Virus record (IMG/VR): IMGVR_UViG_3300028454_000171
Coordinates: 2,540 to 66,539 of that record
From: a virus
Taxonomy: Duplodnaviria > Caudoviricetes
Strand: one strand, 5' to 3'
DNA length: 64,000 nt
A program made the translations under genes and the position numbers. Numbering within the stretch: position 1 is the stretch's first letter; the number at the start of each line of letters is the position of its first letter. A model generated the notes under the pieces. It worked only from the letters and a program-made list of their open reading frames with translations. It searched no databases and had not been told where the DNA came from. Positions 1 through 64,000 of the stretch are shown here, piece after piece.

Positions 1-4
1 TTCG

Positions 5-304
5 TTGTGGCATGACGAAAACGGCTGGCAAGGCGGAGATATGTACTATCAGGTTGACCGGACTACCGGCAAGAAAACAAGGGTAGCTGATGCAGTTGCT
101 CTTGACCTGTTAGCGCAAGGCAAAGCCGAGTTGGTAAAAGACGATGACTCGAAAGCGAAAATCCGATTGGTGCTTTCCCGTGACCCTGCCAACAAAGCGT
201 TTTGGGTTGACCGTAAGGGCAATGAAAGAGAGATGGATATTGAAAGCGCAGTCGAAATGCTAAAAAAGGGCAAGGCGCGCGTTCAACATATCACGCTGGA
301 ATGA
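5..304 (+). CDS. Hypothetical protein with two internal similar segments (VDRxxG...A..LL..GKA); start may lie outside the window
   Basis: ORF track; repeated motif YQVDRTTGKK / FWVDRKGNE. Confidence 0.55.
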   Translation: MWHDENGWQGGDMYYQVDRTTGKKTRVADAVALDLLAQGKAELVKDDDSKAKIRLVLSRDPANKAFWVDRKGNEREMDIESAVEMLKKGKARVQHITLE

Positions 305-326
305 CATTCCAGCCAAATTGAATAAA

Positions 327-402
327 CCGTCGATAGCTTAGTGTTAAAGCACCCGACTCTTTATCGGGAGGACGCAGCGTTCGATTCCTGCTCGGCGGAC
401 CA
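327..402 (+). tRNA. tRNA-Lys(CTT)-like, atypical or possibly degenerate
   Basis: Acceptor stem CCGTCGA/TCGGCGG plus A-CCA; D stem GCTT/AAGC; anticodon stem CCCGA/TCGGG with loop CT-CTT-TA; GTTCGATT T-loop. Deviations: U37, D-loop lacks GG, bulged C in T-stem. Confidence 0.8.
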
Positions 403-409
403 GAATTTA

Positions 410-437
410 AGCCCCGGCTATATTGGCCGGGGCTGTT
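410..437 (+). terminator. Hairpin downstream of the tRNA
   Basis: AGCCCCGGC / GCCGGGGCT stem; weak T tail. Confidence 0.55.
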
Positions 438-466
438 ATATTGCTTAGATGAAAGGACAGGTCTGC

Positions 467-1894
467 ATGGCGAAATTTCAAAATCCGGGAGCTTTTTTCC
501 TCGGTACGTTGGTGCCATCGGAACAAAAATTCCTGAAGACGCTGATTACGAATGCGGCCCGCAATGGGTACACAAGATTTGTGGAGCCGTGCGCTGGCGC
601 TTTTGCCATGTCGCATCTTGCTACGCAAGCTGGGTTCAAGCCGAACCAGATTGAAGCGTCTGACGTGTCAATGTTCACGTCGATTATGGGCTATGCAATA
701 ACCGGTCAGTCGCTGGAAGAATTGGAGCTGCGGGCGAACGGCTTTACTGATGAGGAGCTGCTTGACCCGGCAGTCGCGCTTTACGCATGGAAGTATCTCA
801 GCATGGTAAAGAATGCTGGCAAGGATTACTTTTACAACTACATGGTTGACATGGAGCAAAGACGCGAGGAGCATATTAAATTCCTTCGCGAACAGCTTGA
901 TAGGGCCAGAAGTATTCTCGGTGGCATGAGCTACCGTGCGCTCGATATGTGGAAGCACATGGATGAGGTGCTTGATGACCCTCATGCTCTTGTGATTGCG
1001 AACCCGCCAACATACCTGGCTGGGTTTGAAAAGTATTATGACACTGGCGGGAACATGACGTGGAAGGAACCGGAATATGGAATGTTTGACCCGAAGACGG
1101 GCTTGAAGCAGTTCATGGACTTGGTTAAAGACGCGAAGTGCTTGGTACTTTGCTACGAGGAAAATGTCCCCGGAGCCACCGCAGGTTCTCCCGTGTTTGC
1201 AAGGTATGGCGTAAGAAATGGCGTGAATGTATATTTGACGACGAACCGCCCGGATGAAGCCGTTGAATTGGCAGAAGGCAAGAAAATTGACAGGCCAAAC
1301 GAGTCAGAATTGCTGCCTCTCGATTGCCCTATGCTGCCTATTGATTATGAGATACAGGAAACCTCCGATATTCAAGTTTGCCGGATTGAGTCGAAGTCAG
1401 CGCAGTATTACCGCAAGCTGTGGACGCATAATTTCACGGGGGCGGCTGCGCAGATAAACATAGCTTTGTTCATCGACAAAAAAATTGCCGGTGTTTTTGG
1501 TTTGGATAAAGCAGCCCTGACGATGGGAGCTTTTGGCGGACTGGTATCAGATTCCGTTTTTGTGATGTATGGAATGACAGTCCCGCATAGGGTTTACCGC
1601 TTGAATCGTTTGCTAACGATGGTAGCGCAGAATAAACAATTCATTCTCGGACTTTGCACAGACTTGGAGCGCGAAAAAGCAAAAACGCTAAAGACAGTGC
1701 AGATGACAAAGTACCCAGAAGCGAAAGAAATGCGTGGCATTATGAAGCTGACGAAACGGGAAAAAGACCCAAAGTTTGGTTATCGGCTGACCTATGTGTC
1801 AGAGCTGAAAGACAGAACTGAAAAGCAGACGTTGATTGAATGGCTCAGGAGGGAAAAGAAGTGGAGAACGGAACGGGCGAAAAGCAAAAAATAG
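467..1894 (+). CDS. Putative adenine DNA methyltransferase-like protein with a C-terminal extra domain
   Basis: Motif I-like FVEPCAGAFAMS and motif IV-like IANPPTY; RBS GAAAGGA before ATG 467. Confidence 0.65.
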   Translation: MAKFQNPGAFFLGTLVPSEQKFLKTLITNAARNGYTRFVEPCAGAFAMSHLATQAGFKPNQIEASDVSMFTSIMGYAITGQSLEELELRANGFTDEELLDPAVALYAWKYLSMVKNAGKDYFYNYMVDMEQRREEHIKFLREQLDRARSILGGMSYRALDMWKHMDEVLDDPHALVIANPPTYLAGFEKYYDTGGNMTWKEPEYGMFDPKTGLKQFMDLVKDAKCLVLCYEENVPGATAGSPVFARYGVRNGVNVYLTTNRPDEAVELAEGKKIDRPNESELLPLDCPMLPIDYEIQETSDIQVCRIESKSAQYYRKLWTHNFTGAAAQINIALFIDKKIAGVFGLDKAALTMGAFGGLVSDSVFVMYGMTVPHRVYRLNRLLTMVAQNKQFILGLCTDLEREKAKTLKTVQMTKYPEAKEMRGIMKLTKREKDPKFGYRLTYVSELKDRTEKQTLIEWLRREKKWRTERAKSKK

Positions 1895-2781
1895 AATACG
1901 AGAAAATAGCTGACATGGGTTCAGGTTTGGTTATCGCAAAGGTAGCTGCAAACCATATTCGTGAGCAGGACATCAATGCTCGCATTATGAAGACGGAGAT
2001 GCAAAAGCAGTTGACCGATAACATCAAAAAACGCGGTCAGCTAGAATCTCTCCCGTTCTGCGCATTGACGCAGAATGATACGAGGATTGAGATTATTTCT
2101 GGGCATCACAGAATACGCTCTGGCAAGGATGCTGGATTGAAAGAGTTTTATGTTATTCTTGATGTGAGTGGGCTAAATCGCTCGAAAATAACGGCAAAGC
2201 AGATTGCTCATAATGCAATTTCCGGTTTCGATGATCAGTCCACTTTGAAGGAACTGGCGAAGCTACTTGACGATGTGGACGACATGATTGAATCGTATGC
2301 CGGAAAAGATGTGCTGGCTGAAGTGCATGAGGACATTGACAAGTATCTGAGTCCAGTTATGACTTTCGAGTGGAAGAACATCGTGTTCACGTTCCTGCCG
2401 CACCAGATAAACGACATGGACAAGCTCATCGAGGCTGTGAAGCGTATGTCACCGGATTGTGTTGGTGTGGCAAGCATCGAGGAATATAAGCCGTTCCTTG
2501 AAGCGCTGGCAAAATACCAGGGCTTCGCAGATGTGAAAAACATCGGAGCCGCCATTCATGCCATGACCAAGCTGACACTGCAAGCAATGAATGAAGCGGG
2601 CTACACAGGCGAGGAACAGTGGGTGCAGATGACCAGCATCTTCGGGTCAAATGCTCTGCCGCAAGAATCTGCGGACATCATTTCCAAGGCCGTGAAGAAA
2701 ATGATTGATGAGGAAGGGCTAGACCCGAAAAACAAACTGGACTTCCTCCGCATCCTGTCAGAAAAGTATTTGGGTGATTGA
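1840..2781 (+). CDS. ParB/Srx N-terminal domain protein
   Basis: IEIISGHHRIRS (GxxR) motif; position next to packaging genes; start may be GTG 1861. Confidence 0.75.
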   Translation: MAQEGKEVENGTGEKQKIEYEKIADMGSGLVIAKVAANHIREQDINARIMKTEMQKQLTDNIKKRGQLESLPFCALTQNDTRIEIISGHHRIRSGKDAGLKEFYVILDVSGLNRSKITAKQIAHNAISGFDDQSTLKELAKLLDDVDDMIESYAGKDVLAEVHEDIDKYLSPVMTFEWKNIVFTFLPHQINDMDKLIEAVKRMSPDCVGVASIEEYKPFLEALAKYQGFADVKNIGAAIHAMTKLTLQAMNEAGYTGEEQWVQMTSIFGSNALPQESADIISKAVKKMIDEEGLDPKNKLDFLRILSEKYLGD

Positions 2782-3259
2782 GGTGGCAACCGGTGTTTAT
2801 AAAGAGTGGATAGAGGGCAAAGGTCTTGAAATGGTTTGCAAATGGGCCAAGCTCGGCTTGACCGACCAGCAAATCATCAAGAAAATGGGCATAAAAGAAC
2901 GAACTTTTTATTCGTGGCAGACGAAATATCCGCAGTTCCAAAAAGCGTTGAGGGAAGCGAAAACCGAGCCGAACCTGGACATTGAAACCTCGATGATTGA
3001 CCTCGCTTGTGGTCGTGCTTATGTCGAGGAAATCAAGTCCACGATTGACCCTGAAACGGGAAAAATCTTGAAAATTGAAAAGGTGAAGAAGCAGATACCT
3101 CCCAACGCAACGATGCAGATTTTCCTCGCGAAAAATCGCTTGAGGGATAAATACCGCGACTATTGCCCTGTCAATGATAGTGAGCAAATCGACGAAAATG
3201 CACAGCAGGACGTTCAGATTTACTTGCCGGACAATGGGAGTGGTAAAGATGATTCTTAA
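2774..3259 (+). CDS. Terminase small subunit (HTH)
   Basis: GLTDQQIIKKMGIKERTFYSW HTH; immediately upstream of terL. Confidence 0.7.
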   Translation: MIEVATGVYKEWIEGKGLEMVCKWAKLGLTDQQIIKKMGIKERTFYSWQTKYPQFQKALREAKTEPNLDIETSMIDLACGRAYVEEIKSTIDPETGKILKIEKVKKQIPPNATMQIFLAKNRLRDKYRDYCPVNDSEQIDENAQQDVQIYLPDNGSGKDDS

Positions 3260-4625
3260 ACCGCAGAAGGGGCCGCAAGAAAAGTTTCTCGCCACAAGTG
3301 CTGACATTGCCATTTATGGCGGTGCTGCGGGCGGTGGAAAAACGTATGCCCTGCTTTTGGAACCGTTGCGACATATGAACGTGGATGGTTATACCGCGAC
3401 AATCTTCCGTAAGAATGCTACGCAGATAACCATTGACGGCGGTTTGCTGGACGAGAGTATGCAGATATACGGGCTTTTGCGAAGCGCCGTATACAAAGCC
3501 AGTCCCAAGCCGCATTGGACGTTCAATGGCAAAGCAAGAGTGTCCTTTATGCACATCGACGGCGACCGCGATTTGCCGAAATGGCAAGGCTCTCAGATTT
3601 GTTATTTGGGTTTTGATGAGCTGTGCCATTTCTCCGAAACGCAGTTTTTCTATATGCTATCACGAAACCGCAGTACCTGTGGCGTGAAGCCTTGCATCAG
3701 GGCGACCTGCAATCCAGATGTGGATAGCTGGGTCGCCAAATTTATTGCTTGGTGGATTGACCAAGACACTGGCTATCCTATACCAGACAGGTCTGGAAAG
3801 ATTCGCTGGTTTTTTCGTGATGCAGAAAAATTAACGTGGGCCGATTCAGTAGAAGAATTGACGGAAATACTGAAAGACAACCCTGATTTCAAACCGGAGT
3901 TTTGTAAAAGCGTGACCTTCATAGCATCAAACATTTATGACAATAAGATTCTGCTAGAACGCAACCCATCATATCTGGCGAATCTGCACGGCCTCGGCAT
4001 CGTGGAGAAAGAACGATTGCTCAGAGGCAACTGGAAAATTCGCCCTGCCGCCGGGTTCTATTTCAAGAGGTCGAAAGTGGGCGAAATGCTCAATGCTGTA
4101 CCGACAGATGTTGTTCGTTGGGTTCGAGCCTGGGATTTGGCTGCGACCATACCAAGCGAGAACAAGGAAAGCGCTTGCACGGCTGGCGTTTTGATGGGCA
4201 AGCGGAAAGACGGCAGAACTGTTATTGCGGATGTGATAAATGTTCGTGAGAACAGCGCTGATGTTAGACGGCTGATAAGGAACACGGCAGTCAGCGACAA
4301 TGCGCTCTATGGCAATGTCACGGTGCGCTTGCCGCAAGACCCCGGACAGGCCGGTAAAGACCAAGTGCAGAGTTTCGTAAGACTGCTCGGCGGATTCCAT
4401 GTGATTACGATGCCAGAGACGGGTGACAAAATAACTCGTGCCGAGCCGTTTTCATCGCAATGGCTGGCTGGGAATGTTGATGTTATGACCGCTGAATGGA
4501 ATGATGAGTATTTCAGACAGTTGGAGAATTTCCCCGTGATGGCGTTGAAAGATATGGTTGACGCATCGGCAAACGCTTATGCCGAACTGGAAAACGGCAT
4601 ACCAGACTTTGGTTTCTCGTTCTGA
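3249..4625 (+). CDS. terL: Terminase large subunit
   Basis: Walker A IYGGAAGGGKT, Walker B LGFDEL, RATCNP motif, C-terminal nuclease with DMVDA. Confidence 0.95.
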   Translation: MILKPQKGPQEKFLATSADIAIYGGAAGGGKTYALLLEPLRHMNVDGYTATIFRKNATQITIDGGLLDESMQIYGLLRSAVYKASPKPHWTFNGKARVSFMHIDGDRDLPKWQGSQICYLGFDELCHFSETQFFYMLSRNRSTCGVKPCIRATCNPDVDSWVAKFIAWWIDQDTGYPIPDRSGKIRWFFRDAEKLTWADSVEELTEILKDNPDFKPEFCKSVTFIASNIYDNKILLERNPSYLANLHGLGIVEKERLLRGNWKIRPAAGFYFKRSKVGEMLNAVPTDVVRWVRAWDLAATIPSENKESACTAGVLMGKRKDGRTVIADVINVRENSADVRRLIRNTAVSDNALYGNVTVRLPQDPGQAGKDQVQSFVRLLGGFHVITMPETGDKITRAEPFSSQWLAGNVDVMTAEWNDEYFRQLENFPVMALKDMVDASANAYAELENGIPDFGFSF

Positions 4626-4633
4626 GGTGGATT

Positions 4634-6745
4634 ATGAGTATATTTGATACCCTGTTTGGGAGAAAGAAATCGCAAGAAGCGTACACGGACAGCAACCGTA
4701 ACAGCTTCATATCGAGGTGGACAAGACCACCGACCATGAACACGTCGGAATGGCTTGCCATGTTCTCGAAAAGCCCCCGGCTTGCGGTGGTGGACAGGAT
4801 TGCCAGCGATCTAGCGAACATCGAAGGCAAGCTGTATCAAATCCAGCCGGACGGCACAGAAGTCGAGGTCTTGAGCCATCCCTTCCTTGACTTCATGGGA
4901 CAGCCGAACCCGCTGTATGAGATGACGAGTTCTGCGATGTGGCGGCTGCACGAGATATACCTGATGCTCGTCGGCGAAAGCTATTTCCTGATTGAGAGGA
5001 ACGAAAGCGGTATGCCGGTAGAGTTGTGGAATGTCCCACCCCATTGGGTAAAGGCCACGCCGTATCTCGGCAGTCCGAAATACTCGATAGTCTCGCCGGG
5101 TGGTTTGAACATGACCGTCCCTGTGGATGATATGTTCGTGATGAAGCAGCTCAACCCCCTTGACCCGTTCATGCGAGGGCTGGGCATTGCTGAAAGCATT
5201 GCGGACGAGGTTGAGATCGATGAGTACGCTGCCAAGTTTCAGAAGCGGTTCTTCTACAACGATGCCACGCCGCCTGTTGTGTTCAGTATGCCGAATGCGA
5301 CGAAGGAACAGCGTGACGCATTCCTGGCCCGCTGGAACCAGAAGCACAAAGGTGTGGAGAACAGCCACAAGGCGGCGGCCCTGTCCGGCGATGTCAGCAT
5401 TCATGTGATGGGCAACGCCAACGGCGGCAACCTCGGTTTCATCGAAAGCCGCACAGCCATGCGCGATGCAGTCCTTGAACATTTTGGTGTGCCTCGTGAA
5501 ATCATGGGCATCACCGAGAACAGCAATCGCTCGACGGCTGACGCGGCGCAGTACATCTATGCAAAGAATGTGTTGACACCGAAAATCAGGAACCGTGAGG
5601 AAGCGATAAACAAGCAGCTCATTCCGCTGTTTGGCGAGAACATCGTCTGGCGGTATGAAGCCGTAATTCCTTACGACAAAGAATTCGACAAGACAAGAGC
5701 CATAGAGGGGTACAGCAGTGGCTTGCTCACGAGGAATGAGGCTAGGCAGCTCCTGGACTTGCCTGACACTGACAATGGCGATGTGTTCCGTATCGGCATC
5801 AATGACCTGTTCGTAAACGAGGGTGACAACCCGACTGATGTGACACAAGCATTGATGCAAGACACGCTCGGCCTCAGCAGTGAACATGGCGAGAAGGGAC
5901 GACAATTCAATATTGCCCTCCTGCTTCGGCAGGAAGCGACAGCCGTGCAGGAAGATGCACGGCTTTTCGAGGTTGCTGTAACCCGGCATTTTACGGAACA
6001 GCAATCTGCGGTTGCGAAAGCTCTTGGCTTGAAGGACAAGGCCGACATGAATGAGGCTCTTGCCAAGCTGGAACAGTTCCTGCTGCCGGATGGCACGTTT
6101 GACGCAGAGCTGTGGAACGTGATGTCTGAGGAGGAACAGCGTTTGCTGGCAGAAGCTGTTGTTTCCGGCTTGCTTGACTGGAAAGAGGAAGCCAAAAAGC
6201 TGGGCGAGCTGTTCCTGCCGTTGTGGAAAAAGGCATACGATGATGGGGCGGCCATCAATCAGGAGAATTATACCCTGACCTCTATTGACCGTCCTGAATT
6301 TGTCAGCGCAGCCAAGATAAACGGCGGCAAGAGAATCGTCGGCATCGAGGCCACAACGCAGAAGCGTGTGGCTGAAATTGTCGCCGCTGGCGTGGCGAAT
6401 GGTTCAAGTCAGGTTGAGCTGAGAAAAGAAATTCTGGCGGAGATGGGAACCACGAAGTCGAGGACAAAACTGATTGCCCGTCAGGAAACCATGACGGCTC
6501 TCGCCACAGGGCAGTTTGACATGATGAAAGCTGCCGGGGCGCAGACTAAGACGTGGCATCACAGGCCTCAGGTTGACCCCAGGGATGGGACGCACGGCAA
6601 GGCAAACCACGTCAAGCTGGAAGGTGAGACGCGGGCCATCGACGAGAAGTTCTCGAACGGGTTGCTTTACCCCCGTGACCCGAATGACAACCGCCCAGGA
6701 GAGCTTATTAACTGCCGGTGTTACCTCACCTACGGCGGTTTTTAA
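4634..6745 (+). CDS. Portal protein fused to a C-terminal MuF/gp7-like minor head domain
   Basis: HK97-type portal motifs (GESYFLIER, PFMRGLG, FGVPREIMG) followed by KTWHH...H...INCRCYL. Confidence 0.85.
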   Translation: MSIFDTLFGRKKSQEAYTDSNRNSFISRWTRPPTMNTSEWLAMFSKSPRLAVVDRIASDLANIEGKLYQIQPDGTEVEVLSHPFLDFMGQPNPLYEMTSSAMWRLHEIYLMLVGESYFLIERNESGMPVELWNVPPHWVKATPYLGSPKYSIVSPGGLNMTVPVDDMFVMKQLNPLDPFMRGLGIAESIADEVEIDEYAAKFQKRFFYNDATPPVVFSMPNATKEQRDAFLARWNQKHKGVENSHKAAALSGDVSIHVMGNANGGNLGFIESRTAMRDAVLEHFGVPREIMGITENSNRSTADAAQYIYAKNVLTPKIRNREEAINKQLIPLFGENIVWRYEAVIPYDKEFDKTRAIEGYSSGLLTRNEARQLLDLPDTDNGDVFRIGINDLFVNEGDNPTDVTQALMQDTLGLSSEHGEKGRQFNIALLLRQEATAVQEDARLFEVAVTRHFTEQQSAVAKALGLKDKADMNEALAKLEQFLLPDGTFDAELWNVMSEEEQRLLAEAVVSGLLDWKEEAKKLGELFLPLWKKAYDDGAAINQENYTLTSIDRPEFVSAAKINGGKRIVGIEATTQKRVAEIVAAGVANGSSQVELRKEILAEMGTTKSRTKLIARQETMTALATGQFDMMKAAGAQTKTWHHRPQVDPRDGTHGKANHVKLEGETRAIDEKFSNGLLYPRDPNDNRPGELINCRCYLTYGGF

Positions 6746-6778
6746 GATATGACATTCCGAGGAAAGGAGGTACGTTGC

Positions 6779-7483
6779 ATGGACAACGAAAACACCGGCA
6801 GGGAGTATAAGTCCTTTAAGTTCGAGCTGAAAGAGGCGAACGAGGAGGGCGAGTTCTCTGGCTATGCTGCCGTTTTCGGCAACAAGGATGATGGTGATGA
6901 CATCATCGAAAAAGGAGCGTTCGCCAGAACAATCCTTGAGGATTTCAGTCGCATCAAAATCCTGTCGCAGCACAGAGGGCATGACTTGCCGATAGGCAAG
7001 CCCTTGGAGCTGAAAGAGGATGACCACGGCCTCTACATCAAAGGCAAGATTAGCGACACTCAGACGGGGCGGGACATCCGCACCCTGCTGAAAGATGGAG
7101 TCCTGACAGAGATGTCGATTGGCTATGATACTGTGAAGTATGACTTCGACAGCATCACAGGCATCCGGCATCTCAAAGAAATCCGGTTGTGGGAAGTGTC
7201 GATTGTGACCTGGGCCATGAATAATCAGGCAAAGATTGACGCTGTGAAGTCGTTGCAGTCCGGGACTGAGGAACTCAAAACCTTGGTTGACGAGATTGCA
7301 TCCGAGGCGAAAGCCGGGAAGCTGACCCGCACAAAGCTGGAAGCCATCAAGCCTTTCATCGCTGTCATGCGTGAACTGACTGACATTCTCGACCCGCTCT
7401 TGAATGACAGCCAGCAGTCGCAGGAAGACCAGTCAGCGGAAGGCACGAAGTCATCTGGAATAGTCTTTGAGATTGTTCCTTGA
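6779..7483 (+). CDS. HK97-family prohead protease
   Basis: FSGYAAVFGNKD, LSQH, MSIGY, LWEVSIVTWAMN motifs; AAGGAGG RBS. Confidence 0.92.
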   Translation: MDNENTGREYKSFKFELKEANEEGEFSGYAAVFGNKDDGDDIIEKGAFARTILEDFSRIKILSQHRGHDLPIGKPLELKEDDHGLYIKGKISDTQTGRDIRTLLKDGVLTEMSIGYDTVKYDFDSITGIRHLKEIRLWEVSIVTWAMNNQAKIDAVKSLQSGTEELKTLVDEIASEAKAGKLTRTKLEAIKPFIAVMRELTDILDPLLNDSQQSQEDQSAEGTKSSGIVFEIVP

Positions 7484-7503
7484 GAAACGGGAGGTATATC
7501 GAA

Positions 7504-9039
7504 ATGAAACTGACCAAGAAAGAACTGGCTGAGATTATTGCAAAAATCTACAACAACCTCAGCGAAAAGCGCAAGTCCCGCAAAGAAGCGGGTGAGGATG
7601 TAGCTGATGGTTTCACCGTCGAAGAAATCGTTGACGAGCTTGCAGCCGTCGTGGGCAGCGGTGAGGAAGGCGAATCCAAAAGCGGCGAATCTGATGAGGG
7701 CGATGCCGATAACGGCAACGCAGATGAAGGTACTGACAACGCCGATGAGGGCAAGTCAAAAGAAGGCCAGACGGAGATTCCGGCAGACTTCTTTGCCACC
7801 GTAGTGAAGGCACTGGATGCACTTCAGAACGGAGACAAGAAAGGTGAGGCTCCGGCTCCTGAAACCAAGAGTGCAAAGCCCCAGCAGACGGGTCGCAAGT
7901 ATGCCAACATCTTCCTGACTGGTACTGCTGAGCAGGACAAGCCTGATGGCTTCAAAGCTCGCATCGCTTCAATGTCCGCACCTGAACGCAAGAAGACAGT
8001 CTATGGTATGTTTGGACGTGCCGTGAAGTGCATCCACGCTTCCAAGGGCGACTTCGAGAGGGCCGCGTACAACGCAGAGCAGAAGTTCAATGACAGCGAG
8101 ATGGCGAAGGAGTTCAAGGCTCTGTCTGCGACGGTTCCCGGCGATGGCGGCTATCTCGTGCCGGAGGTTTATGCCAACGAAATCATTGAGCTGCTTTATC
8201 CCGCCACCGTCATTTACAGCCTTGGCGCTCGTCGGCTCGGTATGTCCAACGGCAACCTCAACATTCCCAAGATTAAAACTGGATCCCGTGCGTTGTTTAC
8301 CGGCGAGAATCGTGCGATTCCTAAGTCTGCACCTAAGTTCGGCAATCTCCGCCTATCCGCAAAGAAGCTGACTGCTCTCATTCCGATGAGCAATGACCTG
8401 CTTCGTTCCACGAATTTTGACAACGATGTCATCGTTGGTCAGGACATCACGAAACAGATGGCTCTCGGTGTTGATTATGGTGCTCTGCTTGGTTCCGGCG
8501 GTGAGTTCCAGCCCCTTGGCATTATGAAGAACAAGAATGTCCAGAACATCGACGTGACTGCGATTGATGCCGCATACGCAAGCAGCGCAGGTGTGCTGAC
8601 TGCCGCTTTCCCGAATTACCTTGTAGCTTCTGTGCTGAAGAACAACGTCTATGCTGACGGTCTGGGCTTCGTGTTCAACACCAGCGTAGAGCAGTTCCTG
8701 AAGGCTATGCGTGATGATGTAGGTGGCTTCATCTTCGCCAAGGAGATGAACGAGAACCACACGCTGGTCGGCTATCCGTACCAGACCACGAATCTGTTGG
8801 AAACCAGCAGTGGCAAGACCAGCATCATCTTCGGCAACTGGAATGACCTCATCATCGGCGAGCAGGGCGCTCTGGAAATCGAAACCAGCCGTGAGGGTTC
8901 CTGGACGGATGAGTCTGGCGCTCTCGTGTCTGCATTCGAGAATGACCAGACGCTGATTCGTGCTATCGACAATGTGGACATCGGCCTCCGTCATGAGGAG
9001 AGTTTCGCCGTTGCCACCAAGGTAGCTGTGCCGGTGTGA
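7504..9039 (+). CDS. Major capsid protein (HK97 fold) with long acidic N-terminal scaffold/delta region
   Basis: GDGGYLVPE motif, position after protease. Confidence 0.92.
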   Translation: MKLTKKELAEIIAKIYNNLSEKRKSRKEAGEDVADGFTVEEIVDELAAVVGSGEEGESKSGESDEGDADNGNADEGTDNADEGKSKEGQTEIPADFFATVVKALDALQNGDKKGEAPAPETKSAKPQQTGRKYANIFLTGTAEQDKPDGFKARIASMSAPERKKTVYGMFGRAVKCIHASKGDFERAAYNAEQKFNDSEMAKEFKALSATVPGDGGYLVPEVYANEIIELLYPATVIYSLGARRLGMSNGNLNIPKIKTGSRALFTGENRAIPKSAPKFGNLRLSAKKLTALIPMSNDLLRSTNFDNDVIVGQDITKQMALGVDYGALLGSGGEFQPLGIMKNKNVQNIDVTAIDAAYASSAGVLTAAFPNYLVASVLKNNVYADGLGFVFNTSVEQFLKAMRDDVGGFIFAKEMNENHTLVGYPYQTTNLLETSSGKTSIIFGNWNDLIIGEQGALEIETSREGSWTDESGALVSAFENDQTLIRAIDNVDIGLRHEESFAVATKVAVPV

Positions 9040-9058
9040 TGATGGGAGGTAGAGCAGA

Positions 9059-9427
9059 ATGAAACGCGAATTGATTCAAAATGTGAGGGTTCAGCCCTAC
9101 GCATCAGGAGAAAGCATTGAGAGAGCCGGATTCCTTTCCGCAATCCTCGCTGTAAAGGTCGGCACGACAGGTGCATTGACCGTAACGGTCACGCACGGAG
9201 ATGCCGACACGGCAGCAGAGACTGTCACGGACAAGCTGGTGTTCCCCGAAACCCATACTTCGGGTGGCGTGTATACCATCAGCGATGTGACAGCTGGCGA
9301 TGTGGTGAACATCGACCTTGACCTGCTTGGGCTGAAGAACTATGTGAAGCTCACCCTCTCTGGTGCCGCTGCCGCGAACAGCACGGCAGCCCTTGCTCTG
9401 GGCGATAAGAACGTCCAGGCAGTCTGA
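9059..9427 (+). CDS. Head-associated hypothetical protein (decoration-like)
   Basis: ORF with RBS directly after the capsid gene. Confidence 0.6.
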   Translation: MKRELIQNVRVQPYASGESIERAGFLSAILAVKVGTTGALTVTVTHGDADTAAETVTDKLVFPETHTSGGVYTISDVTAGDVVNIDLDLLGLKNYVKLTLSGAAAANSTAALALGDKNVQAV

Positions 9428-9439
9428 GGGGAGGCGGCT

Positions 9440-9577
9440 ATGATGCCCAGAATCTATAAGCCCGTGGGGCCGTCAAGCGATAAGGCGCTCAAGCCTGCTG
9501 CCGAGACGAAGGATTCCGCGAAGAAGCCTGAGCCGCAGAAATCGAATAAGCAGAAGAATGAAGACGGCGGGCAGTAG
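9440..9577 (+). CDS. 45-aa Lys-rich hypothetical protein (not in ORF track)
   Basis: GGGGAGG RBS, MMPRIYKPVGPSSDK...GGQ*; fills the operon gap. Confidence 0.55.
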   Translation: MMPRIYKPVGPSSDKALKPAAETKDSAKKPEPQKSNKQKNEDGGQ

Positions 9578-9604
9578 CTCGCCGTTGTTTTGCAGGAGGC
9601 CGTT

Positions 9605-10228
9605 ATGCTTGCAGACAATGCTTTGACTACATTGGAACGGATGAAGCTGATGCTGGGCTTGTCAAACGTCGAGGACGAGAAGATGGATGAAGTCATCACG
9701 CTGCTGATAAACAAAGCCTCAGCGTGGGTGGAACGCCAAGCTGGTCGGCATTTCGGCAAGCAGTCGTACCATCAGTGGTATGACGCAGACGGACAGCAAG
9801 AGCTTGTTCTGATGGAGTACCCAATTATCAGCGTGGATTTCGTAAAAGAGGAAGGTGTTCTGGTTGACCCCAGCCGTTATGACTTTGCGCAGACTGCCAG
9901 CATTGGCGTTATTTACCGCGATGAGGGCTGGCTGAAAGCGGGATGGCGAAAGGGGATAGCCTATGACATCGTTAGGCCGAAGCGGGTCATCGAGGTGAGC
10001 TATACGGCAGGGTATGTCCTGCCGAAAGATGCCACCGAGGATGAGCCGCAGACCCTGCCTGCCGATTTGGAAGGTCTGCTGTGGGATATGGTATCCCAGG
10101 CGTATACGAACTTGCAGAGTGGTGCGCAGGGGCTGTCGGCCTTCTCCATTTCCGATGTGTCGTGGACATTCGACAAAAGCGTTCACGCTGAGTGGCTGCA
10201 ACTCATAAACCTCTACCGGAGGTACTGA
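9605..10228 (+). CDS. Head-tail connector protein
   Basis: LTTLERMKLMLG...VSYTAGY...LPADL pattern; synteny. Confidence 0.8.
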   Translation: MLADNALTTLERMKLMLGLSNVEDEKMDEVITLLINKASAWVERQAGRHFGKQSYHQWYDADGQQELVLMEYPIISVDFVKEEGVLVDPSRYDFAQTASIGVIYRDEGWLKAGWRKGIAYDIVRPKRVIEVSYTAGYVLPKDATEDEPQTLPADLEGLLWDMVSQAYTNLQSGAQGLSAFSISDVSWTFDKSVHAEWLQLINLYRRY

Positions 10229-10229
10229 C

Positions 10230-10664
10230 ATGGAAGACGTAAGTGTAATCCAAGCTGATTTTCAAAGGCTTCTAAAGACCTGCCAAAAGCTGCAAGAAAA
10301 AAGCGTACTGGTAGGAATCGTTGGAACCGCAGATTCCGAAGTGCTGAAAATCGCAGCTATCCATGAATACGGTCTGGGAAAAATGCCGGAACGGTCATTC
10401 ATACGGGCGAGCTTTGATGCCGACCAAGGAAAGCTGACGGAGATTGTGTCAGGGGAATTGACCAAGGTACTGAGGGAGCAGACCACGCCGGGAGCTGCCA
10501 TGCACTCCATCGGTGCGCAAGCGGCTCAACTGGTTCAGAACTATATCGACACGAACCGTGTGAAGCCTCAGTCCGACTTCTCCAAGAAAAGGCAGCACAC
10601 GACTCTGTTCGAGACTGGTACGCACATTCGCGACAGGATTGCATACAAGGTGGTGGATTCCTGA
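10230..10664 (+). CDS. Neck/virion morphogenesis protein
   Basis: AAIHEYG...PERSFIRASF motif; synteny. Confidence 0.7.
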   Translation: MEDVSVIQADFQRLLKTCQKLQEKSVLVGIVGTADSEVLKIAAIHEYGLGKMPERSFIRASFDADQGKLTEIVSGELTKVLREQTTPGAAMHSIGAQAAQLVQNYIDTNRVKPQSDFSKKRQHTTLFETGTHIRDRIAYKVVDS

Positions 10665-11020
10665 TGTTTTACGCAACACCGAGGCTGCCACGAGCCTTGC
10701 TGCACATTCTGACAGTATCGAACAGGACGTTCGTGCGCGATCCGGCAAACGGTGGGCAATCAAGGCCCGTCGATGAGCCGGTCGCTACGTTCTGGGGAAT
10801 TGTGATGCCAGTATCTGACAAGGACTGGAAGCAGTTGCCGGAAGGCTCCTATGAGGAGAATACGCAGAAGCTCTACACTGATGACCCTGTGAACATTCAG
10901 CCTGGACATATTATTCGTGATACCTATGATGGACAGCTTTACACCGTGAAGCAGGAACTGAACCACAACACCATCCACCCGATGCGCAGGTTTCTTGTGG
11001 AAGGGGTGGTCAAAAAATGA
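10664..11020 (+). CDS. Head closure/adaptor protein
   Basis: Synteny; QLPEG...KLYT pattern. Confidence 0.6.
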   Translation: MFYATPRLPRALLHILTVSNRTFVRDPANGGQSRPVDEPVATFWGIVMPVSDKDWKQLPEGSYEENTQKLYTDDPVNIQPGHIIRDTYDGQLYTVKQELNHNTIHPMRRFLVEGVVKK

Positions 11021-11577
11021 GGTTTGTTCAAGCCCGCAACGTGATTGTGGCTCAACTGGAAGCCCATCTTGGCTGTCCTGTAGTTTTGTCAGAACAGATA
11101 GCTGACCAGCCGGTATACCCTTACTGCTATTACAGCGTTCTGGCTCCGCGAATATCGAACCATGCGTTTGGTTTGCGTGAGGTTGTGGAAGACGGGGAAG
11201 GCTACGCGCTTCAGCGCTCAGAGCCAGTATCGGCAACCATGTCCTTCACGGTTTGCAGCATGAATCGTGAGACAGAGGACAGCTATATTTTCGGTGAGGA
11301 TGAGGCGATGGAACTGGCAGAGAAAGTCCACGGATTTTTCCTGCTGAATGCGCACAGCATCCATACCGATGACGGCGACATCGTGGTCTACAACGTAGGG
11401 CCTGTAAGCAACAGAAATGGCTTTCTCGTAGAAGACACGGTACGCCGCTACGGCGTTGACATTCGGTTCAAATACATCCGAACTGATGAAATGCCGACAA
11501 CCATTATTACAAATCCGGGCAACCCCAAGGGAAAACCCGATGATAGGAGGAAAAGCACATGGCATCAAGAGATGTAA
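11017..11577 (+). CDS. Tail terminator/neck protein
   Basis: Position before the sheath gene. Confidence 0.55.
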   Translation: MRFVQARNVIVAQLEAHLGCPVVLSEQIADQPVYPYCYYSVLAPRISNHAFGLREVVEDGEGYALQRSEPVSATMSFTVCSMNRETEDSYIFGEDEAMELAEKVHGFFLLNAHSIHTDDGDIVVYNVGPVSNRNGFLVEDTVRRYGVDIRFKYIRTDEMPTTIITNPGNPKGKPDDRRKSTWHQEM

Positions 11578-13046
11578 TTGTCGTGGTGCAGCGTGATGCG
11601 CTGCCTAAGACAAAAGAAACCCTTGACATCCTGCTTGTGTCTACCACCGGCGCTGTCCCGGTAGCCACTTACAGGGATAAGGATGTCGTCGAAGCTGTGT
11701 TTGGCAAAGGCGGCCCGCACCCCAATGCGAAGATTTTGCGTAAAGCCATCACGCTGTTCAACCAAGGCAAGACGACCTTGGCTGAAACGCTGGTAAGCAA
11801 AATTAAGATTGTAGGGTTCGAGCCGCCCAACAGCACACCTGCTACCGCCGCAAAGTTCACCGCCACGTTCCCTGACGGCAATCTGGAATGGCCGTTGGAA
11901 GCAGGAGTTGGCATCTGGGTGAAGGTTGGCGGTGATGAAAACGCAGTTATTTCCGCAACCACGTCCGCAAAGGTGACGAAGTGGCGGCAGATTCCTGCAT
12001 TGTTCAACGGCACATCCTTCACGAAAGGTGGAAAGACTTACAACCTGCAAGCGGATGGCCTGAATCTGGTGGCAACCGCAACCGAGAAGGGCGAGGCCGA
12101 TACCATCCCCGAATTCGTGACTGTTTATGCAGATGCGGACTTAACGAAGGAATGGCCTTCCGAGCAGGTCTGCATGTTTGTGAATGGTTCGGATGCGTTG
12201 AGTGCACCTGACAACCTTATCAAGACTATCCAGCAGTTCCAGTCCGATGAGGACAACGACTGGTATGTGTTCCTGACTGACCGTGACGAGCCGGAGTATG
12301 TTAAGGCTCTCTCCAAGTTTGCTGAGGCCAGTGAACCGACAGAGGCAGAGCTGGGGGCTGGCGTGGAAGACCATCGCAAATTCTACATCGGACAAACCGA
12401 TGACAAGAATTTCGTATGTGAGACGGCCCGCGCCGCTGTCATCTATGCTGACACAGACCACATGAATGAGGAGCCAGATGCCTCCTACCTTGGCAATGTC
12501 GCGCCGTTCTATCCGTACAGCGTGACTTGGAAGTTCAAGCGTCCGCAGGATGGCAATGCTACCACGAGCGAGGGCATCAAGCTGATTACGCTGCCCAAGC
12601 TGACCGATGGCGAACGTGACCAGCTCCTTGAGAACCACGTCAACTTCTTGACTGAGGAGTACAAACGCCAGTACGTCAAAGAGGGCGTATGCCTCAATGG
12701 TGAGTTCATTGATGTTGTGCTTGGCGGTGACTGGATTGCAAAGCGGATGCGTGATCTGCTCTATGACATCCTGCTCACCAATGCAAACATCAACTATGAT
12801 GATGCTGGTTTCGGCCTCATTGCCACGGCAGTGCTGCAAGCACTGGACGAGGCGGTGGACAACAACATCATTGCAAAGGATGCTGAGAGCGGTGCTGGCA
12901 TTTACACCGTGAACATCCCGAAATATGCGGAAAGCACGGAGGAGCAACGTCGTAATCGCCGTATGCCGGACATCACTTGGGAAGCTCTGCTTGCTGGGGC
13001 AATCCACCAAGTCAAGTCCAAGGGCGCTCTCCGCGCCTCGCTGTAA
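11559..13046 (+). CDS. Tail sheath protein (DUF3383-like)
   Basis: SVTWKFK, GEFIDVVLGGDWI, INYDDAG motifs; followed by tube gene. Confidence 0.85.
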   Translation: MASRDVIVVVQRDALPKTKETLDILLVSTTGAVPVATYRDKDVVEAVFGKGGPHPNAKILRKAITLFNQGKTTLAETLVSKIKIVGFEPPNSTPATAAKFTATFPDGNLEWPLEAGVGIWVKVGGDENAVISATTSAKVTKWRQIPALFNGTSFTKGGKTYNLQADGLNLVATATEKGEADTIPEFVTVYADADLTKEWPSEQVCMFVNGSDALSAPDNLIKTIQQFQSDEDNDWYVFLTDRDEPEYVKALSKFAEASEPTEAELGAGVEDHRKFYIGQTDDKNFVCETARAAVIYADTDHMNEEPDASYLGNVAPFYPYSVTWKFKRPQDGNATTSEGIKLITLPKLTDGERDQLLENHVNFLTEEYKRQYVKEGVCLNGEFIDVVLGGDWIAKRMRDLLYDILLTNANINYDDAGFGLIATAVLQALDEAVDNNIIAKDAESGAGIYTVNIPKYAESTEEQRRNRRMPDITWEALLAGAIHQVKSKGALRASL

Positions 13047-13060
13047 GGGAGGGATGACCA

Positions 13061-13459
13061 ATGTTTTCGACTTATGACCCCACGAAGGTCAATGTGACCT
13101 TTAATAGCAGGCAGCTCCGTATGTTCGGTGACAGCTTGTTCACGCTCGCCCGCGATGAAGCGAACACGTCCTTGAAAAAGGGCGTGAAGGGCGACAGCAC
13201 TTACATCCTCAACGCGAACCGGGCAGGAAAGCTGACTATCACATTGCAGCAGGAATCCCCGGATATTCCGTTCCTTGAGGAATGTGCTGAATCGCACAAG
13301 ATGGCAAACCTTGCCGTGACGGACGCAAACGACCAGAGCGGCATTATCTTTTTTGCCCAGAATTGCGTGGTGGAAAAGACGCCAGACCGTGTGAGGGGCA
13401 AGGATGCACCAGACGTGCAGTTCGTATTCCTCATTCCGGATATCTATATCAGGCATTGA
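13061..13459 (+). CDS. Tail tube protein (DUF3277-like)
   Basis: STYDPTKVNVTF...GKLTITLQQESP. Confidence 0.8.
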   Translation: MFSTYDPTKVNVTFNSRQLRMFGDSLFTLARDEANTSLKKGVKGDSTYILNANRAGKLTITLQQESPDIPFLEECAESHKMANLAVTDANDQSGIIFFAQNCVVEKTPDRVRGKDAPDVQFVFLIPDIYIRH

Positions 13460-13469
13460 GACATTGTGG

Positions 13470-13740
13470 AACAAGCAAGCGAAACAAATGACTTTTAGGC
13501 ATGAAAAAGGAAATTCGAGAACATTTTAGGCGTGAAATTCAAGCCAATGTTCCAACCTGTTTGTGTCAAGGTTTCGGTGTTTGTTCCATGCTTGTTCCAC
13601 CTCTCAACCCTTGATATATCAACACTTTAGACCTATATGGAACATTGAAACATTTAATCTTAATAGAATAGAAAAATAGAGGTAATAGGTAATTTAGGTA
13701 AATGTATTATATGCCTAATATTACCTAATTAGCCTATATC
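13470..13740 (+). repeat. Origin-like non-coding segment, copy 1 (homologous to 43,085-43,370 on the minus strand)
   Basis: Shares exact 33-mer AACATTGAAACATTTAATCTTAATAGAATAGAA (13,641-13,673 vs 43,162-43,194 reverse complement) and paired TTTAGGCRYGAAA repeats. Confidence 0.85.
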
Positions 13741-13773
13741 AATAAACATAATGAAATGAAGGGAGCTTGTATC

Positions 13774-14082
13774 ATGGCACGAACAAAAGTGGTTATCGTG
13801 AACGACATGGAATTTACGCTGCAAAGCGTGACCTTCTCTTGGTACTCGAACTTGACCGACCTTTACATCAATCCCGCAAATGGCCGTCGCAATACGGCAA
13901 AGTATGCAGATGCTCTTATCAAGGGCTGCGTGACTGCTCCTGCGGAAGTAGCGAAGGGCGGCATTAAATATTTCGATGCACAGGAAGACCTCGTTACACC
14001 GGGCGAGCTGGTGAGGGAAATCGAGAACTTTCTTGCAGAGCGAAATCAGCCCAACGGAAGCCCGACAAAGAGCGAGGCGTAA
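13774..14082 (+). CDS. Tail assembly chaperone
   Basis: Position between tube and tape measure; RBS GAAGGGAG. Confidence 0.7.
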   Translation: MARTKVVIVNDMEFTLQSVTFSWYSNLTDLYINPANGRRNTAKYADALIKGCVTAPAEVAKGGIKYFDAQEDLVTPGELVREIENFLAERNQPNGSPTKSEA

Positions 14083-14218
14083 CGAGCGTTTTTGGCGGCT
14101 TGTGTTCTGCATGAATGGCTTGGGCTATGCCGAACTTCGGTCGATGGACTTATATGAGTTCGCCGAAGCAGAACAAGCACGGCTGCTCTGGCAGGACGAA
14201 TGGCATAACAAAAAATGA
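14033..14218 (+). CDS. Possible frameshifted C-terminal extension of the tail chaperone (G-T-like)
   Basis: Overlapping +1-frame ORF without its own RBS, ending just before the TMP. Confidence 0.45.
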   Translation: MQSEISPTEARQRARRNERFWRLVFCMNGLGYAELRSMDLYEFAEAEQARLLWQDEWHNKK

Positions 14219-14237
14219 CCGAAGGGAGGGATGACCT

Positions 14238-17200
14238 GTGGAGGAAGCCCGCAATCTTGTTTATCGGATTCGTGCAGTCGCTGACACGCGGCAAGCACAA
14301 GCTCAAATCCAGAACTTAGTAACTGGTCTGGGCGGCGCTGGTTCGCGCATACGAATCAACACTGACACATCGCAAGCGCGGTCAGATTTGCGAAGGCTGA
14401 CTGGCGATATAGGCAGTGCGGGTGCGAGAGCGGAAACGCTTGGCTCGGCTTTCCGCAGGTCATTCTTGCAAGCTACAGACGGCGGAAGGAGCTTTTCACA
14501 GTCTTTGCGTTCCGGCGTAAGCGGAGCTTTCGACCACGCATCGGAAAGAGCTACCGAATTCGGGATTCGCACCCTCGGCGGCTTGCGGCAAGTCAGCCAA
14601 GGCTTGCGGAATCCGATACAGACCATCAGGAACGGCTTTGGAAATGCTTTGCAGTCTGTCCAGGGACGGTTTACTCGCATGGTACGCGGAGCGGATGACG
14701 CTACTGAGGCCATAAAACGCATGGGCAGCGCCGCCGGGAATGCGCGGGGAAATGTGCATAGCCTTGGTGGGGCTGCGGAGGCATCCGGCTCGAAGTTCAG
14801 TGCTTTGGGCTTGGCGCTCCCCGGTGTCGGGGTTGCGGCGACTGCTGCGGGCGCGGCGATGGTTGGTTTTGCGGCATCGTCTGTCAGCGTTGGCATGGAC
14901 TTCGACAAGGCTATGTCGCAGGTTGCTGCCACGATGGGCAAGTCTGTCAAGGACTTGCAGAGCGAGGTTGGTTCGGTTGACACGACCTTCGGGCATTTCG
15001 AGGGGAATCTGAGGGAATACGCTCAGTTCATGGGCAGCAACACGGCTTTCTCGGCAACCGAGGCTGCCACTGCCCTGAACTATATGGCGTTGGCTGGCTA
15101 CGACACCGAGAAGTCGATGAGTATGCTGCCAACTGTCTTGAATCTTGCGGCGGCGGGCGGCATTGAGCTGGCTGCCGCTTCTGATATGGTGACTGATGCG
15201 GCTTCTGCGCTTGGCTTGAACACTGAGCAGACCGCCATCATGGTAGACCAGATGGCGATGGCATCGTCACGGTCGAACACCAGCGTGGAACAGCTCGGTT
15301 CTGCCATGCTGCAAGTCGGCGGAACAGCAAAAGTCATGGCCGGAGGCACGAAGGAAATCGCTCAAGTGCTCGGCGTGATGGCGGACAACGGCATAAAGGG
15401 CGCTGAGGGCGGAACGCATCTCAGGAATATGCTCTTGAAGCTGTCGAAGCCGACAAAGGACGGGGCTGCGGCCCTTAAGGAACTCGGTGTCGAGGTGTTT
15501 GATGCCGAGGGCAAAATGCGGGCTTTCCCGGACATTTTTCAGGAGATGGGCAGCTCTTTGTCCAAGATGACGGACGCGGATAGGCTGCAAACAATAACTC
15601 AGATTTTCGATTCCTACGATGTCGCGGCTGTGAATGCCTTGCTCGGCACATCGAAAGACCGTTGGAATGAGCTTGACGGGGCTATTGAAAAATCAGCGGG
15701 CGCAGCCGCAAGGATGGCGGCTACGCAGCTTGACAATCTTGACGGCGATGTGACTCTGCTGAAAAGTGCTTTTGAAGGTGTGCAGATTGCTGTGGCTGAC
15801 AGGCTCATGCCTGGGCTTCGAGCAATTACGCAGGTCGGCGGCGCGGCTCTGTCAGGTATCACGGCTGTTTTGAAGAACGAGCAGGATGAGCTTTTTTCCA
15901 AGACCAACATGAACGCCACGGAGCTTGCCAAGGCCATGTTTCAGGTCGGCGGTGCCGCCAATGATTTGGCAGGTCGCGGCGTGGAAGCATCGGTTGCTCT
16001 CGGCATTCTTGCCGATAATGGCCTCAAGGGGGCCGAAGGCGGGGCGAAACTGCGTGACGTGATAGAAAGTATAGCTCAACCGACAGAGGCTGGTTCTGCG
16101 GCATTGCAGAGCCTTGGAGTGGATGTCAAGGATGCCGAAGGGAATATGCGCGGTTTTTCCGAGATTTTTCCGGAACTGAATGAAGCGCTGGCCGGTCTTT
16201 CGGATGACGAGCGCCGAAATGCGATCTCGGCGATATTCAACACCGATGACATTGACGCGGCAAACGCTTTGCTCAGCACGTCCAAGGAGCGCTGGGATGA
16301 ACTCGGACAATCCGCCGGTAGCCAGTCTACGAATATGTCAAATGCGATTGCTACCGTGACTGATATGGCAGGTCAAGGTTTGGAGTTTGCCAAGACGCTT
16401 GCACAGGGCTTCGCAGAGGGTTTGCCGGAAGTTGCGGCGCAGTTGCCGCTGGTGCTGGCGTCTGTGTTTGATTTTCTTGCGGAGAACAGCCCGGCCATGA
16501 TTGAGCAGGGCGGTGAACTGCTTACCATGCTTGGTACGGGCATTATCAACGCGATTCCAGCCCTGTTGTCGAACTTGCCCGCGCTCATCGAGTCCATTGT
16601 CGGGTATATACGAGCCGAGGCTCCTGCCCTCATACAGACAGGTGTGGAGCTTGTTCTGCATCTTGCGGGTGGCATCTTGAATGCTCTGCCGGATGTAGTG
16701 GTTGCGATTGTTCAGATTGGCGGCGCACTGCTTGATGCAGCAATGAACATACCGGGCTTGCTCGTGGATGTCGGCATCGCCATTGTGAAAGGGCTGTGGA
16801 CAGGCATTTCGGAAACAGGTAGTTGGCTTATTGGCCAGTTCACAGGTTTCCTCGGTGGGATTGTGGACAGCGCGAAAGCGTTTCTCGGCATTGCTTCGCC
16901 ATCCAAAGTGTTCGCTGAAATGGGCGATAATATGGCACTCGGCATCGGCGAGGGCTTCGGCGAAACGATTGGCGGCGTGATAGATTTTATCACGAGCCTG
17001 CTCCCGACGGATTTGAGTATGCCTGATTTCAGCTTGCCGGATTTTGGCAGTTTGTTTGGGGATTTGCCGTCGCTGGATGACATCGGCTCTTTTATTGGAG
17101 ACTTGGCTGAGGCCGGGCTGGGATTAGTGCAGACTTTGGCTGACGGTATAGCGGAAGGCTTGCCTATGGTGCTGGAAGTCCTGTTTCCGTTGCCGTATAT

Positions 17201-18119
17201 GGCCTACGAGTTTTTCGCCGGTGAGGCTCCTACATTTATGGGTATGGGGCTTGATACCATGGTGGCAATGGCGCAGGGCGTGGCAGAGGGCATCGGGCAG
17301 GTGCTGAGTGCTGTTGCAGAATTGGCTTCTGGTATTTTAAGCACGCTTGCATCGCTTCCCGGTGAAATGGTTGGTATTGGCACGAACATCGTACAGGGCG
17401 TGTGGCAGGGCATTTCAAGCGCAGGAGGTTGGCTGACCAGTCAAGTCTCCGGCTTTTTCAGCAATATTGTCAGCAACGTCAAGGCAACGCTGGGTATTGC
17501 TTCGCCATCCAAAGTGTTCGCAGAAATCGGCGATAACATGGCGCTTGGTGTTGGAAAGGGCTTCGGTGAAAGCATTGGTGATGTGTCGAAGGGCATTGAA
17601 AAATCCATGCCGAAGGAGCTTGAGATTCCCGCCCTAAAAATGCCGGAAATAGACGGCTTGCCGGAGGAAACATTTAAGGTAATTCCTGACATAATGGATG
17701 TGCTTCTGCCGGATGTGCCAGATGTGGGGTTTGACGTAACGCCAGTTACGGGCGAATTCAAAATGCCGGATTTCAAGGGTATCTTCGGCGGTGTCAAGGA
17801 AATGGCATCGAGCTTGCTGGGTGATTTTGTCGGGCCTGTTATGGGAGACATCTCCGGCCCAGTGATGGATGCTGCCATTCCAGCGATGGACGCGGTTATG
17901 CCTGTCATCGGCAACGACGGGGAAGGCAGTCAGGGTCAGAGGGCTGCCGCTGTTCCATTTGCTCCGAATATCAGCATCACGGTGAATGGTGACGCTTCGG
18001 AGCAGACTGTCGAGGACATGAAGACATCGTTGTATGACACCGTGAAGGAATTGTTCCAAGAGTTCCGTGAAGCAGAGTATGAGCGGATGGCGCTCAAGAA
18101 CCAGTATTCGTTCAGGTAG
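14238..18119 (+). CDS. Tail tape measure protein (TP901-type core) with internal duplications
   Basis: 1293 aa, LNYMALAG/ADNGIKG motifs, duplicated core and duplicated LGIASPSKVFAE segment. Confidence 0.93.
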   Translation: MEEARNLVYRIRAVADTRQAQAQIQNLVTGLGGAGSRIRINTDTSQARSDLRRLTGDIGSAGARAETLGSAFRRSFLQATDGGRSFSQSLRSGVSGAFDHASERATEFGIRTLGGLRQVSQGLRNPIQTIRNGFGNALQSVQGRFTRMVRGADDATEAIKRMGSAAGNARGNVHSLGGAAEASGSKFSALGLALPGVGVAATAAGAAMVGFAASSVSVGMDFDKAMSQVAATMGKSVKDLQSEVGSVDTTFGHFEGNLREYAQFMGSNTAFSATEAATALNYMALAGYDTEKSMSMLPTVLNLAAAGGIELAAASDMVTDAASALGLNTEQTAIMVDQMAMASSRSNTSVEQLGSAMLQVGGTAKVMAGGTKEIAQVLGVMADNGIKGAEGGTHLRNMLLKLSKPTKDGAAALKELGVEVFDAEGKMRAFPDIFQEMGSSLSKMTDADRLQTITQIFDSYDVAAVNALLGTSKDRWNELDGAIEKSAGAAARMAATQLDNLDGDVTLLKSAFEGVQIAVADRLMPGLRAITQVGGAALSGITAVLKNEQDELFSKTNMNATELAKAMFQVGGAANDLAGRGVEASVALGILADNGLKGAEGGAKLRDVIESIAQPTEAGSAALQSLGVDVKDAEGNMRGFSEIFPELNEALAGLSDDERRNAISAIFNTDDIDAANALLSTSKERWDELGQSAGSQSTNMSNAIATVTDMAGQGLEFAKTLAQGFAEGLPEVAAQLPLVLASVFDFLAENSPAMIEQGGELLTMLGTGIINAIPALLSNLPALIESIVGYIRAEAPALIQTGVELVLHLAGGILNALPDVVVAIVQIGGALLDAAMNIPGLLVDVGIAIVKGLWTGISETGSWLIGQFTGFLGGIVDSAKAFLGIASPSKVFAEMGDNMALGIGEGFGETIGGVIDFITSLLPTDLSMPDFSLPDFGSLFGDLPSLDDIGSFIGDLAEAGLGLVQTLADGIAEGLPMVLEVLFPLPYMAYEFFAGEAPTFMGMGLDTMVAMAQGVAEGIGQVLSAVAELASGILSTLASLPGEMVGIGTNIVQGVWQGISSAGGWLTSQVSGFFSNIVSNVKATLGIASPSKVFAEIGDNMALGVGKGFGESIGDVSKGIEKSMPKELEIPALKMPEIDGLPEETFKVIPDIMDVLLPDVPDVGFDVTPVTGEFKMPDFKGIFGGVKEMASSLLGDFVGPVMGDISGPVMDAAIPAMDAVMPVIGNDGEGSQGQRAAAVPFAPNISITVNGDASEQTVEDMKTSLYDTVKELFQEFREAEYERMALKNQYSFR

Positions 18120-18131
18120 GAGGTGGAGAGC

Positions 18132-18725
18132 ATGGCATACGTTTTGGAGGGTCGCAAGGGTGGCACAGTTCGGTTTGAGCCTTATCAGACGGGTATAGTT
18201 GACAGCGAGAGCGAGAGTTACAGCAGCTCGGTGACATCGAACCCGGTTGAGAACGGTGCGGACATGAATGACCATGTGAACAACGCTGCCGGTAAGCTCT
18301 CCATATCTGGTGTGATAATCGGTGGTGACAGCGCGGTTGAGGCACTGAAGGAAATGCGGGAGTCACGGGACATCCTCACTTATACAGGTGTCACGCGGAT
18401 GACGAATCTTGTGTTCACCAGCCTGAATTTCAAGCGGGATTACAAGAACAAAGATGGTGCATCGTTCTCAGCAACGCTTCAGCAGGTGAAAATCACATCT
18501 GCCGAGTATGTGCCGATGGATGGCCAGCAGCCGATGACAAGCCAAGACGCTGGGAAAAGCTCGAATCAGCAGCTTGCCAAGACAGGCAATGCTGGGCTGA
18601 ATATGGTTTCTTCACAGCAGGTAAGTTCGTCTGCCGCAGAGCAATTTTCGGCGGCATACAATTCGTACAGCAGTGCAGCCCCGTTGACGAGACTCACGGG
18701 AGGCTATGACGGGCTGGCATTTTAG
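18132..18725 (+). CDS. Baseplate/tail-tip initiator protein
   Basis: VTSNPVENGADMNDHV motif; follows TMP. Confidence 0.7.
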   Translation: MAYVLEGRKGGTVRFEPYQTGIVDSESESYSSSVTSNPVENGADMNDHVNNAAGKLSISGVIIGGDSAVEALKEMRESRDILTYTGVTRMTNLVFTSLNFKRDYKNKDGASFSATLQQVKITSAEYVPMDGQQPMTSQDAGKSSNQQLAKTGNAGLNMVSSQQVSSSAAEQFSAAYNSYSSAAPLTRLTGGYDGLAF

Positions 18726-18742
18726 ATCTGACAGGAAGGAGG

Positions 18743-19105
18743 ATGGATATGGCCTTGCAGCTCATAGACTTGACCACGGAAGTGGAGTACATAGATGTGG
18801 ATGCGTCGAAGGTTCCATATTCCTTCTCCATCAAGCTGAAAGACAAGACGTTCGTGTTCACCATCAAGTACAACGAGGAAGGCGGTTTTTATACGGTTGA
18901 CCTCTTGGATGTGAATGGGAACGTGCTTGCTTTCGGCGATATTATCCGATACGGACGGCCACTGTTCAATGTTGTGGAGGACGAGCGGTTCCCGATACCT
19001 GTGATTATTCCGTCATGCCTTTCGGGGGATGAGATTTCAGAGGTTACGCCAAAGAATTTTGGAAAGCAGGTCAAGCTGTATCTTCATGACAGGCAGGTGG
19101 AATGA
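18743..19105 (+). CDS. Baseplate protein (hypothetical)
   Basis: Synteny, RBS. Confidence 0.6.
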   Translation: MDMALQLIDLTTEVEYIDVDASKVPYSFSIKLKDKTFVFTIKYNEEGGFYTVDLLDVNGNVLAFGDIIRYGRPLFNVVEDERFPIPVIIPSCLSGDEISEVTPKNFGKQVKLYLHDRQVE

Positions 19106-19106
19106 C

Positions 19107-19988
19107 ATGGAATTCTGGATAAGGCAAGCAATCCTGACCATCGGGAAAAATAAGTATTCTCTCGATAGCCTGGATTTCAAGTTTGAGATACCTTTCGAGG
19201 ACACGGATGAGCCGCCGGTTGCAACGGTCACGGTGACAAACCTTTCGCCGAATACGCGGGCGAATATCCAGAAGGATGACCCCGTGGTTCTGAATGCCGG
19301 ATATGAGGACAACGTAGGCTGCATCCTGATAGGGAAGGTAGTTGGTCTGCGGCATAAGCAGACGAAAGTGGATTGGACAACGACGCTGACTGTTCAGCCC
19401 TGTGCTGACGAAATTTTGGACAAGCTCATCAATAAGACCTACGCAGAGAACAGCATGGCATCTGCCATTGTTCGTGACCTCCTGAACATCTTTGGCATCG
19501 AGGTAGCGAAATGCGAATTGTCGATTGACAAGAGCTATCCGCGAGGCCGTGTATGCCGCGGAGTGTTGCGGCAGGTATTGGCAGAGATTGTGGTGAGCGA
19601 GTGCAAGAGTCGTCTTATTGTAAGAACGACAGGCCAGCTATACATAACGAAGGCTGAGGAAAGCATCGACAACGGACTTACGCTGTCGGCGCAGAATGGC
19701 CTTCTGCGTTCTGATGAGGATAAGGATGTCATTCCATTCGAGACAAAAAAGAACTCGCAGAAGACATCCAAGAAGAAATCGAAGCAAAAAGCTGGTTCAA
19801 CAGAGGAACGAGAGGAAAAGAATATCTCGCGTTCCTGCCTTCTGAATTACAATGTGGCGGCGGCAGAGCTGGTCAGGATAGAATCCCGTGACCTTAACGG
19901 GAAGTTCACGGTGGTAAAGGGCAAGCATGTTGGCGGCAGGACAGGTGATTGGAAGACATCGATGGAGCTGAAGCCGTATACGGGATAA
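19107..19988 (+). CDS. Baseplate hub protein
   Basis: Synteny; ATVTVTNLS, VVLNAGY motifs. Confidence 0.7.
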   Translation: MEFWIRQAILTIGKNKYSLDSLDFKFEIPFEDTDEPPVATVTVTNLSPNTRANIQKDDPVVLNAGYEDNVGCILIGKVVGLRHKQTKVDWTTTLTVQPCADEILDKLINKTYAENSMASAIVRDLLNIFGIEVAKCELSIDKSYPRGRVCRGVLRQVLAEIVVSECKSRLIVRTTGQLYITKAEESIDNGLTLSAQNGLLRSDEDKDVIPFETKKNSQKTSKKKSKQKAGSTEEREEKNISRSCLLNYNVAAAELVRIESRDLNGKFTVVKGKHVGGRTGDWKTSMELKPYTG

Positions 19989-20000
19989 GGTGGTGAGGAA

Positions 20001-20498
20001 ATGGTTGAGGTAAACAGTTTCCAGTATGAGCAGACGCATGATCAGAAACTCAAGGAGTCGGTCTGCGTGGCTGCTACGGTGAAAGTCATAGCTTTTGACA
20101 AAAAGAAGATGACAGTCAATGTGCAGCCTTTGTCGAAACATCTGGAACATGGCAATTATGAGAGTCAGCCGCCGATATTGCGCGTCCCAGTGATGTGCAT
20201 GAAAACTGGCGGTTTTATTGTGCGGCCTTGGATACGGGTCGGTGATGTTGGTTTGGTGGTTTACCTCGATCACGACCTCGACAGTACGGTGTCCGGTGGC
20301 AAGGAGGCCGACCCGCTAACGGAACGCAACCACGCTACTTCTGATGCTGTGTTTATAGGCGGCATGGTGTCGGGAAACTATTCCGTTCCTGGTATTCCAG
20401 ATGAAGCGCATGTTATTTCCAGCGAAGATGGCGGCAGTTTCATAGCAATAGCCAAGGATTACATACGGATTAAGTCGCCGATGGTCTATATCAACTAG
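20001..20498 (+). CDS. Baseplate spike protein (gp138/gpV-like)
   Basis: TVNVQPL...VPV...VGDVGLVVYLDHDLD...HATSDAVF. Confidence 0.75.
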   Translation: MVEVNSFQYEQTHDQKLKESVCVAATVKVIAFDKKKMTVNVQPLSKHLEHGNYESQPPILRVPVMCMKTGGFIVRPWIRVGDVGLVVYLDHDLDSTVSGGKEADPLTERNHATSDAVFIGGMVSGNYSVPGIPDEAHVISSEDGGSFIAIAKDYIRIKSPMVYIN

Positions 20499-20511
20499 GG
20501 AGGTGGACGGT

Positions 20512-20832
20512 ATGCCACAGGCAACGAGGCTGGGGGACAGCACTTCGGGAGTATGCGACATCGGTCTTCCTTGCTGTCCGCACGGCAGAAGCGGCACGAA
20601 CAGCGTGGTTTCCCCGAATGTGCTCATCAATGGATTAGGAGCGCATCGAAGGGGAGACACGGGGCCATGCAACTGTCCGCACGGCGGGACATTCGTTAGT
20701 GTAGGTGCTTCGGCGACAGTTTTCATTAACAATCGAGGAGCAACACGCATCGGTGACTCGACAGTATGCCAAGCCTGTGGGCAAAACGGCAGCCATGTCG
20801 CTGGCAGCCTGAATGTCATCATAGGCGGGTGA
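20512..20832 (+). CDS. PAAR-domain spike tip protein
   Basis: ATRLGD / AHRRGD / ATRIGD repeats with CPHG. Confidence 0.85.
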   Translation: MPQATRLGDSTSGVCDIGLPCCPHGRSGTNSVVSPNVLINGLGAHRRGDTGPCNCPHGGTFVSVGASATVFINNRGATRIGDSTVCQACGQNGSHVAGSLNVIIGG

Positions 20833-20836
20833 TGAT

Positions 20837-21205
20837 ATGGACAATATGACGCTTTTGATTGACCCTGAAACCCGTGACTTGGTGTTTGACGAGAACGGTC
20901 ATTTCAAGAAAATCTACGATGAAGACACGGTAGTGCAGAACGTCCGCCATGCTCTCGTGACATGGAAAGCAGAGTTCTTTGCTGATGAAACACACGGCAC
21001 AGATTATGAACGCATTGTCGGGAAGAACCAGAACGAGGTAGATATAAGCGAGGTCAAAGAAGTGCTGCGTGAAGCTATATTCCAAGAGCCGTATGTGCAG
21101 CGGGTTGATTCCCTTGATGTGACATACGAGAACAGGAGCATCACAGCGGTGTTCCGGGGTACGATGACGAATGGCGAGAAGATTCGATTGGAGGTGACAG
21201 CGTAA
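20837..21205 (+). CDS. Baseplate wedge protein (gp25/DUF2634-like)
   Basis: WKAEFFADETHGTDY motif; synteny. Confidence 0.75.
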   Translation: MDNMTLLIDPETRDLVFDENGHFKKIYDEDTVVQNVRHALVTWKAEFFADETHGTDYERIVGKNQNEVDISEVKEVLREAIFQEPYVQRVDSLDVTYENRSITAVFRGTMTNGEKIRLEVTA

Positions 21206-22383
21206 TGGCGAAGGCAACAGATTGGGGCTTGACTGATGCGGGCTTTCGGAGGCCGACATACGCAGAACTGCTCGATGCCCTTGAGCATAAAGCTCGTGAG
21301 CTGTTTGGCTCTAGCGCAAACCTCACAGTTCGCTCACCGTTGGGGATTTTCCTACGGATTTATGCCTGGATGCTGAACCTCCTGTTCTCCACGTTGGAGG
21401 ATGTATATAACAGCCGTTTCGTGGACACGGCGGTAGGAGCAAGCCTCCTGAATTTAGGGCGGGCGATAGGACTGCGGCTCTTGGGAGCGCAGAAAGCTGT
21501 CGGCTATTTGACCTTCAGCGGTGATGATGGTGTGTATGTGCCGGAGGGCTATCTTGCGGAAACCGTGACGAGCATACAGTACATCACGCTGAAAGGTGGC
21601 GTTATCCGTGACGGGTCGGTGGTTCTTCCTGCTACTGCTGTAGTGCCTGGGCCAGACGGAAACACCCCGGGAAACACCATCACAGTCATCACGAATCCTC
21701 AGTCTGGCATCATGGAAGTGACGAATGTGTCAGCATTTGAGGGTGGCAGAAATACTGAGACTGATGCTGAGTTCCGAAAGAGGTATTACATTTCTGTGGA
21801 CTTCGCGGGAGGCGTGAACATAGACGCGATCGTGGCTGCCATCTATGAAGGCGTAGAAGCGGTAATTGCTGTTATCGGTGAGGAGAATGATACAGATTTT
21901 GAGAATGAGCACGGGCTGCCACCGCACTCCATTGAGATTGTGGCGTATGGCGGGCTGGACGAGGACATTGCAAAAATCATTTTCCAGAGGAAAGCGGCGG
22001 GCATTCAGACATTTGGTGATACCGTTGTTCCAGTTCTTACGTCGTCCGGCCAGCTTTATGATGTGCATTTCAATCGGCCGGTACCAAAGAGAGTGTGGGT
22101 GCGAGTTTATAACCTCGTGACCAATGACCAATTTCCGCTGGACGGTATTGAGCAGATAAAGGCGAGCATCGTGAGGTATATAGGCGGCAATACACGCGGC
22201 GGTTTGAACATCGGGCAAGATGTTATCTGTGTAGCAATTCCCACAGAGGTATTCAAAGTATCTGGCGTAGTTGATTTTAAGCTGAAAATCAGCAGTGACG
22301 GAGAGAACTTCGGATGGAAGAATATCGAGATTGCAGCTCGTGAAAAAGCGGTGACAGAGGAAAGTCTGGTGGATGTATCGTGA
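21205..22383 (+). CDS. Baseplate J/gp47 family protein
   Basis: GGRNTETDAEFRKR motif. Confidence 0.9.
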   Translation: MAKATDWGLTDAGFRRPTYAELLDALEHKARELFGSSANLTVRSPLGIFLRIYAWMLNLLFSTLEDVYNSRFVDTAVGASLLNLGRAIGLRLLGAQKAVGYLTFSGDDGVYVPEGYLAETVTSIQYITLKGGVIRDGSVVLPATAVVPGPDGNTPGNTITVITNPQSGIMEVTNVSAFEGGRNTETDAEFRKRYYISVDFAGGVNIDAIVAAIYEGVEAVIAVIGEENDTDFENEHGLPPHSIEIVAYGGLDEDIAKIIFQRKAAGIQTFGDTVVPVLTSSGQLYDVHFNRPVPKRVWVRVYNLVTNDQFPLDGIEQIKASIVRYIGGNTRGGLNIGQDVICVAIPTEVFKVSGVVDFKLKISSDGENFGWKNIEIAAREKAVTEESLVDVS

Positions 22384-23387
22384 ACAAGTATTTAGCCAAG
22401 ATGCTGTATGCCTTGACGAGCGCATATAGCCGAAAAGACTATGATAAACTGCGAAGCGATAAGCCGATAGAAACGAATATTGGAAAACTGTTTTCAATAT
22501 TTGCTTGGGGGCTGGACACAGTTCAGGAACAGGCAGACCTCATAAAGAAATGGGATGACCTCGATTACGCGGAAGGCAGAGTTCTTGACCGCTATGGTGC
22601 GAACTTCGGAGTGAAGCGGGGCGGTGCGTCTGACCCGCTTTATCGCCTGTTCATCAAGGTCAAGATGATTGCCCAGCTTTCCGGCGGTGATGAAGATACC
22701 GTTATCAAGGCAGCAGCAGAGTTTCTCGGCGTGGAGTACACGGATTTGGAATCAGAGGATGTGTACCCTGCAAAGAAATGGATTTATGTCGATTTCAAAC
22801 GAATACCGGAGGAACGTCTGGAACTTATCGAGCAGATTGCACATGCCATCAAACGGACGATTGCCGCAGGTGTGGGATTCCGGCTTTACCTCAGAACTTA
22901 TCGGTCATACACGATGCTTCTGCCGATAAACCACGGCGGTGCGATTGGCGAAAACCTATTCTTCCAGCCGGTCGGTCAGGACAGGGTGGACATCAGGGGT
23001 TTTCCCGTTAGCCACGGTGCAGCCATCGGTGAAAAGCTGTTTTTTCAGCCGGTAGGGCGAGACAGAGCAGATACTGAGGACTTGCTCATCAGTCACGGTG
23101 CAGAACTTTTAAGCGAAGGTATGAAATATGAACCGATAGCAGAACCGCGTGCAGACAAATCAGCGATTGACATTTCTGCGGGCGCAATCCTACCGGCAAA
23201 GCTGTCCTCCGATGTTGTTCTCAGGGAGCATACCTTCTCAGAGAGCGTCAGTGTAGCGCAGGGCAGCGTCTCAAGGGCAGACCTTATAGGATGTATGCCC
23301 GACCATAAAATAACTGCTACAGAGCGACGCAGGGGCGTTAGCGGAGCTATCTGCCTTTCGCATATCAAGTCACGTCGAATCGAATAA
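22380..23387 (+). CDS. Baseplate wedge protein (gpI/DUF2612-like)
   Basis: AEGRVLDRYGANFGVKR motif after baseplate J. Confidence 0.7.
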   Translation: MNKYLAKMLYALTSAYSRKDYDKLRSDKPIETNIGKLFSIFAWGLDTVQEQADLIKKWDDLDYAEGRVLDRYGANFGVKRGGASDPLYRLFIKVKMIAQLSGGDEDTVIKAAAEFLGVEYTDLESEDVYPAKKWIYVDFKRIPEERLELIEQIAHAIKRTIAAGVGFRLYLRTYRSYTMLLPINHGGAIGENLFFQPVGQDRVDIRGFPVSHGAAIGEKLFFQPVGRDRADTEDLLISHGAELLSEGMKYEPIAEPRADKSAIDISAGAILPAKLSSDVVLREHTFSESVSVAQGSVSRADLIGCMPDHKITATERRRGVSGAICLSHIKSRRIE

Positions 23388-23402
23388 GGGAGGTTTACAG
23401 CC

Positions 23403-24653
23403 ATGTCGAATTTTGAAGACGGCAGCTACGGCAGCGCGAAAGGCATTGCTCTAATAGCAAAGGTGCTCGCCGGACGCTGCAAAATGAGGTACACACGGGT
23501 GGCGGCGGGCAAGGGATATATCCCCGAAGGGGAAACGCCAAAGACCATGCCAGAACCCGCAGAGTATGTTATGGACGCAAAAATCGCGTCCATATCCAAC
23601 CCCGTGGACGGTGAATGCCAAGTCACTATCCAAATCAATAGTGCGGACGTGGAGACTGGTTTTTACTGCACGGGACTTTTACTTTATGCAGAAGACCCGG
23701 ATGAAGGAGAAATCCCGTACACCTATCTGGTGTTGGAAAACGAGCCGGAGTGGGTTAGGCCAAAATCGTCCATCGTTGGTAAGCTGGCGACTTTTGACCT
23801 TATCGCAGCGGTAGGGGATGTTGATACGGTAGTAGCCGCCATAGATCCCGAAGCCATTGCCACTGTGGAAACGGTCAATCACCTGATTACCGACCACAAC
23901 AGCGACCCAAATGCCCACGGCGGCATTGCGGGCGAAAGCTGTGTTCTTGTCAGTGAAATCGTAATTCCCACGGATGGGTGGAAGGCTCGAACTGATGAAA
24001 CAGTGGACAGCGAATATGCCATGCAGCTTGACATTGAGGTTGATGGTGCGGATGAAACCATGTTCCCGCATCTTGCTCTCACGCTGCCCTCCCTATCCAT
24101 TGCGGGCGATGCAGTGCTTTGCCCGACTATTAAGTCTTGTGACGGGTATGTGCGGCTTTGGGTAAAGAGAACGCCTGCGGCAGAAATCACGGGTGTGCTT
24201 GCTCTACTCTCCGCTCCGCACAACGGTGGCGCAGGAGCGCATATTTTCCGTGTTCCTGCCCAGAAATGGGTGGAACTGGAAGAAGATGAATCTGATTACA
24301 GCTTGCAAGCGGACATTGTAGTGCCTCGCTCTACAGTGAAGGCATCACCGATGGTCGCTTTCAATATTGCTTCGCTCCCTGCTGCACAGGAAGCCGAGAT
24401 TTGCCCTACCATTCAGGCATTTGACGGTTTCGTGAGGCTTTGGGCGAAGAACCGTCCGTCAGAGGATATTAAGGGTGCAATCACTTTGCTGTTTGACATG
24501 GGTGACAATCCTGCGCATCTTCCGACGGCGACCGATTCCGTCCTTGGCGGCGTGAAAATCAAGGAAGGCTCCGGCTTGCGGATTGACGAGGAGGGCAACC
24601 TCTCCATCAATGCGGCTACGCCGGAGGAAGTCAAGGAACTTTACGACCGCTGA
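23403..24653 (+). CDS. Proximal tail fibre/collar protein with two internal repeated domains
   Basis: KGIALIAKVLAG...YTRVAAGKG N-terminus; HNSDPNAH; repeated CPTI...DG(Y/F)VRLW. Confidence 0.7.
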   Translation: MSNFEDGSYGSAKGIALIAKVLAGRCKMRYTRVAAGKGYIPEGETPKTMPEPAEYVMDAKIASISNPVDGECQVTIQINSADVETGFYCTGLLLYAEDPDEGEIPYTYLVLENEPEWVRPKSSIVGKLATFDLIAAVGDVDTVVAAIDPEAIATVETVNHLITDHNSDPNAHGGIAGESCVLVSEIVIPTDGWKARTDETVDSEYAMQLDIEVDGADETMFPHLALTLPSLSIAGDAVLCPTIKSCDGYVRLWVKRTPAAEITGVLALLSAPHNGGAGAHIFRVPAQKWVELEEDESDYSLQADIVVPRSTVKASPMVAFNIASLPAAQEAEICPTIQAFDGFVRLWAKNRPSEDIKGAITLLFDMGDNPAHLPTATDSVLGGVKIKEGSGLRIDEEGNLSINAATPEEVKELYDR

Positions 24654-24680
24654 GGCAACTGACAGAAGGAGGGAATAGGC

Positions 24681-24896
24681 ATGGCGACTGATACCAAGAA
24701 ACCCGTGGATTTGGAAGGCCTTGGCGCCGCGATTGACAAAATCAAGGGGGACTTTGCCAAGAAGGAAGACATTCCGGCTATGAACTTCGCCACTCGCGAA
24801 GAAATCCTTGCGTTGTTCGAAGACGCGACGGTAGAGACTGGCGCGAGTGAAGGCACGGATTCCGGCGACGGCGCGGGCGTGGACGACAACGTCTGA
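24681..24896 (+). CDS. Hypothetical tail-associated protein
   Basis: RBS AAGGAGG; N-terminus (KPVDLEGLG) resembles that of the next gene (RPINLENLG). Confidence 0.6.
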   Translation: MATDTKKPVDLEGLGAAIDKIKGDFAKKEDIPAMNFATREEILALFEDATVETGASEGTDSGDGAGVDDNV

Positions 24897-24994
24897 CCAA
24901 ACACCATGAATGGCAAGGGGGCGGGTCGCCGGGTATCGCTCCCTTGAAATGCCAGCCCGGTATAAATTTCATTTCTGTATAGGAGGAATTACAA

Positions 24995-25912
24995 ATGGCT
25001 GATGAGAAAATCCGTCCGATTAACCTTGAGAACCTTGGGACTTTGGTAGACGAAATCAAGTCCCGCTACGCAACAAAGACCGCCCTTGAGGGTGCGACCT
25101 ACCGCATCAAGGCTTTGGAAGATGTGGGCGCACAGGCCAACGTCCTTGAGGGCGTGAAGGTCAATGGCACGGCACTTGCCATCGCCGAGAAGATGGTTGA
25201 CATTCTGATTGCCACCGGCACGGCCAACGGCACCATCAAGGTCAATGGCACTGATGTTTCCGTCGCGGGTCTTGCGGCCCTTGCTTACAAGGCGGAAATC
25301 AGCGTAGATGACCTGTCCGCCGCATTCAAGGCAGCTTTCGACGCGAAAGCTGAGCAGACCTCCATCGACACCCTCGTCGGGAATGTGGAGGGCGACAACG
25401 CGAAGTCCGTCCGCACGATTTCCGCTGAGGAGGTTGCCAAGGTTGTCGCGGGTGCTGACCAGAGCTTCGACACCTTGAAGGAAATCGCCGACTGGATTAT
25501 GAACGACACCACCGGCGCTGCGAAGATGGCGAACGACATTTCCGACCTCAAGACCAAGCTCACGCTCGGTACGCATGAGGTTGGCGGCGAGCAGGTTGAG
25601 TATGCCAATGTCAAGCAGTACGTCGAGGCTGTCACGGCGAGCTTCATCTCCCTGACCGCCCTTTCTGCTGAGACGACCGGCTCCGGCAACGCCATCACCA
25701 GCGCCAGCTATGACAGCGCGACCGGCAAGACCACCTTCACGAAGGGTGCGACCTTCACCGAGGCCGTGGTTCCCGCCGCTGCTGGGAACATTGCGGGTCT
25801 GGATGCCACCGGCCAGCTTCAGGACACCGGCAGCAAAGTCACCGACTTTGTGCGTCATGACGAGATTCAGGCCGTCACCGCCGCCGAGGTCAGGGCGCTG
25901 TTCAACGAGTAA
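24995..25912 (+). CDS. Hypothetical tail-associated protein
   Basis: RBS AGGAGG; strongly biased codon usage. Confidence 0.65.
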   Translation: MADEKIRPINLENLGTLVDEIKSRYATKTALEGATYRIKALEDVGAQANVLEGVKVNGTALAIAEKMVDILIATGTANGTIKVNGTDVSVAGLAALAYKAEISVDDLSAAFKAAFDAKAEQTSIDTLVGNVEGDNAKSVRTISAEEVAKVVAGADQSFDTLKEIADWIMNDTTGAAKMANDISDLKTKLTLGTHEVGGEQVEYANVKQYVEAVTASFISLTALSAETTGSGNAITSASYDSATGKTTFTKGATFTEAVVPAAAGNIAGLDATGQLQDTGSKVTDFVRHDEIQAVTAAEVRALFNE

Positions 25913-25988
25913 TCGTTGGCGGCAGTTTTATGGGAATGTCCCCGCCGAAGGTTCGGCGGGGATGTTCTTTTGACCAAAGGAGGCAGTC

Positions 25989-26483
25989 ATGGCAAACGAA
26001 CAGCAAACATCAATAAAAGCGTTTGAGGCCGGTGGACTTGCCGCCATCGTAGAATACATCAAACAAGCACAAAGCACAGGAGACGACGTTGGCAGGAACC
26101 TTGCGACGTTGGCCACCATGGTCAACGAGGTGCTTACGGGAATCGGCGAAGCTATCAGCACATTGGATTCGACAAAGGCGTATATCGCGGTCAGCAAGGA
26201 TTTTACGCTGGCGGCAAGTGCATGGGTCGAGGACACGGCTGGCTCCGAGGTTTATCCGTGGAAATATGAGCTGGCACTGACCGGTGTGACGGCTGATGTA
26301 CGGGCTGATGTAGTCTTTGACCATGCCAGCGCATACGCAGCCGGAAACTGCGGCGTAAGTTCTGTTTCGAGCACAGCAGAGAACAAGGTCATCCTGCGCA
26401 GCAGCGCAAAGCCAACGGTGAACCTGACCGGAACACTTTATCTCACTCGCGGCAAGGCGAGCGCATCAAACGAGGAGGAATGA
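25989..26483 (+). CDS. Hypothetical tail-associated protein
   Basis: RBS AAGGAGG; operon context. Confidence 0.6.
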   Translation: MANEQQTSIKAFEAGGLAAIVEYIKQAQSTGDDVGRNLATLATMVNEVLTGIGEAISTLDSTKAYIAVSKDFTLAASAWVEDTAGSEVYPWKYELALTGVTADVRADVVFDHASAYAAGNCGVSSVSSTAENKVILRSSAKPTVNLTGTLYLTRGKASASNEEE

Positions 26484-26486
26484 CAA

Positions 26487-28187
26487 ATGGTTGGCAGCGT
26501 AAACACGCCCGGTGTCGGCAAAGCCGAACTGGATAATGTAAAGCAGACGGCGGAAGGCGCGGCAAGCGCAGCGGCAACCGCTCAGTCCACCGCAACAGCG
26601 GCGGCAAATGCGGCGCAGTCTGCGGCAAGCGCAGCGGCGGCTGCTCAGGCGGCAGCAGACGCGGCGCAGCAGACGGCGGAGGAAGCCAAGGAAGAGGCTG
26701 AACACGGCGGTGGCGGGGGCGGTATCGAGCTTGCCGATGTAACAAACGCATCGGCAGTATCCGGAGACAGTAAAGTGTCTCTGAAATGGACAGACCCGAA
26801 TGACATCACTTACAGCGGTGCGACGCTGGCAAGGTGGGCAGGCACGAAGCTCGTGAGGAAGACAGGCTCCGCCCCCACCAGTGCCACGGACGGCACGGTG
26901 ATCGTGGACAGCAAGACGAGGAATGCCTATTCCAGCACCGCTTACGTGGACAGCGGGCTGACGAACAATACGAAGTATTACTACAGGTTCTTCCCCTACA
27001 GCACGGCTGGAATGTACACCACGGGGACGAGCCTGAATGCCACGCCCACGCCGAAGCCCAAGGCCACCATGAGCGTCAGCCCGTCCTCCGTGATGGTGGT
27101 CGAGGGGCAGACGGCGACGGTCACGGTGACATCGAACAGCTCCGGCACGGTCCGCGCCGTGTCCAGCAGCACGTCGAAGGCCACGGTGAGCGTCAGCGGG
27201 AAGACCGTGACCGTCACCGGCGTCGCGGTCGGTTCCGCCACCATAACCATCTCCCAGGACGGGGATTCGACCTATGCGGCGCCGGACAGCAAGACGGTGT
27301 CCGTCACGGTTCCCGCCATCTCGTCCACGCTCAACGACAACACCTGGGCGCAGATTTCCCAAGTGGCCAAGGCCGGAAACGGCGACCTTTATTGGGATAT
27401 CGGGGACTGCAAGGAAATCACTCTGAACGGCAAGGTGGGCAACCAGCTCACCCTCTCCAATAAGAAGCTCTGTGTCTTCATCCTCGACTTCAATCACAAA
27501 ATGAACGGGACGGCGGAGAACAACATCATCTTTGGCGGTTTCAAGACGGCGCTGACCAACGGAACGGATGTCGCCCTCGTGGATGACCAGTACGACCAGT
27601 ACAAGACAGATGGCACAATCATGTTCAACATGAACCACTGGGGCAACCACAACTACGGCGGCTGGAAGGGCTCGGATTTCCGCTACGATATCCTCGGTGC
27701 GACCAGCACTCAGCCGAGTGACTACGGCAAGGATCACACGACTTCCTGTGTAGGTTACGACGCTACAGCCACGACACTGACCAGCCCGAAGGCGAACACG
27801 CTGTTAGCGGCTCTGCCTTCCGATTTACGGAGCAACATACGGCTTTGGACGAGGTATGTGGATGCGGTGGGCAATTCATCCAACGTGGATGCGAACATCA
27901 AGGCTACGGTGGACGCCATCACGCTTCTCGCCGAGCCGGAGATTTTCGCGTCGAGAACCTACGCAAATCAGTATGAGTACAATCACAACACTCGGATGGC
28001 GTACTACGCCAACGGCAACGGCACCATCAAGAAGAAGCATTCGGATGGTTCCACTGCTGTGCTTTGGTGGGAGTCTTCACCTCTTTACTACTCCGCGAGC
28101 TACTTCTGTCTTGTCTACTCCAACGGCAACGCGGACGACTACGGCGCTTCCTATTCGCTTGCGCTCGCGCCGGCTTTCAAAATGTAG
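26487..28187 (+). CDS. DGR target protein: Ala-rich coiled coil, FN3-like, Ig-like (Big_2-like) and C-terminal CLec-type (DUF6273-like) variable domain; probable receptor-binding protein
   Basis: C-terminal 130 nt is the VR matching the TR; SLKWTDP...YYYRFFPY; WWESSP...LAPAFKM. Confidence 0.9.
   Translation: MVGSVNTPGVGKAELDNVKQTAEGAASAAATAQSTATAAANAAQSAASAAAAAQAAADAAQQTAEEAKEEAEHGGGGGGIELADVTNASAVSGDSKVSLKWTDPNDITYSGATLARWAGTKLVRKTGSAPTSATDGTVIVDSKTRNAYSSTAYVDSGLTNNTKYYYRFFPYSTAGMYTTGTSLNATPTPKPKATMSVSPSSVMVVEGQTATVTVTSNSSGTVRAVSSSTSKATVSVSGKTVTVTGVAVGSATITISQDGDSTYAAPDSKTVSVTVPAISSTLNDNTWAQISQVAKAGNGDLYWDIGDCKEITLNGKVGNQLTLSNKKLCVFILDFNHKMNGTAENNIIFGGFKTALTNGTDVALVDDQYDQYKTDGTIMFNMNHWGNHNYGGWKGSDFRYDILGATSTQPSDYGKDHTTSCVGYDATATTLTSPKANTLLAALPSDLRSNIRLWTRYVDAVGNSSNVDANIKATVDAITLLAEPEIFASRTYANQYEYNHNTRMAYYANGNGTIKKKHSDGSTAVLWWESSPLYYSASYFCLVYSNGNADDYGASYSLALAPAFKM
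28052..28181 (+). repeat. DGR variable repeat (VR)
   Basis: Ungapped alignment to 28,782-28,911 (offset 730) with 23 mismatches, all opposite TR adenines. Confidence 0.98.
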
Positions 28188-28222
28188 CGAGCGAAGCGAG
28201 CGGTCAATTATCCGGCTACCAT

Positions 28223-28242
28223 CTGCCCCCGGCAGGGGGCAG
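28223..28242 (+). promoter_or_regulatory. DGR homing hairpin/cruciform downstream of VR
   Basis: 8-bp stem CTGCCCCC/GGGGGCAG with GGCA (GRNA) tetraloop, matching the BPP-1-type target-recognition hairpin. Confidence 0.88.
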
Positions 28243-28268
28243 GTCAGCCGCAGAATAAGGAGCTAACT

Positions 28269-28754
28269 ATGTCAGTATTGAAAGCACACAGAGGTCAAAG
28301 CAAGGCCGAATTCGTCAACACGGCGAACGCCATCTACACGGAAACGCTGTGGTTTTTGTCACGGCTTTCATCACGGTATTCCCGGCTGCTGGTGAAGGAC
28401 ACTATCCACGAAGCCCATGAGATTGTGGCGAACGCGGAAGCGGCAAACAGCATGATGCCTGTAGACCAGCTCCGCTATGAAGAACGGACACGGTATCTCC
28501 TGCGGGCGCGGGCCGCTGTCGGGGCGCTGGATATCCAGATGGCTCACATCTATGAGCTGCTGATGCTCAATCCCGAAGGAGCCTTCTCCAAGCAGAACGG
28601 TGGCAGCATCCCAAGTGCCGAGGCCGTCGAGAAACTCGACAAGATGGCGGAGAGTCTTGGCTGCAAGCTGGACGAGGAAACCAAGCTCCTGACCGGTGTG
28701 ATGAAATACGACAAGCAGTTCCTCGCGAAGAAGCTCAAGGGTGCGTCTCTGTAA
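28269..28754 (+). CDS. avd: Accessory variability determinant (Avd-like four-helix bundle)
   Basis: Located between VR and TR; MSVLK..R..S..EF N-terminus, helical, 161 aa. Confidence 0.85.
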   Translation: MSVLKAHRGQSKAEFVNTANAIYTETLWFLSRLSSRYSRLLVKDTIHEAHEIVANAEAANSMMPVDQLRYEERTRYLLRARAAVGALDIQMAHIYELLMLNPEGAFSKQNGGSIPSAEAVEKLDKMAESLGCKLDEETKLLTGVMKYDKQFLAKKLKGASL

Positions 28755-28781
28755 ACCCTGTCGTTGTAGCAGACGGCTGTT

Positions 28782-28911
28782 CACTGCTGTGAATTGGTGG
28801 GAGTCTTCACCTAATTACAACAACGCGAACAACTTCTGTAATGTCAACACCAACGGCAACGCGAACAACAACAACGCTAACAATTCGCATGCGCTCGCGC
28901 CGGATTTCAAA
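28782..28911 (+). ncRNA. DGR template repeat (TR), followed by the spacer toward the RT
   Basis: 16 AAY codons in the target reading frame; identical to VR except at adenines. Confidence 0.97.
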
Positions 28912-28935
28912 GAGTTGGGTCAAATACAGTAGCCA

Positions 28936-30339
28936 TTGAGCGAAGAAAAGACCCTTTTGAAAGGAGAGACGTTTCCCGTGGCGAAAGCCCGAAACAGCCC
29001 TTCCGATGCCACTGCACGAACGCCACCCCATGACGGGCGTGTGCATGGCGAGGGACATGCCTCACCTCGTTGCATGTGTAGTGAGCAAAGCCGGTTAGAC
29101 GGCACCCGACAAGACACCGGTACGGAAGGCGAATATGTAAAACTCAGTCGTCGGGCAGGGCGGCGGCAACGCCGTGCTGCCCTTCGATTGGAAAAATGTC
29201 AGAAACGTAGCGACGCCCTCGGCGGCATGGAGAATGTCTTCGCCTACAGTAAACTATACAAAGCAGGCAAGAAGTGCTGCAACGGTGTTCGCTGGAAGCA
29301 GAGTGTCCAGCGGTTCGAGCTGAGGCTCTTCAGCGGAACTGCCGTCCGCAGACGCGCTTTGATAAACGGCAGCTTCCGGTTCTCCAAATATGTCCATTTC
29401 ACGCTCTGCGAGCGCGGCAAGATTCGTCCCATCGACGCTCCAAGGATTCAGGATAGGCAGGTGGAAAAGGTCTACACCCAGCTCGTCCTTCTGCCGTTGT
29501 ATCTTCCGAGCATGATATACAACAACGGGGCGAGCCTACCGGGAAAAGGCTTCCATTTCAGCCAGAAGATGCTGACGCAGGAGCTGGTAAGGCACTTCCG
29601 ACAATATGGACGCGATGGCGGTATCGTCCTCGCGGACGGAAAGAAGTTCTTCCCAAGCGCTGATCATCAGCACATCTACGAGCGGCACAGACGGCTCATC
29701 CTCGACGAAGGTCTGAGGGAGTTCGGTGATTCCGTTCTCCGAACGATTCCCGGAAACATCGGAATGCCCCTTGGGGTAGAGCCGAGCCAAGCGGAGATGA
29801 TTGCTTATCCTTCGGAGATGGACAACTACCTGAAGGCCCAATGCCGATTGCAGGGCGGTCACTACATGGATGATTTTCACAACATCGTTCCGCCGGACAG
29901 GGACAGCCGCGAGGTGCTTTCCATCCTTCGCACACAAGCGACGAGGAGCGGCTTCACGCTTAACCCGGACAAGACGAGGTTCGTGCCGTTCCGGAAACCG
30001 TTCCGCTACTGCAAAACGAAGTTCATCTTGACCGAAAGCGGCAAAGTAGTGAAGCGGGCGAACAGCAAGGCCGTGTCGAGGGACAGGAAGAAGATTAAGG
30101 CACTCCACCATAAGGTGCTGGCGGGGAAGATGACATGGGAAGATGTGTGGACAAGCATGAACGGGATGATTGCCTATCTCAAGTGCTACGATGAGCACAA
30201 AAACATCCTGTGGCTGCGGCAGCTCTTCTATCAGCTGTTCGGCTTCTCCTGCGAGCACATTGAGAATTTCAGACGGAGGGACAAATGCGATATATCACAA
30301 TTAAACCGTTCGAACGTAAGGGAATCTGCGGCCCAGTAA
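28936..30339 (+). CDS. DGR reverse transcriptase (true start uncertain, probably near 29,074-29,228)
   Basis: RPIDAPRIQDR, GMPLGVEPSQ and HYMDD motifs; no maturase or endonuclease domain; adjacent to TR. Confidence 0.95.
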   Translation: MSEEKTLLKGETFPVAKARNSPSDATARTPPHDGRVHGEGHASPRCMCSEQSRLDGTRQDTGTEGEYVKLSRRAGRRQRRAALRLEKCQKRSDALGGMENVFAYSKLYKAGKKCCNGVRWKQSVQRFELRLFSGTAVRRRALINGSFRFSKYVHFTLCERGKIRPIDAPRIQDRQVEKVYTQLVLLPLYLPSMIYNNGASLPGKGFHFSQKMLTQELVRHFRQYGRDGGIVLADGKKFFPSADHQHIYERHRRLILDEGLREFGDSVLRTIPGNIGMPLGVEPSQAEMIAYPSEMDNYLKAQCRLQGGHYMDDFHNIVPPDRDSREVLSILRTQATRSGFTLNPDKTRFVPFRKPFRYCKTKFILTESGKVVKRANSKAVSRDRKKIKALHHKVLAGKMTWEDVWTSMNGMIAYLKCYDEHKNILWLRQLFYQLFGFSCEHIENFRRRDKCDISQLNRSNVRESAAQ

Positions 30340-30698
30340 ATATTCCTTATGGTAGCGTTTTAGAGAAGCGGGATGATGGACAGCTCTACTATGATGGAAA
30401 GCCCATCTGCGTGTCTTGGAGCGCGGCCTCCCACACCCATTTCGCTTATGACGGCGACGGTAAGGGGCAGGAGCGTGGAAGGCTCTCCCACGCTATCATC
30501 GAGGCGCTGGAACCGCAGGACGGCGAGACTCGCGCAGACCACAACAAACGCTGGGAACCAATCTGGAAAGATCCGCTCGCCCAGCGTTATCGCAAGCCGG
30601 AACACCTGGACTACTGGCTTTGGCATGACAATTTTTTCAAGGCCCCGATTGAAGACCTTGAGCACATTGCCACGCTTGCAGGCGTGGGGAAAGGATGA
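30285..30698 (+). CDS. Hypothetical protein downstream of the DGR RT
   Basis: ORF overlapping the RT end; RBS-like GGAGGG. Confidence 0.65.
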   Translation: MRYITIKPFERKGICGPVNIPYGSVLEKRDDGQLYYDGKPICVSWSAASHTHFAYDGDGKGQERGRLSHAIIEALEPQDGETRADHNKRWEPIWKDPLAQRYRKPEHLDYWLWHDNFFKAPIEDLEHIATLAGVGKG

Positions 30699-30997
30699 GA
30701 AAAATGTTTAGAATCATCAACACAAACGGTGGCACGGAAATTGGCAGTACCGAGAATCCGCGTTTCATCAAGAAAAGTTCTGCCGGCTGCTATATACAGA
30801 CGGATGAGGAGAACGCACAGGGCGTGGCCTACAAGGGAGTAGCATACAATCTCCACGGCAGGGACGGCATCGGCGCGGAGGACACCATCATGCTCATCGA
30901 GTTCGATGCCGGAAGCCGCGCTGACGAGACTGCTGCCGCCATCGCAGAGCACAGCAGCGCCATCGACGACATCATCATTTCGATTTTGGAGGGTTGA
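30695..30997 (+). CDS. Hypothetical protein (tail fibre assembly region)
   Basis: Coupled ORF upstream of the XkdX-like gene. Confidence 0.65.
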   Translation: MRKMFRIINTNGGTEIGSTENPRFIKKSSAGCYIQTDEENAQGVAYKGVAYNLHGRDGIGAEDTIMLIEFDAGSRADETAAAIAEHSSAIDDIIISILEG

Positions 30998-31000
30998 GCC

Positions 31001-31171
31001 ATGTTCGAGAGACTGAAAAGACTGTACAACGAAGGTAAGCTGGACGCGCAGGGCATTGAAAATGCCGTAGCAAAAGGCTGGATTACGCAGGAACAGGCCG
31101 ATGAGATCTTGGCTGAGCCGGAAAGCGGCGATGCGAAGTCCGAAGCTACAGAGAAGTCTGGCAAGAATTGA
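31001..31171 (+). CDS. XkdX-like small protein (not in ORF track)
   Basis: MFERLKRLYNEGKL...AVAKGWITQEQADEIL. Confidence 0.75.
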   Translation: MFERLKRLYNEGKLDAQGIENAVAKGWITQEQADEILAEPESGDAKSEATEKSGKN

Positions 31172-31189
31172 GCTGAACATTTCTGATTG

Positions 31190-31230
31190 GGCGGCGGCAT
31201 CGCTTTTTGGATGTCGCCGCTTTTTTTTGT
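31190..31230 (+). terminator. Rho-independent terminator
   Basis: GCGGCGGCATC/GATGTCGCCGC stem followed by a T-run. Confidence 0.75.
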
Positions 31231-31249
31231 ATAGAGGGAGGCGACACCA

Positions 31250-31606
31250 ATGCTTCGGATAAATGTAAGAGCTGCGCTGGTATCGCTCATCGTTGCCACC
31301 GTATTCTGGATGATGCTGGTAGGAAGGGTGCAGGTCGCAAATGCAGGGAGCATTGGGGCAGACAAGTATCAGCACATCAGCGCCTCATGCGCTATCGAGC
31401 TTGTCCTTGCAGAAACGCCACCCTTCAAAAAGTGGAAGCCGTGGCAACGGATGCTGCTCAATGTCGTGGTGGTTGGCGGTGCAAAAGAGTGGTATGACCA
31501 CAAGCATCCCGGCAGTCACACCGCAGAGTGGGCGGACATCGGAGCGGATGCCATAGGTGCAGCCACAGGCGAGGGCGTGTTATGGCTGGTGCATAAGACA
31601 TGGTGA
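31250..31606 (+). CDS. Small membrane/secreted protein (YfiM/DUF2279-like)
   Basis: Signal-like N-terminus; DKYQH, GGAKEWYD, DIGADAIG. Confidence 0.5.
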   Translation: MLRINVRAALVSLIVATVFWMMLVGRVQVANAGSIGADKYQHISASCAIELVLAETPPFKKWKPWQRMLLNVVVVGGAKEWYDHKHPGSHTAEWADIGADAIGAATGEGVLWLVHKTW

Positions 31607-31621
31607 GGGAGGTGAAGGACA

Positions 31622-32056
31622 ATGGAAAGAGAGATTGTCACGGTACTTAGCGGGGCAGCCAGCGGTATCTGCGCCATCCTCTTTTTTGAGTGGCGGTTTT
31701 CACGGCATTTGAAAGAAGACTATGTGGAGCCGCTGGTTGACCCCATTCGCGTCAGCGTTAATTCGATGGAAACGTCCATGAATCGCAACATGGAGCGATT
31801 GGAAAAATCCATCAGTAAAATGGAGAGCATTTGCGAGCAAGCCATTCGCCGGCAAGCAGAAATGAGTGAAAAGATTGCTGTTCTTAATGCCAAAGTGGAT
31901 GCCATGCACAGAAGACTTGACCTTGTGGACGAGCGTATCAACGAGTTTGCTCATTTCTGTAACTGCGAGCACAAGGGCGATATGGCTCCTGATTTGCTCG
32001 CTCGCATTACCAGAACTTTTCCGATGGAAGAAAGAAAAAGGGGTGGCGAGAAATGA
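31622..32056 (+). CDS. Membrane-anchored coiled-coil protein of the lysis module
   Basis: N-terminal hydrophobic helix plus coiled coil. Confidence 0.55.
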   Translation: MEREIVTVLSGAASGICAILFFEWRFSRHLKEDYVEPLVDPIRVSVNSMETSMNRNMERLEKSISKMESICEQAIRRQAEMSEKIAVLNAKVDAMHRRLDLVDERINEFAHFCNCEHKGDMAPDLLARITRTFPMEERKRGGEK

Positions 32057-32349
32057 AAGACATGAATACTGTGATAGCCTGGGGCTTGGTGGTCATGGGC
32101 GTAATAGCTATTATCGGATGGGTGCTGTTGTCCTATAGGTCGGGAGCTAGTGTGGGAACAGAAATTCCCATTGGCATTATCAGCGGTTTGGTCGGTGTGC
32201 TGACGGGCAAAGGACTGGCGGAAAGAGCACAGTTACAACAGAGCCAAGTCAGCCAGACATTAGGGCAGGTCGCAAACATGGCAGCTCAGGGACAGCAAAT
32301 TGCAGATGTCGTGGATAATCTGAAAGATACGTTCAAGCCGAAGAAGTAA
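32053..32349 (+). CDS. Putative holin
   Basis: Two TM helices, charged C-terminus, directly before the endolysin. Confidence 0.65.
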   Translation: MKDMNTVIAWGLVVMGVIAIIGWVLLSYRSGASVGTEIPIGIISGLVGVLTGKGLAERAQLQQSQVSQTLGQVANMAAQGQQIADVVDNLKDTFKPKK

Positions 32350-32424
32350 GAACCAAAAGAAGCCTGAGTTGGTTTTTATGATGTGATAAGAACCAAAACG
32401 GTAGAAAGGGAACAGGTGAGAGAA

Positions 32425-33831
32425 ATGAAAGTGTTCATCAATCCCGGCCATGCCTTGAATGGCAACCCAGACCCCGGAGCTTGTGGTTATGGCTTGCGAG
32501 AGTCGGACGTAGCTGCAAATGTCGGCGCGATGGTCACAGAAAAGTTGAATGCGGCGGGAGTAGAAACATATCTCCTGCAAACGGACAACCTTTACGGTGT
32601 TCCTGATGTAGCAAACGAGTGGGATGCAGATTTGTTCGTGAGCATTCATTGTAATGCGTTCAATGGTGTCGCAAAGGGGACAGAGACTTGCGTGTATCGA
32701 CTTGGAACACAGGGGTCTGCTTTAGGAGAAGCGGTACAGGAAAAGCTCATCGCACAGATTGGTACGGTTGACCGTGGACTCAAGGAGCGTCCTGGTCTTT
32801 GCGTTTTGAAGCGAACGGATATGCCAGCCATCCTTGTGGAGACTGCGTTCATCGACGAGTTTACAGATAATGCAGCCCTTCGTGATCGGCAGGAAGCGTT
32901 TGCCAAGGCCATAGCGGAAGGTATCATGCGGTATGCTGGTATCAATGCAGTCAGCAAGCAAGAGGACACGAGGGAGATTGCCCCGAATGGTCAGCCTTAT
33001 GATGACAATGATATCCAGTACCTGCTGAACAATGGCTATACCCGTGCTGATGCCTTGTCTTTTCTTGATACCACGGACAAATATTCAGCGAGCAATATTC
33101 CGTCTGCGGCTGCTTATGCGGACAGCCGTGTCGGGTCGCAGGGCTACGGCAACAACGGCTGTACTGCCTGGGTGCGTGATTTCCTGCTCCATGCGAATCA
33201 TTTTATGGGCAAGCTCATGGATGATGGTTCGCAAGGAAATCTGATGTGGGTTCCGAACCTGATGGATTATGCCAAGGCTAACGGTCTGTGGAAAGAGCCG
33301 GAGGAAGGCGGTGTGATGGGTGACATCTGCCTTCTCGAAACAAATTACTGTCGCTCTGATGGCCCAGACCATGTGGTGATTGCCACGGGCGATGGTGATT
33401 ATTGGGGCAACAGTTCGAGCCGTAACCGTATCGTGAAGTCTTCCATCGCCGGAGATTACGGTGCAGAAAACGTGTGGGGCTATGTCGCCACGGGAACCAA
33501 GTCTTACGGGGCTGGACACATGGTACAGGGGCAGAGTACCAGGACAGCAGCAGAAATTGTGGGCGATGCTGGGAGCACGTCTTGCGTAACCCTGGCTCCC
33601 AACGGAGCTGCCTATGAGGAAAACGACATCAAGTACCTCGTGGGGCATGGCTACACTGTGGATGATGCAATCGAGCTATTGTCCAAAGAACCGAAGTATA
33701 CGCAGAAGGGACGCATTGCTCCGAATGGAAAGCACTACGAACAGAACGATATAGACTACTTGCTGAAACAGGGTTACACAGAGGACGCAGCCATCGCATT
33801 CCTGGCTACGGCAGACAAGTATCTGAGGTGA
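32425..33831 (+). CDS. Endolysin: Amidase_3 domain, second Cys/His (CHAP/NlpC-like) domain and three ~37-aa repeats
   Basis: VFINPGH, LFVSIHCN, MPAILVETAFID; GCTAWV...DHVVIATG. Confidence 0.88.
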   Translation: MKVFINPGHALNGNPDPGACGYGLRESDVAANVGAMVTEKLNAAGVETYLLQTDNLYGVPDVANEWDADLFVSIHCNAFNGVAKGTETCVYRLGTQGSALGEAVQEKLIAQIGTVDRGLKERPGLCVLKRTDMPAILVETAFIDEFTDNAALRDRQEAFAKAIAEGIMRYAGINAVSKQEDTREIAPNGQPYDDNDIQYLLNNGYTRADALSFLDTTDKYSASNIPSAAAYADSRVGSQGYGNNGCTAWVRDFLLHANHFMGKLMDDGSQGNLMWVPNLMDYAKANGLWKEPEEGGVMGDICLLETNYCRSDGPDHVVIATGDGDYWGNSSSRNRIVKSSIAGDYGAENVWGYVATGTKSYGAGHMVQGQSTRTAAEIVGDAGSTSCVTLAPNGAAYEENDIKYLVGHGYTVDDAIELLSKEPKYTQKGRIAPNGKHYEQNDIDYLLKQGYTEDAAIAFLATADKYLR

Positions 33832-33835
33832 GCGC

Positions 33836-34030
33836 ATGAATACGAAGGTTTGGTCGGCTATGCCGCTGTCCGAGGAAGACAAGCGGAAGATCAGTTATAT
33901 CCTTGAGAATTCACGAAGTAGGGATAGGGACTTGGCGAATGTTTTCCCGTCACGGTTTAAGCGCAGGAAGGGGAGCAACATCTTCTTCGATGCGGGAAAG
34001 CGACGCTGGTGTGCGGAAATCAAGGGGTGA
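33836..34030 (+). CDS. Hypothetical protein, paralog of 34,492-34,683
   Basis: Shared pattern PL..EK..I..IL..S...D..LA..FP.....G.IFFD..KR...EI. Confidence 0.65.
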   Translation: MNTKVWSAMPLSEEDKRKISYILENSRSRDRDLANVFPSRFKRRKGSNIFFDAGKRRWCAEIKG

Positions 34031-34036
34031 GGCGCT

Positions 34037-34312
34037 ATGCGTATCGACGGTGTGACTATTATCGTGGAGGATGTGCCGGACATCACGGAAGATGAAATAA
34101 GGCAGTACCTTGCCTTGGCGAAGGAGCGAACTGTGACGCCGCTCACGAAACTCACCATCACGGGAGTGGAGGGCGGTTGTGTGATGCTGGATTTTGAGGC
34201 AAGGGCAAAGTTCGAGCGCATCAGGCGTATCACGGGCTATTTGGTCGGGACTATCGACAGATGGAACAATGCCAAAAGAGCCGAGGAAAGCCAGCGTGTG
34301 AAGCATTTGTAA
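34037..34312 (+). CDS. Small NrdD C-terminal-like protein (anaerobic RNR tail motif)
   Basis: FERIRRITGYLVGTIDRWNNAKRAEESQRVKH. Confidence 0.75.
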   Translation: MRIDGVTIIVEDVPDITEDEIRQYLALAKERTVTPLTKLTITGVEGGCVMLDFEARAKFERIRRITGYLVGTIDRWNNAKRAEESQRVKHL

Positions 34313-34491
34313 GGAGGCGCATAGCATGGACAGCCGTGCATGGGTCTTGTTTGCAGACAAGGTTATGGGTGCGCTGGCGGCGGATGAGGATGGCCTGTTC
34401 GCCGATATGCGCCCGGAGATAGAGAGAAGGCTGTTCGAGGCAGATCCCGACAAGGAGTTGCGCCGAGGACAGCAATGGGAGGCATCGCCAG

Positions 34492-34683
34492 ATGAAAGTA
34501 GTAGTGTACTCGAAGACCCCGTTGACAACCCGCGAGAAGCAAAATGTGCGGGACATCCTGCGGAGGTCGAGTCGCCCGGATGAATCTCTAGCGAGGATGT
34601 TTCCAAGGTATGACAGTATCGAGGATGGCAGAATTTTCTTCGATGACGAGAAGCGTCATGTCAGGACAGAGATTGAGTATTGA
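34492..34683 (+). CDS. Hypothetical protein, paralog of 33,836-34,030
   Basis: Similarity to 33,836 ORF seen by eye. Confidence 0.6.
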   Translation: MKVVVYSKTPLTTREKQNVRDILRRSSRPDESLARMFPRYDSIEDGRIFFDDEKRHVRTEIEY

Positions 34684-34687
34684 AGCA

Positions 34688-34733
34688 GAAAAGCCCCACG
34701 GCTGAGGAATTTTCCTCGGTCGTGGGGCTTTTT
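34688..34733 (+). terminator. Terminator ending the lysis operon
   Basis: AAAAGCCCCACG...CGTGGGGCTTTT. Confidence 0.75.
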
Positions 34734-35000
34734 GTGTGCTTTCCCGGTGAACACACCGTTGTCCACAAACTTATCCACAGCCCGCAATCCCTTACCACAC
34801 AAAGGCTCAGAGAATATCGTTTATACGGCGCAAAAATAATTTTCGTATATTCTTCTTTAGGCCATTGACGCAAAATAGACCAGAAGCGTACCAGAAAGCA
34901 TCCAGAGAGCAGAATTTTTCAGCCCGTGGACATTTAGATTTTTCAGAAAAATTTTTAGAAAAAACTATTGCAATATACGGTTAGCGTGTTAGAATGAAGA
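34733..35000 (+). repeat. ~280-bp dispersed repeat R, copy 1, ending in a sigma70/sigmaA-type promoter
   Basis: Blocks TGTGYTTTCCCGGTGAAC, CACAAAGGCTCAGAGAATATCG, CCGTGGACATT shared with copies 2 and 3; TTGCAA-16-TAGAAT at 34,968-34,995. Confidence 0.9.
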
Positions 35001-35028
35001 TGAGGACAAGGAAAGGAGGTGAAAGCAA

Positions 35029-35181
35029 ATGGATAAGGACGACATCAAATGGCTGGTCGGTTTACTTGTGAACGCAGTAGTTACCATTCTGGCAACTCTG
35101 ATAGCACGGAAGCACAGGCCACCAAACAAAAAAGCCTCACCCAAGAGGAAGCGTAACCGCCGTAGGAAGCACAAACGCTAA
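35029..35181 (+). CDS. 50-aa single-TM peptide with very basic tail (type I toxin-like; not in ORF track)
   Basis: AAGGAGG RBS; MDKDDIKWLVGLLVNAVVTILATLIARKHRPPNKKASPKRKRNRRRKHKR. Confidence 0.7.
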   Translation: MDKDDIKWLVGLLVNAVVTILATLIARKHRPPNKKASPKRKRNRRRKHKR

Positions 35182-35265
35182 TCTGGGGTGAGGGGCCAGC
35201 CGAGGGGAACAAGGAAGTTCCCCTTTGGCTGGAAAAATCATAGCATAGAAGGGAGGAATTTGCAA

Positions 35266-35430
35266 ATGCGGCGAATTCATCTGCTGTATGTCATTCCTGT
35301 CCTGCTGGCTCTGCCGACTTTTATGCTGTTTGGTTTCACGAAGCAAGTCGTGGAGATATTGATAAACGGCATAGTAATCGGTGTGGCGGTGATGGTGTTC
35401 AGGGACATCATCAAGGACAGGGAGAGTTGA
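35266..35430 (+). CDS. 54-aa two-TM membrane protein
   Basis: GGGAGG RBS; MRRIHLLYVIPVLLAL... Confidence 0.65.
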   Translation: MRRIHLLYVIPVLLALPTFMLFGFTKQVVEILINGIVIGVAVMVFRDIIKDRES

Positions 35431-35456
35431 GAGTTATCTGTTCGGAAAGGCGCATG

Positions 35457-35499
35457 AAAATCCGCAACGGGACAGCTATCCCGTTGCGGATTTTTTTTG
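35457..35499. terminator. Bidirectional terminator between the small membrane genes and the integrase
   Basis: AAAATCCGCAACGGGA/TCCCGTTGCGGATTTT. Confidence 0.8.
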
Positions 35500-35504
35500 C
35501 GTCG

Positions 35505-36905
35505 TCAGAAAGCCCATTCGATTGTAACATTGTCGTTGTCTAGAATAATGCGGGACACGAGGCTTTCCAGAATGCGGCGTTTTTGTGCTTTATCTGCGAA
35601 GTCCCAGACTTGGGCGGCATCAGCGATAAGTTCCTGTGCCAAGTCGAATGAAATGTGGTTAGTTTTTTTCTCGTCCGGGACGATGGCGGCCTCCAAGGCA
35701 GTCTTTTCGGTGTAGAGCTTGTTAATGCTTTCGCCGAGTACATTTGGTGGTATGTCGTCAAGTTGGTATAACTCCATCAGCTTGGCAATTTGTTTGTCGA
35801 TGGCTTTGATTCGTTTTTCGATGTCGGCATTCTTGCCGGATAAAACCGGCTTCGGCTGGTGGGATGCAGCAATTTCAGCGGCAAGTTCAGGTGATTGAAG
35901 AACCTCACGAACTTTGCGGTCAATGATGGCTTCCAAGTTATCTTTTCGCCAATGCTTGTTTTTGCAATTTGGGTCTTTAATCATCGTTGGCATCTGCTTG
36001 GTGCGGGAGTAACAGGAATAGTAACGACGGTTGCTACTGGCCTTTGTGTAGTATCGACCTCCGCAGTGTCCGCAGAAAAGCAGTCCTGTGAGAAGATTCT
36101 TAGTTTGGAAGTTTGAAGAATGCTGATGCCGTTTGGCTTGAAGTTCTCTTGCTGCTTGATATTGTTCTTTGGTTATGATTGCTTCATGTGCGTGTTCCAC
36201 GGTGATGCCTCCGAAGTCCATGCGGCCTGTATATACGGCATTGCAGAGAATGCTGCGAACAGTTGACCATGAACTGTAATTGCCATAGCGGGTGGTATAT
36301 CCTGCTTCAGCCATGAGTTTTCTTATGCGTTGGATTGAAAGCCCTGCAAGATACCAGTCATATATTTTCCTGACCTGCTCGGCTTCATAAAGATTTATGG
36401 TGAGTTTGCCGTCTGTGCGATCATAGCCGATAGGGACATTACCGCCGCCACGATATAGGCCAGATTTTGCCCGTGCAATGCGGCCCATCCGTGTGCGCTC
36501 CTTGATTTGTTCACGTTCGAGCTGGGCGAAGACAGCAAGCAGACCTATCATGGCCTTGCCGAATGGTGTGGCGGTGTCGAAGCTCTCCTGCATGGAGACG
36601 AAATCGACATCGTGGGGAAGGAATGCTTCTTCGATGAGATATAGGGTATCACGCTGGGAGCGGGAGAGCCTGTCGAGTTTATAGACGAGCACCACATCAA
36701 ATTTGTCTGTCTCGTCCATGAGCTTCTTAATTCCAGGGCGGTCGAGGTTACTGCCGGAATAGCCTCCGTCCACATAGACATCAGCTATCAGCCAGTCATG
36801 TGCCTTGCAGTAAGCAATCAGACGTTCCTTCTGCTCGCCGATGGAGTAGCCCTCCTGAGCTTGTTCCTGTGTCGAGACGCGGATGTAGAGGGCTGCGCGT
36901 TTCAT
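35505..36905 (-). CDS. Large serine recombinase (integrase)
   Basis: ALYIRVST catalytic Ser, YKLDRLSR, recombinase domain, zinc ribbon CGHCG. Confidence 0.96.
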   Translation of the reverse strand: MKRAALYIRVSTQEQAQEGYSIGEQKERLIAYCKAHDWLIADVYVDGGYSGSNLDRPGIKKLMDETDKFDVVLVYKLDRLSRSQRDTLYLIEEAFLPHDVDFVSMQESFDTATPFGKAMIGLLAVFAQLEREQIKERTRMGRIARAKSGLYRGGGNVPIGYDRTDGKLTINLYEAEQVRKIYDWYLAGLSIQRIRKLMAEAGYTTRYGNYSSWSTVRSILCNAVYTGRMDFGGITVEHAHEAIITKEQYQAARELQAKRHQHSSNFQTKNLLTGLLFCGHCGGRYYTKASSNRRYYSCYSRTKQMPTMIKDPNCKNKHWRKDNLEAIIDRKVREVLQSPELAAEIAASHQPKPVLSGKNADIEKRIKAIDKQIAKLMELYQLDDIPPNVLGESINKLYTEKTALEAAIVPDEKKTNHISFDLAQELIADAAQVWDFADKAQKRRILESLVSRIILDNDNVTIEWAF

Positions 36906-37324
36906 GATGATGCACCGTCCTTGCTTTTATCTTCCATGTCCACGGCAAAGTTGAGTAACTTCAGCCGTTCCCGGCCTGAAAGCGACTCATAGATACGCAG
37001 AAGTTCGGCGGATTCGGGAGATAGGGCATGGTTGCCGACCACTACATCACCGTGATTGGTCTGGATAAGCTGGCTGTTGGTAAGTTCTCCGCTGATATTA
37101 TTTTCCATAATAGCTGTTGGCTGTGTGCCGCGCAGAAGGTAGTCCGTGCTGACGCTAAAGAAGTCTGCAATTTTCAGTAAAACTTCCACGCTGGGGTATG
37201 AGTCAGCAAGCCGCTCATATTTACCGACAGACGAGGGGACTACGCCAAGCCGTTCAGCAAGCTCGGCCTGTGACATTTCCGCACCACGACGGAGTTTTCT
37301 GAGTCTCATGCCGAAGTCTTTCAT
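36902..37324 (-). CDS. CI-like XRE repressor
   Basis: LRKLRRGAEMSQAELAERLGV...YE...IADFFSVSTDYLL. Confidence 0.9.
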   Translation of the reverse strand: MKDFGMRLRKLRRGAEMSQAELAERLGVVPSSVGKYERLADSYPSVEVLLKIADFFSVSTDYLLRGTQPTAIMENNISGELTNSQLIQTNHGDVVVGNHALSPESAELLRIYESLSGRERLKLLNFAVDMEDKSKDGASS

Positions 37325-37351
37325 GATTAGCACCACCTTTCCTTTAAGTCC

Positions 37352-37443
37352 ATTATAATGACTTTAATTCACATCGTCAAGCTAAAAACCACCGCATATT
37401 TTCTTGAATTATAGTTGACAAATATGAATTAAAGTGTTAAGAT
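37352..37443. promoter_or_regulatory. Divergent cI/cro promoters with a shared operator TGAATTAAAGT in each spacer
   Basis: Minus strand TTGACG-17-TATAAT (37,380-37,352); plus strand TTGACA-17-TAAGAT (37,415-37,443); operator at 37,361-37,371 and 37,425-37,435. Confidence 0.85.
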
Positions 37444-37502
37444 GAGAATATGGTTACACAAATCTTACAAAAAAGCCTACACAAGAACGAGGAGGTGGTC
37501 GC

Positions 37503-37724
37503 ATGAACATAATGAAAAAGCGTCGGCTGCAAGGCGTTATTCCAACGCAGAACGAGGTCGCAAAGATTCTCGGCGTGGTGCCTTCGGCAGTCAGCAAGTG
37601 GGAACGAGGCTTGGCAAAGCCGCGAACAGACAAGCTGGTTGAGATAGCCAAGCTGTATGGCTGCACAGTTGATGAGCTTCTTATTGACGAAGCCGACGAC
37701 AATGACGATGAGGAGGGCGCATGA
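37503..37724 (+). CDS. Cro-like XRE regulator
   Basis: TQNEVAKILGVVPSAVSKWERG...IAKLYGCTVDELL. Confidence 0.88.
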   Translation: MNIMKKRRLQGVIPTQNEVAKILGVVPSAVSKWERGLAKPRTDKLVEIAKLYGCTVDELLIDEADDNDDEEGA

Positions 37725-37954
37725 TGGGAGCTTCGGATGTACTGCTTGCAGTAGCGTCAGAGCTATCCGCATTAGCCAAAAGCAATTTGCCAGAAATCCA
37801 TGAGGGGGAGGTAGTCAAGCGTGAATGGCTGGAAGATGGGAGATACTTCCGAGAAACAGTCCATGAGGGCAAGACCAGCCTTGTCTGGTATGATTTTAGG
37901 CAAAGAAAAAGCCACGATGGTGGCGAGAGGGAGTGTATAGAACCGTTGAGATAG
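37721..37954 (+). pseudogene. 5' half of a gene split by the inversion (continues in frame into 54,337-53,864 minus)
   Basis: Stop codon TAG is formed at the 12-bp junction; EPLR continues as PLRWLETLK on the other side. Confidence 0.75.
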
Positions 37955-37971
37955 TTTGCTGAATTTGCCTA
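37941..37971. other. Left inversion junction (12-bp core plus att-like arm)
   Basis: AACCGTTGAGAT is the reverse complement of 54,337-54,348; followed by arm AGTTTGCTGAATTTGCCTA. Confidence 0.85.
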
Positions 37972-38111
37972 CCATGTACTCCCGCCTCTTGATGCGGGCC
38001 AGCCGTCGCCACCGGCATGAAAACTGGCTATCAGTTGTGATGGGCAGCTTATCCACCCGCTGCCGAGTCCGTCTTTGAGCTTATAAGGAATTTTTCTTTC
38101 CCTATAATCTC

Positions 38112-38140
38112 ATCTTAGCATTTGTAGTCGTTACGGTCAA
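38112..38140 (-). promoter_or_regulatory. Variant copy of the repeated promoter
   Basis: AAAACTA-TTGACC-17-TAAGAT on the minus strand. Confidence 0.7.
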
Positions 38141-38188
38141 TAGTTTTTCGGAAATTTTTCCGAAAAGAATTCTGCAAACCTCCTTCTT

Positions 38189-38251
38189 GACCTGCCATCA
38201 TCAGAGCCGGTGGGTCAGTTCCGGCTGACCAGCCTTTCGGCTGGTTTCGGC
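38189..38251 (-). ncRNA. Type II hammerhead ribozyme HH1 (predicted cleavage between 38,227 and 38,226)
   Basis: GCC-GAAAC-stem III-GUC-stem I-CUGAUGA-U-GGC with loop I/3' tail pseudoknot. Confidence 0.92.
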
Positions 38252-38253
38252 TA

Positions 38254-38505
38254 TCAGCGGGACAGACAAGCCAACGCCTCCTTGTACCCGTGGCAATACG
38301 TGTAGTACACCGCCGCTGCTTTCCGGCTATAGCATTCGTCCAGCGGCTTCTCATAGGACTTGACGATGAACGGTGCGCCTGTCCTATCATCCCGAACGAT
38401 GCTGCGTTCTATCTTGCCATCGTCGTGGTAGACGGTCATGATGCAGTACCAGTACAAGCTGTCCCCGCGTTGGAGCTGGGTGGCCTTTTCCATTGCGTTT
38501 TCCAT
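38254..38505 (-). CDS. Small hypothetical protein upstream of HH1
   Basis: ORF ends 3 nt before the ribozyme. Confidence 0.65.
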   Translation of the reverse strand: MENAMEKATQLQRGDSLYWYCIMTVYHDDGKIERSIVRDDRTGAPFIVKSYEKPLDECYSRKAAAVYYTYCHGYKEALACLSR

Positions 38506-38525
38506 ATCATCAAGTCCTTTCTGCT

Positions 38526-38735
38526 TCAGAACAACGCAGGGTCAAAGCCCAGCGGGTATTCGCCTTCGCTCACGGGGCGGAGAATCATGTTGTACTTGCC
38601 CCATTTTTCAATCATGTCCGGGTCTGTCTTGAATGCTTCTGCATCCTGTCGGTCATCACCGAAGAACTCCCAGCAAACCGGGTGTCCATTTTCCCTAATT
38701 TCTATCCAGAACTCTTTCTTCGCTGCTTCTGTCAT
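38526..38735 (-). CDS. Small hypothetical protein
   Basis: First ORF after the promoter at 38,815. Confidence 0.65.
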   Translation of the reverse strand: MTEAAKKEFWIEIRENGHPVCWEFFGDDRQDAEAFKTDPDMIEKWGKYNMILRPVSEGEYPLGFDPALF

Positions 38736-38787
38736 GTCGTCCGACCCCTTTCGTTCCGTTCAAGTGGTTGTGATTTATCTTGTCTTC

Positions 38788-38815
38788 ATCTTAACACGCT
38801 ATCTGTATATTGCAA
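38788..38815 (-). promoter_or_regulatory. Repeated promoter TTGCAA-16-TAAGAT with extended -10
   Basis: Identical core to 40,354-40,381, 61,077-61,104 and 61,530-61,557. Confidence 0.85.
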
Positions 38816-39088
38816 TAGTTTTTCGGAAAATTTTTCAAGAAAATATACTCACAATCGCAAATGCAGACCGGTAGGCTACTGAATCGCCAAAAAGCGGGCT
38901 TCTGATACTCACTGAGAGCGTATTTACGCAGCTTGCGAAGGGGATTGTATTCGGAGGCGGCATGGAAGCTCTGAGAATCAAAAAGCCTCTGGACGCTTGA
39001 TTTGAGAGGGCTGGCACTGTGCAAAACGCGATGCCTTTTTGGGGAAAACGCGGACACAAAAAAGACCCGCATCTCTGCGGGTCTTCGC

Positions 39089-39307
39089 TCATTCTGTTGT
39101 CTCAGCTCTGTCTCGTGCCATCGTTTCAGTGATGGCCCTGACCACGAAGCCTTGCATACTTTCACCCTGCGACTCTGCATGAGCGCGAACAGCATTGCCG
39201 TTTACCTCCGCATCTTTCCGCAGACGGATCAGCAACTTATCATATGCCTTCTGCTCGTAACGGCTGGTTGCAGCCATGTGCGCCTTGCTCTGTGCCATCC
39301 CAACCAC
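39089..39307 (-). CDS. Arc/ribbon-helix-helix-like small DNA-binding protein
   Basis: YEQKAYDKLLIRLRK...HAESQGESMQGFVVRAITETM. Confidence 0.65.
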   Translation of the reverse strand: MVGMAQSKAHMAATSRYEQKAYDKLLIRLRKDAEVNGNAVRAHAESQGESMQGFVVRAITETMARDRAETTE

Positions 39308-39373
39308 ATCCTTTCTGTGCTATCATCATAACACGATAGCAACAGCAGATGCAAGGCACGACAAGCAGCCAGC

Positions 39374-39703
39374 TTACCAGCACATAGCAATGTAGCCGCC
39401 CACATTCATGCCCCTGAAGCCGACATACACAGACTTTGCAAGCCGCTTGAGCTGGGTCATCTGCTTGTCAGTCAGACAGCCATTCTTGGCATAGTACCGC
39501 TTGAAACTTGCGATGTACCCATAGCCCGCCGGAACAATGCCGTGGCGGCTGCTGGTTCTTTCAGAGGGACAGTTCATCATGGCATCAACCAGTTCCTCCT
39601 CGCTGTCGAACAACTTATCCCATGACAGCTTCTTCATGCTGATGTCAAATGCACTCACGTCTTTCATTGTGCTCATCCTTTTCATCGTGTTCAGTTGCAA
39701 CAT
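39374..39703 (-). CDS. Hypothetical protein (start uncertain)
   Basis: ORF downstream of the structured element. Confidence 0.6.
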   Translation of the reverse strand: MLQLNTMKRMSTMKDVSAFDISMKKLSWDKLFDSEEELVDAMMNCPSERTSSRHGIVPAGYGYIASFKRYYAKNGCLTDKQMTQLKRLAKSVYVGFRGMNVGGYIAMCW

Positions 39704-39726
39704 GGCTCTTGTCAGCCGTCTCGCAT

Positions 39727-39876
39727 TTTCGATTGCTAGAATGTCTTCGGTCTAGCTGCCGCGTCCTTTTCTCCAAGTGTTACCCCGGCCACCCCGGATG
39801 CTTCCTGAAAAGTACCGAAAAGCTACTGAGATCTAAGCCCAGCTTTTTCCTTTCAAAAAGCTGAGGAAAAATCAAG
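39727..39876 (-). ncRNA. Unassigned conserved structured element, copy A
   Basis: 31-nt and 25-nt blocks identical to 62,240-62,305; covarying hairpins. Confidence 0.6.
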
Positions 39877-39911
39877 TCTTTTACCCACTTACTAGGTGCC
39901 GTTGCGGTAGT

Positions 39912-39974
39912 GACCTGCCATCATCAGAGCCGGTGGGTCAGTTCCGGCTGACCAGCCTTTCGGCTGGTTTCGGC
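39912..39974 (-). ncRNA. Type II hammerhead ribozyme HH2 (predicted cleavage between 39,950 and 39,949)
   Basis: 63-nt identity with HH1; complete catalytic core. Confidence 0.92.
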
Positions 39975-39975
39975 C

Positions 39976-40302
39976 TTAGAATTCACGAATATAAGAGAGG
40001 TTCATGCTCTGGATTTCTGCTACGAATTTTGCACCTCTTGCAATTTCATCGGCTGCTTTCAAAAGCTCCTCGGTGGTAGAATCCCCGCCCATCCTGCAAA
40101 TGCTGGCAGAGGCCTCGATGTCGATGTGCGCCTTGTGGCTTTTCCAGTCTGTCTTGTCGAAGTTATTGTTCTGCATTATCTGAATGCTGATATACTCATC
40201 AGAGGTGCGCTTGTTGCTCCATCCAAGTGAGTTTTCTTCAATCTCGAAGCCGTACTCAGATGCCTTGCTGCGAATGATTTCAGCGATTTCATTTCTAGTC
40301 AT
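39976..40302 (-). CDS. Hypothetical protein upstream of HH2
   Basis: AGGAGG RBS after the repeated promoter; stop 1 nt before the ribozyme. Confidence 0.75.
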   Translation of the reverse strand: MTRNEIAEIIRSKASEYGFEIEENSLGWSNKRTSDEYISIQIMQNNNFDKTDWKSHKAHIDIEASASICRMGGDSTTEELLKAADEIARGAKFVAEIQSMNLSYIREF

Positions 40303-40339
40303 CTTGGGTTCCTCCTGTCATTCTGTTCAGGTGTTATGA

Positions 40340-40626
40340 TTTATCTTGTCTTCATCTTAACACGCTATCTGTATATTGCAATAGTTTTTACGAATTAAAT
40401 TCAATATATTTCACTAAAAGTCGTAATGTCCACGGACGAAAATTTTCTGCTCTCTGTATGCCTTCTGGTTTCCCTCTGGTCAGTTTTCCTGCGATAGCCT
40501 AAAGAAGAATATACGAAAATTATTTTTGCGCCGTAGGAGCGATATTCTCTGAGCCTTTGTGTGATAAGGGATTGCGGGCTTCGGAAAAGCGGAGAGGGGG
40601 CGGCTATGTTCACCGGGAAAACACAC
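40340..40626 (-). repeat. Repeat R, copy 2, with promoter at 40,354-40,381
   Basis: Reverse complement of the blocks in copies 1 and 3. Confidence 0.9.
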
Positions 40627-40666
40627 GAAAGCAGAAAAATGCCGAGGGCTGAAAAGCCCCCAGCAA

Positions 40667-41149
40667 CTATTTCTTCGGCTTCCAAGTCCCGATGGCTTCG
40701 ATGCCGAACAGCAGCACCGCCATATCCTCGAAAGCCCTGTCAATATACCGATAGAACGTGCGGCGGTCAACGTCGCCCAGGCGGGCGGCTATCTCCTCGA
40801 TGGTCAGCCGCTCGTCCGAAATATACCGCAGATACAAGGCATCCCATCGCATCGCCTCGTGGCGTTCCACGGCACTCTCGCACAGGGCCTTGTATGCCGA
40901 CAGCATCCTGTCCACATGGCTCATCATCAATCCTGTCTTCCGCTTCAGCGAGCATATGGCGTTGACCTCCAACGCCTCCGGCGAGACGTGGGCGTAATGG
41001 GCTTTCAGCTTGCGGTAATTCTTCATCAGGAGCTTCACGTCATGGTATCTAGCATCCAGCTCCTCCTTGACGATGCTGTCCCGCTTGGCTAACGCCTCAA
41101 CCGCCGCAATGCGGGCTATTTCCGCAATTTCTTCCTTCTGCATGGGCAT
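40667..41149 (-). CDS. Late transcriptional activator-like protein (RinA/ArpU/sigma region-4 type)
   Basis: C-terminal HTH LTIEEIAARL...RRTFYRYI; last gene of the replication module. Confidence 0.7.
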   Translation of the reverse strand: MPMQKEEIAEIARIAAVEALAKRDSIVKEELDARYHDVKLLMKNYRKLKAHYAHVSPEALEVNAICSLKRKTGLMMSHVDRMLSAYKALCESAVERHEAMRWDALYLRYISDERLTIEEIAARLGDVDRRTFYRYIDRAFEDMAVLLFGIEAIGTWKPKK

Positions 41150-41158
41150 CCTCCTTTT

Positions 41159-42538
41159 CTACCTGCATTGTCTGCACAATCTGCTTATGCGGGCTTTGAG
41201 GGCGGCAAGCAGGGCTTCCTGCATATCGCCCTTGTTCTTCAGTGCCTCCATGACCGTCTCATCCATCCCGCCCTGCACGACAAGATGGTGAATGACCACT
41301 GGATGCTCCTGCCCCTGACGGTGCAGACGCTTGTTCGCTTGTTCATACTGCTCAAGGCTCCACGTCAACCCGAACCACACGGCATGATAGCCGCCCTGCT
41401 GCAAATTCAGTCCATAGCCGCAACTGGCAGGGTGGGCGAGAAGGATGTCGATTAACCCGGCATTCCAGTCTGCCTCGTCCTGCGCTTGCGAGTAGACCCT
41501 GACCCGCAGCTTAGTTTTCGCCAGCGTATCAAGCAGCCGGTCACGGTCATGCTTGAAATCGTAAAACACGAGGGCGTGCTGCCCGTTCAACTGCTCGACC
41601 AGTTCCATGAAGGCATCCAGCTTGCAGTTGTGGACGGGGACGACCTTCCTATCCTCGCTGTAAACCGCCCCGTTGCAAAGCTGCAACAGCTTGCCCGTCA
41701 GCACCCCCGCACTGCCAGCGGTGATCGTCTCATCGTTCACTTCCAGCAGCAGCTCGCGCTCCAACTGCTCATAGGCTTTCTTCGCCTTGGCATCGAGAGC
41801 CACAGGAACCTCGTTATAAACGATGTCCGGCAAGCTGATGTAGTCGCTGGCCTTCATGCTGATGCAGATGTCGCTGATGGCCCGCTTAATCATCTCGAAG
41901 CTGCCGTCCTTCGGCTCGTAATTGAATATCGTCGTCTGGTTTCTCCTGCCGGGGACGAAGTACCTGTCGCGGTAAGCACCAAGAGTCTTGCCGAGCCGCT
42001 GACCCCCGTCCAGCAGGAAAATCTGCGCCCACAGGTCTTCCAGCCCGTTGCTTGCGGGCGTACCTGTCAGCTCCACAATGCGCCGGATGCGAGAGCGGAC
42101 AAGGCGGAGAGCCTTGAACCGCTTGCTCTGGCTGTTCTTGAACGAAGAGCTTTCATCCAGCACTACCATGTCGAAGGGCCACGAATTCTTGAAGTGCTCG
42201 ACCAGCCACTGCGTATTCTCGCGATTGATGACATACACATCAGCAGGGGTGGCAAGGGCTTTCAGCCGCTGGCTTACCGTGCCGAGGACGGGGACAATCC
42301 GCATCATCCGCAGGTGCTCCCATTTCCTCGCCTCGGCAGTCCAGGTGGCCTCGGCTACCTTCTTCGGCGCGATGATAAGCGGCTTCGATACCTCCCACCG
42401 ATTGTAGCGGAGGTCGTGGAGGGCGGTCAGCGTGATGACAGTCTTGCCGAGTCCCATATCAAGTAGCAAGCCGACTGCCGCATTGCGAATCACATAGTCA
42501 ATGCAAAACTGCTGATAGGGGTACGGCTTAAATTCCAT
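41159..42538 (-). CDS. SNF2-family helicase
   Basis: DMGLGKT, VVLDESS, LTGTP, QANKRLHRQGQ. Confidence 0.93.
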   Translation of the reverse strand: MEFKPYPYQQFCIDYVIRNAAVGLLLDMGLGKTVITLTALHDLRYNRWEVSKPLIIAPKKVAEATWTAEARKWEHLRMMRIVPVLGTVSQRLKALATPADVYVINRENTQWLVEHFKNSWPFDMVVLDESSSFKNSQSKRFKALRLVRSRIRRIVELTGTPASNGLEDLWAQIFLLDGGQRLGKTLGAYRDRYFVPGRRNQTTIFNYEPKDGSFEMIKRAISDICISMKASDYISLPDIVYNEVPVALDAKAKKAYEQLERELLLEVNDETITAGSAGVLTGKLLQLCNGAVYSEDRKVVPVHNCKLDAFMELVEQLNGQHALVFYDFKHDRDRLLDTLAKTKLRVRVYSQAQDEADWNAGLIDILLAHPASCGYGLNLQQGGYHAVWFGLTWSLEQYEQANKRLHRQGQEHPVVIHHLVVQGGMDETVMEALKNKGDMQEALLAALKARISRLCRQCR

Positions 42539-42851
42539 TTTCCATCACCGCCTTCAGCCTTCGTATGCTATCATCGTTCTCAATCTCAGCCAGCAGAGCC
42601 TTGACCTCATCTGCGCCTTTGACAACTCTCACATCAGCCCCGCGTTTCTTCAACTGCTCGACCGTGTGCCGCTGCAATTTCGTCAGGCGGCCAGTCTCGG
42701 TCTTCAGTTCCGCAAAAATCACTCTGCCCGTGGCGGTCACGATGATTCGGTCAGGGACACCCGGCGTACCGGGGCTGACGAATTTCATGCACATCCCGCC
42801 GAGCTTCTTCACGCCATCGACCAGGCGACGTTCAATCTGTTTCTCAAGCAT
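42528..42851 (-). CDS. VRR-NUC nuclease
   Basis: GTPGVPDRI...FAELK..GRLTKLQ. Confidence 0.9.
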   Translation of the reverse strand: MLEKQIERRLVDGVKKLGGMCMKFVSPGTPGVPDRIIVTATGRVIFAELKTETGRLTKLQRHTVEQLKKRGADVRVVKGADEVKALLAEIENDDSIRRLKAVMENGI

Positions 42852-42854
42852 AGC

Positions 42855-43130
42855 CTAACCTCGCCAAATCCAAAATCCCTCACGGGCAACGATGCGCGGC
42901 CCCTCGAAGCGGCGGGCATTTTTTATGCTCTGCCGCGAAAAGCCCAACTTCGCACCCTCCTCGAAAATCGTCTCGCGCAGCATCGAGCCGTGCGACTTCA
43001 GCAGCCCTTCAAGCCACTCGATTTTGTCGGCCTCAGCGGCGTATTTTTCAACCGGAATCATGGCGAAACAGCACCTCCAAATCCTTATATTACTCAATAT
43101 AGGTATATTAGGTACATTAGGCATATACAT
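42855..43130 (-). CDS. Small hypothetical protein (start probably near 43,060)
   Basis: ORF coupled to VRR-NUC. Confidence 0.45.
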   Translation of the reverse strand: MYMPNVPNIPILSNIRIWRCCFAMIPVEKYAAEADKIEWLEGLLKSHGSMLRETIFEEGAKLGFSRQSIKNARRFEGPRIVAREGFWIWRG

Positions 43131-43370
43131 TATTTACCTATATTCTCTAAAACACCTATTCTTCTATTCTATTAAGATTAAATGTTTCAATGTTTCAATA
43201 TAACTATAAGTATAGATATATCAAGGCTTCACGCCGAAACAACCCCGAAACAAGCCCTGAAACTTGATAACAAACTAGCCCGAAACAATGGGTTGAATTT
43301 CGTGCCTAAACTTAGACTTTCGTGCCTAAATTGTTCTGCAAAGTCGAAGTTTCGCCCCTTTGGAAACATC
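43085..43370 (-). other. Putative replication origin downstream of the primase gene (copy 2 of the origin-like segment)
   Basis: AT-rich tract, CGAAACAA and AACATTGAAAC repeats; homologous to 13,470-13,740. Confidence 0.65.
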
Positions 43371-43373
43371 TCA

Positions 43374-45785
43374 TCAACGCTTTCTGCGGAATCCCCTTTG
43401 GTATCCGCAGTACCCAAAGCGCAGCCCGTTCGAGGTTTTTTCCCACATCGGCATCGACCTCAATATGTCATTTATCTCAGTCGTCGTCGTGTAGGACAAA
43501 TCCTTCATCTGCCCATTCAGCACCTCGCACCATATCTCCAAGGCGCATACCCTGTCGCGGGGGACGAGGTTTTCCGCAGTCCCTTCGCCGTTCAGGAACA
43601 TACGCCTCTTTTCCAGCGACCACTTCTGCCAGTCTTCCGGCACGGGCCTCTCAAGGAACTCAGCTATCAAGCCTTCGAGGTTCCCAGCTTCGCGGTGTTC
43701 CTCCTGCACGACCTTGGCCTCGTTCTCCACGTCGCCGATAAGGTGCAGGCTCTCGCCGATGCGCCACCGCATGACAGCCTCTGCCCAAATCTGGTCGATT
43801 TCCTGATTGAGCTGCTTCCAGATGTCCTTCTTCCGCTGGAACACCCCGACATCCACAGGCCAAAACCGGCGGTTGCCTGTCCTGTCCCGCAGGAACTCGG
43901 TTGTGTTCGTCGTACCGAAGAACACGCAGCATCGTGGTATATCCTTGACGTGCCGTCCGTAGGCCGCCCTGAAGCGGTCATACCGAAGGCTCAGGAACTG
44001 CTTGATGCGGGACACATCCGTCTTGCGGAAAGCGTCCAGCTCCTGTATCTCGATAAGCCATACGCCTTGCAGCAATTCGCTGGCTTCCTTGCCCTCGAAG
44101 GTGCGGATGCCGTCGTTGAACCACCCACGGCTCATGCGGTCGAGAAAGGTGGATTTGCCGAGGCCCTGCGGCCCAGAAAGAATCAGCATCGTGTCATACT
44201 TGCAGCCGGGGGTCATGGCCCGTGCTACTGCCGCCGTAAACGCCTTTCGTGTAACGGCCCGCACGTAGTTGCTGTTCGCGGCGCCAAGGTAGTCCACCAA
44301 AATCGTGTCCAGCCTCGGAACACCGTCCCATTGCAGCCCGCTGAGGTAGTTCTTCACGTCATTGAACTTGTGCTTCTCGCTGTGGAGCGACAGGGCACCG
44401 TCAATCTTCCCGTTGCCTGTAATCTTGTAAACCTTCTCGAAATACCAGTACAGGCCCTGATTGTCATTGTCGGCCCATGCCCTGCGGCCCGCGAATGGAC
44501 TCCACGGCAATTCGCCGAGGATTTCCCCGCGCCCTGCGAACTCGTTCAATGCGAACTTGCCACGAAGGTTCGGGTCATTTTCCAGTATCAGCCAAATGTT
44601 GTCGATGGTTGCCTTGATGGCCCCGGTCTGGCTGTTCAGTTCCAGCTCCGTCGTCCAGTCCAGACTACCCTCGTCATCTTCGTGTGTGGCAAGCTGGCCG
44701 AAGTCGCTTACTGCTGATTCAGCCCGTTCCTTGGCAAGCTGCCTCGATACCTTGGCATCTGCCACAGCCAGTTCGCACATCATCTGATAAGAGGGGAGGC
44801 GGTTCGCCGGGGTGTTTGCCCCGGCATCATCATCTGCGTCCCCGAACTTGTGAAGCCTCACGAGGTCGAACGCATTGACCAGCCTTCCGCTGCAAGGGTC
44901 AGTGGAGTGGTGCGAGTAAAGGAACAGTCCATTGTCGTAAATAACGGCACCACCAGTGGTGCTGCCGCCAAGGTAGGTATATCGCCCTTGCATTCCGTCC
45001 ACCGGCGCGTAAATGCCGGGAAGGAACGTCTCCATTGCGGCATATATGTCATAAGTCCGGCAGAACGCCCCGATGATGCCAGCCTTTGTCACGGGATCTG
45101 ATTGCTTTGTCGCGAGCTTGCGATAAGCGTTTTCCGAGCCAGGGACTTGCGGCCAGTTCGTAACGTCCTTCCAGTCACCGTACCTCTCTGTGACGGCTTC
45201 GAGGAGGCCGTCCACGGACAGCATAGGCTTGTCCTCGAAGGTGAAGATGTATTCGCCGTCAGCGCAGCAGCTCGGCCAGTACATCAAGCGTGATGCCTCG
45301 AACGTGGTTGGGTCTGCGAACTCCATGCCGATAGCCGCAGCCATATATCTGGCGGCTGGCTCGTACTCGTCCGCCGATGCTGAACGGTCGAATGGCAGCA
45401 GGATGCGGAGCCGGGGAGTGGTGGGGGAGTGCTTGCGTGTGGAGTAGATGCAGTACCCGCACCCAAGTCCCTCCACACGACGCAGCACATCCTCCGTGCC
45501 TCCCGGCGGAATGTTGTCGAAGTCCAGCGTGATGAGGTCACGTCCCGTAACCGCACCGGCTTTGCGGCGGGCGCCGGAGAGGCTGCCCGCCACGAACCCG
45601 CCGATGTCCTTCTTGTCGTCCTGCTCGGACTTCTTCAGGGCAAGGTACTCAGCCATCGTCTCCGTGGAACGGCTGGGAATACGGAGCTTTTCATAGAACT
45701 CCGACAGCATCATGGTCTGCGGCTGCCAGCTTACGCTCCGGCGATTGCTGCCGACGGATAAAATGATTTTGCGGTCATGCTGCAT
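43374..45785 (-). CDS. Primase-polymerase/VapE-like SF3 helicase (virulence-associated E family)
   Basis: YSTRKH, PRLRI N-terminus; ILSGPQGLGKST; FFGTTN; RTGNRRFWP. Confidence 0.93.
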   Translation of the reverse strand: MQHDRKIILSVGSNRRSVSWQPQTMMLSEFYEKLRIPSRSTETMAEYLALKKSEQDDKKDIGGFVAGSLSGARRKAGAVTGRDLITLDFDNIPPGGTEDVLRRVEGLGCGYCIYSTRKHSPTTPRLRILLPFDRSASADEYEPAARYMAAAIGMEFADPTTFEASRLMYWPSCCADGEYIFTFEDKPMLSVDGLLEAVTERYGDWKDVTNWPQVPGSENAYRKLATKQSDPVTKAGIIGAFCRTYDIYAAMETFLPGIYAPVDGMQGRYTYLGGSTTGGAVIYDNGLFLYSHHSTDPCSGRLVNAFDLVRLHKFGDADDDAGANTPANRLPSYQMMCELAVADAKVSRQLAKERAESAVSDFGQLATHEDDEGSLDWTTELELNSQTGAIKATIDNIWLILENDPNLRGKFALNEFAGRGEILGELPWSPFAGRRAWADNDNQGLYWYFEKVYKITGNGKIDGALSLHSEKHKFNDVKNYLSGLQWDGVPRLDTILVDYLGAANSNYVRAVTRKAFTAAVARAMTPGCKYDTMLILSGPQGLGKSTFLDRMSRGWFNDGIRTFEGKEASELLQGVWLIEIQELDAFRKTDVSRIKQFLSLRYDRFRAAYGRHVKDIPRCCVFFGTTNTTEFLRDRTGNRRFWPVDVGVFQRKKDIWKQLNQEIDQIWAEAVMRWRIGESLHLIGDVENEAKVVQEEHREAGNLEGLIAEFLERPVPEDWQKWSLEKRRMFLNGEGTAENLVPRDRVCALEIWCEVLNGQMKDLSYTTTTEINDILRSMPMWEKTSNGLRFGYCGYQRGFRRKR

Positions 45786-46141
45786 TCTTCTTCCTCCCGA
45801 TTCCAGCGGTCTTTCGGAATGCCGATGCTATTGAATACCTTGATGGGGATGTTCCACGTCTTTGCCATGGCAAGCTCTTTCGCCATGCCCTCTGACACCG
45901 TGGCTCCCCATTGCCAGACTTCATCGCAATCGGCCAGGAACGCAAGCCCCGCCTCAATGCCCAGCTTCCTCTCATCAGGGTCGTTGTCATCAAGGCAGTG
46001 GGGGTAGATAAGATGCGGGGCAAATGGCGCATAGCCATGCGAGAGCGCCCACCCACAGGCGAAATAAGCACGGTCGATATTTTCCTGAACCGTATGCCTC
46101 GCATCAGCGCGATACCGCGAGCAGATATATACCTTCTTCAT
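45731..46141 (-). CDS. DUF4406-like (nucleoside deoxyribosyltransferase-like fold) protein
   Basis: KKVYICSRY, FAPHLIYP, CDEVW, SEGMAKE. Confidence 0.7.
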   Translation of the reverse strand: MKKVYICSRYRADARHTVQENIDRAYFACGWALSHGYAPFAPHLIYPHCLDDNDPDERKLGIEAGLAFLADCDEVWQWGATVSEGMAKELAMAKTWNIPIKVFNSIGIPKDRWNREEEECSMTAKSFYPSAAIAGA

Positions 46142-46383
46142 ATCTTGACTCCCTCCTCAAGCATCATAGCCATAGCATCGTTTATCATGCTGCCGAATTC
46201 CTTCAGCGGTACTTTGCCTTCCTCGTGCAGGTTCTTTATGAGCAAGGCAATCGCGAAAGCAATCTGCGGGGGATTTCCCTTGCAGGCCACGGCCATTCCT
46301 GCGCCGTGCTTGCAGGAAACAATTCCGAACTCGCTTCCCTCCATCATTTTTTTTGTCAGGTCAATCAAGTCATTCCCTGTCAT
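46138..46383 (-). CDS. Hypothetical protein
   Basis: Overlapping-stop/start operon ORF. Confidence 0.6.
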   Translation of the reverse strand: MTGNDLIDLTKKMMEGSEFGIVSCKHGAGMAVACKGNPPQIAFAIALLIKNLHEEGKVPLKEFGSMINDAMAMMLEEGVKI

Positions 46384-46834
46384 TCGTCATGGCCTCCTTC
46401 AAATCTGCTTGCAGCTTTTTCACATAATACTCGGCAATATCGTCGGCGCATTCTTGGTACTTGAGTCTGTCTTCCAGCTCTTTTTCAAGTTGCTCCTTCT
46501 GCTGTTTGCTCAAGTGCGGGAGCTTTCTGCGGAGGTAGTCGCAGATAAGTCCAGGCGCATACGAGTGTCGGTTTACGGCGTATCGCAAGGCGAAAACCAT
46601 CACCGTAAAATCTTCCGGGACTACAGGGCGAAAGTTCCACATCTTGACCGCTACGGCCTTCGTTTCTGCGGAAAGGGCACGGCTGCATTTCGTGCATTCG
46701 ACAAAGCATTCGCCCTTGCAGTCCGGCAGGTCGGGACACATCTTCTTCAGCCAGTTAGGGTGAGTATGCGGGGCCACTTCAATCAGCGTTGCCTGTCCTC
46801 CGCAGATACAGGGCTTCAATTCCTCATTATCCAT
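46370..46834 (-). CDS. Lar-like (restriction alleviation) zinc-finger protein with C-terminal extension
   Basis: ELKPCICGG...VECTKC...AVKMWN. Confidence 0.65.
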   Translation of the reverse strand: MDNEELKPCICGGQATLIEVAPHTHPNWLKKMCPDLPDCKGECFVECTKCSRALSAETKAVAVKMWNFRPVVPEDFTVMVFALRYAVNRHSYAPGLICDYLRRKLPHLSKQQKEQLEKELEDRLKYQECADDIAEYYVKKLQADLKEAMTNDRE

Positions 46835-46845
46835 CGCAGGGCCTC

Positions 46846-47121
46846 CTAAATCTTGCTGTACTCGGCTTCTCTGGCTGCAATCTTTTTCTTGGCAAAGTCC
46901 ATTGCGAGCTTGGCAAATTCCTTCACAACCTCGACATCTGATTCATTAAGGACGACGCTTTCTTCGCCATCCTTCTCATAAAATGCCAAGCTGAAAGACC
47001 CGATATTGTCTATTTCTGTTTCCACCACTGCATAAAAACCTTCCATGTGGGCTATTTTGCCACCCAGCACTTCAGCCGCCTTGATTCGTTTCTTCTGCAA
47101 TTCCAGCTCATCCGATGTCAT
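46846..47121 (-). CDS. Hypothetical protein
   Basis: Operon ORF with RBS. Confidence 0.6.
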   Translation of the reverse strand: MTSDELELQKKRIKAAEVLGGKIAHMEGFYAVVETEIDNIGSFSLAFYEKDGEESVVLNESDVEVVKEFAKLAMDFAKKKIAAREAEYSKI

Positions 47122-47402
47122 GGCTGAACCTCCTTTTTCGCTGTCTCGAACGCCATCATCAGCCTCATACTGGCGTTCACCAGATGAGGCTCGGAGCGGT
47201 CGCCCATGCGGTACAGGTTGATGTGCCGCATGGCACGGGAAAGATGCTCGTCAGCAGGTATCTGCCGCCATGTCTCGCCGGGATGCTTCACAGCTCCCTT
47301 GGTCAGCCCTTCTGCAATGGCATCAAGCCAAGCAGGGGAGGTGTAGCGGTACTCATTCGGCTCGGTATCCTGCGGGAATTCAATCTGCGTTGTCGTTGTC
47401 AT
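47118..47402 (-). CDS. dATP/dGTP diphosphohydrolase-like protein (DUF5664-like)
   Basis: GAVKHPGETWRQ...AMRHI...HLVNASMRLMM. Confidence 0.65.
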   Translation of the reverse strand: MTTTTQIEFPQDTEPNEYRYTSPAWLDAIAEGLTKGAVKHPGETWRQIPADEHLSRAMRHINLYRMGDRSEPHLVNASMRLMMAFETAKKEVQP

Positions 47403-47670
47403 CTTTCAGTGCCTCCAAAAGCTTCTGGTGAAAGTCAATCCATTCGTCATTCATCTGCTTGCACAGTTTTGCCCAATCTTCATTCTGCTTGTCGATGAAG
47501 TCAGACCACTGATGGTTTATCTTCCAAGCGAACACCCATGTAGTGCCCGCCGCCAGCAATGATATGACCGTCAGTAAAGCCATCATAGTTTCAATTCCCA
47601 TTTGGTTCATCAGCCTCCACTTTCTCGAAACGGTATTTCTGTGGCGCATTGGGATACTTCTTGCGGTCAA
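47380..47670 (-). CDS. Small membrane-anchored hypothetical protein
   Basis: One TM helix; start uncertain. Confidence 0.5.
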   Translation of the reverse strand: MTARSIPMRHRNTVSRKWRLMNQMGIETMMALLTVISLLAAGTTWVFAWKINHQWSDFIDKQNEDWAKLCKQMNDEWIDFHQKLLEALKDDNDNAD

Positions 47671-47854
47671 CCTCGCTCATAAACATCGCAAGGGGACGTA
47701 CATAGATGCCCTCAGCGCCGTACATAGCCTGATAACAAATCATGCGTTCGTCAGTCTCCGTATGGAATACAGGACAGGCAATGACGCGATAATCGTGGTT
47801 CTTGAAATGCCGCCATGTTTCTCCGGCTTTCGGCAACTCTCTCATTCGCCCCAT
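47591..47854 (-). CDS. DUF1653-like protein
   Basis: GETWRHFK...HTET...YQAMYG...YVRPLAMFMSEVD. Confidence 0.8.
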   Translation of the reverse strand: MGRMRELPKAGETWRHFKNHDYRVIACPVFHTETDERMICYQAMYGAEGIYVRPLAMFMSEVDRKKYPNAPQKYRFEKVEADEPNGN

Positions 47855-48045
47855 TCCTCCTTCAATTCATCAATCAATTCCGACACTTCGGCGCGGGTCA
47901 TGCGGTCAAAGTCATAGTCTTCTTCATCATAGCCGAGCTTCTCCATCAGGTCTTTGGCATAGTCAATCTGGGCCTTTGTCGGTTCCATGCTGGCCACCTC
48001 CCTTCGGAGCTTTGTACTCCCGATGCCACCAGTTTTCACAGCCAA
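47842..48045 (-). CDS. Small acidic hypothetical protein
   Basis: PTKAQIDYAKDL...SELIDELK. Confidence 0.55.
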   Translation of the reverse strand: MAVKTGGIGSTKLRREVASMEPTKAQIDYAKDLMEKLGYDEEDYDFDRMTRAEVSELIDELKEEWGE

Positions 48046-48170
48046 GGCAGTTGAAATGGTTGCAGGCGTGATGGCCCTGCTTCAACGCCCCACAGGGCGT
48101 ACACATGAGCTTCATATTTTCGGGCTTGAAGTGAGCATCGAATGTCGCGTTCATGACCTCTATGAACTTG

Positions 48171-48809
48171 TCAAGGTTTGTCATGGCAATCTCCCAAATC
48201 ATCGAACACGCCTGGTATCATATTGCTCATCTGCGCAAGCAGGGGATAAGCGACCTCCCGCATCTGCGGATGAGCGTCAGGCGCAGCACGTTTGCGGAAG
48301 AACCACCGCCATTCGCGAAGGTTCGCAGTCATATACAACTCAGTCTTCAAGCTGTTGGGCAGTACACTCCGAGCCTCCTGCGGTGTGCAGCCGATGTTGA
48401 GCAGGGCGAAATAGGCTTCCTCAGCTTCTTCGCAAGCAGCTTTCCAGCATACATACCCGGCATCGCCCACGTCGAAAAATGGCGGCTTTACCACTGTGAT
48501 TTCCGAACCGAACTCACCCTTGGAATAGTTGCAATAGCGGGTGCTTTCCTGGGAATAGGATGCCAGTCTGTGCCGCACGATTTCATGCGACACACCACGG
48601 TCAACAATGAACTTGACGGTGATGCTGAAATGTTCCAGCACCGACTCATGCCCGCAGTCGATAATGGCTTTGATAAACTTCTGAGCAGAACCGTCAATAA
48701 TTCTGTCCTCTGACTTATAGCAAACACGTCCGCAGCGCTCAATGTGCTTTACGACGGCATTGCCGTCAAGCGGGGTCACGATTTCAATGCTTGGGGTTAC
48801 AATCCTCAT
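48171..48809 (-). CDS. thyX: Flavin-dependent thymidylate synthase
   Basis: GHESVLEH and RHRLASYSQESTRY signature. Confidence 0.95.
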   Translation of the reverse strand: MRIVTPSIEIVTPLDGNAVVKHIERCGRVCYKSEDRIIDGSAQKFIKAIIDCGHESVLEHFSITVKFIVDRGVSHEIVRHRLASYSQESTRYCNYSKGEFGSEITVVKPPFFDVGDAGYVCWKAACEEAEEAYFALLNIGCTPQEARSVLPNSLKTELYMTANLREWRWFFRKRAAPDAHPQMREVAYPLLAQMSNMIPGVFDDLGDCHDKP

Positions 48810-49087
48810 TTCCTTTTCCTCCTGTGCAATGGTTTCTTTCGCTTGCGACGATGCCGCTTGCTGTGCGCCATGCGTCGCAGGTACTTGGCTTTTCGCAGTA
48901 TCTGGTTTCTTAGGTCTGCTTCCCACAGCGGCATTGCCTCAATTATCCGCTTTATCTCTCGATACGCACGAACAAATCTCTGATACAGCTCGATGGCCAA
49001 GTCCTGCCAGCACCGCCAAAATTCCATCAGCTTCTCATTGAAGTCGGTCACAGCCATCAATCCTTTCGGAAGAACTCCCCAACCCAT
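48806..49087 (-). CDS. Basic hypothetical protein
   Basis: Operon ORF. Confidence 0.5.
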   Translation of the reverse strand: MGWGVLPKGLMAVTDFNEKLMEFWRCWQDLAIELYQRFVRAYREIKRIIEAMPLWEADLRNQILRKAKYLRRMAHSKRHRRKRKKPLHRRKRK

Positions 49088-51054
49088 CCGTCAGCGTTCA
49101 GGGGCAGCCCCTGCGCCCACGGTATCGGCTCAGTCATAATCCTGACCACGGCATCGAGGTTCGCCATGCTGACAGGGCAGTCAATGACTACCTCATCATG
49201 GACGTGGAACACGATGGGGAACCCGGCGGCTTCCAGCTTCTCAATCGTGAGAGCCAGACAGTCGCGGGCGATAGCTTGCACCACGTTCTCCACGAGCTTC
49301 CCGCCGTATGTCTCAAGCGACTCCCACCGCTTCGTGGTCTGGTTCACACCGCGATATGCTACCGATGGCCTGTCCCACTGATTCGTACCGAGAGAGGGGA
49401 AGGCGTAATAGAGCTTGCGCTGGCTCGGCAGGGTGATGGTCATGTAGTCCAGGCCGTTTGCCATGTCGAACTCTCGCGTGAACAGCAGACCGTTCACACC
49501 CGTCTGCTTCCCTGTCTGAATGGTGGCTACCGCAGCTTTTTCGACCCTGTACCACAAGTCCACGATGCGCTTGTTGGCCTCACGCCAGCGATAAACGATG
49601 TCTTGCAGGTCTTCCTCCGGGATGCCCATGTTCAAGGCTCCCATCTGGATAAGAGCGCCGACACCGCCTTGATAGCCGAGGGCCAGCGTAGCCACCTTCC
49701 CGCGCTGCCGCAGGGCGTATTCCGGGTTGCCCTTCTTGATTTTCTCAATCGGCACCCCGAACATCTGGCTTGCCGTGGCCTCATAAATCTTGCCATGCGT
49801 CCTGAACACTTCCAGTACCCATTCCTCTCCGGCGAGCCATGCAATGACCCTAGCCTCGATAGAGGAGAAGTCCGCATCAACCAGCATGTTGCCGTCGCCG
49901 GCGATGAACGATGTGCGGATAAGCTGGGAAAGCGTGTCCATCGGCGAGCCGAACAGGACTTTCAGCTTTTCGCCGTCACGCTTCTTGACCGCTTCGCGGG
50001 CCATCGGCAGGTATTTCAGGTCGATGTAGGTTCGGGCGAGGTTCTGCACCTGCACGAGCCGTCCCGCCCATCTGCCGGTTCGGTTCGCCCCGTAGAACTG
50101 CAACAGTCCACGGACTCTGCCATCGGCGCATACTGCCGCCTCAATGGCGTTGTATTTCTTGGTGCTGGTCTTGCCCAGCTCCTGACGGATTTCCAGCATA
50201 CGCTCGGCAGAGCCAGTCACGGCTTGCGTCTTGAGCATCTGTTCCACGGTGTCCTTGCGTAGATCGGGCAGGGTTTCTCCCGTCGTTTCCTCAAGCCACT
50301 TGGCAAGCTGGGCGATGCTGTTGGGATTTTGCAGTCCTGTGATGCCGATGGCCTCCTGCATTAGCCTGTCATGGGTCTTTCCTGCTATTTCCAAGGCTCC
50401 CTGCACCAACTCCATATCCACGGCCACACCGCGGGCATTGATGCGGAGGTCTGTCTGCCACTGCTTTTCAATGGCTTCCGGCACAGGGAAAGCTGACAGC
50501 CTCCGGTCGATTTCCATTTCAGTCGTGACATCACCTTGGCAATACTGCTTGAACAGCGCCCATTTCTCCGGGTCGTGCTTTGGATAGTTCCGCGTCCTGC
50601 CGCCGTTGGCTTTCGTCGGGTTGCAGGGAACGCAGAAGTAGCGAATCAGGGCTTTGCCCACAGACATCTTCTGCTTATCTGCGGGGAGGTTCAGAGCCTT
50701 GCCCGTGGCATCCAGCCCTGCCGTCAACCCGCAGTACAAGCCGTGCAGCATCGTGTCTCGCCATTGCTCAATTGGCAAAGGCCGTCCGCAGAACTTCGAC
50801 AGGCAGTACCACTCGAACGCAGCGTTGTATGCGTGTTTGACATACTCAGGGTCGAACAGCGCCTGGGCTATCCATTCTGGCAGTTTCTCGCCTTGTGCTA
50901 GGTCAACGATTTCCACGGGGCCGCCGTCTACGCTATATGCGAACAACAGTATCTCGAAGTCTCGGCTCTGGACGTACTTATACAGACCCGTTTTCGGTAT
51001 CGGTTCGCTGCTGAAAGTTTCAATATCAATCGAAAGATGCTTCACGGCAGCCAC
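49057..51054 (-). CDS. Family A DNA polymerase
   Basis: SIDIET exonuclease, DFSSIEARV motif A, RQRGKVATLALGY motif B, VHDE motif C. Confidence 0.95.
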   Translation of the reverse strand: MAAVKHLSIDIETFSSEPIPKTGLYKYVQSRDFEILLFAYSVDGGPVEIVDLAQGEKLPEWIAQALFDPEYVKHAYNAAFEWYCLSKFCGRPLPIEQWRDTMLHGLYCGLTAGLDATGKALNLPADKQKMSVGKALIRYFCVPCNPTKANGGRTRNYPKHDPEKWALFKQYCQGDVTTEMEIDRRLSAFPVPEAIEKQWQTDLRINARGVAVDMELVQGALEIAGKTHDRLMQEAIGITGLQNPNSIAQLAKWLEETTGETLPDLRKDTVEQMLKTQAVTGSAERMLEIRQELGKTSTKKYNAIEAAVCADGRVRGLLQFYGANRTGRWAGRLVQVQNLARTYIDLKYLPMAREAVKKRDGEKLKVLFGSPMDTLSQLIRTSFIAGDGNMLVDADFSSIEARVIAWLAGEEWVLEVFRTHGKIYEATASQMFGVPIEKIKKGNPEYALRQRGKVATLALGYQGGVGALIQMGALNMGIPEEDLQDIVYRWREANKRIVDLWYRVEKAAVATIQTGKQTGVNGLLFTREFDMANGLDYMTITLPSQRKLYYAFPSLGTNQWDRPSVAYRGVNQTTKRWESLETYGGKLVENVVQAIARDCLALTIEKLEAAGFPIVFHVHDEVVIDCPVSMANLDAVVRIMTEPIPWAQGLPLNADGWVGEFFRKD

Positions 51055-51425
51055 TCCTGTTCTTTAACAAACGCTAACCACTTCTGCCCCTTAACAATTT
51101 TGATGACATTCAGCAGTTTCTGGTGTTGCTTTTTCAACTGTTTTTCCGGCGTGGATTTCGGCCTGTTGACGTAGCCTCTGATGCGTTCTGCAAACAAGGC
51201 ATCAGACTGCTGGCGCAAATCCTCTGCTGTCTTCATGGCCAAATCGTGATTTTCCACGGCTTCTTCAAGAAGGATGATGAGCTTTTTTCGGTCATCCTCG
51301 GTACAATGCTGGCAAGCCAATTTCAGCAATTTCTTGATGGACGGCATTCCCATGCTGGAAAAGTACCGTTCGGCATTCACGCTGATGTTGCCAGTCATCC
51401 ATCTGACATGAAAATTATTTTCCAT
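51042..51425 (-). CDS. Hypothetical protein
   Basis: Operon ORF. Confidence 0.6.
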   Translation of the reverse strand: MENNFHVRWMTGNISVNAERYFSSMGMPSIKKLLKLACQHCTEDDRKKLIILLEEAVENHDLAMKTAEDLRQQSDALFAERIRGYVNRPKSTPEKQLKKQHQKLLNVIKIVKGQKWLAFVKEQEWLP

Positions 51426-51491
51426 ACTTGCGTCTCCTGATTACAAACCCCGCAGTCAAGGCTTTGGTTAACTGCGGGGTTCATTTTCGTA

Positions 51492-52157
51492 TCAATACAT
51501 CGGCTGTCCCGTAAGCGGGTTGATGGCTCCCGGCTGCGCCCCTGACGGAACAGTGGAAGGAGTTCCGGGGGCATAACCTGTCGCTACCGTAGCAGCTCCG
51601 GGGGTCATACCGATGCCAGCGAAGTCAGCCGCAGCAGATGCTCCACCTGCCAGCGGATCGCCGTCACGAGTCTTCATCACGTTGCCCAGGCCACATCCGA
51701 TACCACGCTTGCCAGCGCGGGCATATCCGAAGAAATTGATGGTAACGCGGGCATACATCCCGCTGTAAATATCCTGCGGCAGAAGCTCGGTGCTAATGTC
51801 ACTCTGGTGAACGACCTGCGGCTTATTCTTCGTGCTTGCGGTGATGACCCAGCACCCTTTGCACTCATCGCCATACGGCGTTCCATTCTCACGAACACCA
51901 TCGCCATCGTGGATGGGAACGGGCATGACAGGGGGGCGCACACCATTCCAAATCTTGCTCTGAGCATCAGCGGCAGCGGCCTCGATGCTGGCATCAATGT
52001 TCTGCTTAACAGCTACATCCGTCTTCGGGATGAGCAGAGTCACGGAATACTTCGGAGTTGCGCTGGGGTCATTGTTGTTCGCACGGGGCGCCACGAGGTT
52101 CACATAAGACAGGCGGACTTCACCGGTCAAAACTTTGGTAGGGATGTTGTTATACAT
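51492..52157 (-). CDS. ssDNA-binding protein (DUF2815/gp2.5-like)
   Basis: VRLSYVNL, KYSVTLLIPK, IYSGMYARV, GIGCGLGNV. Confidence 0.9.
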   Translation of the reverse strand: MYNNIPTKVLTGEVRLSYVNLVAPRANNNDPSATPKYSVTLLIPKTDVAVKQNIDASIEAAAADAQSKIWNGVRPPVMPVPIHDGDGVRENGTPYGDECKGCWVITASTKNKPQVVHQSDISTELLPQDIYSGMYARVTINFFGYARAGKRGIGCGLGNVMKTRDGDPLAGGASAAADFAGIGMTPGAATVATGYAPGTPSTVPSGAQPGAINPLTGQPMY

Positions 52158-52234
52158 ACTCTTTTCCTCCTCAACTCTTTACATTTCACTTTTTACGTTT
52201 TGCTCTTTACGTTTTACGTTTTGCACTTCACTTT

Positions 52235-53410
52235 TTACGCTTTATCTGCAACTGCCGCAAAGTCGGCAGCGGCTGAACTGAACTCAGGACGCTTGTCGCT
52301 GGCGGGGGCCAGCGTGGGCTTGCCCTGTGGCTTAGTCACGAAATCGCCAACTAGCTCCTCAAACTTCGGCTTGCCCAGCATCTTCTCAAGCTGGGCCAGC
52401 GTCTTGGGAACGCTGTCGTAAATCACAGCCCGGTCGACGCCCTTGGCTTCCAAGGCTTCCAAAGCCTTGTCTTGGTCAGACCATGCGCGGGAACTGCGGC
52501 CCTCGACAATCTTGAATCCGGGGATGGGGATGCCTTCAAGCATTCTCGCAAGGGCGGCTTCCTTCACGGCATTGAACCATTCTACTAGCGTCTCGCCTTT
52601 GCAGAGGGCCTCGCTCATCTCCTCAGGGGAGAGCAGCCCCGTCAGCTTGCTCTTTATCGCCGGGGCGAAATCGTCAAACGCCGATACCTGCTGGTCAGCT
52701 TGCGCCTTGCATTTTCCATGCGCTCGGCAGAATCGGCACCACTCACCTGCATGGTACTCGCCAAATCCCGCATAAGCCATCTGTGCCTTCGGCTTGATTT
52801 TCTCGCCCCAGGCAACAAGTTCTTCTGCGGTGCATTGCCAGCTCTCGTAGCTCCCAAGCCTCGGCTGGTCAATGTAAATCTCGACGTTCTTGATGGCTCC
52901 GCCGAAAATCGGCTGATAGAGCTTGAGCGCGCCCAATGCGTACAGCATGAGCTGCGGATTCTCCACGGCGCTTACCTTCACGCCCTTGCCATTCTTGTAG
53001 TCCGTGATGACTAGCGTGTCACCGCCGAACATGATGCAGTCGCACCGCCCGAATGCTTCCGGGACATAGGCGGAAATGTCAACGCTCGTCTCAAACGCAA
53101 TGTATGGCTCGCTTGCAAAGCTCATAGCTCTTTCGGCAAGATGCTCCACATAAGTCTCTGCCGAGCGAAGCATCTCATCATCCCATAGTGGGTCGGCCTT
53201 GAGCTTCTTGAGCGTTCTCGTGCAGCTCGCGGCCTTGATTTTTCCGAAATGCTTCTTGGCCATGACCTCGCATACGCTGTGGGCGAGCGTCCCTTCCTCG
53301 GCGAAGGCTGATGTCTTTTCCGGCAGTTCTGCCTCAAGCCGTGCAGATAACGAGCAGTTCAGCCAGCGATGCGCAGCAGACGGGCTGAGAAGTGCGTGGC
53401 CGGCGCTCAT
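52235..53410 (-). CDS. DUF2800 (Cas4-like PD-(D/E)XK exonuclease) protein
   Basis: HALLSPSAAHRWLNC, EEGTLAH, FGRCD, DYKNG, QLMLYALG. Confidence 0.9.
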   Translation of the reverse strand: MSAGHALLSPSAAHRWLNCSLSARLEAELPEKTSAFAEEGTLAHSVCEVMAKKHFGKIKAASCTRTLKKLKADPLWDDEMLRSAETYVEHLAERAMSFASEPYIAFETSVDISAYVPEAFGRCDCIMFGGDTLVITDYKNGKGVKVSAVENPQLMLYALGALKLYQPIFGGAIKNVEIYIDQPRLGSYESWQCTAEELVAWGEKIKPKAQMAYAGFGEYHAGEWCRFCRAHGKCKAQADQQVSAFDDFAPAIKSKLTGLLSPEEMSEALCKGETLVEWFNAVKEAALARMLEGIPIPGFKIVEGRSSRAWSDQDKALEALEAKGVDRAVIYDSVPKTLAQLEKMLGKPKFEELVGDFVTKPQGKPTLAPASDKRPEFSSAAADFAAVADKA

Positions 53411-53841
53411 ATCTTCGCCCCCAAATCCCGCATAGCCGTTGCAAACGCACCAAGCTGTTCGGGCTTCAGTTCCATTACGGCTTGAACGCCGAAGGAATGA
53501 AGCAGGTTAATCAGGTCATTCGCCTTGCCCGCATCCATCAATGTTGCACCGGCTGCCATAATCTGCTCCACGGTGTATTTCGGAGCTGCTGCCAACGGAA
53601 CTCCTGCTACCGGCAATCCCTGCTGTGCGGGTGCAGGCTGTGGAGCCGGGGCCTGTTGCGGCTGTGCCACGGGAGTCGGCACGGGCTGAGGAGCCTGAAC
53701 AGGTGCGGGTGCGGGTGCTACCGGTGTCTGCGCAGGTGTTGTCTGCTGCTGTGCTGGAATTTTCGCCCCCTGCAATGCCATTGCCAAGTTATTGATAGCC
53801 TCGGCAAGAGCCGCAGCTTCTACGGTGATTACGATTTCCAT
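53407..53841 (-). CDS. Pro/Ala/Gln-rich hypothetical protein
   Basis: RBS GAAAGGGG; typical position before DUF2800. Confidence 0.75.
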   Translation of the reverse strand: MEIVITVEAAALAEAINNLAMALQGAKIPAQQQTTPAQTPVAPAPAPVQAPQPVPTPVAQPQQAPAPQPAPAQQGLPVAGVPLAAAPKYTVEQIMAAGATLMDAGKANDLINLLHSFGVQAVMELKPEQLGAFATAMRDLGAKI

Positions 53842-53863
53842 GATTTTGACCCCTTTCATCACA

Positions 53864-54337
53864 TCAATAAAAATGGTTTTCTCGGTTTCCGCCGGAGCAG
53901 AAGAACCGAATATCTGACAACGGCTGGCATCCATTGTCGTGCCAGTCTGCCAATGTTTGCTCTGCAACAGCTATGTCATTTTCGGTTACGGGTCTTGACT
54001 GCTGCCAGTAGCCATTGAAGGCATTCGGCGTTTCTAGCACCTCAACCACGCTGTCCTTAAATCTGCTGTCGCTGACTCGGTTCAGGATGACTTCACACAC
54101 AAGCCGTTTGTCCTGCACCTTGTCTGAGTAACACTCACCAGCAAGCGTAAGAGCCATCGCCCTGACATCTTCTTCAGACCATCTGGGCTGTGCTTGCGGT
54201 ATCGGCTCCACAGGCTTCTGGATTTTTACAGCCATGACCGGCTTTTGAACTGGCTTTGCCTCATCTGTGGGCATGGCACATAAGGCGACTGTTGTAAAAG
54301 CAGCCACCGCTGTCACATCCTTTAGCGTTTCCAACCA
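53864..54337 (-). pseudogene. 3' half of a SleB-like cell-wall hydrolase gene split by the inversion
   Basis: ALTLAGE...VILNRV...F..SVVEVL...AF; no credible start of its own; in frame with 37,721 ORF across the junction. Confidence 0.75.
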
Positions 54338-54360
54338 TCTCAACGGTTTGCTGGATTTGC
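54337..54360. other. Right inversion junction / attP right arm
   Basis: ATCTCAACGGTT core plus arm ACGGTTTGCTGGATTTGC. Confidence 0.85.
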
Positions 54361-54383
54361 ACAAACGACTAGGAGGACAGAAA

Positions 54384-56072
54384 ATGGAAATGCAGGAAAA
54401 AATTGAGAAGGCTCGCAAGGACATCTGGCAAGCCATCGAGGACTATGGTCGGCACAGCAATTTGACCGATGTTCTTGACGATGTGACCGATGCGTTCGTG
54501 GACAGGCTGGCAAAAGACAGTGTGAAGGCCAAGCAGGAGCTTCGTGAAATGTTCCGCAAGTCTCCGGCATGGAACGAGGATTTGGATGCGCTGGTCATCA
54601 ATGGGACGCGGACACATGACCCGAACTACAGCAGGGTGCATGATTTGGCGTTTGATATATTAGATCCCGTATTTAATGGCAGGTGTAACCCAGATGATGT
54701 ATATGCGGCTGTAAAGCTATTCACGCAGTATGGCGGCGACCATTCTGAAGCGATTGCAGCTATTGGCAGATTGGCTCCGAAAGCATACGCCCCCGGCAAG
54801 AAAAAGAGCCGCATTTTCAAGGCAATGTGTCAGGCGTTGGGCATCGCTGATGAGACTGCCGGAAGCAGGTTCCAGCATCTCTATGCGCAGTTGGCAGATG
54901 AGCTGTCAGCCAAAAAGATTTCGTTCAAGTTGTACGTCAGCTTGAACCCGGCGCATTTCGTAACCATGTCGAATCCGAAGCAGGATAAGCGTGGGAACAC
55001 GATGACAAGCTGCCATTCGTTCAACAGTGCCGAGTACCAGTACAACAACGGTTGTTCTGGGTACGCACGGGATAACTGTACGATGATTGCATTTACCGTG
55101 TCAGACCCGAATGAGCCGGAAACGCTCAATAATCGCAAGACAACGCGCCAGCTCTATATGTACCGCCCTGGTAACGGATTGCTGTTGCAGAGCCGGATGT
55201 ATAACACGAGCGGTGGCACGGAGGGGGCGCAGACTGAATCGAAGCTCTATCGCGACCTGATACAGCGGGAAATCTCCGAATGCGAGGGTATGCCGAACCT
55301 GTGGAAGACGTTCAAGTATTACAACAACGGCAAGGGTATCAATTTCCGCGTCGGAGATGGCTTCGGTGGCTATCCTGACTGGACGTACAGCAACTTCGCA
55401 GCGATGGTCAGTCTCCGCCATGACCATGAGCTTGATTACAGGGTGTTCAACATTGGAACGTGGGGGCTGTGCATCTCTTGCGGGCAGGAAACCGGTTTTG
55501 GTCTTTACTGCGAGGATTGCAACGATGATGGACGTGCAGAATGTGCGGAATGCGGCGACCGTTATAGCGAAGATGACCTCTACACCGTGTATAGCAGCTT
55601 AGGTTGTGAAATGCGGGTTTGCCGCGATTGCCGGGACGAGTATTACGAGTATTGCGAAGACTGCGAGGAGTATTACCACCGTGATGCCGTTACGCAGTTA
55701 GCTAATGGCAGGTATGTCTGTAATGATTGCCGTGACAGGCATTATCGGATTTGCGATGAGTGCGGCGAGTGGTTTCACCGGGATGATATGAGCGTAGCAG
55801 TAGATGCGAACGGTTGTGAGGTTCATATCTGCAACGGCTGCCGTGATTACTATTATTACCATTACGTTGAGTGCGATGATTGTGGTCGGTATGTCCGCAG
55901 CAATCACGTCACGGATGCGCACCGTGAAGGTGTTGAAGTATCGGTTTGCCCGGACTGCATCAGCAGTTACTCTGAGTGCGATGAATGCGGCGACTGGTAT
56001 CACGATGATGATTTGCAAGATGGCTTTTGCCCGGATTGCATCAAGAAAAGAGAGGAGGCTGAGGCTGTATGA
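54384..56072 (+). CDS. Hypothetical protein with a C-terminal array of 12 CxxC motifs
   Basis: AGGAGG RBS; CxxC count by eye. Confidence 0.75.
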   Translation: MEMQEKIEKARKDIWQAIEDYGRHSNLTDVLDDVTDAFVDRLAKDSVKAKQELREMFRKSPAWNEDLDALVINGTRTHDPNYSRVHDLAFDILDPVFNGRCNPDDVYAAVKLFTQYGGDHSEAIAAIGRLAPKAYAPGKKKSRIFKAMCQALGIADETAGSRFQHLYAQLADELSAKKISFKLYVSLNPAHFVTMSNPKQDKRGNTMTSCHSFNSAEYQYNNGCSGYARDNCTMIAFTVSDPNEPETLNNRKTTRQLYMYRPGNGLLLQSRMYNTSGGTEGAQTESKLYRDLIQREISECEGMPNLWKTFKYYNNGKGINFRVGDGFGGYPDWTYSNFAAMVSLRHDHELDYRVFNIGTWGLCISCGQETGFGLYCEDCNDDGRAECAECGDRYSEDDLYTVYSSLGCEMRVCRDCRDEYYEYCEDCEEYYHRDAVTQLANGRYVCNDCRDRHYRICDECGEWFHRDDMSVAVDANGCEVHICNGCRDYYYYHYVECDDCGRYVRSNHVTDAHREGVEVSVCPDCISSYSECDECGDWYHDDDLQDGFCPDCIKKREEAEAV

Positions 56073-57046
56073 TTTCGTTGGAGAAGTTCTTGACACCGAC
56101 CCAGAAGGAACTGTATGCGCTGGTTCGCAAGATGTATAAAGGCCGCACGATTTGCTGCAAAAAGAGTTTTGTGCTTGTCTATGGTGAAGCGCCGGTTATG
56201 CTGGTGGCGCACATGGACACCGTGCATAACGAGCGGGTAAAGCATATCTGCACGACGCAGGATGGCAACATCCTGATGTCTCCCCAGGGCATCGGCGGTG
56301 ATGACCGCTGCGGGGTATATGCGCTAGTCAATGCGTATGAGGCGGCAGAGAAGAAGCCGTGGCTCTTATTCACCTGCGATGAAGAAATCGGAGGCAGGGG
56401 GGCAGATAACTTCTGCCGCAAGTATAAAGACGGAAAGTTGCCGAAAGAGCTGGCTGACCTGAAGCTGATAATCGAGATTGACCGCAGGGGCAGCGAAGAT
56501 GCGGTGTATTACAGTTGCGACAACAAGGAGTTCGAGGATTACATCACGAGCAAAGGGTTCAAGACGGCCAGCGGGTCGTTCAGCGATATTTCGTACATAG
56601 CGCCAGATTTGGGCGTGGCGGCTGTGAACCTTTCGTCCGGCTATTACAACGCCCACACGCAGCATGAGTACATCAATCGCCAGCATATTGATGCTGTAAT
56701 TGCGAAAGTGAATGAAATCGTGGCTGAAGCTGCGAAGCCTGATTTCCCGAAGTACGAATACATTGAGAAGAAGGTAGAGCTGGTCAGAAGGGTGTTCCCG
56801 TATGCAAGTCCGAGTAACTGGTGGAAACATGATAAAGATGACGATGATGGCGTTGTGACCCTGCATACGAACATCCCGAAGGACTTGCCGGTGAAGTATA
56901 AGACGATGTACGACGAACTGCTTGACTATTACGAGATGACAGACCTTGAGGTATACCGTGAAATGTATGGCAATGAAGTGATTGAGGAGATGTACCGCAA
57001 TGAAATTTGGCCGCAGTACAACGACGGATGGGGTGACTTGAAATGA
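56069..57046 (+). CDS. M28/M42-like zinc peptidase
   Basis: AHMDTVH, GGDDRCG, DEEIG, GYYNAHT. Confidence 0.85.
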   Translation: MISLEKFLTPTQKELYALVRKMYKGRTICCKKSFVLVYGEAPVMLVAHMDTVHNERVKHICTTQDGNILMSPQGIGGDDRCGVYALVNAYEAAEKKPWLLFTCDEEIGGRGADNFCRKYKDGKLPKELADLKLIIEIDRRGSEDAVYYSCDNKEFEDYITSKGFKTASGSFSDISYIAPDLGVAAVNLSSGYYNAHTQHEYINRQHIDAVIAKVNEIVAEAAKPDFPKYEYIEKKVELVRRVFPYASPSNWWKHDKDDDDGVVTLHTNIPKDLPVKYKTMYDELLDYYEMTDLEVYREMYGNEVIEEMYRNEIWPQYNDGWGDLK

Positions 57047-57570
57047 TTGAGAAGGGCATGACGATAAAAGATGCTGCCCATCAGTGGGTGCGCGAGTTTG
57101 ATGCAATCCAGCAGGGCCTGATTAAGAAACTGATGGATGCCGAGCCCGATGACTGGAATGAGATCACGCTGCCGGTCGCAGGAAACCGGGTGTACGTCTA
57201 TGACGAGCAGAATAGCGGTGAGGTCATCAAGCAGGGCAAGAGTAAAGACAAGTTCCGTGTCAAGCTGGACAGCGGCAAAGAAATCTGGGTCAAGAAGGGC
57301 GACTTCGATATTGAGTTTGATGAACGCCTTCCGATGTGGGGAACGATGTGGTCGTTCAGTGATTCGCTCGATACGCATTGGCTTGAGGAGGAAGATGGGC
57401 TTGAGGCCATGTCCGAATGCGGGTTCAGAATTTTTGAGAGCGAGGAGTTCGGCTGTTTCTTCGGTATTGATGGCGCTGGCTACGATTTTTATGAGGCTCA
57501 TTGGATTCCGCTCTACAAGGCTCGTGGCCTGAAGTGGCATGACCCGGAAACGGAGGTGAAAGCATCGTGA
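57043..57570 (+). CDS. Hypothetical protein
   Basis: Coupled ORF; FGIDGAGYDFYEAHWIPLY. Confidence 0.7.
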   Translation: MIEKGMTIKDAAHQWVREFDAIQQGLIKKLMDAEPDDWNEITLPVAGNRVYVYDEQNSGEVIKQGKSKDKFRVKLDSGKEIWVKKGDFDIEFDERLPMWGTMWSFSDSLDTHWLEEEDGLEAMSECGFRIFESEEFGCFFGIDGAGYDFYEAHWIPLYKARGLKWHDPETEVKAS

Positions 57571-59945
57571 GACTGAAGAACGCAGATGGACTTCTGCTGA
57601 AGAACATCTGGGCGTTCCTCGAAACCAGCGGGCGGCATGACCTGTCCGCTGGTCTTCGGGAACTGCTCGACAGATATGAGAAAGACAAGGCAGAGGTTCA
57701 GGCAGCTAACCGTAGACGTGCGCTGGAAAATCGAAAAGCGGGGTATACCTGGCCGTCCGTGCCTGTCCCGAAGACCAGCAAGTATTACGGGAAGGAGGCG
57801 GGGACGCATGAGTAAGAAGGAGTGGGCAGTCCTGATATTTTTCGTGGTGTTGCTGGTAGCTAGCTTTTCCGTTGGTGTAGCAATCTCGAATGACTGCCAT
57901 AGAATTCGTGGATTGCTGTGAGGAGGGTAAAAGATGGACAGGGTTTTGATGACGCAGGATGATGTGAAGATGCTGTTTGAATGGCTGCAAAAGCACAAGG
58001 CGCAGGTTCGTAAGTTTCCATGTCCGCTGAAAGCAGTTGAGATAGTGCTTACACATAATGCGATACGGATAAAGGGCATCCGCGATGGCAAGTGGCTGAA
58101 GCTCTATGTGTACCGTGGCAATGAGAACCTGGGCAAGATGGAGTTCGAGATTGACTTTGAGGCCCAGCATCTGCTGTTACGTAAATGCACGACGATTTCA
58201 TGTGCGTGTATTTGGTTTAGGAGGGCAGTATGAAGCAGAGCATATATTATCATGGCGAGCCGAATGCCAAGTATGGCATTTGGAAAGATGGCTGGAAGTT
58301 TGAGGTTTGTGAGGACACGCCGATGTTGGCGATGGCTCGCCTGTACCAGAAAATCGGTCATGAGGCAAAGAAGTATGAGCCGAGAAGATTGCCGAAAGGA
58401 GGTCTGCCGAAATGATTGCGATGGAGCAGGAACCCGGCATGAAGGGGTTTACGGAATTGACGACATGGGCATTCCTGCAACCCGGCTCTGCTGCCAAGCC
58501 GAACATTACGGCGTTGAAGTTAGCAGTGGCAGACCTTTGTAGGATGGTGACGCAGAAGACAGCAGGGCAGAAACGCCCCGGTTCCGACAAAAAGTATTGC
58601 GAACGTGACCTGAGCGTTGCCGAGAATTTGGAGCGTGTGAAGTTTACGATTATTGCTGAGGCGACTCTGCTGGTTCTGTCGGGCAAATTGGATGAATTGA
58701 AGGAGGATGCAAAATGAAAGTCAGCATGGAAGAAAAGAAGGCCGAAGCCATCAAGCGGATGAAAATGCTGAAGCTGTTCCCGGAAGTAATCAGGCAGTTT
58801 GAGCAGGATGGTTTGGTCAGCCTGAGTTATCCGCCCTTCGGCGCTCACTTCTGGCTCGATGACGAGCAAAAGAAAATCGTGGCCGCATTCGAGAAAGAGA
58901 ACGATGCCTTGGTGTTCACCGGCATCCGCAGTTATACGAACATCGGCATGATGGATTCGTTCCTGTTCGTGAGCGATTATGCGGAGGAATGGGAGATGGA
59001 ACGGCAGGATTTCAAGAACAGCACTGCGCTGGCCTACGTCTACAATCACGCTATGCCGGACTGCTCTGAGATGGGCTGCATTGGCATTGCGCCTACGCCC
59101 GCAGCAGGACTTCGCCGGACGTGGTAAGGGAGGTGATGAAGAATGGCCGAATGGTGTTTGGCTCACCCGTGGATGACATTTATTTTGCTGCTGGTTTTGT
59201 TCAGCAGCTTGAAAATCCATTTCGGCGTCGGTGCTTGGCAAAAAGAAATTCGGCTTGCAAATCGCATTCACGAGCTTGAAGAAATTCTTTGCCCTTGCGA
59301 ACAGCACGATTGGGTGAAAGTTGGTCAGAAAATGGTTGGTGGTACAGGCCACGGTGACGAGCAGTGCATTGAACGGTATGTTTGTCGCAAATGCAAGAAA
59401 GAAAAGGAGATGTAATAGGCATGAGGTACATGGTGCGTTTTAGCAAATTGAGTTATGGGCAAGTGGAAGTCGAAGCAAAGTCTGAGGAGGAAGCGAAGAC
59501 GATTGCATCCGGCAAAGCAGTCGATTATTTCGATGAGGAAATCACGGATGTTACGGCAGAGCCGATAGGCATGATAAATGCCGATACGATTCGCCGGATG
59601 GATAATCGCGAACTCGCAGAATTTCTCGTGGAGCGTTGTGGATGTCCGCCTGACCGTGATTCTGATAAATGCACAACCGGCGCTTGCGATTCATGCTGGT
59701 GGCGGTGGCTGACGAAAAAAGCTGAAACTGGTAACGGCAGAACGTATACGGTAACAGAATGCTGCCCGCATTGCCAGAGTGAGATTGAAATGCGGTGGAA
59801 TACTGATACCGATGGCTTCAAAGCGTTTTGTCCGGTATGCGGCAATCGTCTTATGCTTTGCGATGAATGCAGTCATGCGGAAAACAGCAAAGGCTGCGAT
59901 TATGATACGCGGTCTGATAGCTGTCGTTATAGCAGGAAAAGCTGA
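57567..59945 (+). CDS. Run of small coupled hypothetical ORFs (57567-57815, 57808-57921, 57934-58233, 58230-58415, 58412-58717, 58714-59127, 59143-59415, 59421-59945)
   Basis: Overlapping start/stop codons and RBSs; no recognisable motifs except a zinc finger in the last. Confidence 0.6.
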
Positions 59946-60445
59946 TGATTTCCGTGTATGAGTATGCCCCCTTGAAAGGCTTCGAGGGGACGTATGAGGT
60001 CAACAGGCTTGGCGACATAAAGCGTGTAGGCAAGGAAAAGTCGATGAAGCAAAGGGTTGCCGATGGTTATAAAGTTGTCACGCTGAGTGTTGGTGGAAAA
60101 GCTCGGCAGTATCGGGTACAAACGCTCGTAGGTAGAACATTCCTGCGTCCGCTCGAAAAAGGCGAATGCTATTTTCACAAGAATGGCGACAAGCTGGATA
60201 ACTGGGTGAACAATTTGGAAATACGCACCATGCGTGATGTATACCGAGATATTGGTAAAAGCGGAACACGAGCAAGACCTGTTGAGCAGATTGATGAAAG
60301 TGGCAAGGTCATAGACAGTTTCAAAAGTGCGAAAGCAGCCAGCGAGGAACTGTTCCTATCCTTGCCGCAAGTTCTGCTCAGGCTCAATCGAAAAATGAAA
60401 AGAAAAATCCCACCGTTTTTGCGGTGGGCACAGGGGGTGAAATGA
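59945..60445 (+). CDS. NUMOD4/HNH homing endonuclease-like protein
   Basis: FEGTYEVNRLGDIK, HKNGDKLDNWVNNLE, RPVEQID...FKSAKAAS. Confidence 0.8.
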   Translation: MISVYEYAPLKGFEGTYEVNRLGDIKRVGKEKSMKQRVADGYKVVTLSVGGKARQYRVQTLVGRTFLRPLEKGECYFHKNGDKLDNWVNNLEIRTMRDVYRDIGKSGTRARPVEQIDESGKVIDSFKSAKAASEELFLSLPQVLLRLNRKMKRKIPPFLRWAQGVK

Positions 60446-60819
60446 TGAGTTATTCGAGAGGCGAGATTTATTTTGTGGAGAAGTTTAAGACATTTGGCTC
60501 CGAGCAGTGGTCTGGCAGACCGGGCATTATTGTGTCTGGTGATTTGAACCGGCATAACAGCACGGTAGTGATGGTGTATCTTACGACGCAGCCGAAACGT
60601 GAAATGATTACGCACATTCCGATTTATGCAACAGGGCTGCCGAGCATAGCGATATGCGAGCAGATTCATACCGTGGATTGCAGACGTTTGGGACGGTTTT
60701 GCGGGAAATGCAGTGAGGCTGAGATGAAAGCCATTGATGTGGCTTTGAAAGCATCGCTTGGTCTGAACAGGATAGAAAAGTGCCTGTTATGCGGGAAAGA
60801 AACGGTATGCAAAGTTTAG
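60442..60819 (+). CDS. PemK/MazF-like endoribonuclease
   Basis: RGEIYFV...GSEQ..GRPGIIVS...EQIHTVD..RL. Confidence 0.85.
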   Translation: MMSYSRGEIYFVEKFKTFGSEQWSGRPGIIVSGDLNRHNSTVVMVYLTTQPKREMITHIPIYATGLPSIAICEQIHTVDCRRLGRFCGKCSEAEMKAIDVALKASLGLNRIEKCLLCGKETVCKV

Positions 60820-60820
60820 C

Positions 60821-61120
60821 TGTGTGCTTTCCCGGTGAACGCTGATGATAGCGCAGTTTTTTCCGAAGCACGCAATGATAATAACCACAAAGGCTCAGAG
60901 AATATCGCTTCTACGGCATGTAAATAATTTTTGAATAATCTCCTTTAGGCCACAGTCATAAAAACAACCAGACGCGCACCAGTAGCCCCCACAGGCTCTC
61001 AAAATTTCAGCCCGTGGACATTTACCTCTCGCCAGCACTCCTAGTGAAATTTTTTGAAAATAATTCGGAAAAACTATTGCAATATACAGATAGCGTGTTA
61101 AGATGAAGTCAAGATAAATC
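60821..61120 (+). repeat. Repeat R, copy 3, with promoter at 61,077-61,104
   Basis: Same conserved blocks as copies 1 and 2. Confidence 0.88.
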
Positions 61121-61154
61121 ATACAACAAGCCAGACGAGAGGAGCGCGATTGAC

Positions 61155-61421
61155 ATGACTAGCCCGATGATTACTGAGGTTCGCAAGTGGAATTCCATGA
61201 GCGTCAGAAACGTATGCGTAAACAATGACCTCTACACCTGCGGATGCAACGAGGACTACATCCGGCTGCTGGATGAAGTAAATCTCATGGAGCCGACGAA
61301 GGAAAACATCTACCGCGTGGCAACCGACATCGTAAAGCATAGCGATGAGCAGACCGTATCAAACGTGATGTTCCTGCTGGCCAATCAGGCTGTGACAGTT
61401 TCCTTCGCGATAGCAGAATGA
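61155..61421 (+). CDS. Small hypothetical protein upstream of HH3
   Basis: Stop codon abuts the ribozyme. Confidence 0.7.
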   Translation: MTSPMITEVRKWNSMSVRNVCVNNDLYTCGCNEDYIRLLDEVNLMEPTKENIYRVATDIVKHSDEQTVSNVMFLLANQAVTVSFAIAE

Positions 61422-61484
61422 GCCGAAACCAGCCGAAAGGCTGGTCAGCCGGAACTGACCTACCGGCTCTGACGATGGCAGGTC
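61422..61484 (+). ncRNA. Type II hammerhead ribozyme HH3 (predicted cleavage after 61,446)
   Basis: GAAAC, stem III CAGCC/GGCTG, GTC, stem I AGCCGG/CCGGCT, CTGACGA, pseudoknot GACCT/AGGTC. Confidence 0.93.
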
Positions 61485-61529
61485 GTAAGACTTCTAGTAA
61501 AATTTCTTGAAAATATTTCGGAAAAACTA

Positions 61530-61557
61530 TTGCAATATACAGATAGCGTGTTAAGAT
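61530..61557 (+). promoter_or_regulatory. Repeated promoter TTGCAA-16-TAAGAT with extended -10
   Basis: Identical core to the other copies. Confidence 0.85.
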
Positions 61558-61608
61558 GAAGACAAGATAAATCATAACCACTCAACAGAACGAAAGGCGG
61601 TAAGCAAA

Positions 61609-61797
61609 ATGAAAGACCACGAGCTGATGGAAATGATGGCAGCAATCGAGGAAATGAAGCGGAATGCAGAGCAGGTGGAACGCGAGAACGCATTGTACGA
61701 AATGAACCTGCAAGTAGCTGCTGACAGGCTCGAATCTTATGAGTACGGCAGCGAGGAGTACGAGAACAGCATGAACAGCTACCGTGCAATGTTCTGA
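61609..61797 (+). CDS. Small acidic hypothetical protein
   Basis: First ORF after the promoter. Confidence 0.65.
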   Translation: MKDHELMEMMAAIEEMKRNAEQVERENALYEMNLQVAADRLESYEYGSEEYENSMNSYRAMF

Positions 61798-61820
61798 TAG
61801 ATGGTAAGGAGGCGGCGGCA

Positions 61821-62108
61821 ATGAAGACCTTGACGATGCGCGAATATCTTGACCAGAAGACAGCATTCATCAACAAGCATTATGGCACCCGTGGCGGTCG
61901 CGAAAGCAGCGGTGTGGAGGGAGAAACCATCCGCAAGACGGTATGCTTCGAAGATGGTCATGCGTGGGAAGAAATCACGGAGCCTGTGTACGAGATGGTG
62001 GAAGTCGAGAAGCATGGCATGAAGCTCTTAGTGCAGGTCAAGTTTTACCGCACCGAAATATGGGATTCCGACAATCCCAGAAGCAGATATTATTATGAGC
62101 CAGCATAA
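61821..62108 (+). CDS. Small hypothetical protein upstream of HH4
   Basis: AAGGAGG RBS; stop 2 nt before the ribozyme. Confidence 0.7.
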   Translation: MKTLTMREYLDQKTAFINKHYGTRGGRESSGVEGETIRKTVCFEDGHAWEEITEPVYEMVEVEKHGMKLLVQVKFYRTEIWDSDNPRSRYYYEPA

Positions 62109-62110
62109 AA

Positions 62111-62166
62111 TCGAAACAGGGCGTTGGCCCTGTCCAGGGATGGTAGCGCTTCCCTGCTGATGATGA
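62111..62166 (+). ncRNA. Type II hammerhead ribozyme HH4, divergent sequence (predicted cleavage after 62,134)
   Basis: TC-GAAAC-AGGGC/GCCCT-GTC-CAGGGA/TCCCTG-CTGATGA-T-GA; stem II only 2 bp. Confidence 0.82.
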
Positions 62167-62194
62167 CAGCTTATGCGTGGCACTTCTGCAATAG

Positions 62195-62336
62195 CTTGAT
62201 TCTGCCGCTTCTTGAAAGGAAGACTGGCGGAAATTGCCTAGTAGCTTTTCGGTACTTTTCAGGAAGCATCTACGGGGCAGGGTAACACTTGGAGAAAAGG
62301 ACGCGCCAGCCGGTGCGAAGTCATTCCGGCACGAAA
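62195..62336 (+). ncRNA. Unassigned conserved structured element, copy B
   Basis: See copy A at 39,727-39,876. Confidence 0.6.
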
Positions 62337-62401
62337 GGTAAGGCCCTTTCAGCACAACAGCTCGACAGAGGGTAAAAGGTTAGATTGCGGGTCTGGGCGT
62401 A

Positions 62402-62425
62402 TAGGCAAATCCGGCAAACTGTCAA
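62402..62425 (+). other. attR-like phage/host junction (attP left arm plus TCAA core)
   Basis: GCAAATCCGGCAAACTG-TCAA joins directly into host codons GTC AAT GCT GCC. Confidence 0.85.
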
Positions 62426-62876
62426 TGCTGCCAATGAAAGCCTGCTTGGGGGCGGTGGGGTGGACGGAGCCATACATCTAGCCGCCGGGCCGGAACTTCT
62501 GGCAGAGTGCCGTAAGCTGAACGGCTGTAAGACGGGGCAGGCAAAGATTACCAAGGCATACAGATTGCCATGCGAATATGTCATCCATACAGTAGGCCCG
62601 GTATGGCATGGTGGGAGCCACGGTGAAGCGGAACTGCTGACTGGCTGCTATCGGCATTCTCTGGAACTTGCCATGGAGCATGGTATTCGCAGCGTGGCTT
62701 TTCCATCAATCTCCACGGGTGTTTACTCTTATCCAGTGCAGCAGGCGGCGGAAATTGCGGTGCAGACAGTCAGAGAAGTAGTAACGGAGTACGCAGAAGC
62801 GTTCGATGAGATCTTGTGGGTATTGTTCGATGAGCGAACAAAGCTGGTGTATGATGGAGTGTTGCAGGGAGGCTGA
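62421..62876 (+). pseudogene. Host macro-domain (O-acetyl-ADP-ribose deacetylase/YmdB-like) gene, N-terminus removed by integration
   Basis: [39 protein letters not shown] present; GDIT...DAI N-terminus absent. Confidence 0.88.
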
Positions 62877-63054
62877 CAATTCAACATAATAACACCCCCC
62901 AGAGCAAAAAAATCTGGGGGGGATTGGGGCGTGAAAATCGGAAAGAGATGGTATTGTCGAGAAATTCTAATAAAAATTCCTGGAGCTTTTCGTTGTGGAA
63001 ATGATGCTGGGGAAGGCGTTTATGATAGTCGGGGCTTATTGTTTTTAGAGGATT

Positions 63055-63531
63055 CTAGCAATAATTTTCTTCGAAAATCGCCGCTGCTGTTGCACATAAA
63101 TCGGCACATGGGCGTACAGCATAGTATTCTTTGGTGCGTTTTGAGGGCGTTGGCTGGTCATGCTTTTGTTCTAATCCCAGCAACTCACGACATATGATGG
63201 AGCCTTTGCTCTCCTGGAATTGAAGGACAAGTTTTTGAGTTCTGCTGTACAATGCCTTTTTCTTTTCGTCATCTGGTGTGTCGTAGCCATCCGTTAATCC
63301 TATCAACAGGCATAAGGCTGAAACTGCACCACATACCTCACGGAGGCGGCTGATACCACCGCCCATTGGCGATGCCATTCGTAAAACGGTCTTGGCATCC
63401 AATCCCTTTTCCTGCAAATAATCCTCATAAGCAAGCAGAACTGACTGGGAGCAATTATAGCCAGAATTGAAATTGTCTTTAGCTTTTTTGCCACGAATTG
63501 ACTGTTCAATGTTCATGGTGGTGACCTCCAT
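63055..63531 (-). CDS. C-GCAxxG-C-C family redox protein (host)
   Basis: GYNCSQSV, MGGG...EVCGAVS, SIICRELL, C..LC pattern. Confidence 0.85.
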   Translation of the reverse strand: MEVTTMNIEQSIRGKKAKDNFNSGYNCSQSVLLAYEDYLQEKGLDAKTVLRMASPMGGGISRLREVCGAVSALCLLIGLTDGYDTPDDEKKKALYSRTQKLVLQFQESKGSIICRELLGLEQKHDQPTPSKRTKEYYAVRPCADLCATAAAIFEENYC

Positions 63532-63720
63532 TGTATATAAAATAATTGTGGATTATAATTGCTATTCTTTTCATAATGAACGAATATACACATACCGAAA
63601 GGGCAAACCCTAGACGACCGAAACGAACTTGAGAAGAGGAACCTTTCTTACATCGAAACATTCTAAGCCAAAAACAAACACGAGGCACCGCTCGAGAGGG
63701 CGGTGCTTTTGAGTGGAGAG

Positions 63721-63758
63721 TAGCATATCGGCAAAAATGGATTTTTGCCGATATGCTA
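63721..63758. repeat. 17-bp perfect inverted repeat in host intergenic DNA
   Basis: TAGCATATCGGCAAAAA-tgga-TTTTTGCCGATATGCTA. Confidence 0.7.
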
Positions 63759-64000
63759 CTATTTTGTTTAAACAACGAAGTTTTCGATAAAACAGTTTTA
63801 CTCATCCATGGTGGGCATATCGGACAAAGCAATATTATCATAGGCTCCGTTTTTCTTGTCCCGAGTTTGCCACGAAAATTTAAGAACGCCATCTAAAAAA
63901 GCTAGGAAAATCAATGGTTTTCCAGCTTTTTTTCATTTAATTGTGTTAAACTATTTAGTAGTCATATAAACATATAAAAGGGGGTGTCAGGCCATGTTCA

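Follow-up and report, generated by a model that had tools for sequence, protein, structure and literature searches.

A conserved structured RNA downstream of self-cleaving ribozymes in phages of rumen Selenomonadaceae

Two operons with a shared element

The window, by which we mean the whole stretch of 64,000 nucleotides that was analysed, comes from a rumen phage of the Selenomonas type and contains two small operons with a common layout: a promoter, a small ORF1, a ribozyme at the ORF1 stop, a structured element, a Shine-Dalgarno site, an unrelated ORF2 and a terminator. In unit A, on the minus strand, ORF1 (39976-40302, 108 aa, no family) is driven by a repeated promoter at 40333-40426, and the cistron behind the element is ORF2 (39374-39703, up to 109 aa, no family), followed by an intrinsic terminator at 39086-39061. 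Unit B lies on the plus strand, where the promoter repeat at 61490-61576 precedes ORF1 (61821-62108, 95 aa, no family), ORF2 behind the element (62385-62876) encodes a Macro-domain protein (PF01661, 2.2e-48), and the terminator at 63719-63760 has a 19-bp stem. BLASTP between the two gene pairs returned nothing, so the two ORF2s are unrelated. Operons with the element are of the early or accessory kind and belong to phages that infect rumen Selenomonadaceae.

The element is about 155 bases long. Whole covariance-model matches place copy A at 39726-39886 on the minus strand (R1, 167.7 bits; R2, 159.7 bits) and copy B at 62185-62339 on the plus strand (R1, 179.9 bits; R2, 158.1 bits), and these are the only two copies in the entire 66.5-kb virus record. 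As a preliminary description of this DNA had noticed, the copies have exact blocks of 31 nt (39797-39827, minus; 62240-62270, plus) and 25 nt (39760-39784, minus; 62281-62305, plus) in common. Matches to the blocks with three mismatches or fewer are confined to these two places, with none expected from 100 shuffles, and a repeat search of the window returned the same two arms. Searched as 600-nt slices against the 4227 families of Rfam 15, neither copy gave a match, not even at a cutoff of E<=10, and the same search gave no resemblance to known antitoxin, CRISPR or tRNA-like families, in agreement with the earlier statement that the element could not be matched to a known RNA. At every locus it lies on the coding strand, between the stop of one ORF and the ribosome-binding site of the next.

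Structure and relatives

Three Selenomonadaceae genomes, two metagenome contigs and another IMG/VR provirus contain relatives, giving about six lineages in total from one host family; the window virus and two of the genomes (G001 and G071) have two copies each. Identity between lineages is 72-98% in the core, compared with 47-66% in the remainder of the element, and 63 alignment columns are invariant. Compensatory changes occur in four helices, namely a 5' hairpin (P1), a long-range helix (P3), a variable hairpin (P4) and a 3' hairpin (P5). With an alignment fitted to the model as the basis of the counts, pairing holds in 95.9% of cells and 12 of the 28 pairs covary; none of 500 shuffles reached the observed values for pairing and covariation, and slid controls were about 50% paired. 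RNAalifold independently recovered P1, P3 and P5, paired the P4 region in a shifted register, and replaced P2 by an outward extension of P3. Folding each copy by itself showed no gain in stability over shuffled sequence (z = -0.8 and -0.4). Its G.U pairs make the fold specific to the coding strand. The homologues thus bear out the proposal of a structured RNA through real covariation, and the element is a previously uncatalogued one, with five helices, P1-P5, and approximately 63 invariant positions.

P1 is a 9-bp hairpin in copy A (39840-39863, minus; CAGCUUUUU/AAAAAGCUG) with its invariant loop, GAAAGG, at 39854-39849, and an interrupted hairpin in copy B (62205-62230, plus; CCGC-U-UCUU / AAGA-CUG-GCGG) with the loop at 62214-62219. 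It forms in each homologue folded singly, and four of its seven modelled pairs covary. P2 is tentative in both copies: in copy A it would be a short hairpin, UAGC[UUUUC]GGUA (39813-39825, minus), and in copy B it is placed at 62242-62254 (plus). One C-G pair of P2 becomes U-A in L042 and U.G in L043 and L048, and one pair is broken in L042. The P3-P4 domain (copy A, 39766-39812, minus; copy B, 62255-62299, plus) is closed by the pairing of CUUUUC with GAAAAG (39812-39807 with 39771-39766 in copy A), which continues in copy A through an internal loop, AGG/GGA, to AAG/CUU; the segments AAGCAUC and AACACUU are invariant. P3 is paired in 100% of cases, with a change from U-A to C-G in L043/L044 and from C-G to U-A in L042, L043/L044 and L048. 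The pairing of CTTTTC with GAAAAG had been predicted earlier, and it stands for the second CTTTTC, where relatives show the compensatory changes, but not for the other. Within the domain, P4 (39797-39785, minus, in copy A; 62270-62280, plus, in copy B) covaries and differs in length among homologues; its single A.C mismatch in copy B is a G-C pair at the same place in L039.

P5 is built from GCUAG/CUAGC in copy A (39756-39735, minus) and from GCCGG/CCGGC in copy B (62309-62330, plus), and the CGAAGNCAU loop that it carries includes the invariant CGAAG.CAU in both; three of five pairs covary across homologues. Both this exchange of stems around a constant loop and the GAAAGG hairpin had been pointed out in the preliminary description, and both are real. 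B-type copies alone have an extra hairpin after P5 (62333-62350, plus; GAAAGG/CCUUUC), which in L037/L038 reads GAAGGG/CCCUUC, a compensatory change. An AGUA/UACU hairpin implied by the 31-nt block gains no support, as relatives do not keep it.

The ribozyme slot

Copy A is preceded by the type II hammerhead HH2 (39909-39975, minus; RF02276, 39.7 bits, with the gathering score at 37), which begins at the first base past the stop codon of ORF1, and copy B by HH4 (62109-62175, plus; RF02276, 39.9 bits in a local search), which begins immediately past the stop of its ORF1. The two ribozymes differ in sequence and lie 22 nt (HH2) and 9 nt (HH4) upstream of the element. The earlier observation of two different hammerheads is borne out by genuine Rfam hits. 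The predicted cut, read from the alignment, falls after GUC at 39950/39949 in HH2 and 62134/62135 in HH4. Since this position is internal to the ribozyme, the new 5' end would lie 60-73 nt upstream of the conserved UUGAUU of the element, which corrects the suggestion that cleavage sets the 5' end of the element itself. Two further hammerheads, HH1 (38186-38252) and HH3 (61421-61487), are without the element and are directly followed by a promoter (TTGACC or TTGCAA, 17 nt, then TG-n-TAAGAT). Behind HH2 and HH4 the element and then an ORF come next, and on the coding strand neither the repeated promoter nor a match to a consensus promoter occurs there.

In other genomes the element is found behind twister-P5 ribozymes, at distances of 32, 40 and 156 nt (L045, L032 and L047), and it stands behind both twisters found in the searched G001 contigs. 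The tie to self-cleaving ribozymes is therefore stronger than could be seen in the window, and the recurring feature is the presence of some ribozyme ahead of the element and not of a hammerhead in particular: type II hammerhead and twister-P5 can replace one another in the slot, and the element is constant. In two lineages (L043/L044/L046 and L048) the slot contains no recognisable ribozyme and holds an unassigned G-rich fold.

RAGATH, reportedly from the work of Weinberg et al. in 2015 and 2017, stands for RNAs Associated with Genes Associated with Twister and Hammerhead ribozymes. The element is a new motif of this ribozyme-associated kind, rare and narrow in distribution. Like RAGATH motifs it is conserved and structured, with covarying stems and highly conserved loops, and lies in phage-like regions beside twister or hammerhead ribozymes. 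Unlike them, it occupies the ribozyme's own intergenic gap, 9-156 nt downstream instead of merely within a few kilobases, has so far come to light in Selenomonadaceae phages alone, and matches no Rfam 15 family.

Possible roles of the element

Because the element is set between a self-cutting ribozyme, close behind which it lies, and the gene that it directly precedes, the most likely of the roles we weighed, which we put forward tentatively, is that of a working 5' leader: a cis-acting leader of the second cistron in ribozyme-interrupted small phage operons, which may stabilise the message, load ribosomes, or both. Co-transcriptional self-cleavage would separate the element from ORF1 and its ribosomes, and the mRNA that carries ORF2 would then begin with a 5'-hydroxyl, as opposed to the 5'-triphosphate of a promoter start. 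The element could then keep this mRNA stable and translatable in cis, with stability provided by a compact folded 5' domain and with the exposed, Shine-Dalgarno-like loop GAAAGG(A) holding a 30S subunit or another factor. The 16S 3' end of the host is CACCUCCUUUCUAAGG, and the invariant loop plus the next A forms a 7-nt complement of its UCCUUUC, a match noticed post hoc. A gene for RNase J is present in all three host genomes. A 5' mRNA stabiliser, STAB-SD, is found in Bacillus thuringiensis cryIIIA (GAAAGGAGG), where a 30S subunit is reportedly parked on it so that 5'-to-3' decay is blocked. The element, likewise in a Firmicute, resembles it in having a Shine-Dalgarno-like purine run that is complementary to the 16S 3' tail and lies a long way upstream of the start codon; it differs in that the match is only 7 nt long and lies in a hairpin loop within a far larger conserved fold, and any stabilising effect is putative. 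Parallels of mechanism might also be drawn with RiboJ, an engineered insulator built from a ribozyme and a fixed structured leader, and with tisB +42, an RNase-processed E. coli mRNA whose standby site is activated by 5' processing; in each, cleavage removes variable upstream RNA, a fixed structured leader sets expression, and the cargo genes are interchangeable. Neither is related to the element in sequence or structure, and ribosome standby sites in general may offer a further analogy for its proposed role.

Several other roles must be weighed against this leader. The element could be a sensor or operator, either a riboswitch-like aptamer or a site for a phage or host protein such as the GGA-recognising CsrA, that tunes the accessory genes downstream. 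A complex conserved fold in a 5' UTR, GGA in the P1 loop and at the end of P3 in all members, and a Macro-domain gene downstream, plausibly a counter-defence gene that a phage might regulate, are all in keeping with this idea. However, we consider it unlikely, as the genes downstream are unrelated from locus to locus, no protein is common to all carriers in the searched regions around the element, and there is no conserved expression platform: the element has no conserved terminator, nor is a start codon conserved within it at the spacing from the loop that a Shine-Dalgarno site would need, and the Shine-Dalgarno site falls 20-170 nt past P5, in variable sequence. The same features bear on a small RNA or decoy acting in trans, for example a counter-defence RNA, and on the earlier proposal of a ribozyme-matured non-coding RNA. 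A ribozyme directly upstream would yield a precise 5' end, and three genomes (the window virus, G001 and G071) carry two copies; but neither a terminator nor a second ribozyme nor any other conserved 3'-end signal is present, the families of antitoxin, CRISPR and tRNA-like RNAs show no likeness, and past P5 there is only variable sequence and then the ribosome-binding site of the next ORF. Since it runs directly into that site, the element is better described as an mRNA leader, and a trans-acting role seems improbable. Much the same probability attaches to the element being itself catalytic, whether as a new self-cleaving class in tandem with the upstream ribozyme or as an RNA that acts on the newly made 5'-OH end, for example by capping or ligation. 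Junctions and internal loops with many invariant nucleotides, beside freely covarying stems, are the pattern of a small ribozyme, the element has a similar size range and conserved junction nucleotides in common with twister-sister, pistol and hatchet and shares the niche, close to twister and hammerhead ribozymes, in which those classes came to light (PMC5737381), and tandem ribozymes are known from prophages (PMC3088659). Against this, the Rfam search matched no ribozyme family, no signature of a cleavage site can be named, a second cut 60-200 nt past the first would have no obvious use, and highly conserved orphan motifs from a comparable screen (DUF3800-I, FuFi-1 and also skipping-rope) did not self-cleave when tested (PMC5737381), which lowers the prior for a catalytic reading.

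We think it very unlikely that the element is a nut/put-like signal for processive antitermination, acting on RNA polymerase with one copy per oppositely oriented early operon. The copies do lie on opposite strands, with copies of one early promoter upstream of them, and the invariant purine-loop hairpin recalls boxB. Yet some 14 kb separate copy A from the divergence point, no gene resembling N or Q was identified, and the constant tie to a ribozyme would be left unexplained. Moreover, the first terminator-like match on each coding strand comes 640-1400 nt past the element, at the end of unit B and within the listed ORF 38791-39195 in unit A, and no further terminator is listed on that strand before the next promoter copy or the window end, so nothing suggests read-through. 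Least probable, to the point of being barely credible, is a DNA-level element (a recombination site, origin or operator) or merely a recent duplicate. Mosaic junctions do occur near copy B, where L037/L038 share the module and approximately 90 nt more before diverging near 62424, but compensatory changes that keep pairs, G.U pairs on one strand and a constant orientation to transcription argue for RNA, and stems that are about 50% identical beside a core that is 93% identical are not the pattern of recent duplication.

The leader itself has points against it. Its 63 invariant positions and conserved internal loops exceed the needs of a simple stabiliser and look more like a binding pocket or active site, and the 5' end predicted after hammerhead cleavage, 60-73 nt ahead of the element, already consists of a hairpin (stem I). 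For clustered type II hammerheads of prophages, the proposal has been that they divide long phage transcripts into mRNAs of gene length (Perreault et al. 2011, PMC3088659), and here too hammerheads lie between small genes of unrelated function. That work describes ribozymes only, whereas here the ribozyme has a second, constant RNA module behind it, and the ribozyme class can be swapped. A ribozyme-linked leader would offer a testable clue to why phages carry self-cutting ribozymes.

The two copies and their fold

The window covers positions 2540-66539 of an IMG/VR virus record of 66.5 kb. The two copies of the element, copy A at 39726-39886 (-) and copy B at 62185-62339 (+), both contain the exact 31-mer and 25-mer that the preliminary description had reported, and even with up to three mismatches allowed the two patterns occur at these two places only in the window, with none expected from shuffled sequence. 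Stems that change sequence while keeping their pairing had also been claimed, and a pairwise alignment of A and B contains three such hairpins. The two different hammerheads placed upstream were both confirmed by Rfam: HH2 (39909-39975), before copy A, is nearly identical to the other two hammerheads of the window that we call HH1 and HH3, and HH4 (62109-62175), before copy B, is of different sequence. The suggestion that cleavage sets the 5' end of the element stands only in part. A type II hammerhead cuts after GUC within itself, so the 3' product would start at 39949 or 62135, which is 60-73 nt before the conserved UUGAUU; the element thus lies near a new 5' end and not at it.

No known riboswitch or ribozyme had been recognised in the element, and it indeed matched none of the 4227 models of Rfam 15, which include riboswitches, ribozymes, RAGATH motifs and phage RNAs. 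At E<=10, scans of 39500-40100 and 62000-62600 returned over the element only a 22-nt piece of hammerhead and noise, and the gathering-score scan of the whole window found only an RT-2 RNA, one tRNA and three hammerheads. The RT-2 RNA (RF03077, 116.6 bits; 28915-29150 (+)), a family named in Rfam for its link to reverse transcriptase genes, fits as part of the diversity-generating retroelement noted at 26487-30339 in the preliminary description.

Covariation, the other expectation of a structured RNA, was seen among homologues. Our alignment A6 holds nine sequences from about six lineages, few and related, and has 63 invariant columns, among them UGAUU, the GAAAGG loop, AAGCAUC, AACACUU, AGGA, GCG and CGAAG.CAU. 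Identity between lineages is 72-98% in the core and 47-66% in the remainder (93% and 51%, respectively, for A against B). In an alignment that was itself fitted to the model, 12 of 28 pairs changed on both sides and 95.9% of cells were paired, a level reached by none of 500 shuffles; slid controls were near 50% paired. Five helices make up this model: P1, a long 5' hairpin with interruptions and with UU[GAAAGG]AA as its cap, which folds in each sequence singly; P2, a short and tentative hairpin; P3, a long-range CUUUUC/GAAAAG helix that extends into AAG/CUU beyond a 3x3 internal loop of purines, with U-A to C-G and C-G to U-A exchanges in otherwise invariant, ungapped blocks; P4, a hairpin at the tip that varies in length; and P5, a 3' hairpin with the loop CGAAGNCAU.

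RNAalifold recovered P1, P3 and P5, shifted the pairing register of the P4 region, and replaced P2 by an outward extension of P3. We rejected that extension (columns 74-76 with 160-163) on account of three breaks in the homologous locus L042, two of which are compensatory changes under P2. Three other pairings were discarded: an AGUA/UACU hairpin inside the 31-mer, which is broken in loci L043/L044 and in L042 and conflicts with P3; pairing of the first CUUUUC with GAAAAG, which is not kept in L042 or L043; and pairing of a 5' UAGCGU with the linker ACGC, which shows no consistent covariation. A kissing contact between the P1 and P2 loops is possible in most members, with a central A.C mismatch in L043/L044. 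Single-sequence folding energies of the element are unremarkable.

Relatives and distribution

Genuine copies outside the window were recovered with degenerate patterns and two covariance models of the element, R1 and R2. A Schwartzia MAG (G001) has two copies, each on a contig of its own; a module almost identical in sequence to HH4 with copy B occurs in a Selenomonas MAG (G003) and in a Mailhella-binned contig (G002); the genome G071, which is also the IMG/VR provirus L046, has two copies; and the metagenome contigs L047 and L048 are further carriers. The prophage of G003 shares 93-99% protein identity with window positions 53.1-62.4 kb, so the host is a rumen member of the Selenomonadaceae. 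The two contigs carrying the HH4 and copy-B module, L037 (JAGAZG010000168.1, labelled Mailhella sp.) and L038 (Selenomonas sp.), are identical across the examined region. The other carriers all belong to the Selenomonadaceae, and the Mailhella (Desulfovibrionaceae) label therefore probably reflects the wrong binning of a phage contig. To judge by the IMG genome number in its IMG/VR record name, the G071 carrier (IMGVR_UViG_2562617013_000004) seems to come from an isolate, which might offer a lysogen that can be induced.

Copies are rare overall. Three of 262 Selenomonadaceae species genomes carry the family, and the exact 31-mer and 25-mer occur nowhere in IMG/VR beyond the window's own record. 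Neither the 151 class-level genomes, where there was no credible match, nor the GenBank phage collection yielded a copy. Among 25 related phages linked through a helicase, neither conserved block lies within 10 kb of the helicase gene, and an Rfam scan of the nine closest found no hammerhead. Several weaker matches were set aside. Covariance-model matches of 20-23 bits at class level fall inside coding genes (MnmA-like, sigma-factor-like and antisense to a transporter, as read from the translated sequence). A loose two-block pattern gave chance matches in 7 of 10 cases in the genome collection, and its match in contig L003 is likewise due to chance; the block-1 pattern gave 25 chance matches, mostly in Segatella, with an R2 score in none of the 13 loci tested; and a match in genome G009 has two mismatches and no covariance-model score.

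Gene order and interchangeable ribozymes

Every locus has the same order: a small gene (ORF1), a structured slot whose start coincides with the ORF1 stop codon or immediately follows it, the element, a variable 20-170 nt with a Shine-Dalgarno site, and a second gene (ORF2). From one locus to another, neither ORF1 nor ORF2 is related to its counterpart. In the window, G002 and G003, a type II hammerhead fills the slot; in the loci L032, L045 and L047 it is filled by a twister-P5 ribozyme, which scores 42-54 bits where the gathering score is 37.6. The ribozyme-to-element gaps are 9, 22, 32, 40 and 156 nt. Two unrelated ribozyme classes are therefore interchangeable before one constant RNA. No recognised ribozyme occupies the slot in L043/L044/L046 or in L048, where a G-rich nested stem-loop of 70-85 nt fills it from the small-ORF stop codon to the element (L046:3103-3180 (-), the same in L043 and L044; L048:3570-3655 (+)). 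Its outer helices are CUGGCG/CGCCAG and CUCAAU/AUUGAG, or AAUC/GAUU and CGACC/GGUCG, and the loop that they enclose includes GGCGGGUG. No Rfam family matched this fold at E<=10, and it lacks a promoter. Because of its position, we regard it as a candidate for an unrecognised ribozyme. The ORF1 product of G071/L046 and of L048 looks, by its sequence, like a ribbon-helix-helix protein.

In the twister loci, a small hairpin with a covarying stem is common to the spacers between ribozyme and element (L032:400-452, L045:3589-3632 and L047:566-640 (-)). Its loop, AUGGACA(R)/AUGGCAGAAAA, is followed by AACCCCGGUCGCAGACG, which echoes the twister's own GGUCGCAAC; this part may be a 3' extension of either the ribozyme or the element. 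A conserved protein of about 72 amino acids (M..IY..REGYG.DQ...TMT.GELI...) is encoded near the element in three lineages, at L045:3194-3412, in L046 (-) about 944 nt downstream of the element, and in L047 (-) about 1.5 kb upstream of it. It has only 11 cluster representatives in a database of 5.8 billion proteins, none with a Pfam domain. Directly behind copy B lies a mosaic junction, near 62424, where L037/L038 diverge after ...GGCAAACTGTCAA. The Macro-domain ORF there (62385-62876 (+)) is 91% identical over 149 amino acids to a longer ORF of G071 (L063:5602-6192), its first 13 or so codons lie within the sequence that the window shares with L037/L038, and the gene therefore appears to be a recombinant whose N-terminus has been replaced.

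Within the window, the four hammerheads divide by what follows them. After HH1 and HH3, which lack the element, a copy of a repeated phage promoter comes at once. After HH2 and HH4 come the element and an ORF; the repeated promoter copy is absent there, and no consensus promoter was found on the coding strand. The repeated promoter is of the extended -10 type (TTGACC or TTGCAA, 17 nt, TG-n-TAAGAT). HH1 and HH3, the latter with the core CUGACGA, begin at small-ORF stop codons and have their promoter copies within 3-50 nt (38112-38252 (-) and 61421-61576 (+)); in these positions the ribozyme seems to be the 3'-end maker of its unit. Past the element, the first coding-strand terminator-like matches, both of the strong intrinsic type, lie near or at the end of each copy's operon, at 39086-39061 (which falls inside the listed ORF 38791-39195) and at 63719-63760.

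A proposed leader for ribozyme-released messages

These results show that the element is a conserved and structured RNA that leads a cistron and is coupled to ribozymes of the self-cleaving kind. Ribozyme cleavage would detach it from ORF1 and leave ORF2 on an mRNA with a 5'-OH end, and we suggest that the element could serve as a cis-acting leader that compensates for this end through stabilisation of the mRNA, ribosome loading, or both. Such a compensating leader is the most economical function for an RNA that is absent from promoter-started cistrons, with their 5'-triphosphate, and present on ribozyme-started ones. We hold this reading tentatively, and rate it at somewhat less than an even chance, because stabilisation alone would not call for so large an invariant core, which suggests a partner or activity of a more specific kind. 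Two further observations support it. Together with the A that follows it, the invariant P1 loop GAAAGG is complementary over 7 nt to UCCUUUC in the G071 16S tail, ...CACCUCCUUUCUAAGG; no start codon is conserved at Shine-Dalgarno spacing from this loop, and frames differ between homologues. The loop is thus a Shine-Dalgarno-like sequence that is not used for initiation, as in STAB-SD or standby sites. The STAB-SD stabiliser, GAAAGGAGG, binds the 3' tail of 16S RNA, and the P1 loop is predicted to bind the same region. RNase J, the enzyme that in Bacillus breaks down the 5'-OH product left by the glmS ribozyme, is encoded (TIGR00649, >650 bits) in G001, G003 and G071, that is, in all three host genomes.

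A regulator that binds a ligand or a protein is an alternative that we consider unlikely: no terminator-like site lies within or just past the element, the Shine-Dalgarno site is 20-170 nt beyond P5 in non-conserved sequence, and an expression platform is therefore missing; the downstream ORFs differ between loci, with no riboswitch-like tie to the genes of one pathway; and no protein common to all carriers, which might be a shared partner, was found in the searched regions around the element. A functional RNA of a new class that needs a freshly cut 5' end, as opposed to a passive leader, seems to us quite unlikely; it might be a self-cleaving or end-modifying ribozyme of a new kind, or else a sensor RNA that acts as the unchanging partner of whichever self-cleaving ribozyme fills the slot, be it a hammerhead, a twister or the G-rich fold, itself a candidate ribozyme. 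If true, phages would have here their first defined two-part module of a ribozyme and an effector RNA. That the element is simply a new catalytic RNA is improbable; over both 600-nt slices it had no sequence match to a known self-cleaving class in Rfam at E<=10.

A trans-acting small RNA or decoy, for which a 3'-end signal is missing, is about as improbable. An antitermination signal of the nut/put type is very improbable, and no antiterminator gene was identified as its partner. G.U pairs, a fixed orientation to the genes and non-triplet indels argue for an RNA of the coding strand and not for DNA or protein, so we give almost no weight to a site acting at the DNA level. Protein coding was rejected in its own right: P1 and P4 have indels of 1, 2 and 4 nt and long insertions between homologues, and a 1-nt deletion in L047 relative to locus L041 shifts the sole long frame. 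RNA circles made by RtcB are unlikely as a general explanation, RtcB having been detected in one of the three hosts only and not in the phage.

The cis-acting leader that we favour belongs to a known phenomenon. Clustered hammerheads flanking unrelated prophage genes were described in 2011 and proposed to cut long transcripts into gene-length mRNAs (PMC3088659). Hundreds of hammerhead and twister ribozymes lie between the genes of phages and prophages (PMC3088659, PMC6765202), and a 2019 review still describes their purpose as undefined (PMC6765202). RAGATH motifs are a known category of structured RNAs enriched near ribozyme-associated genes (PMC5737381). The element resembles them in its location, recurring near twister and hammerhead ribozymes, and in having a conserved structure backed by covariation, but it is linked to a ribozyme in the same intergenic gap and matches no catalogued family. 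Its core sequence did not occur in the papers searched. The element is real and, relative to Rfam 15, new as an RNA family; what is new in the architecture is an interchangeable ribozyme followed by a constant leader, whose leader function we infer. Its narrow distribution, in so few Selenomonadaceae species genomes (3/262), limits its general reach. Nevertheless, the motif would be a new entry in an RNA-family database and is possibly a compact natural insulator part, and the presence of one constant RNA behind two ribozyme classes turns the general idea that ribozymes process polycistronic RNA into a specific, testable model, in which the cut would exist for the release of a dedicated 5' leader of the next cistron.
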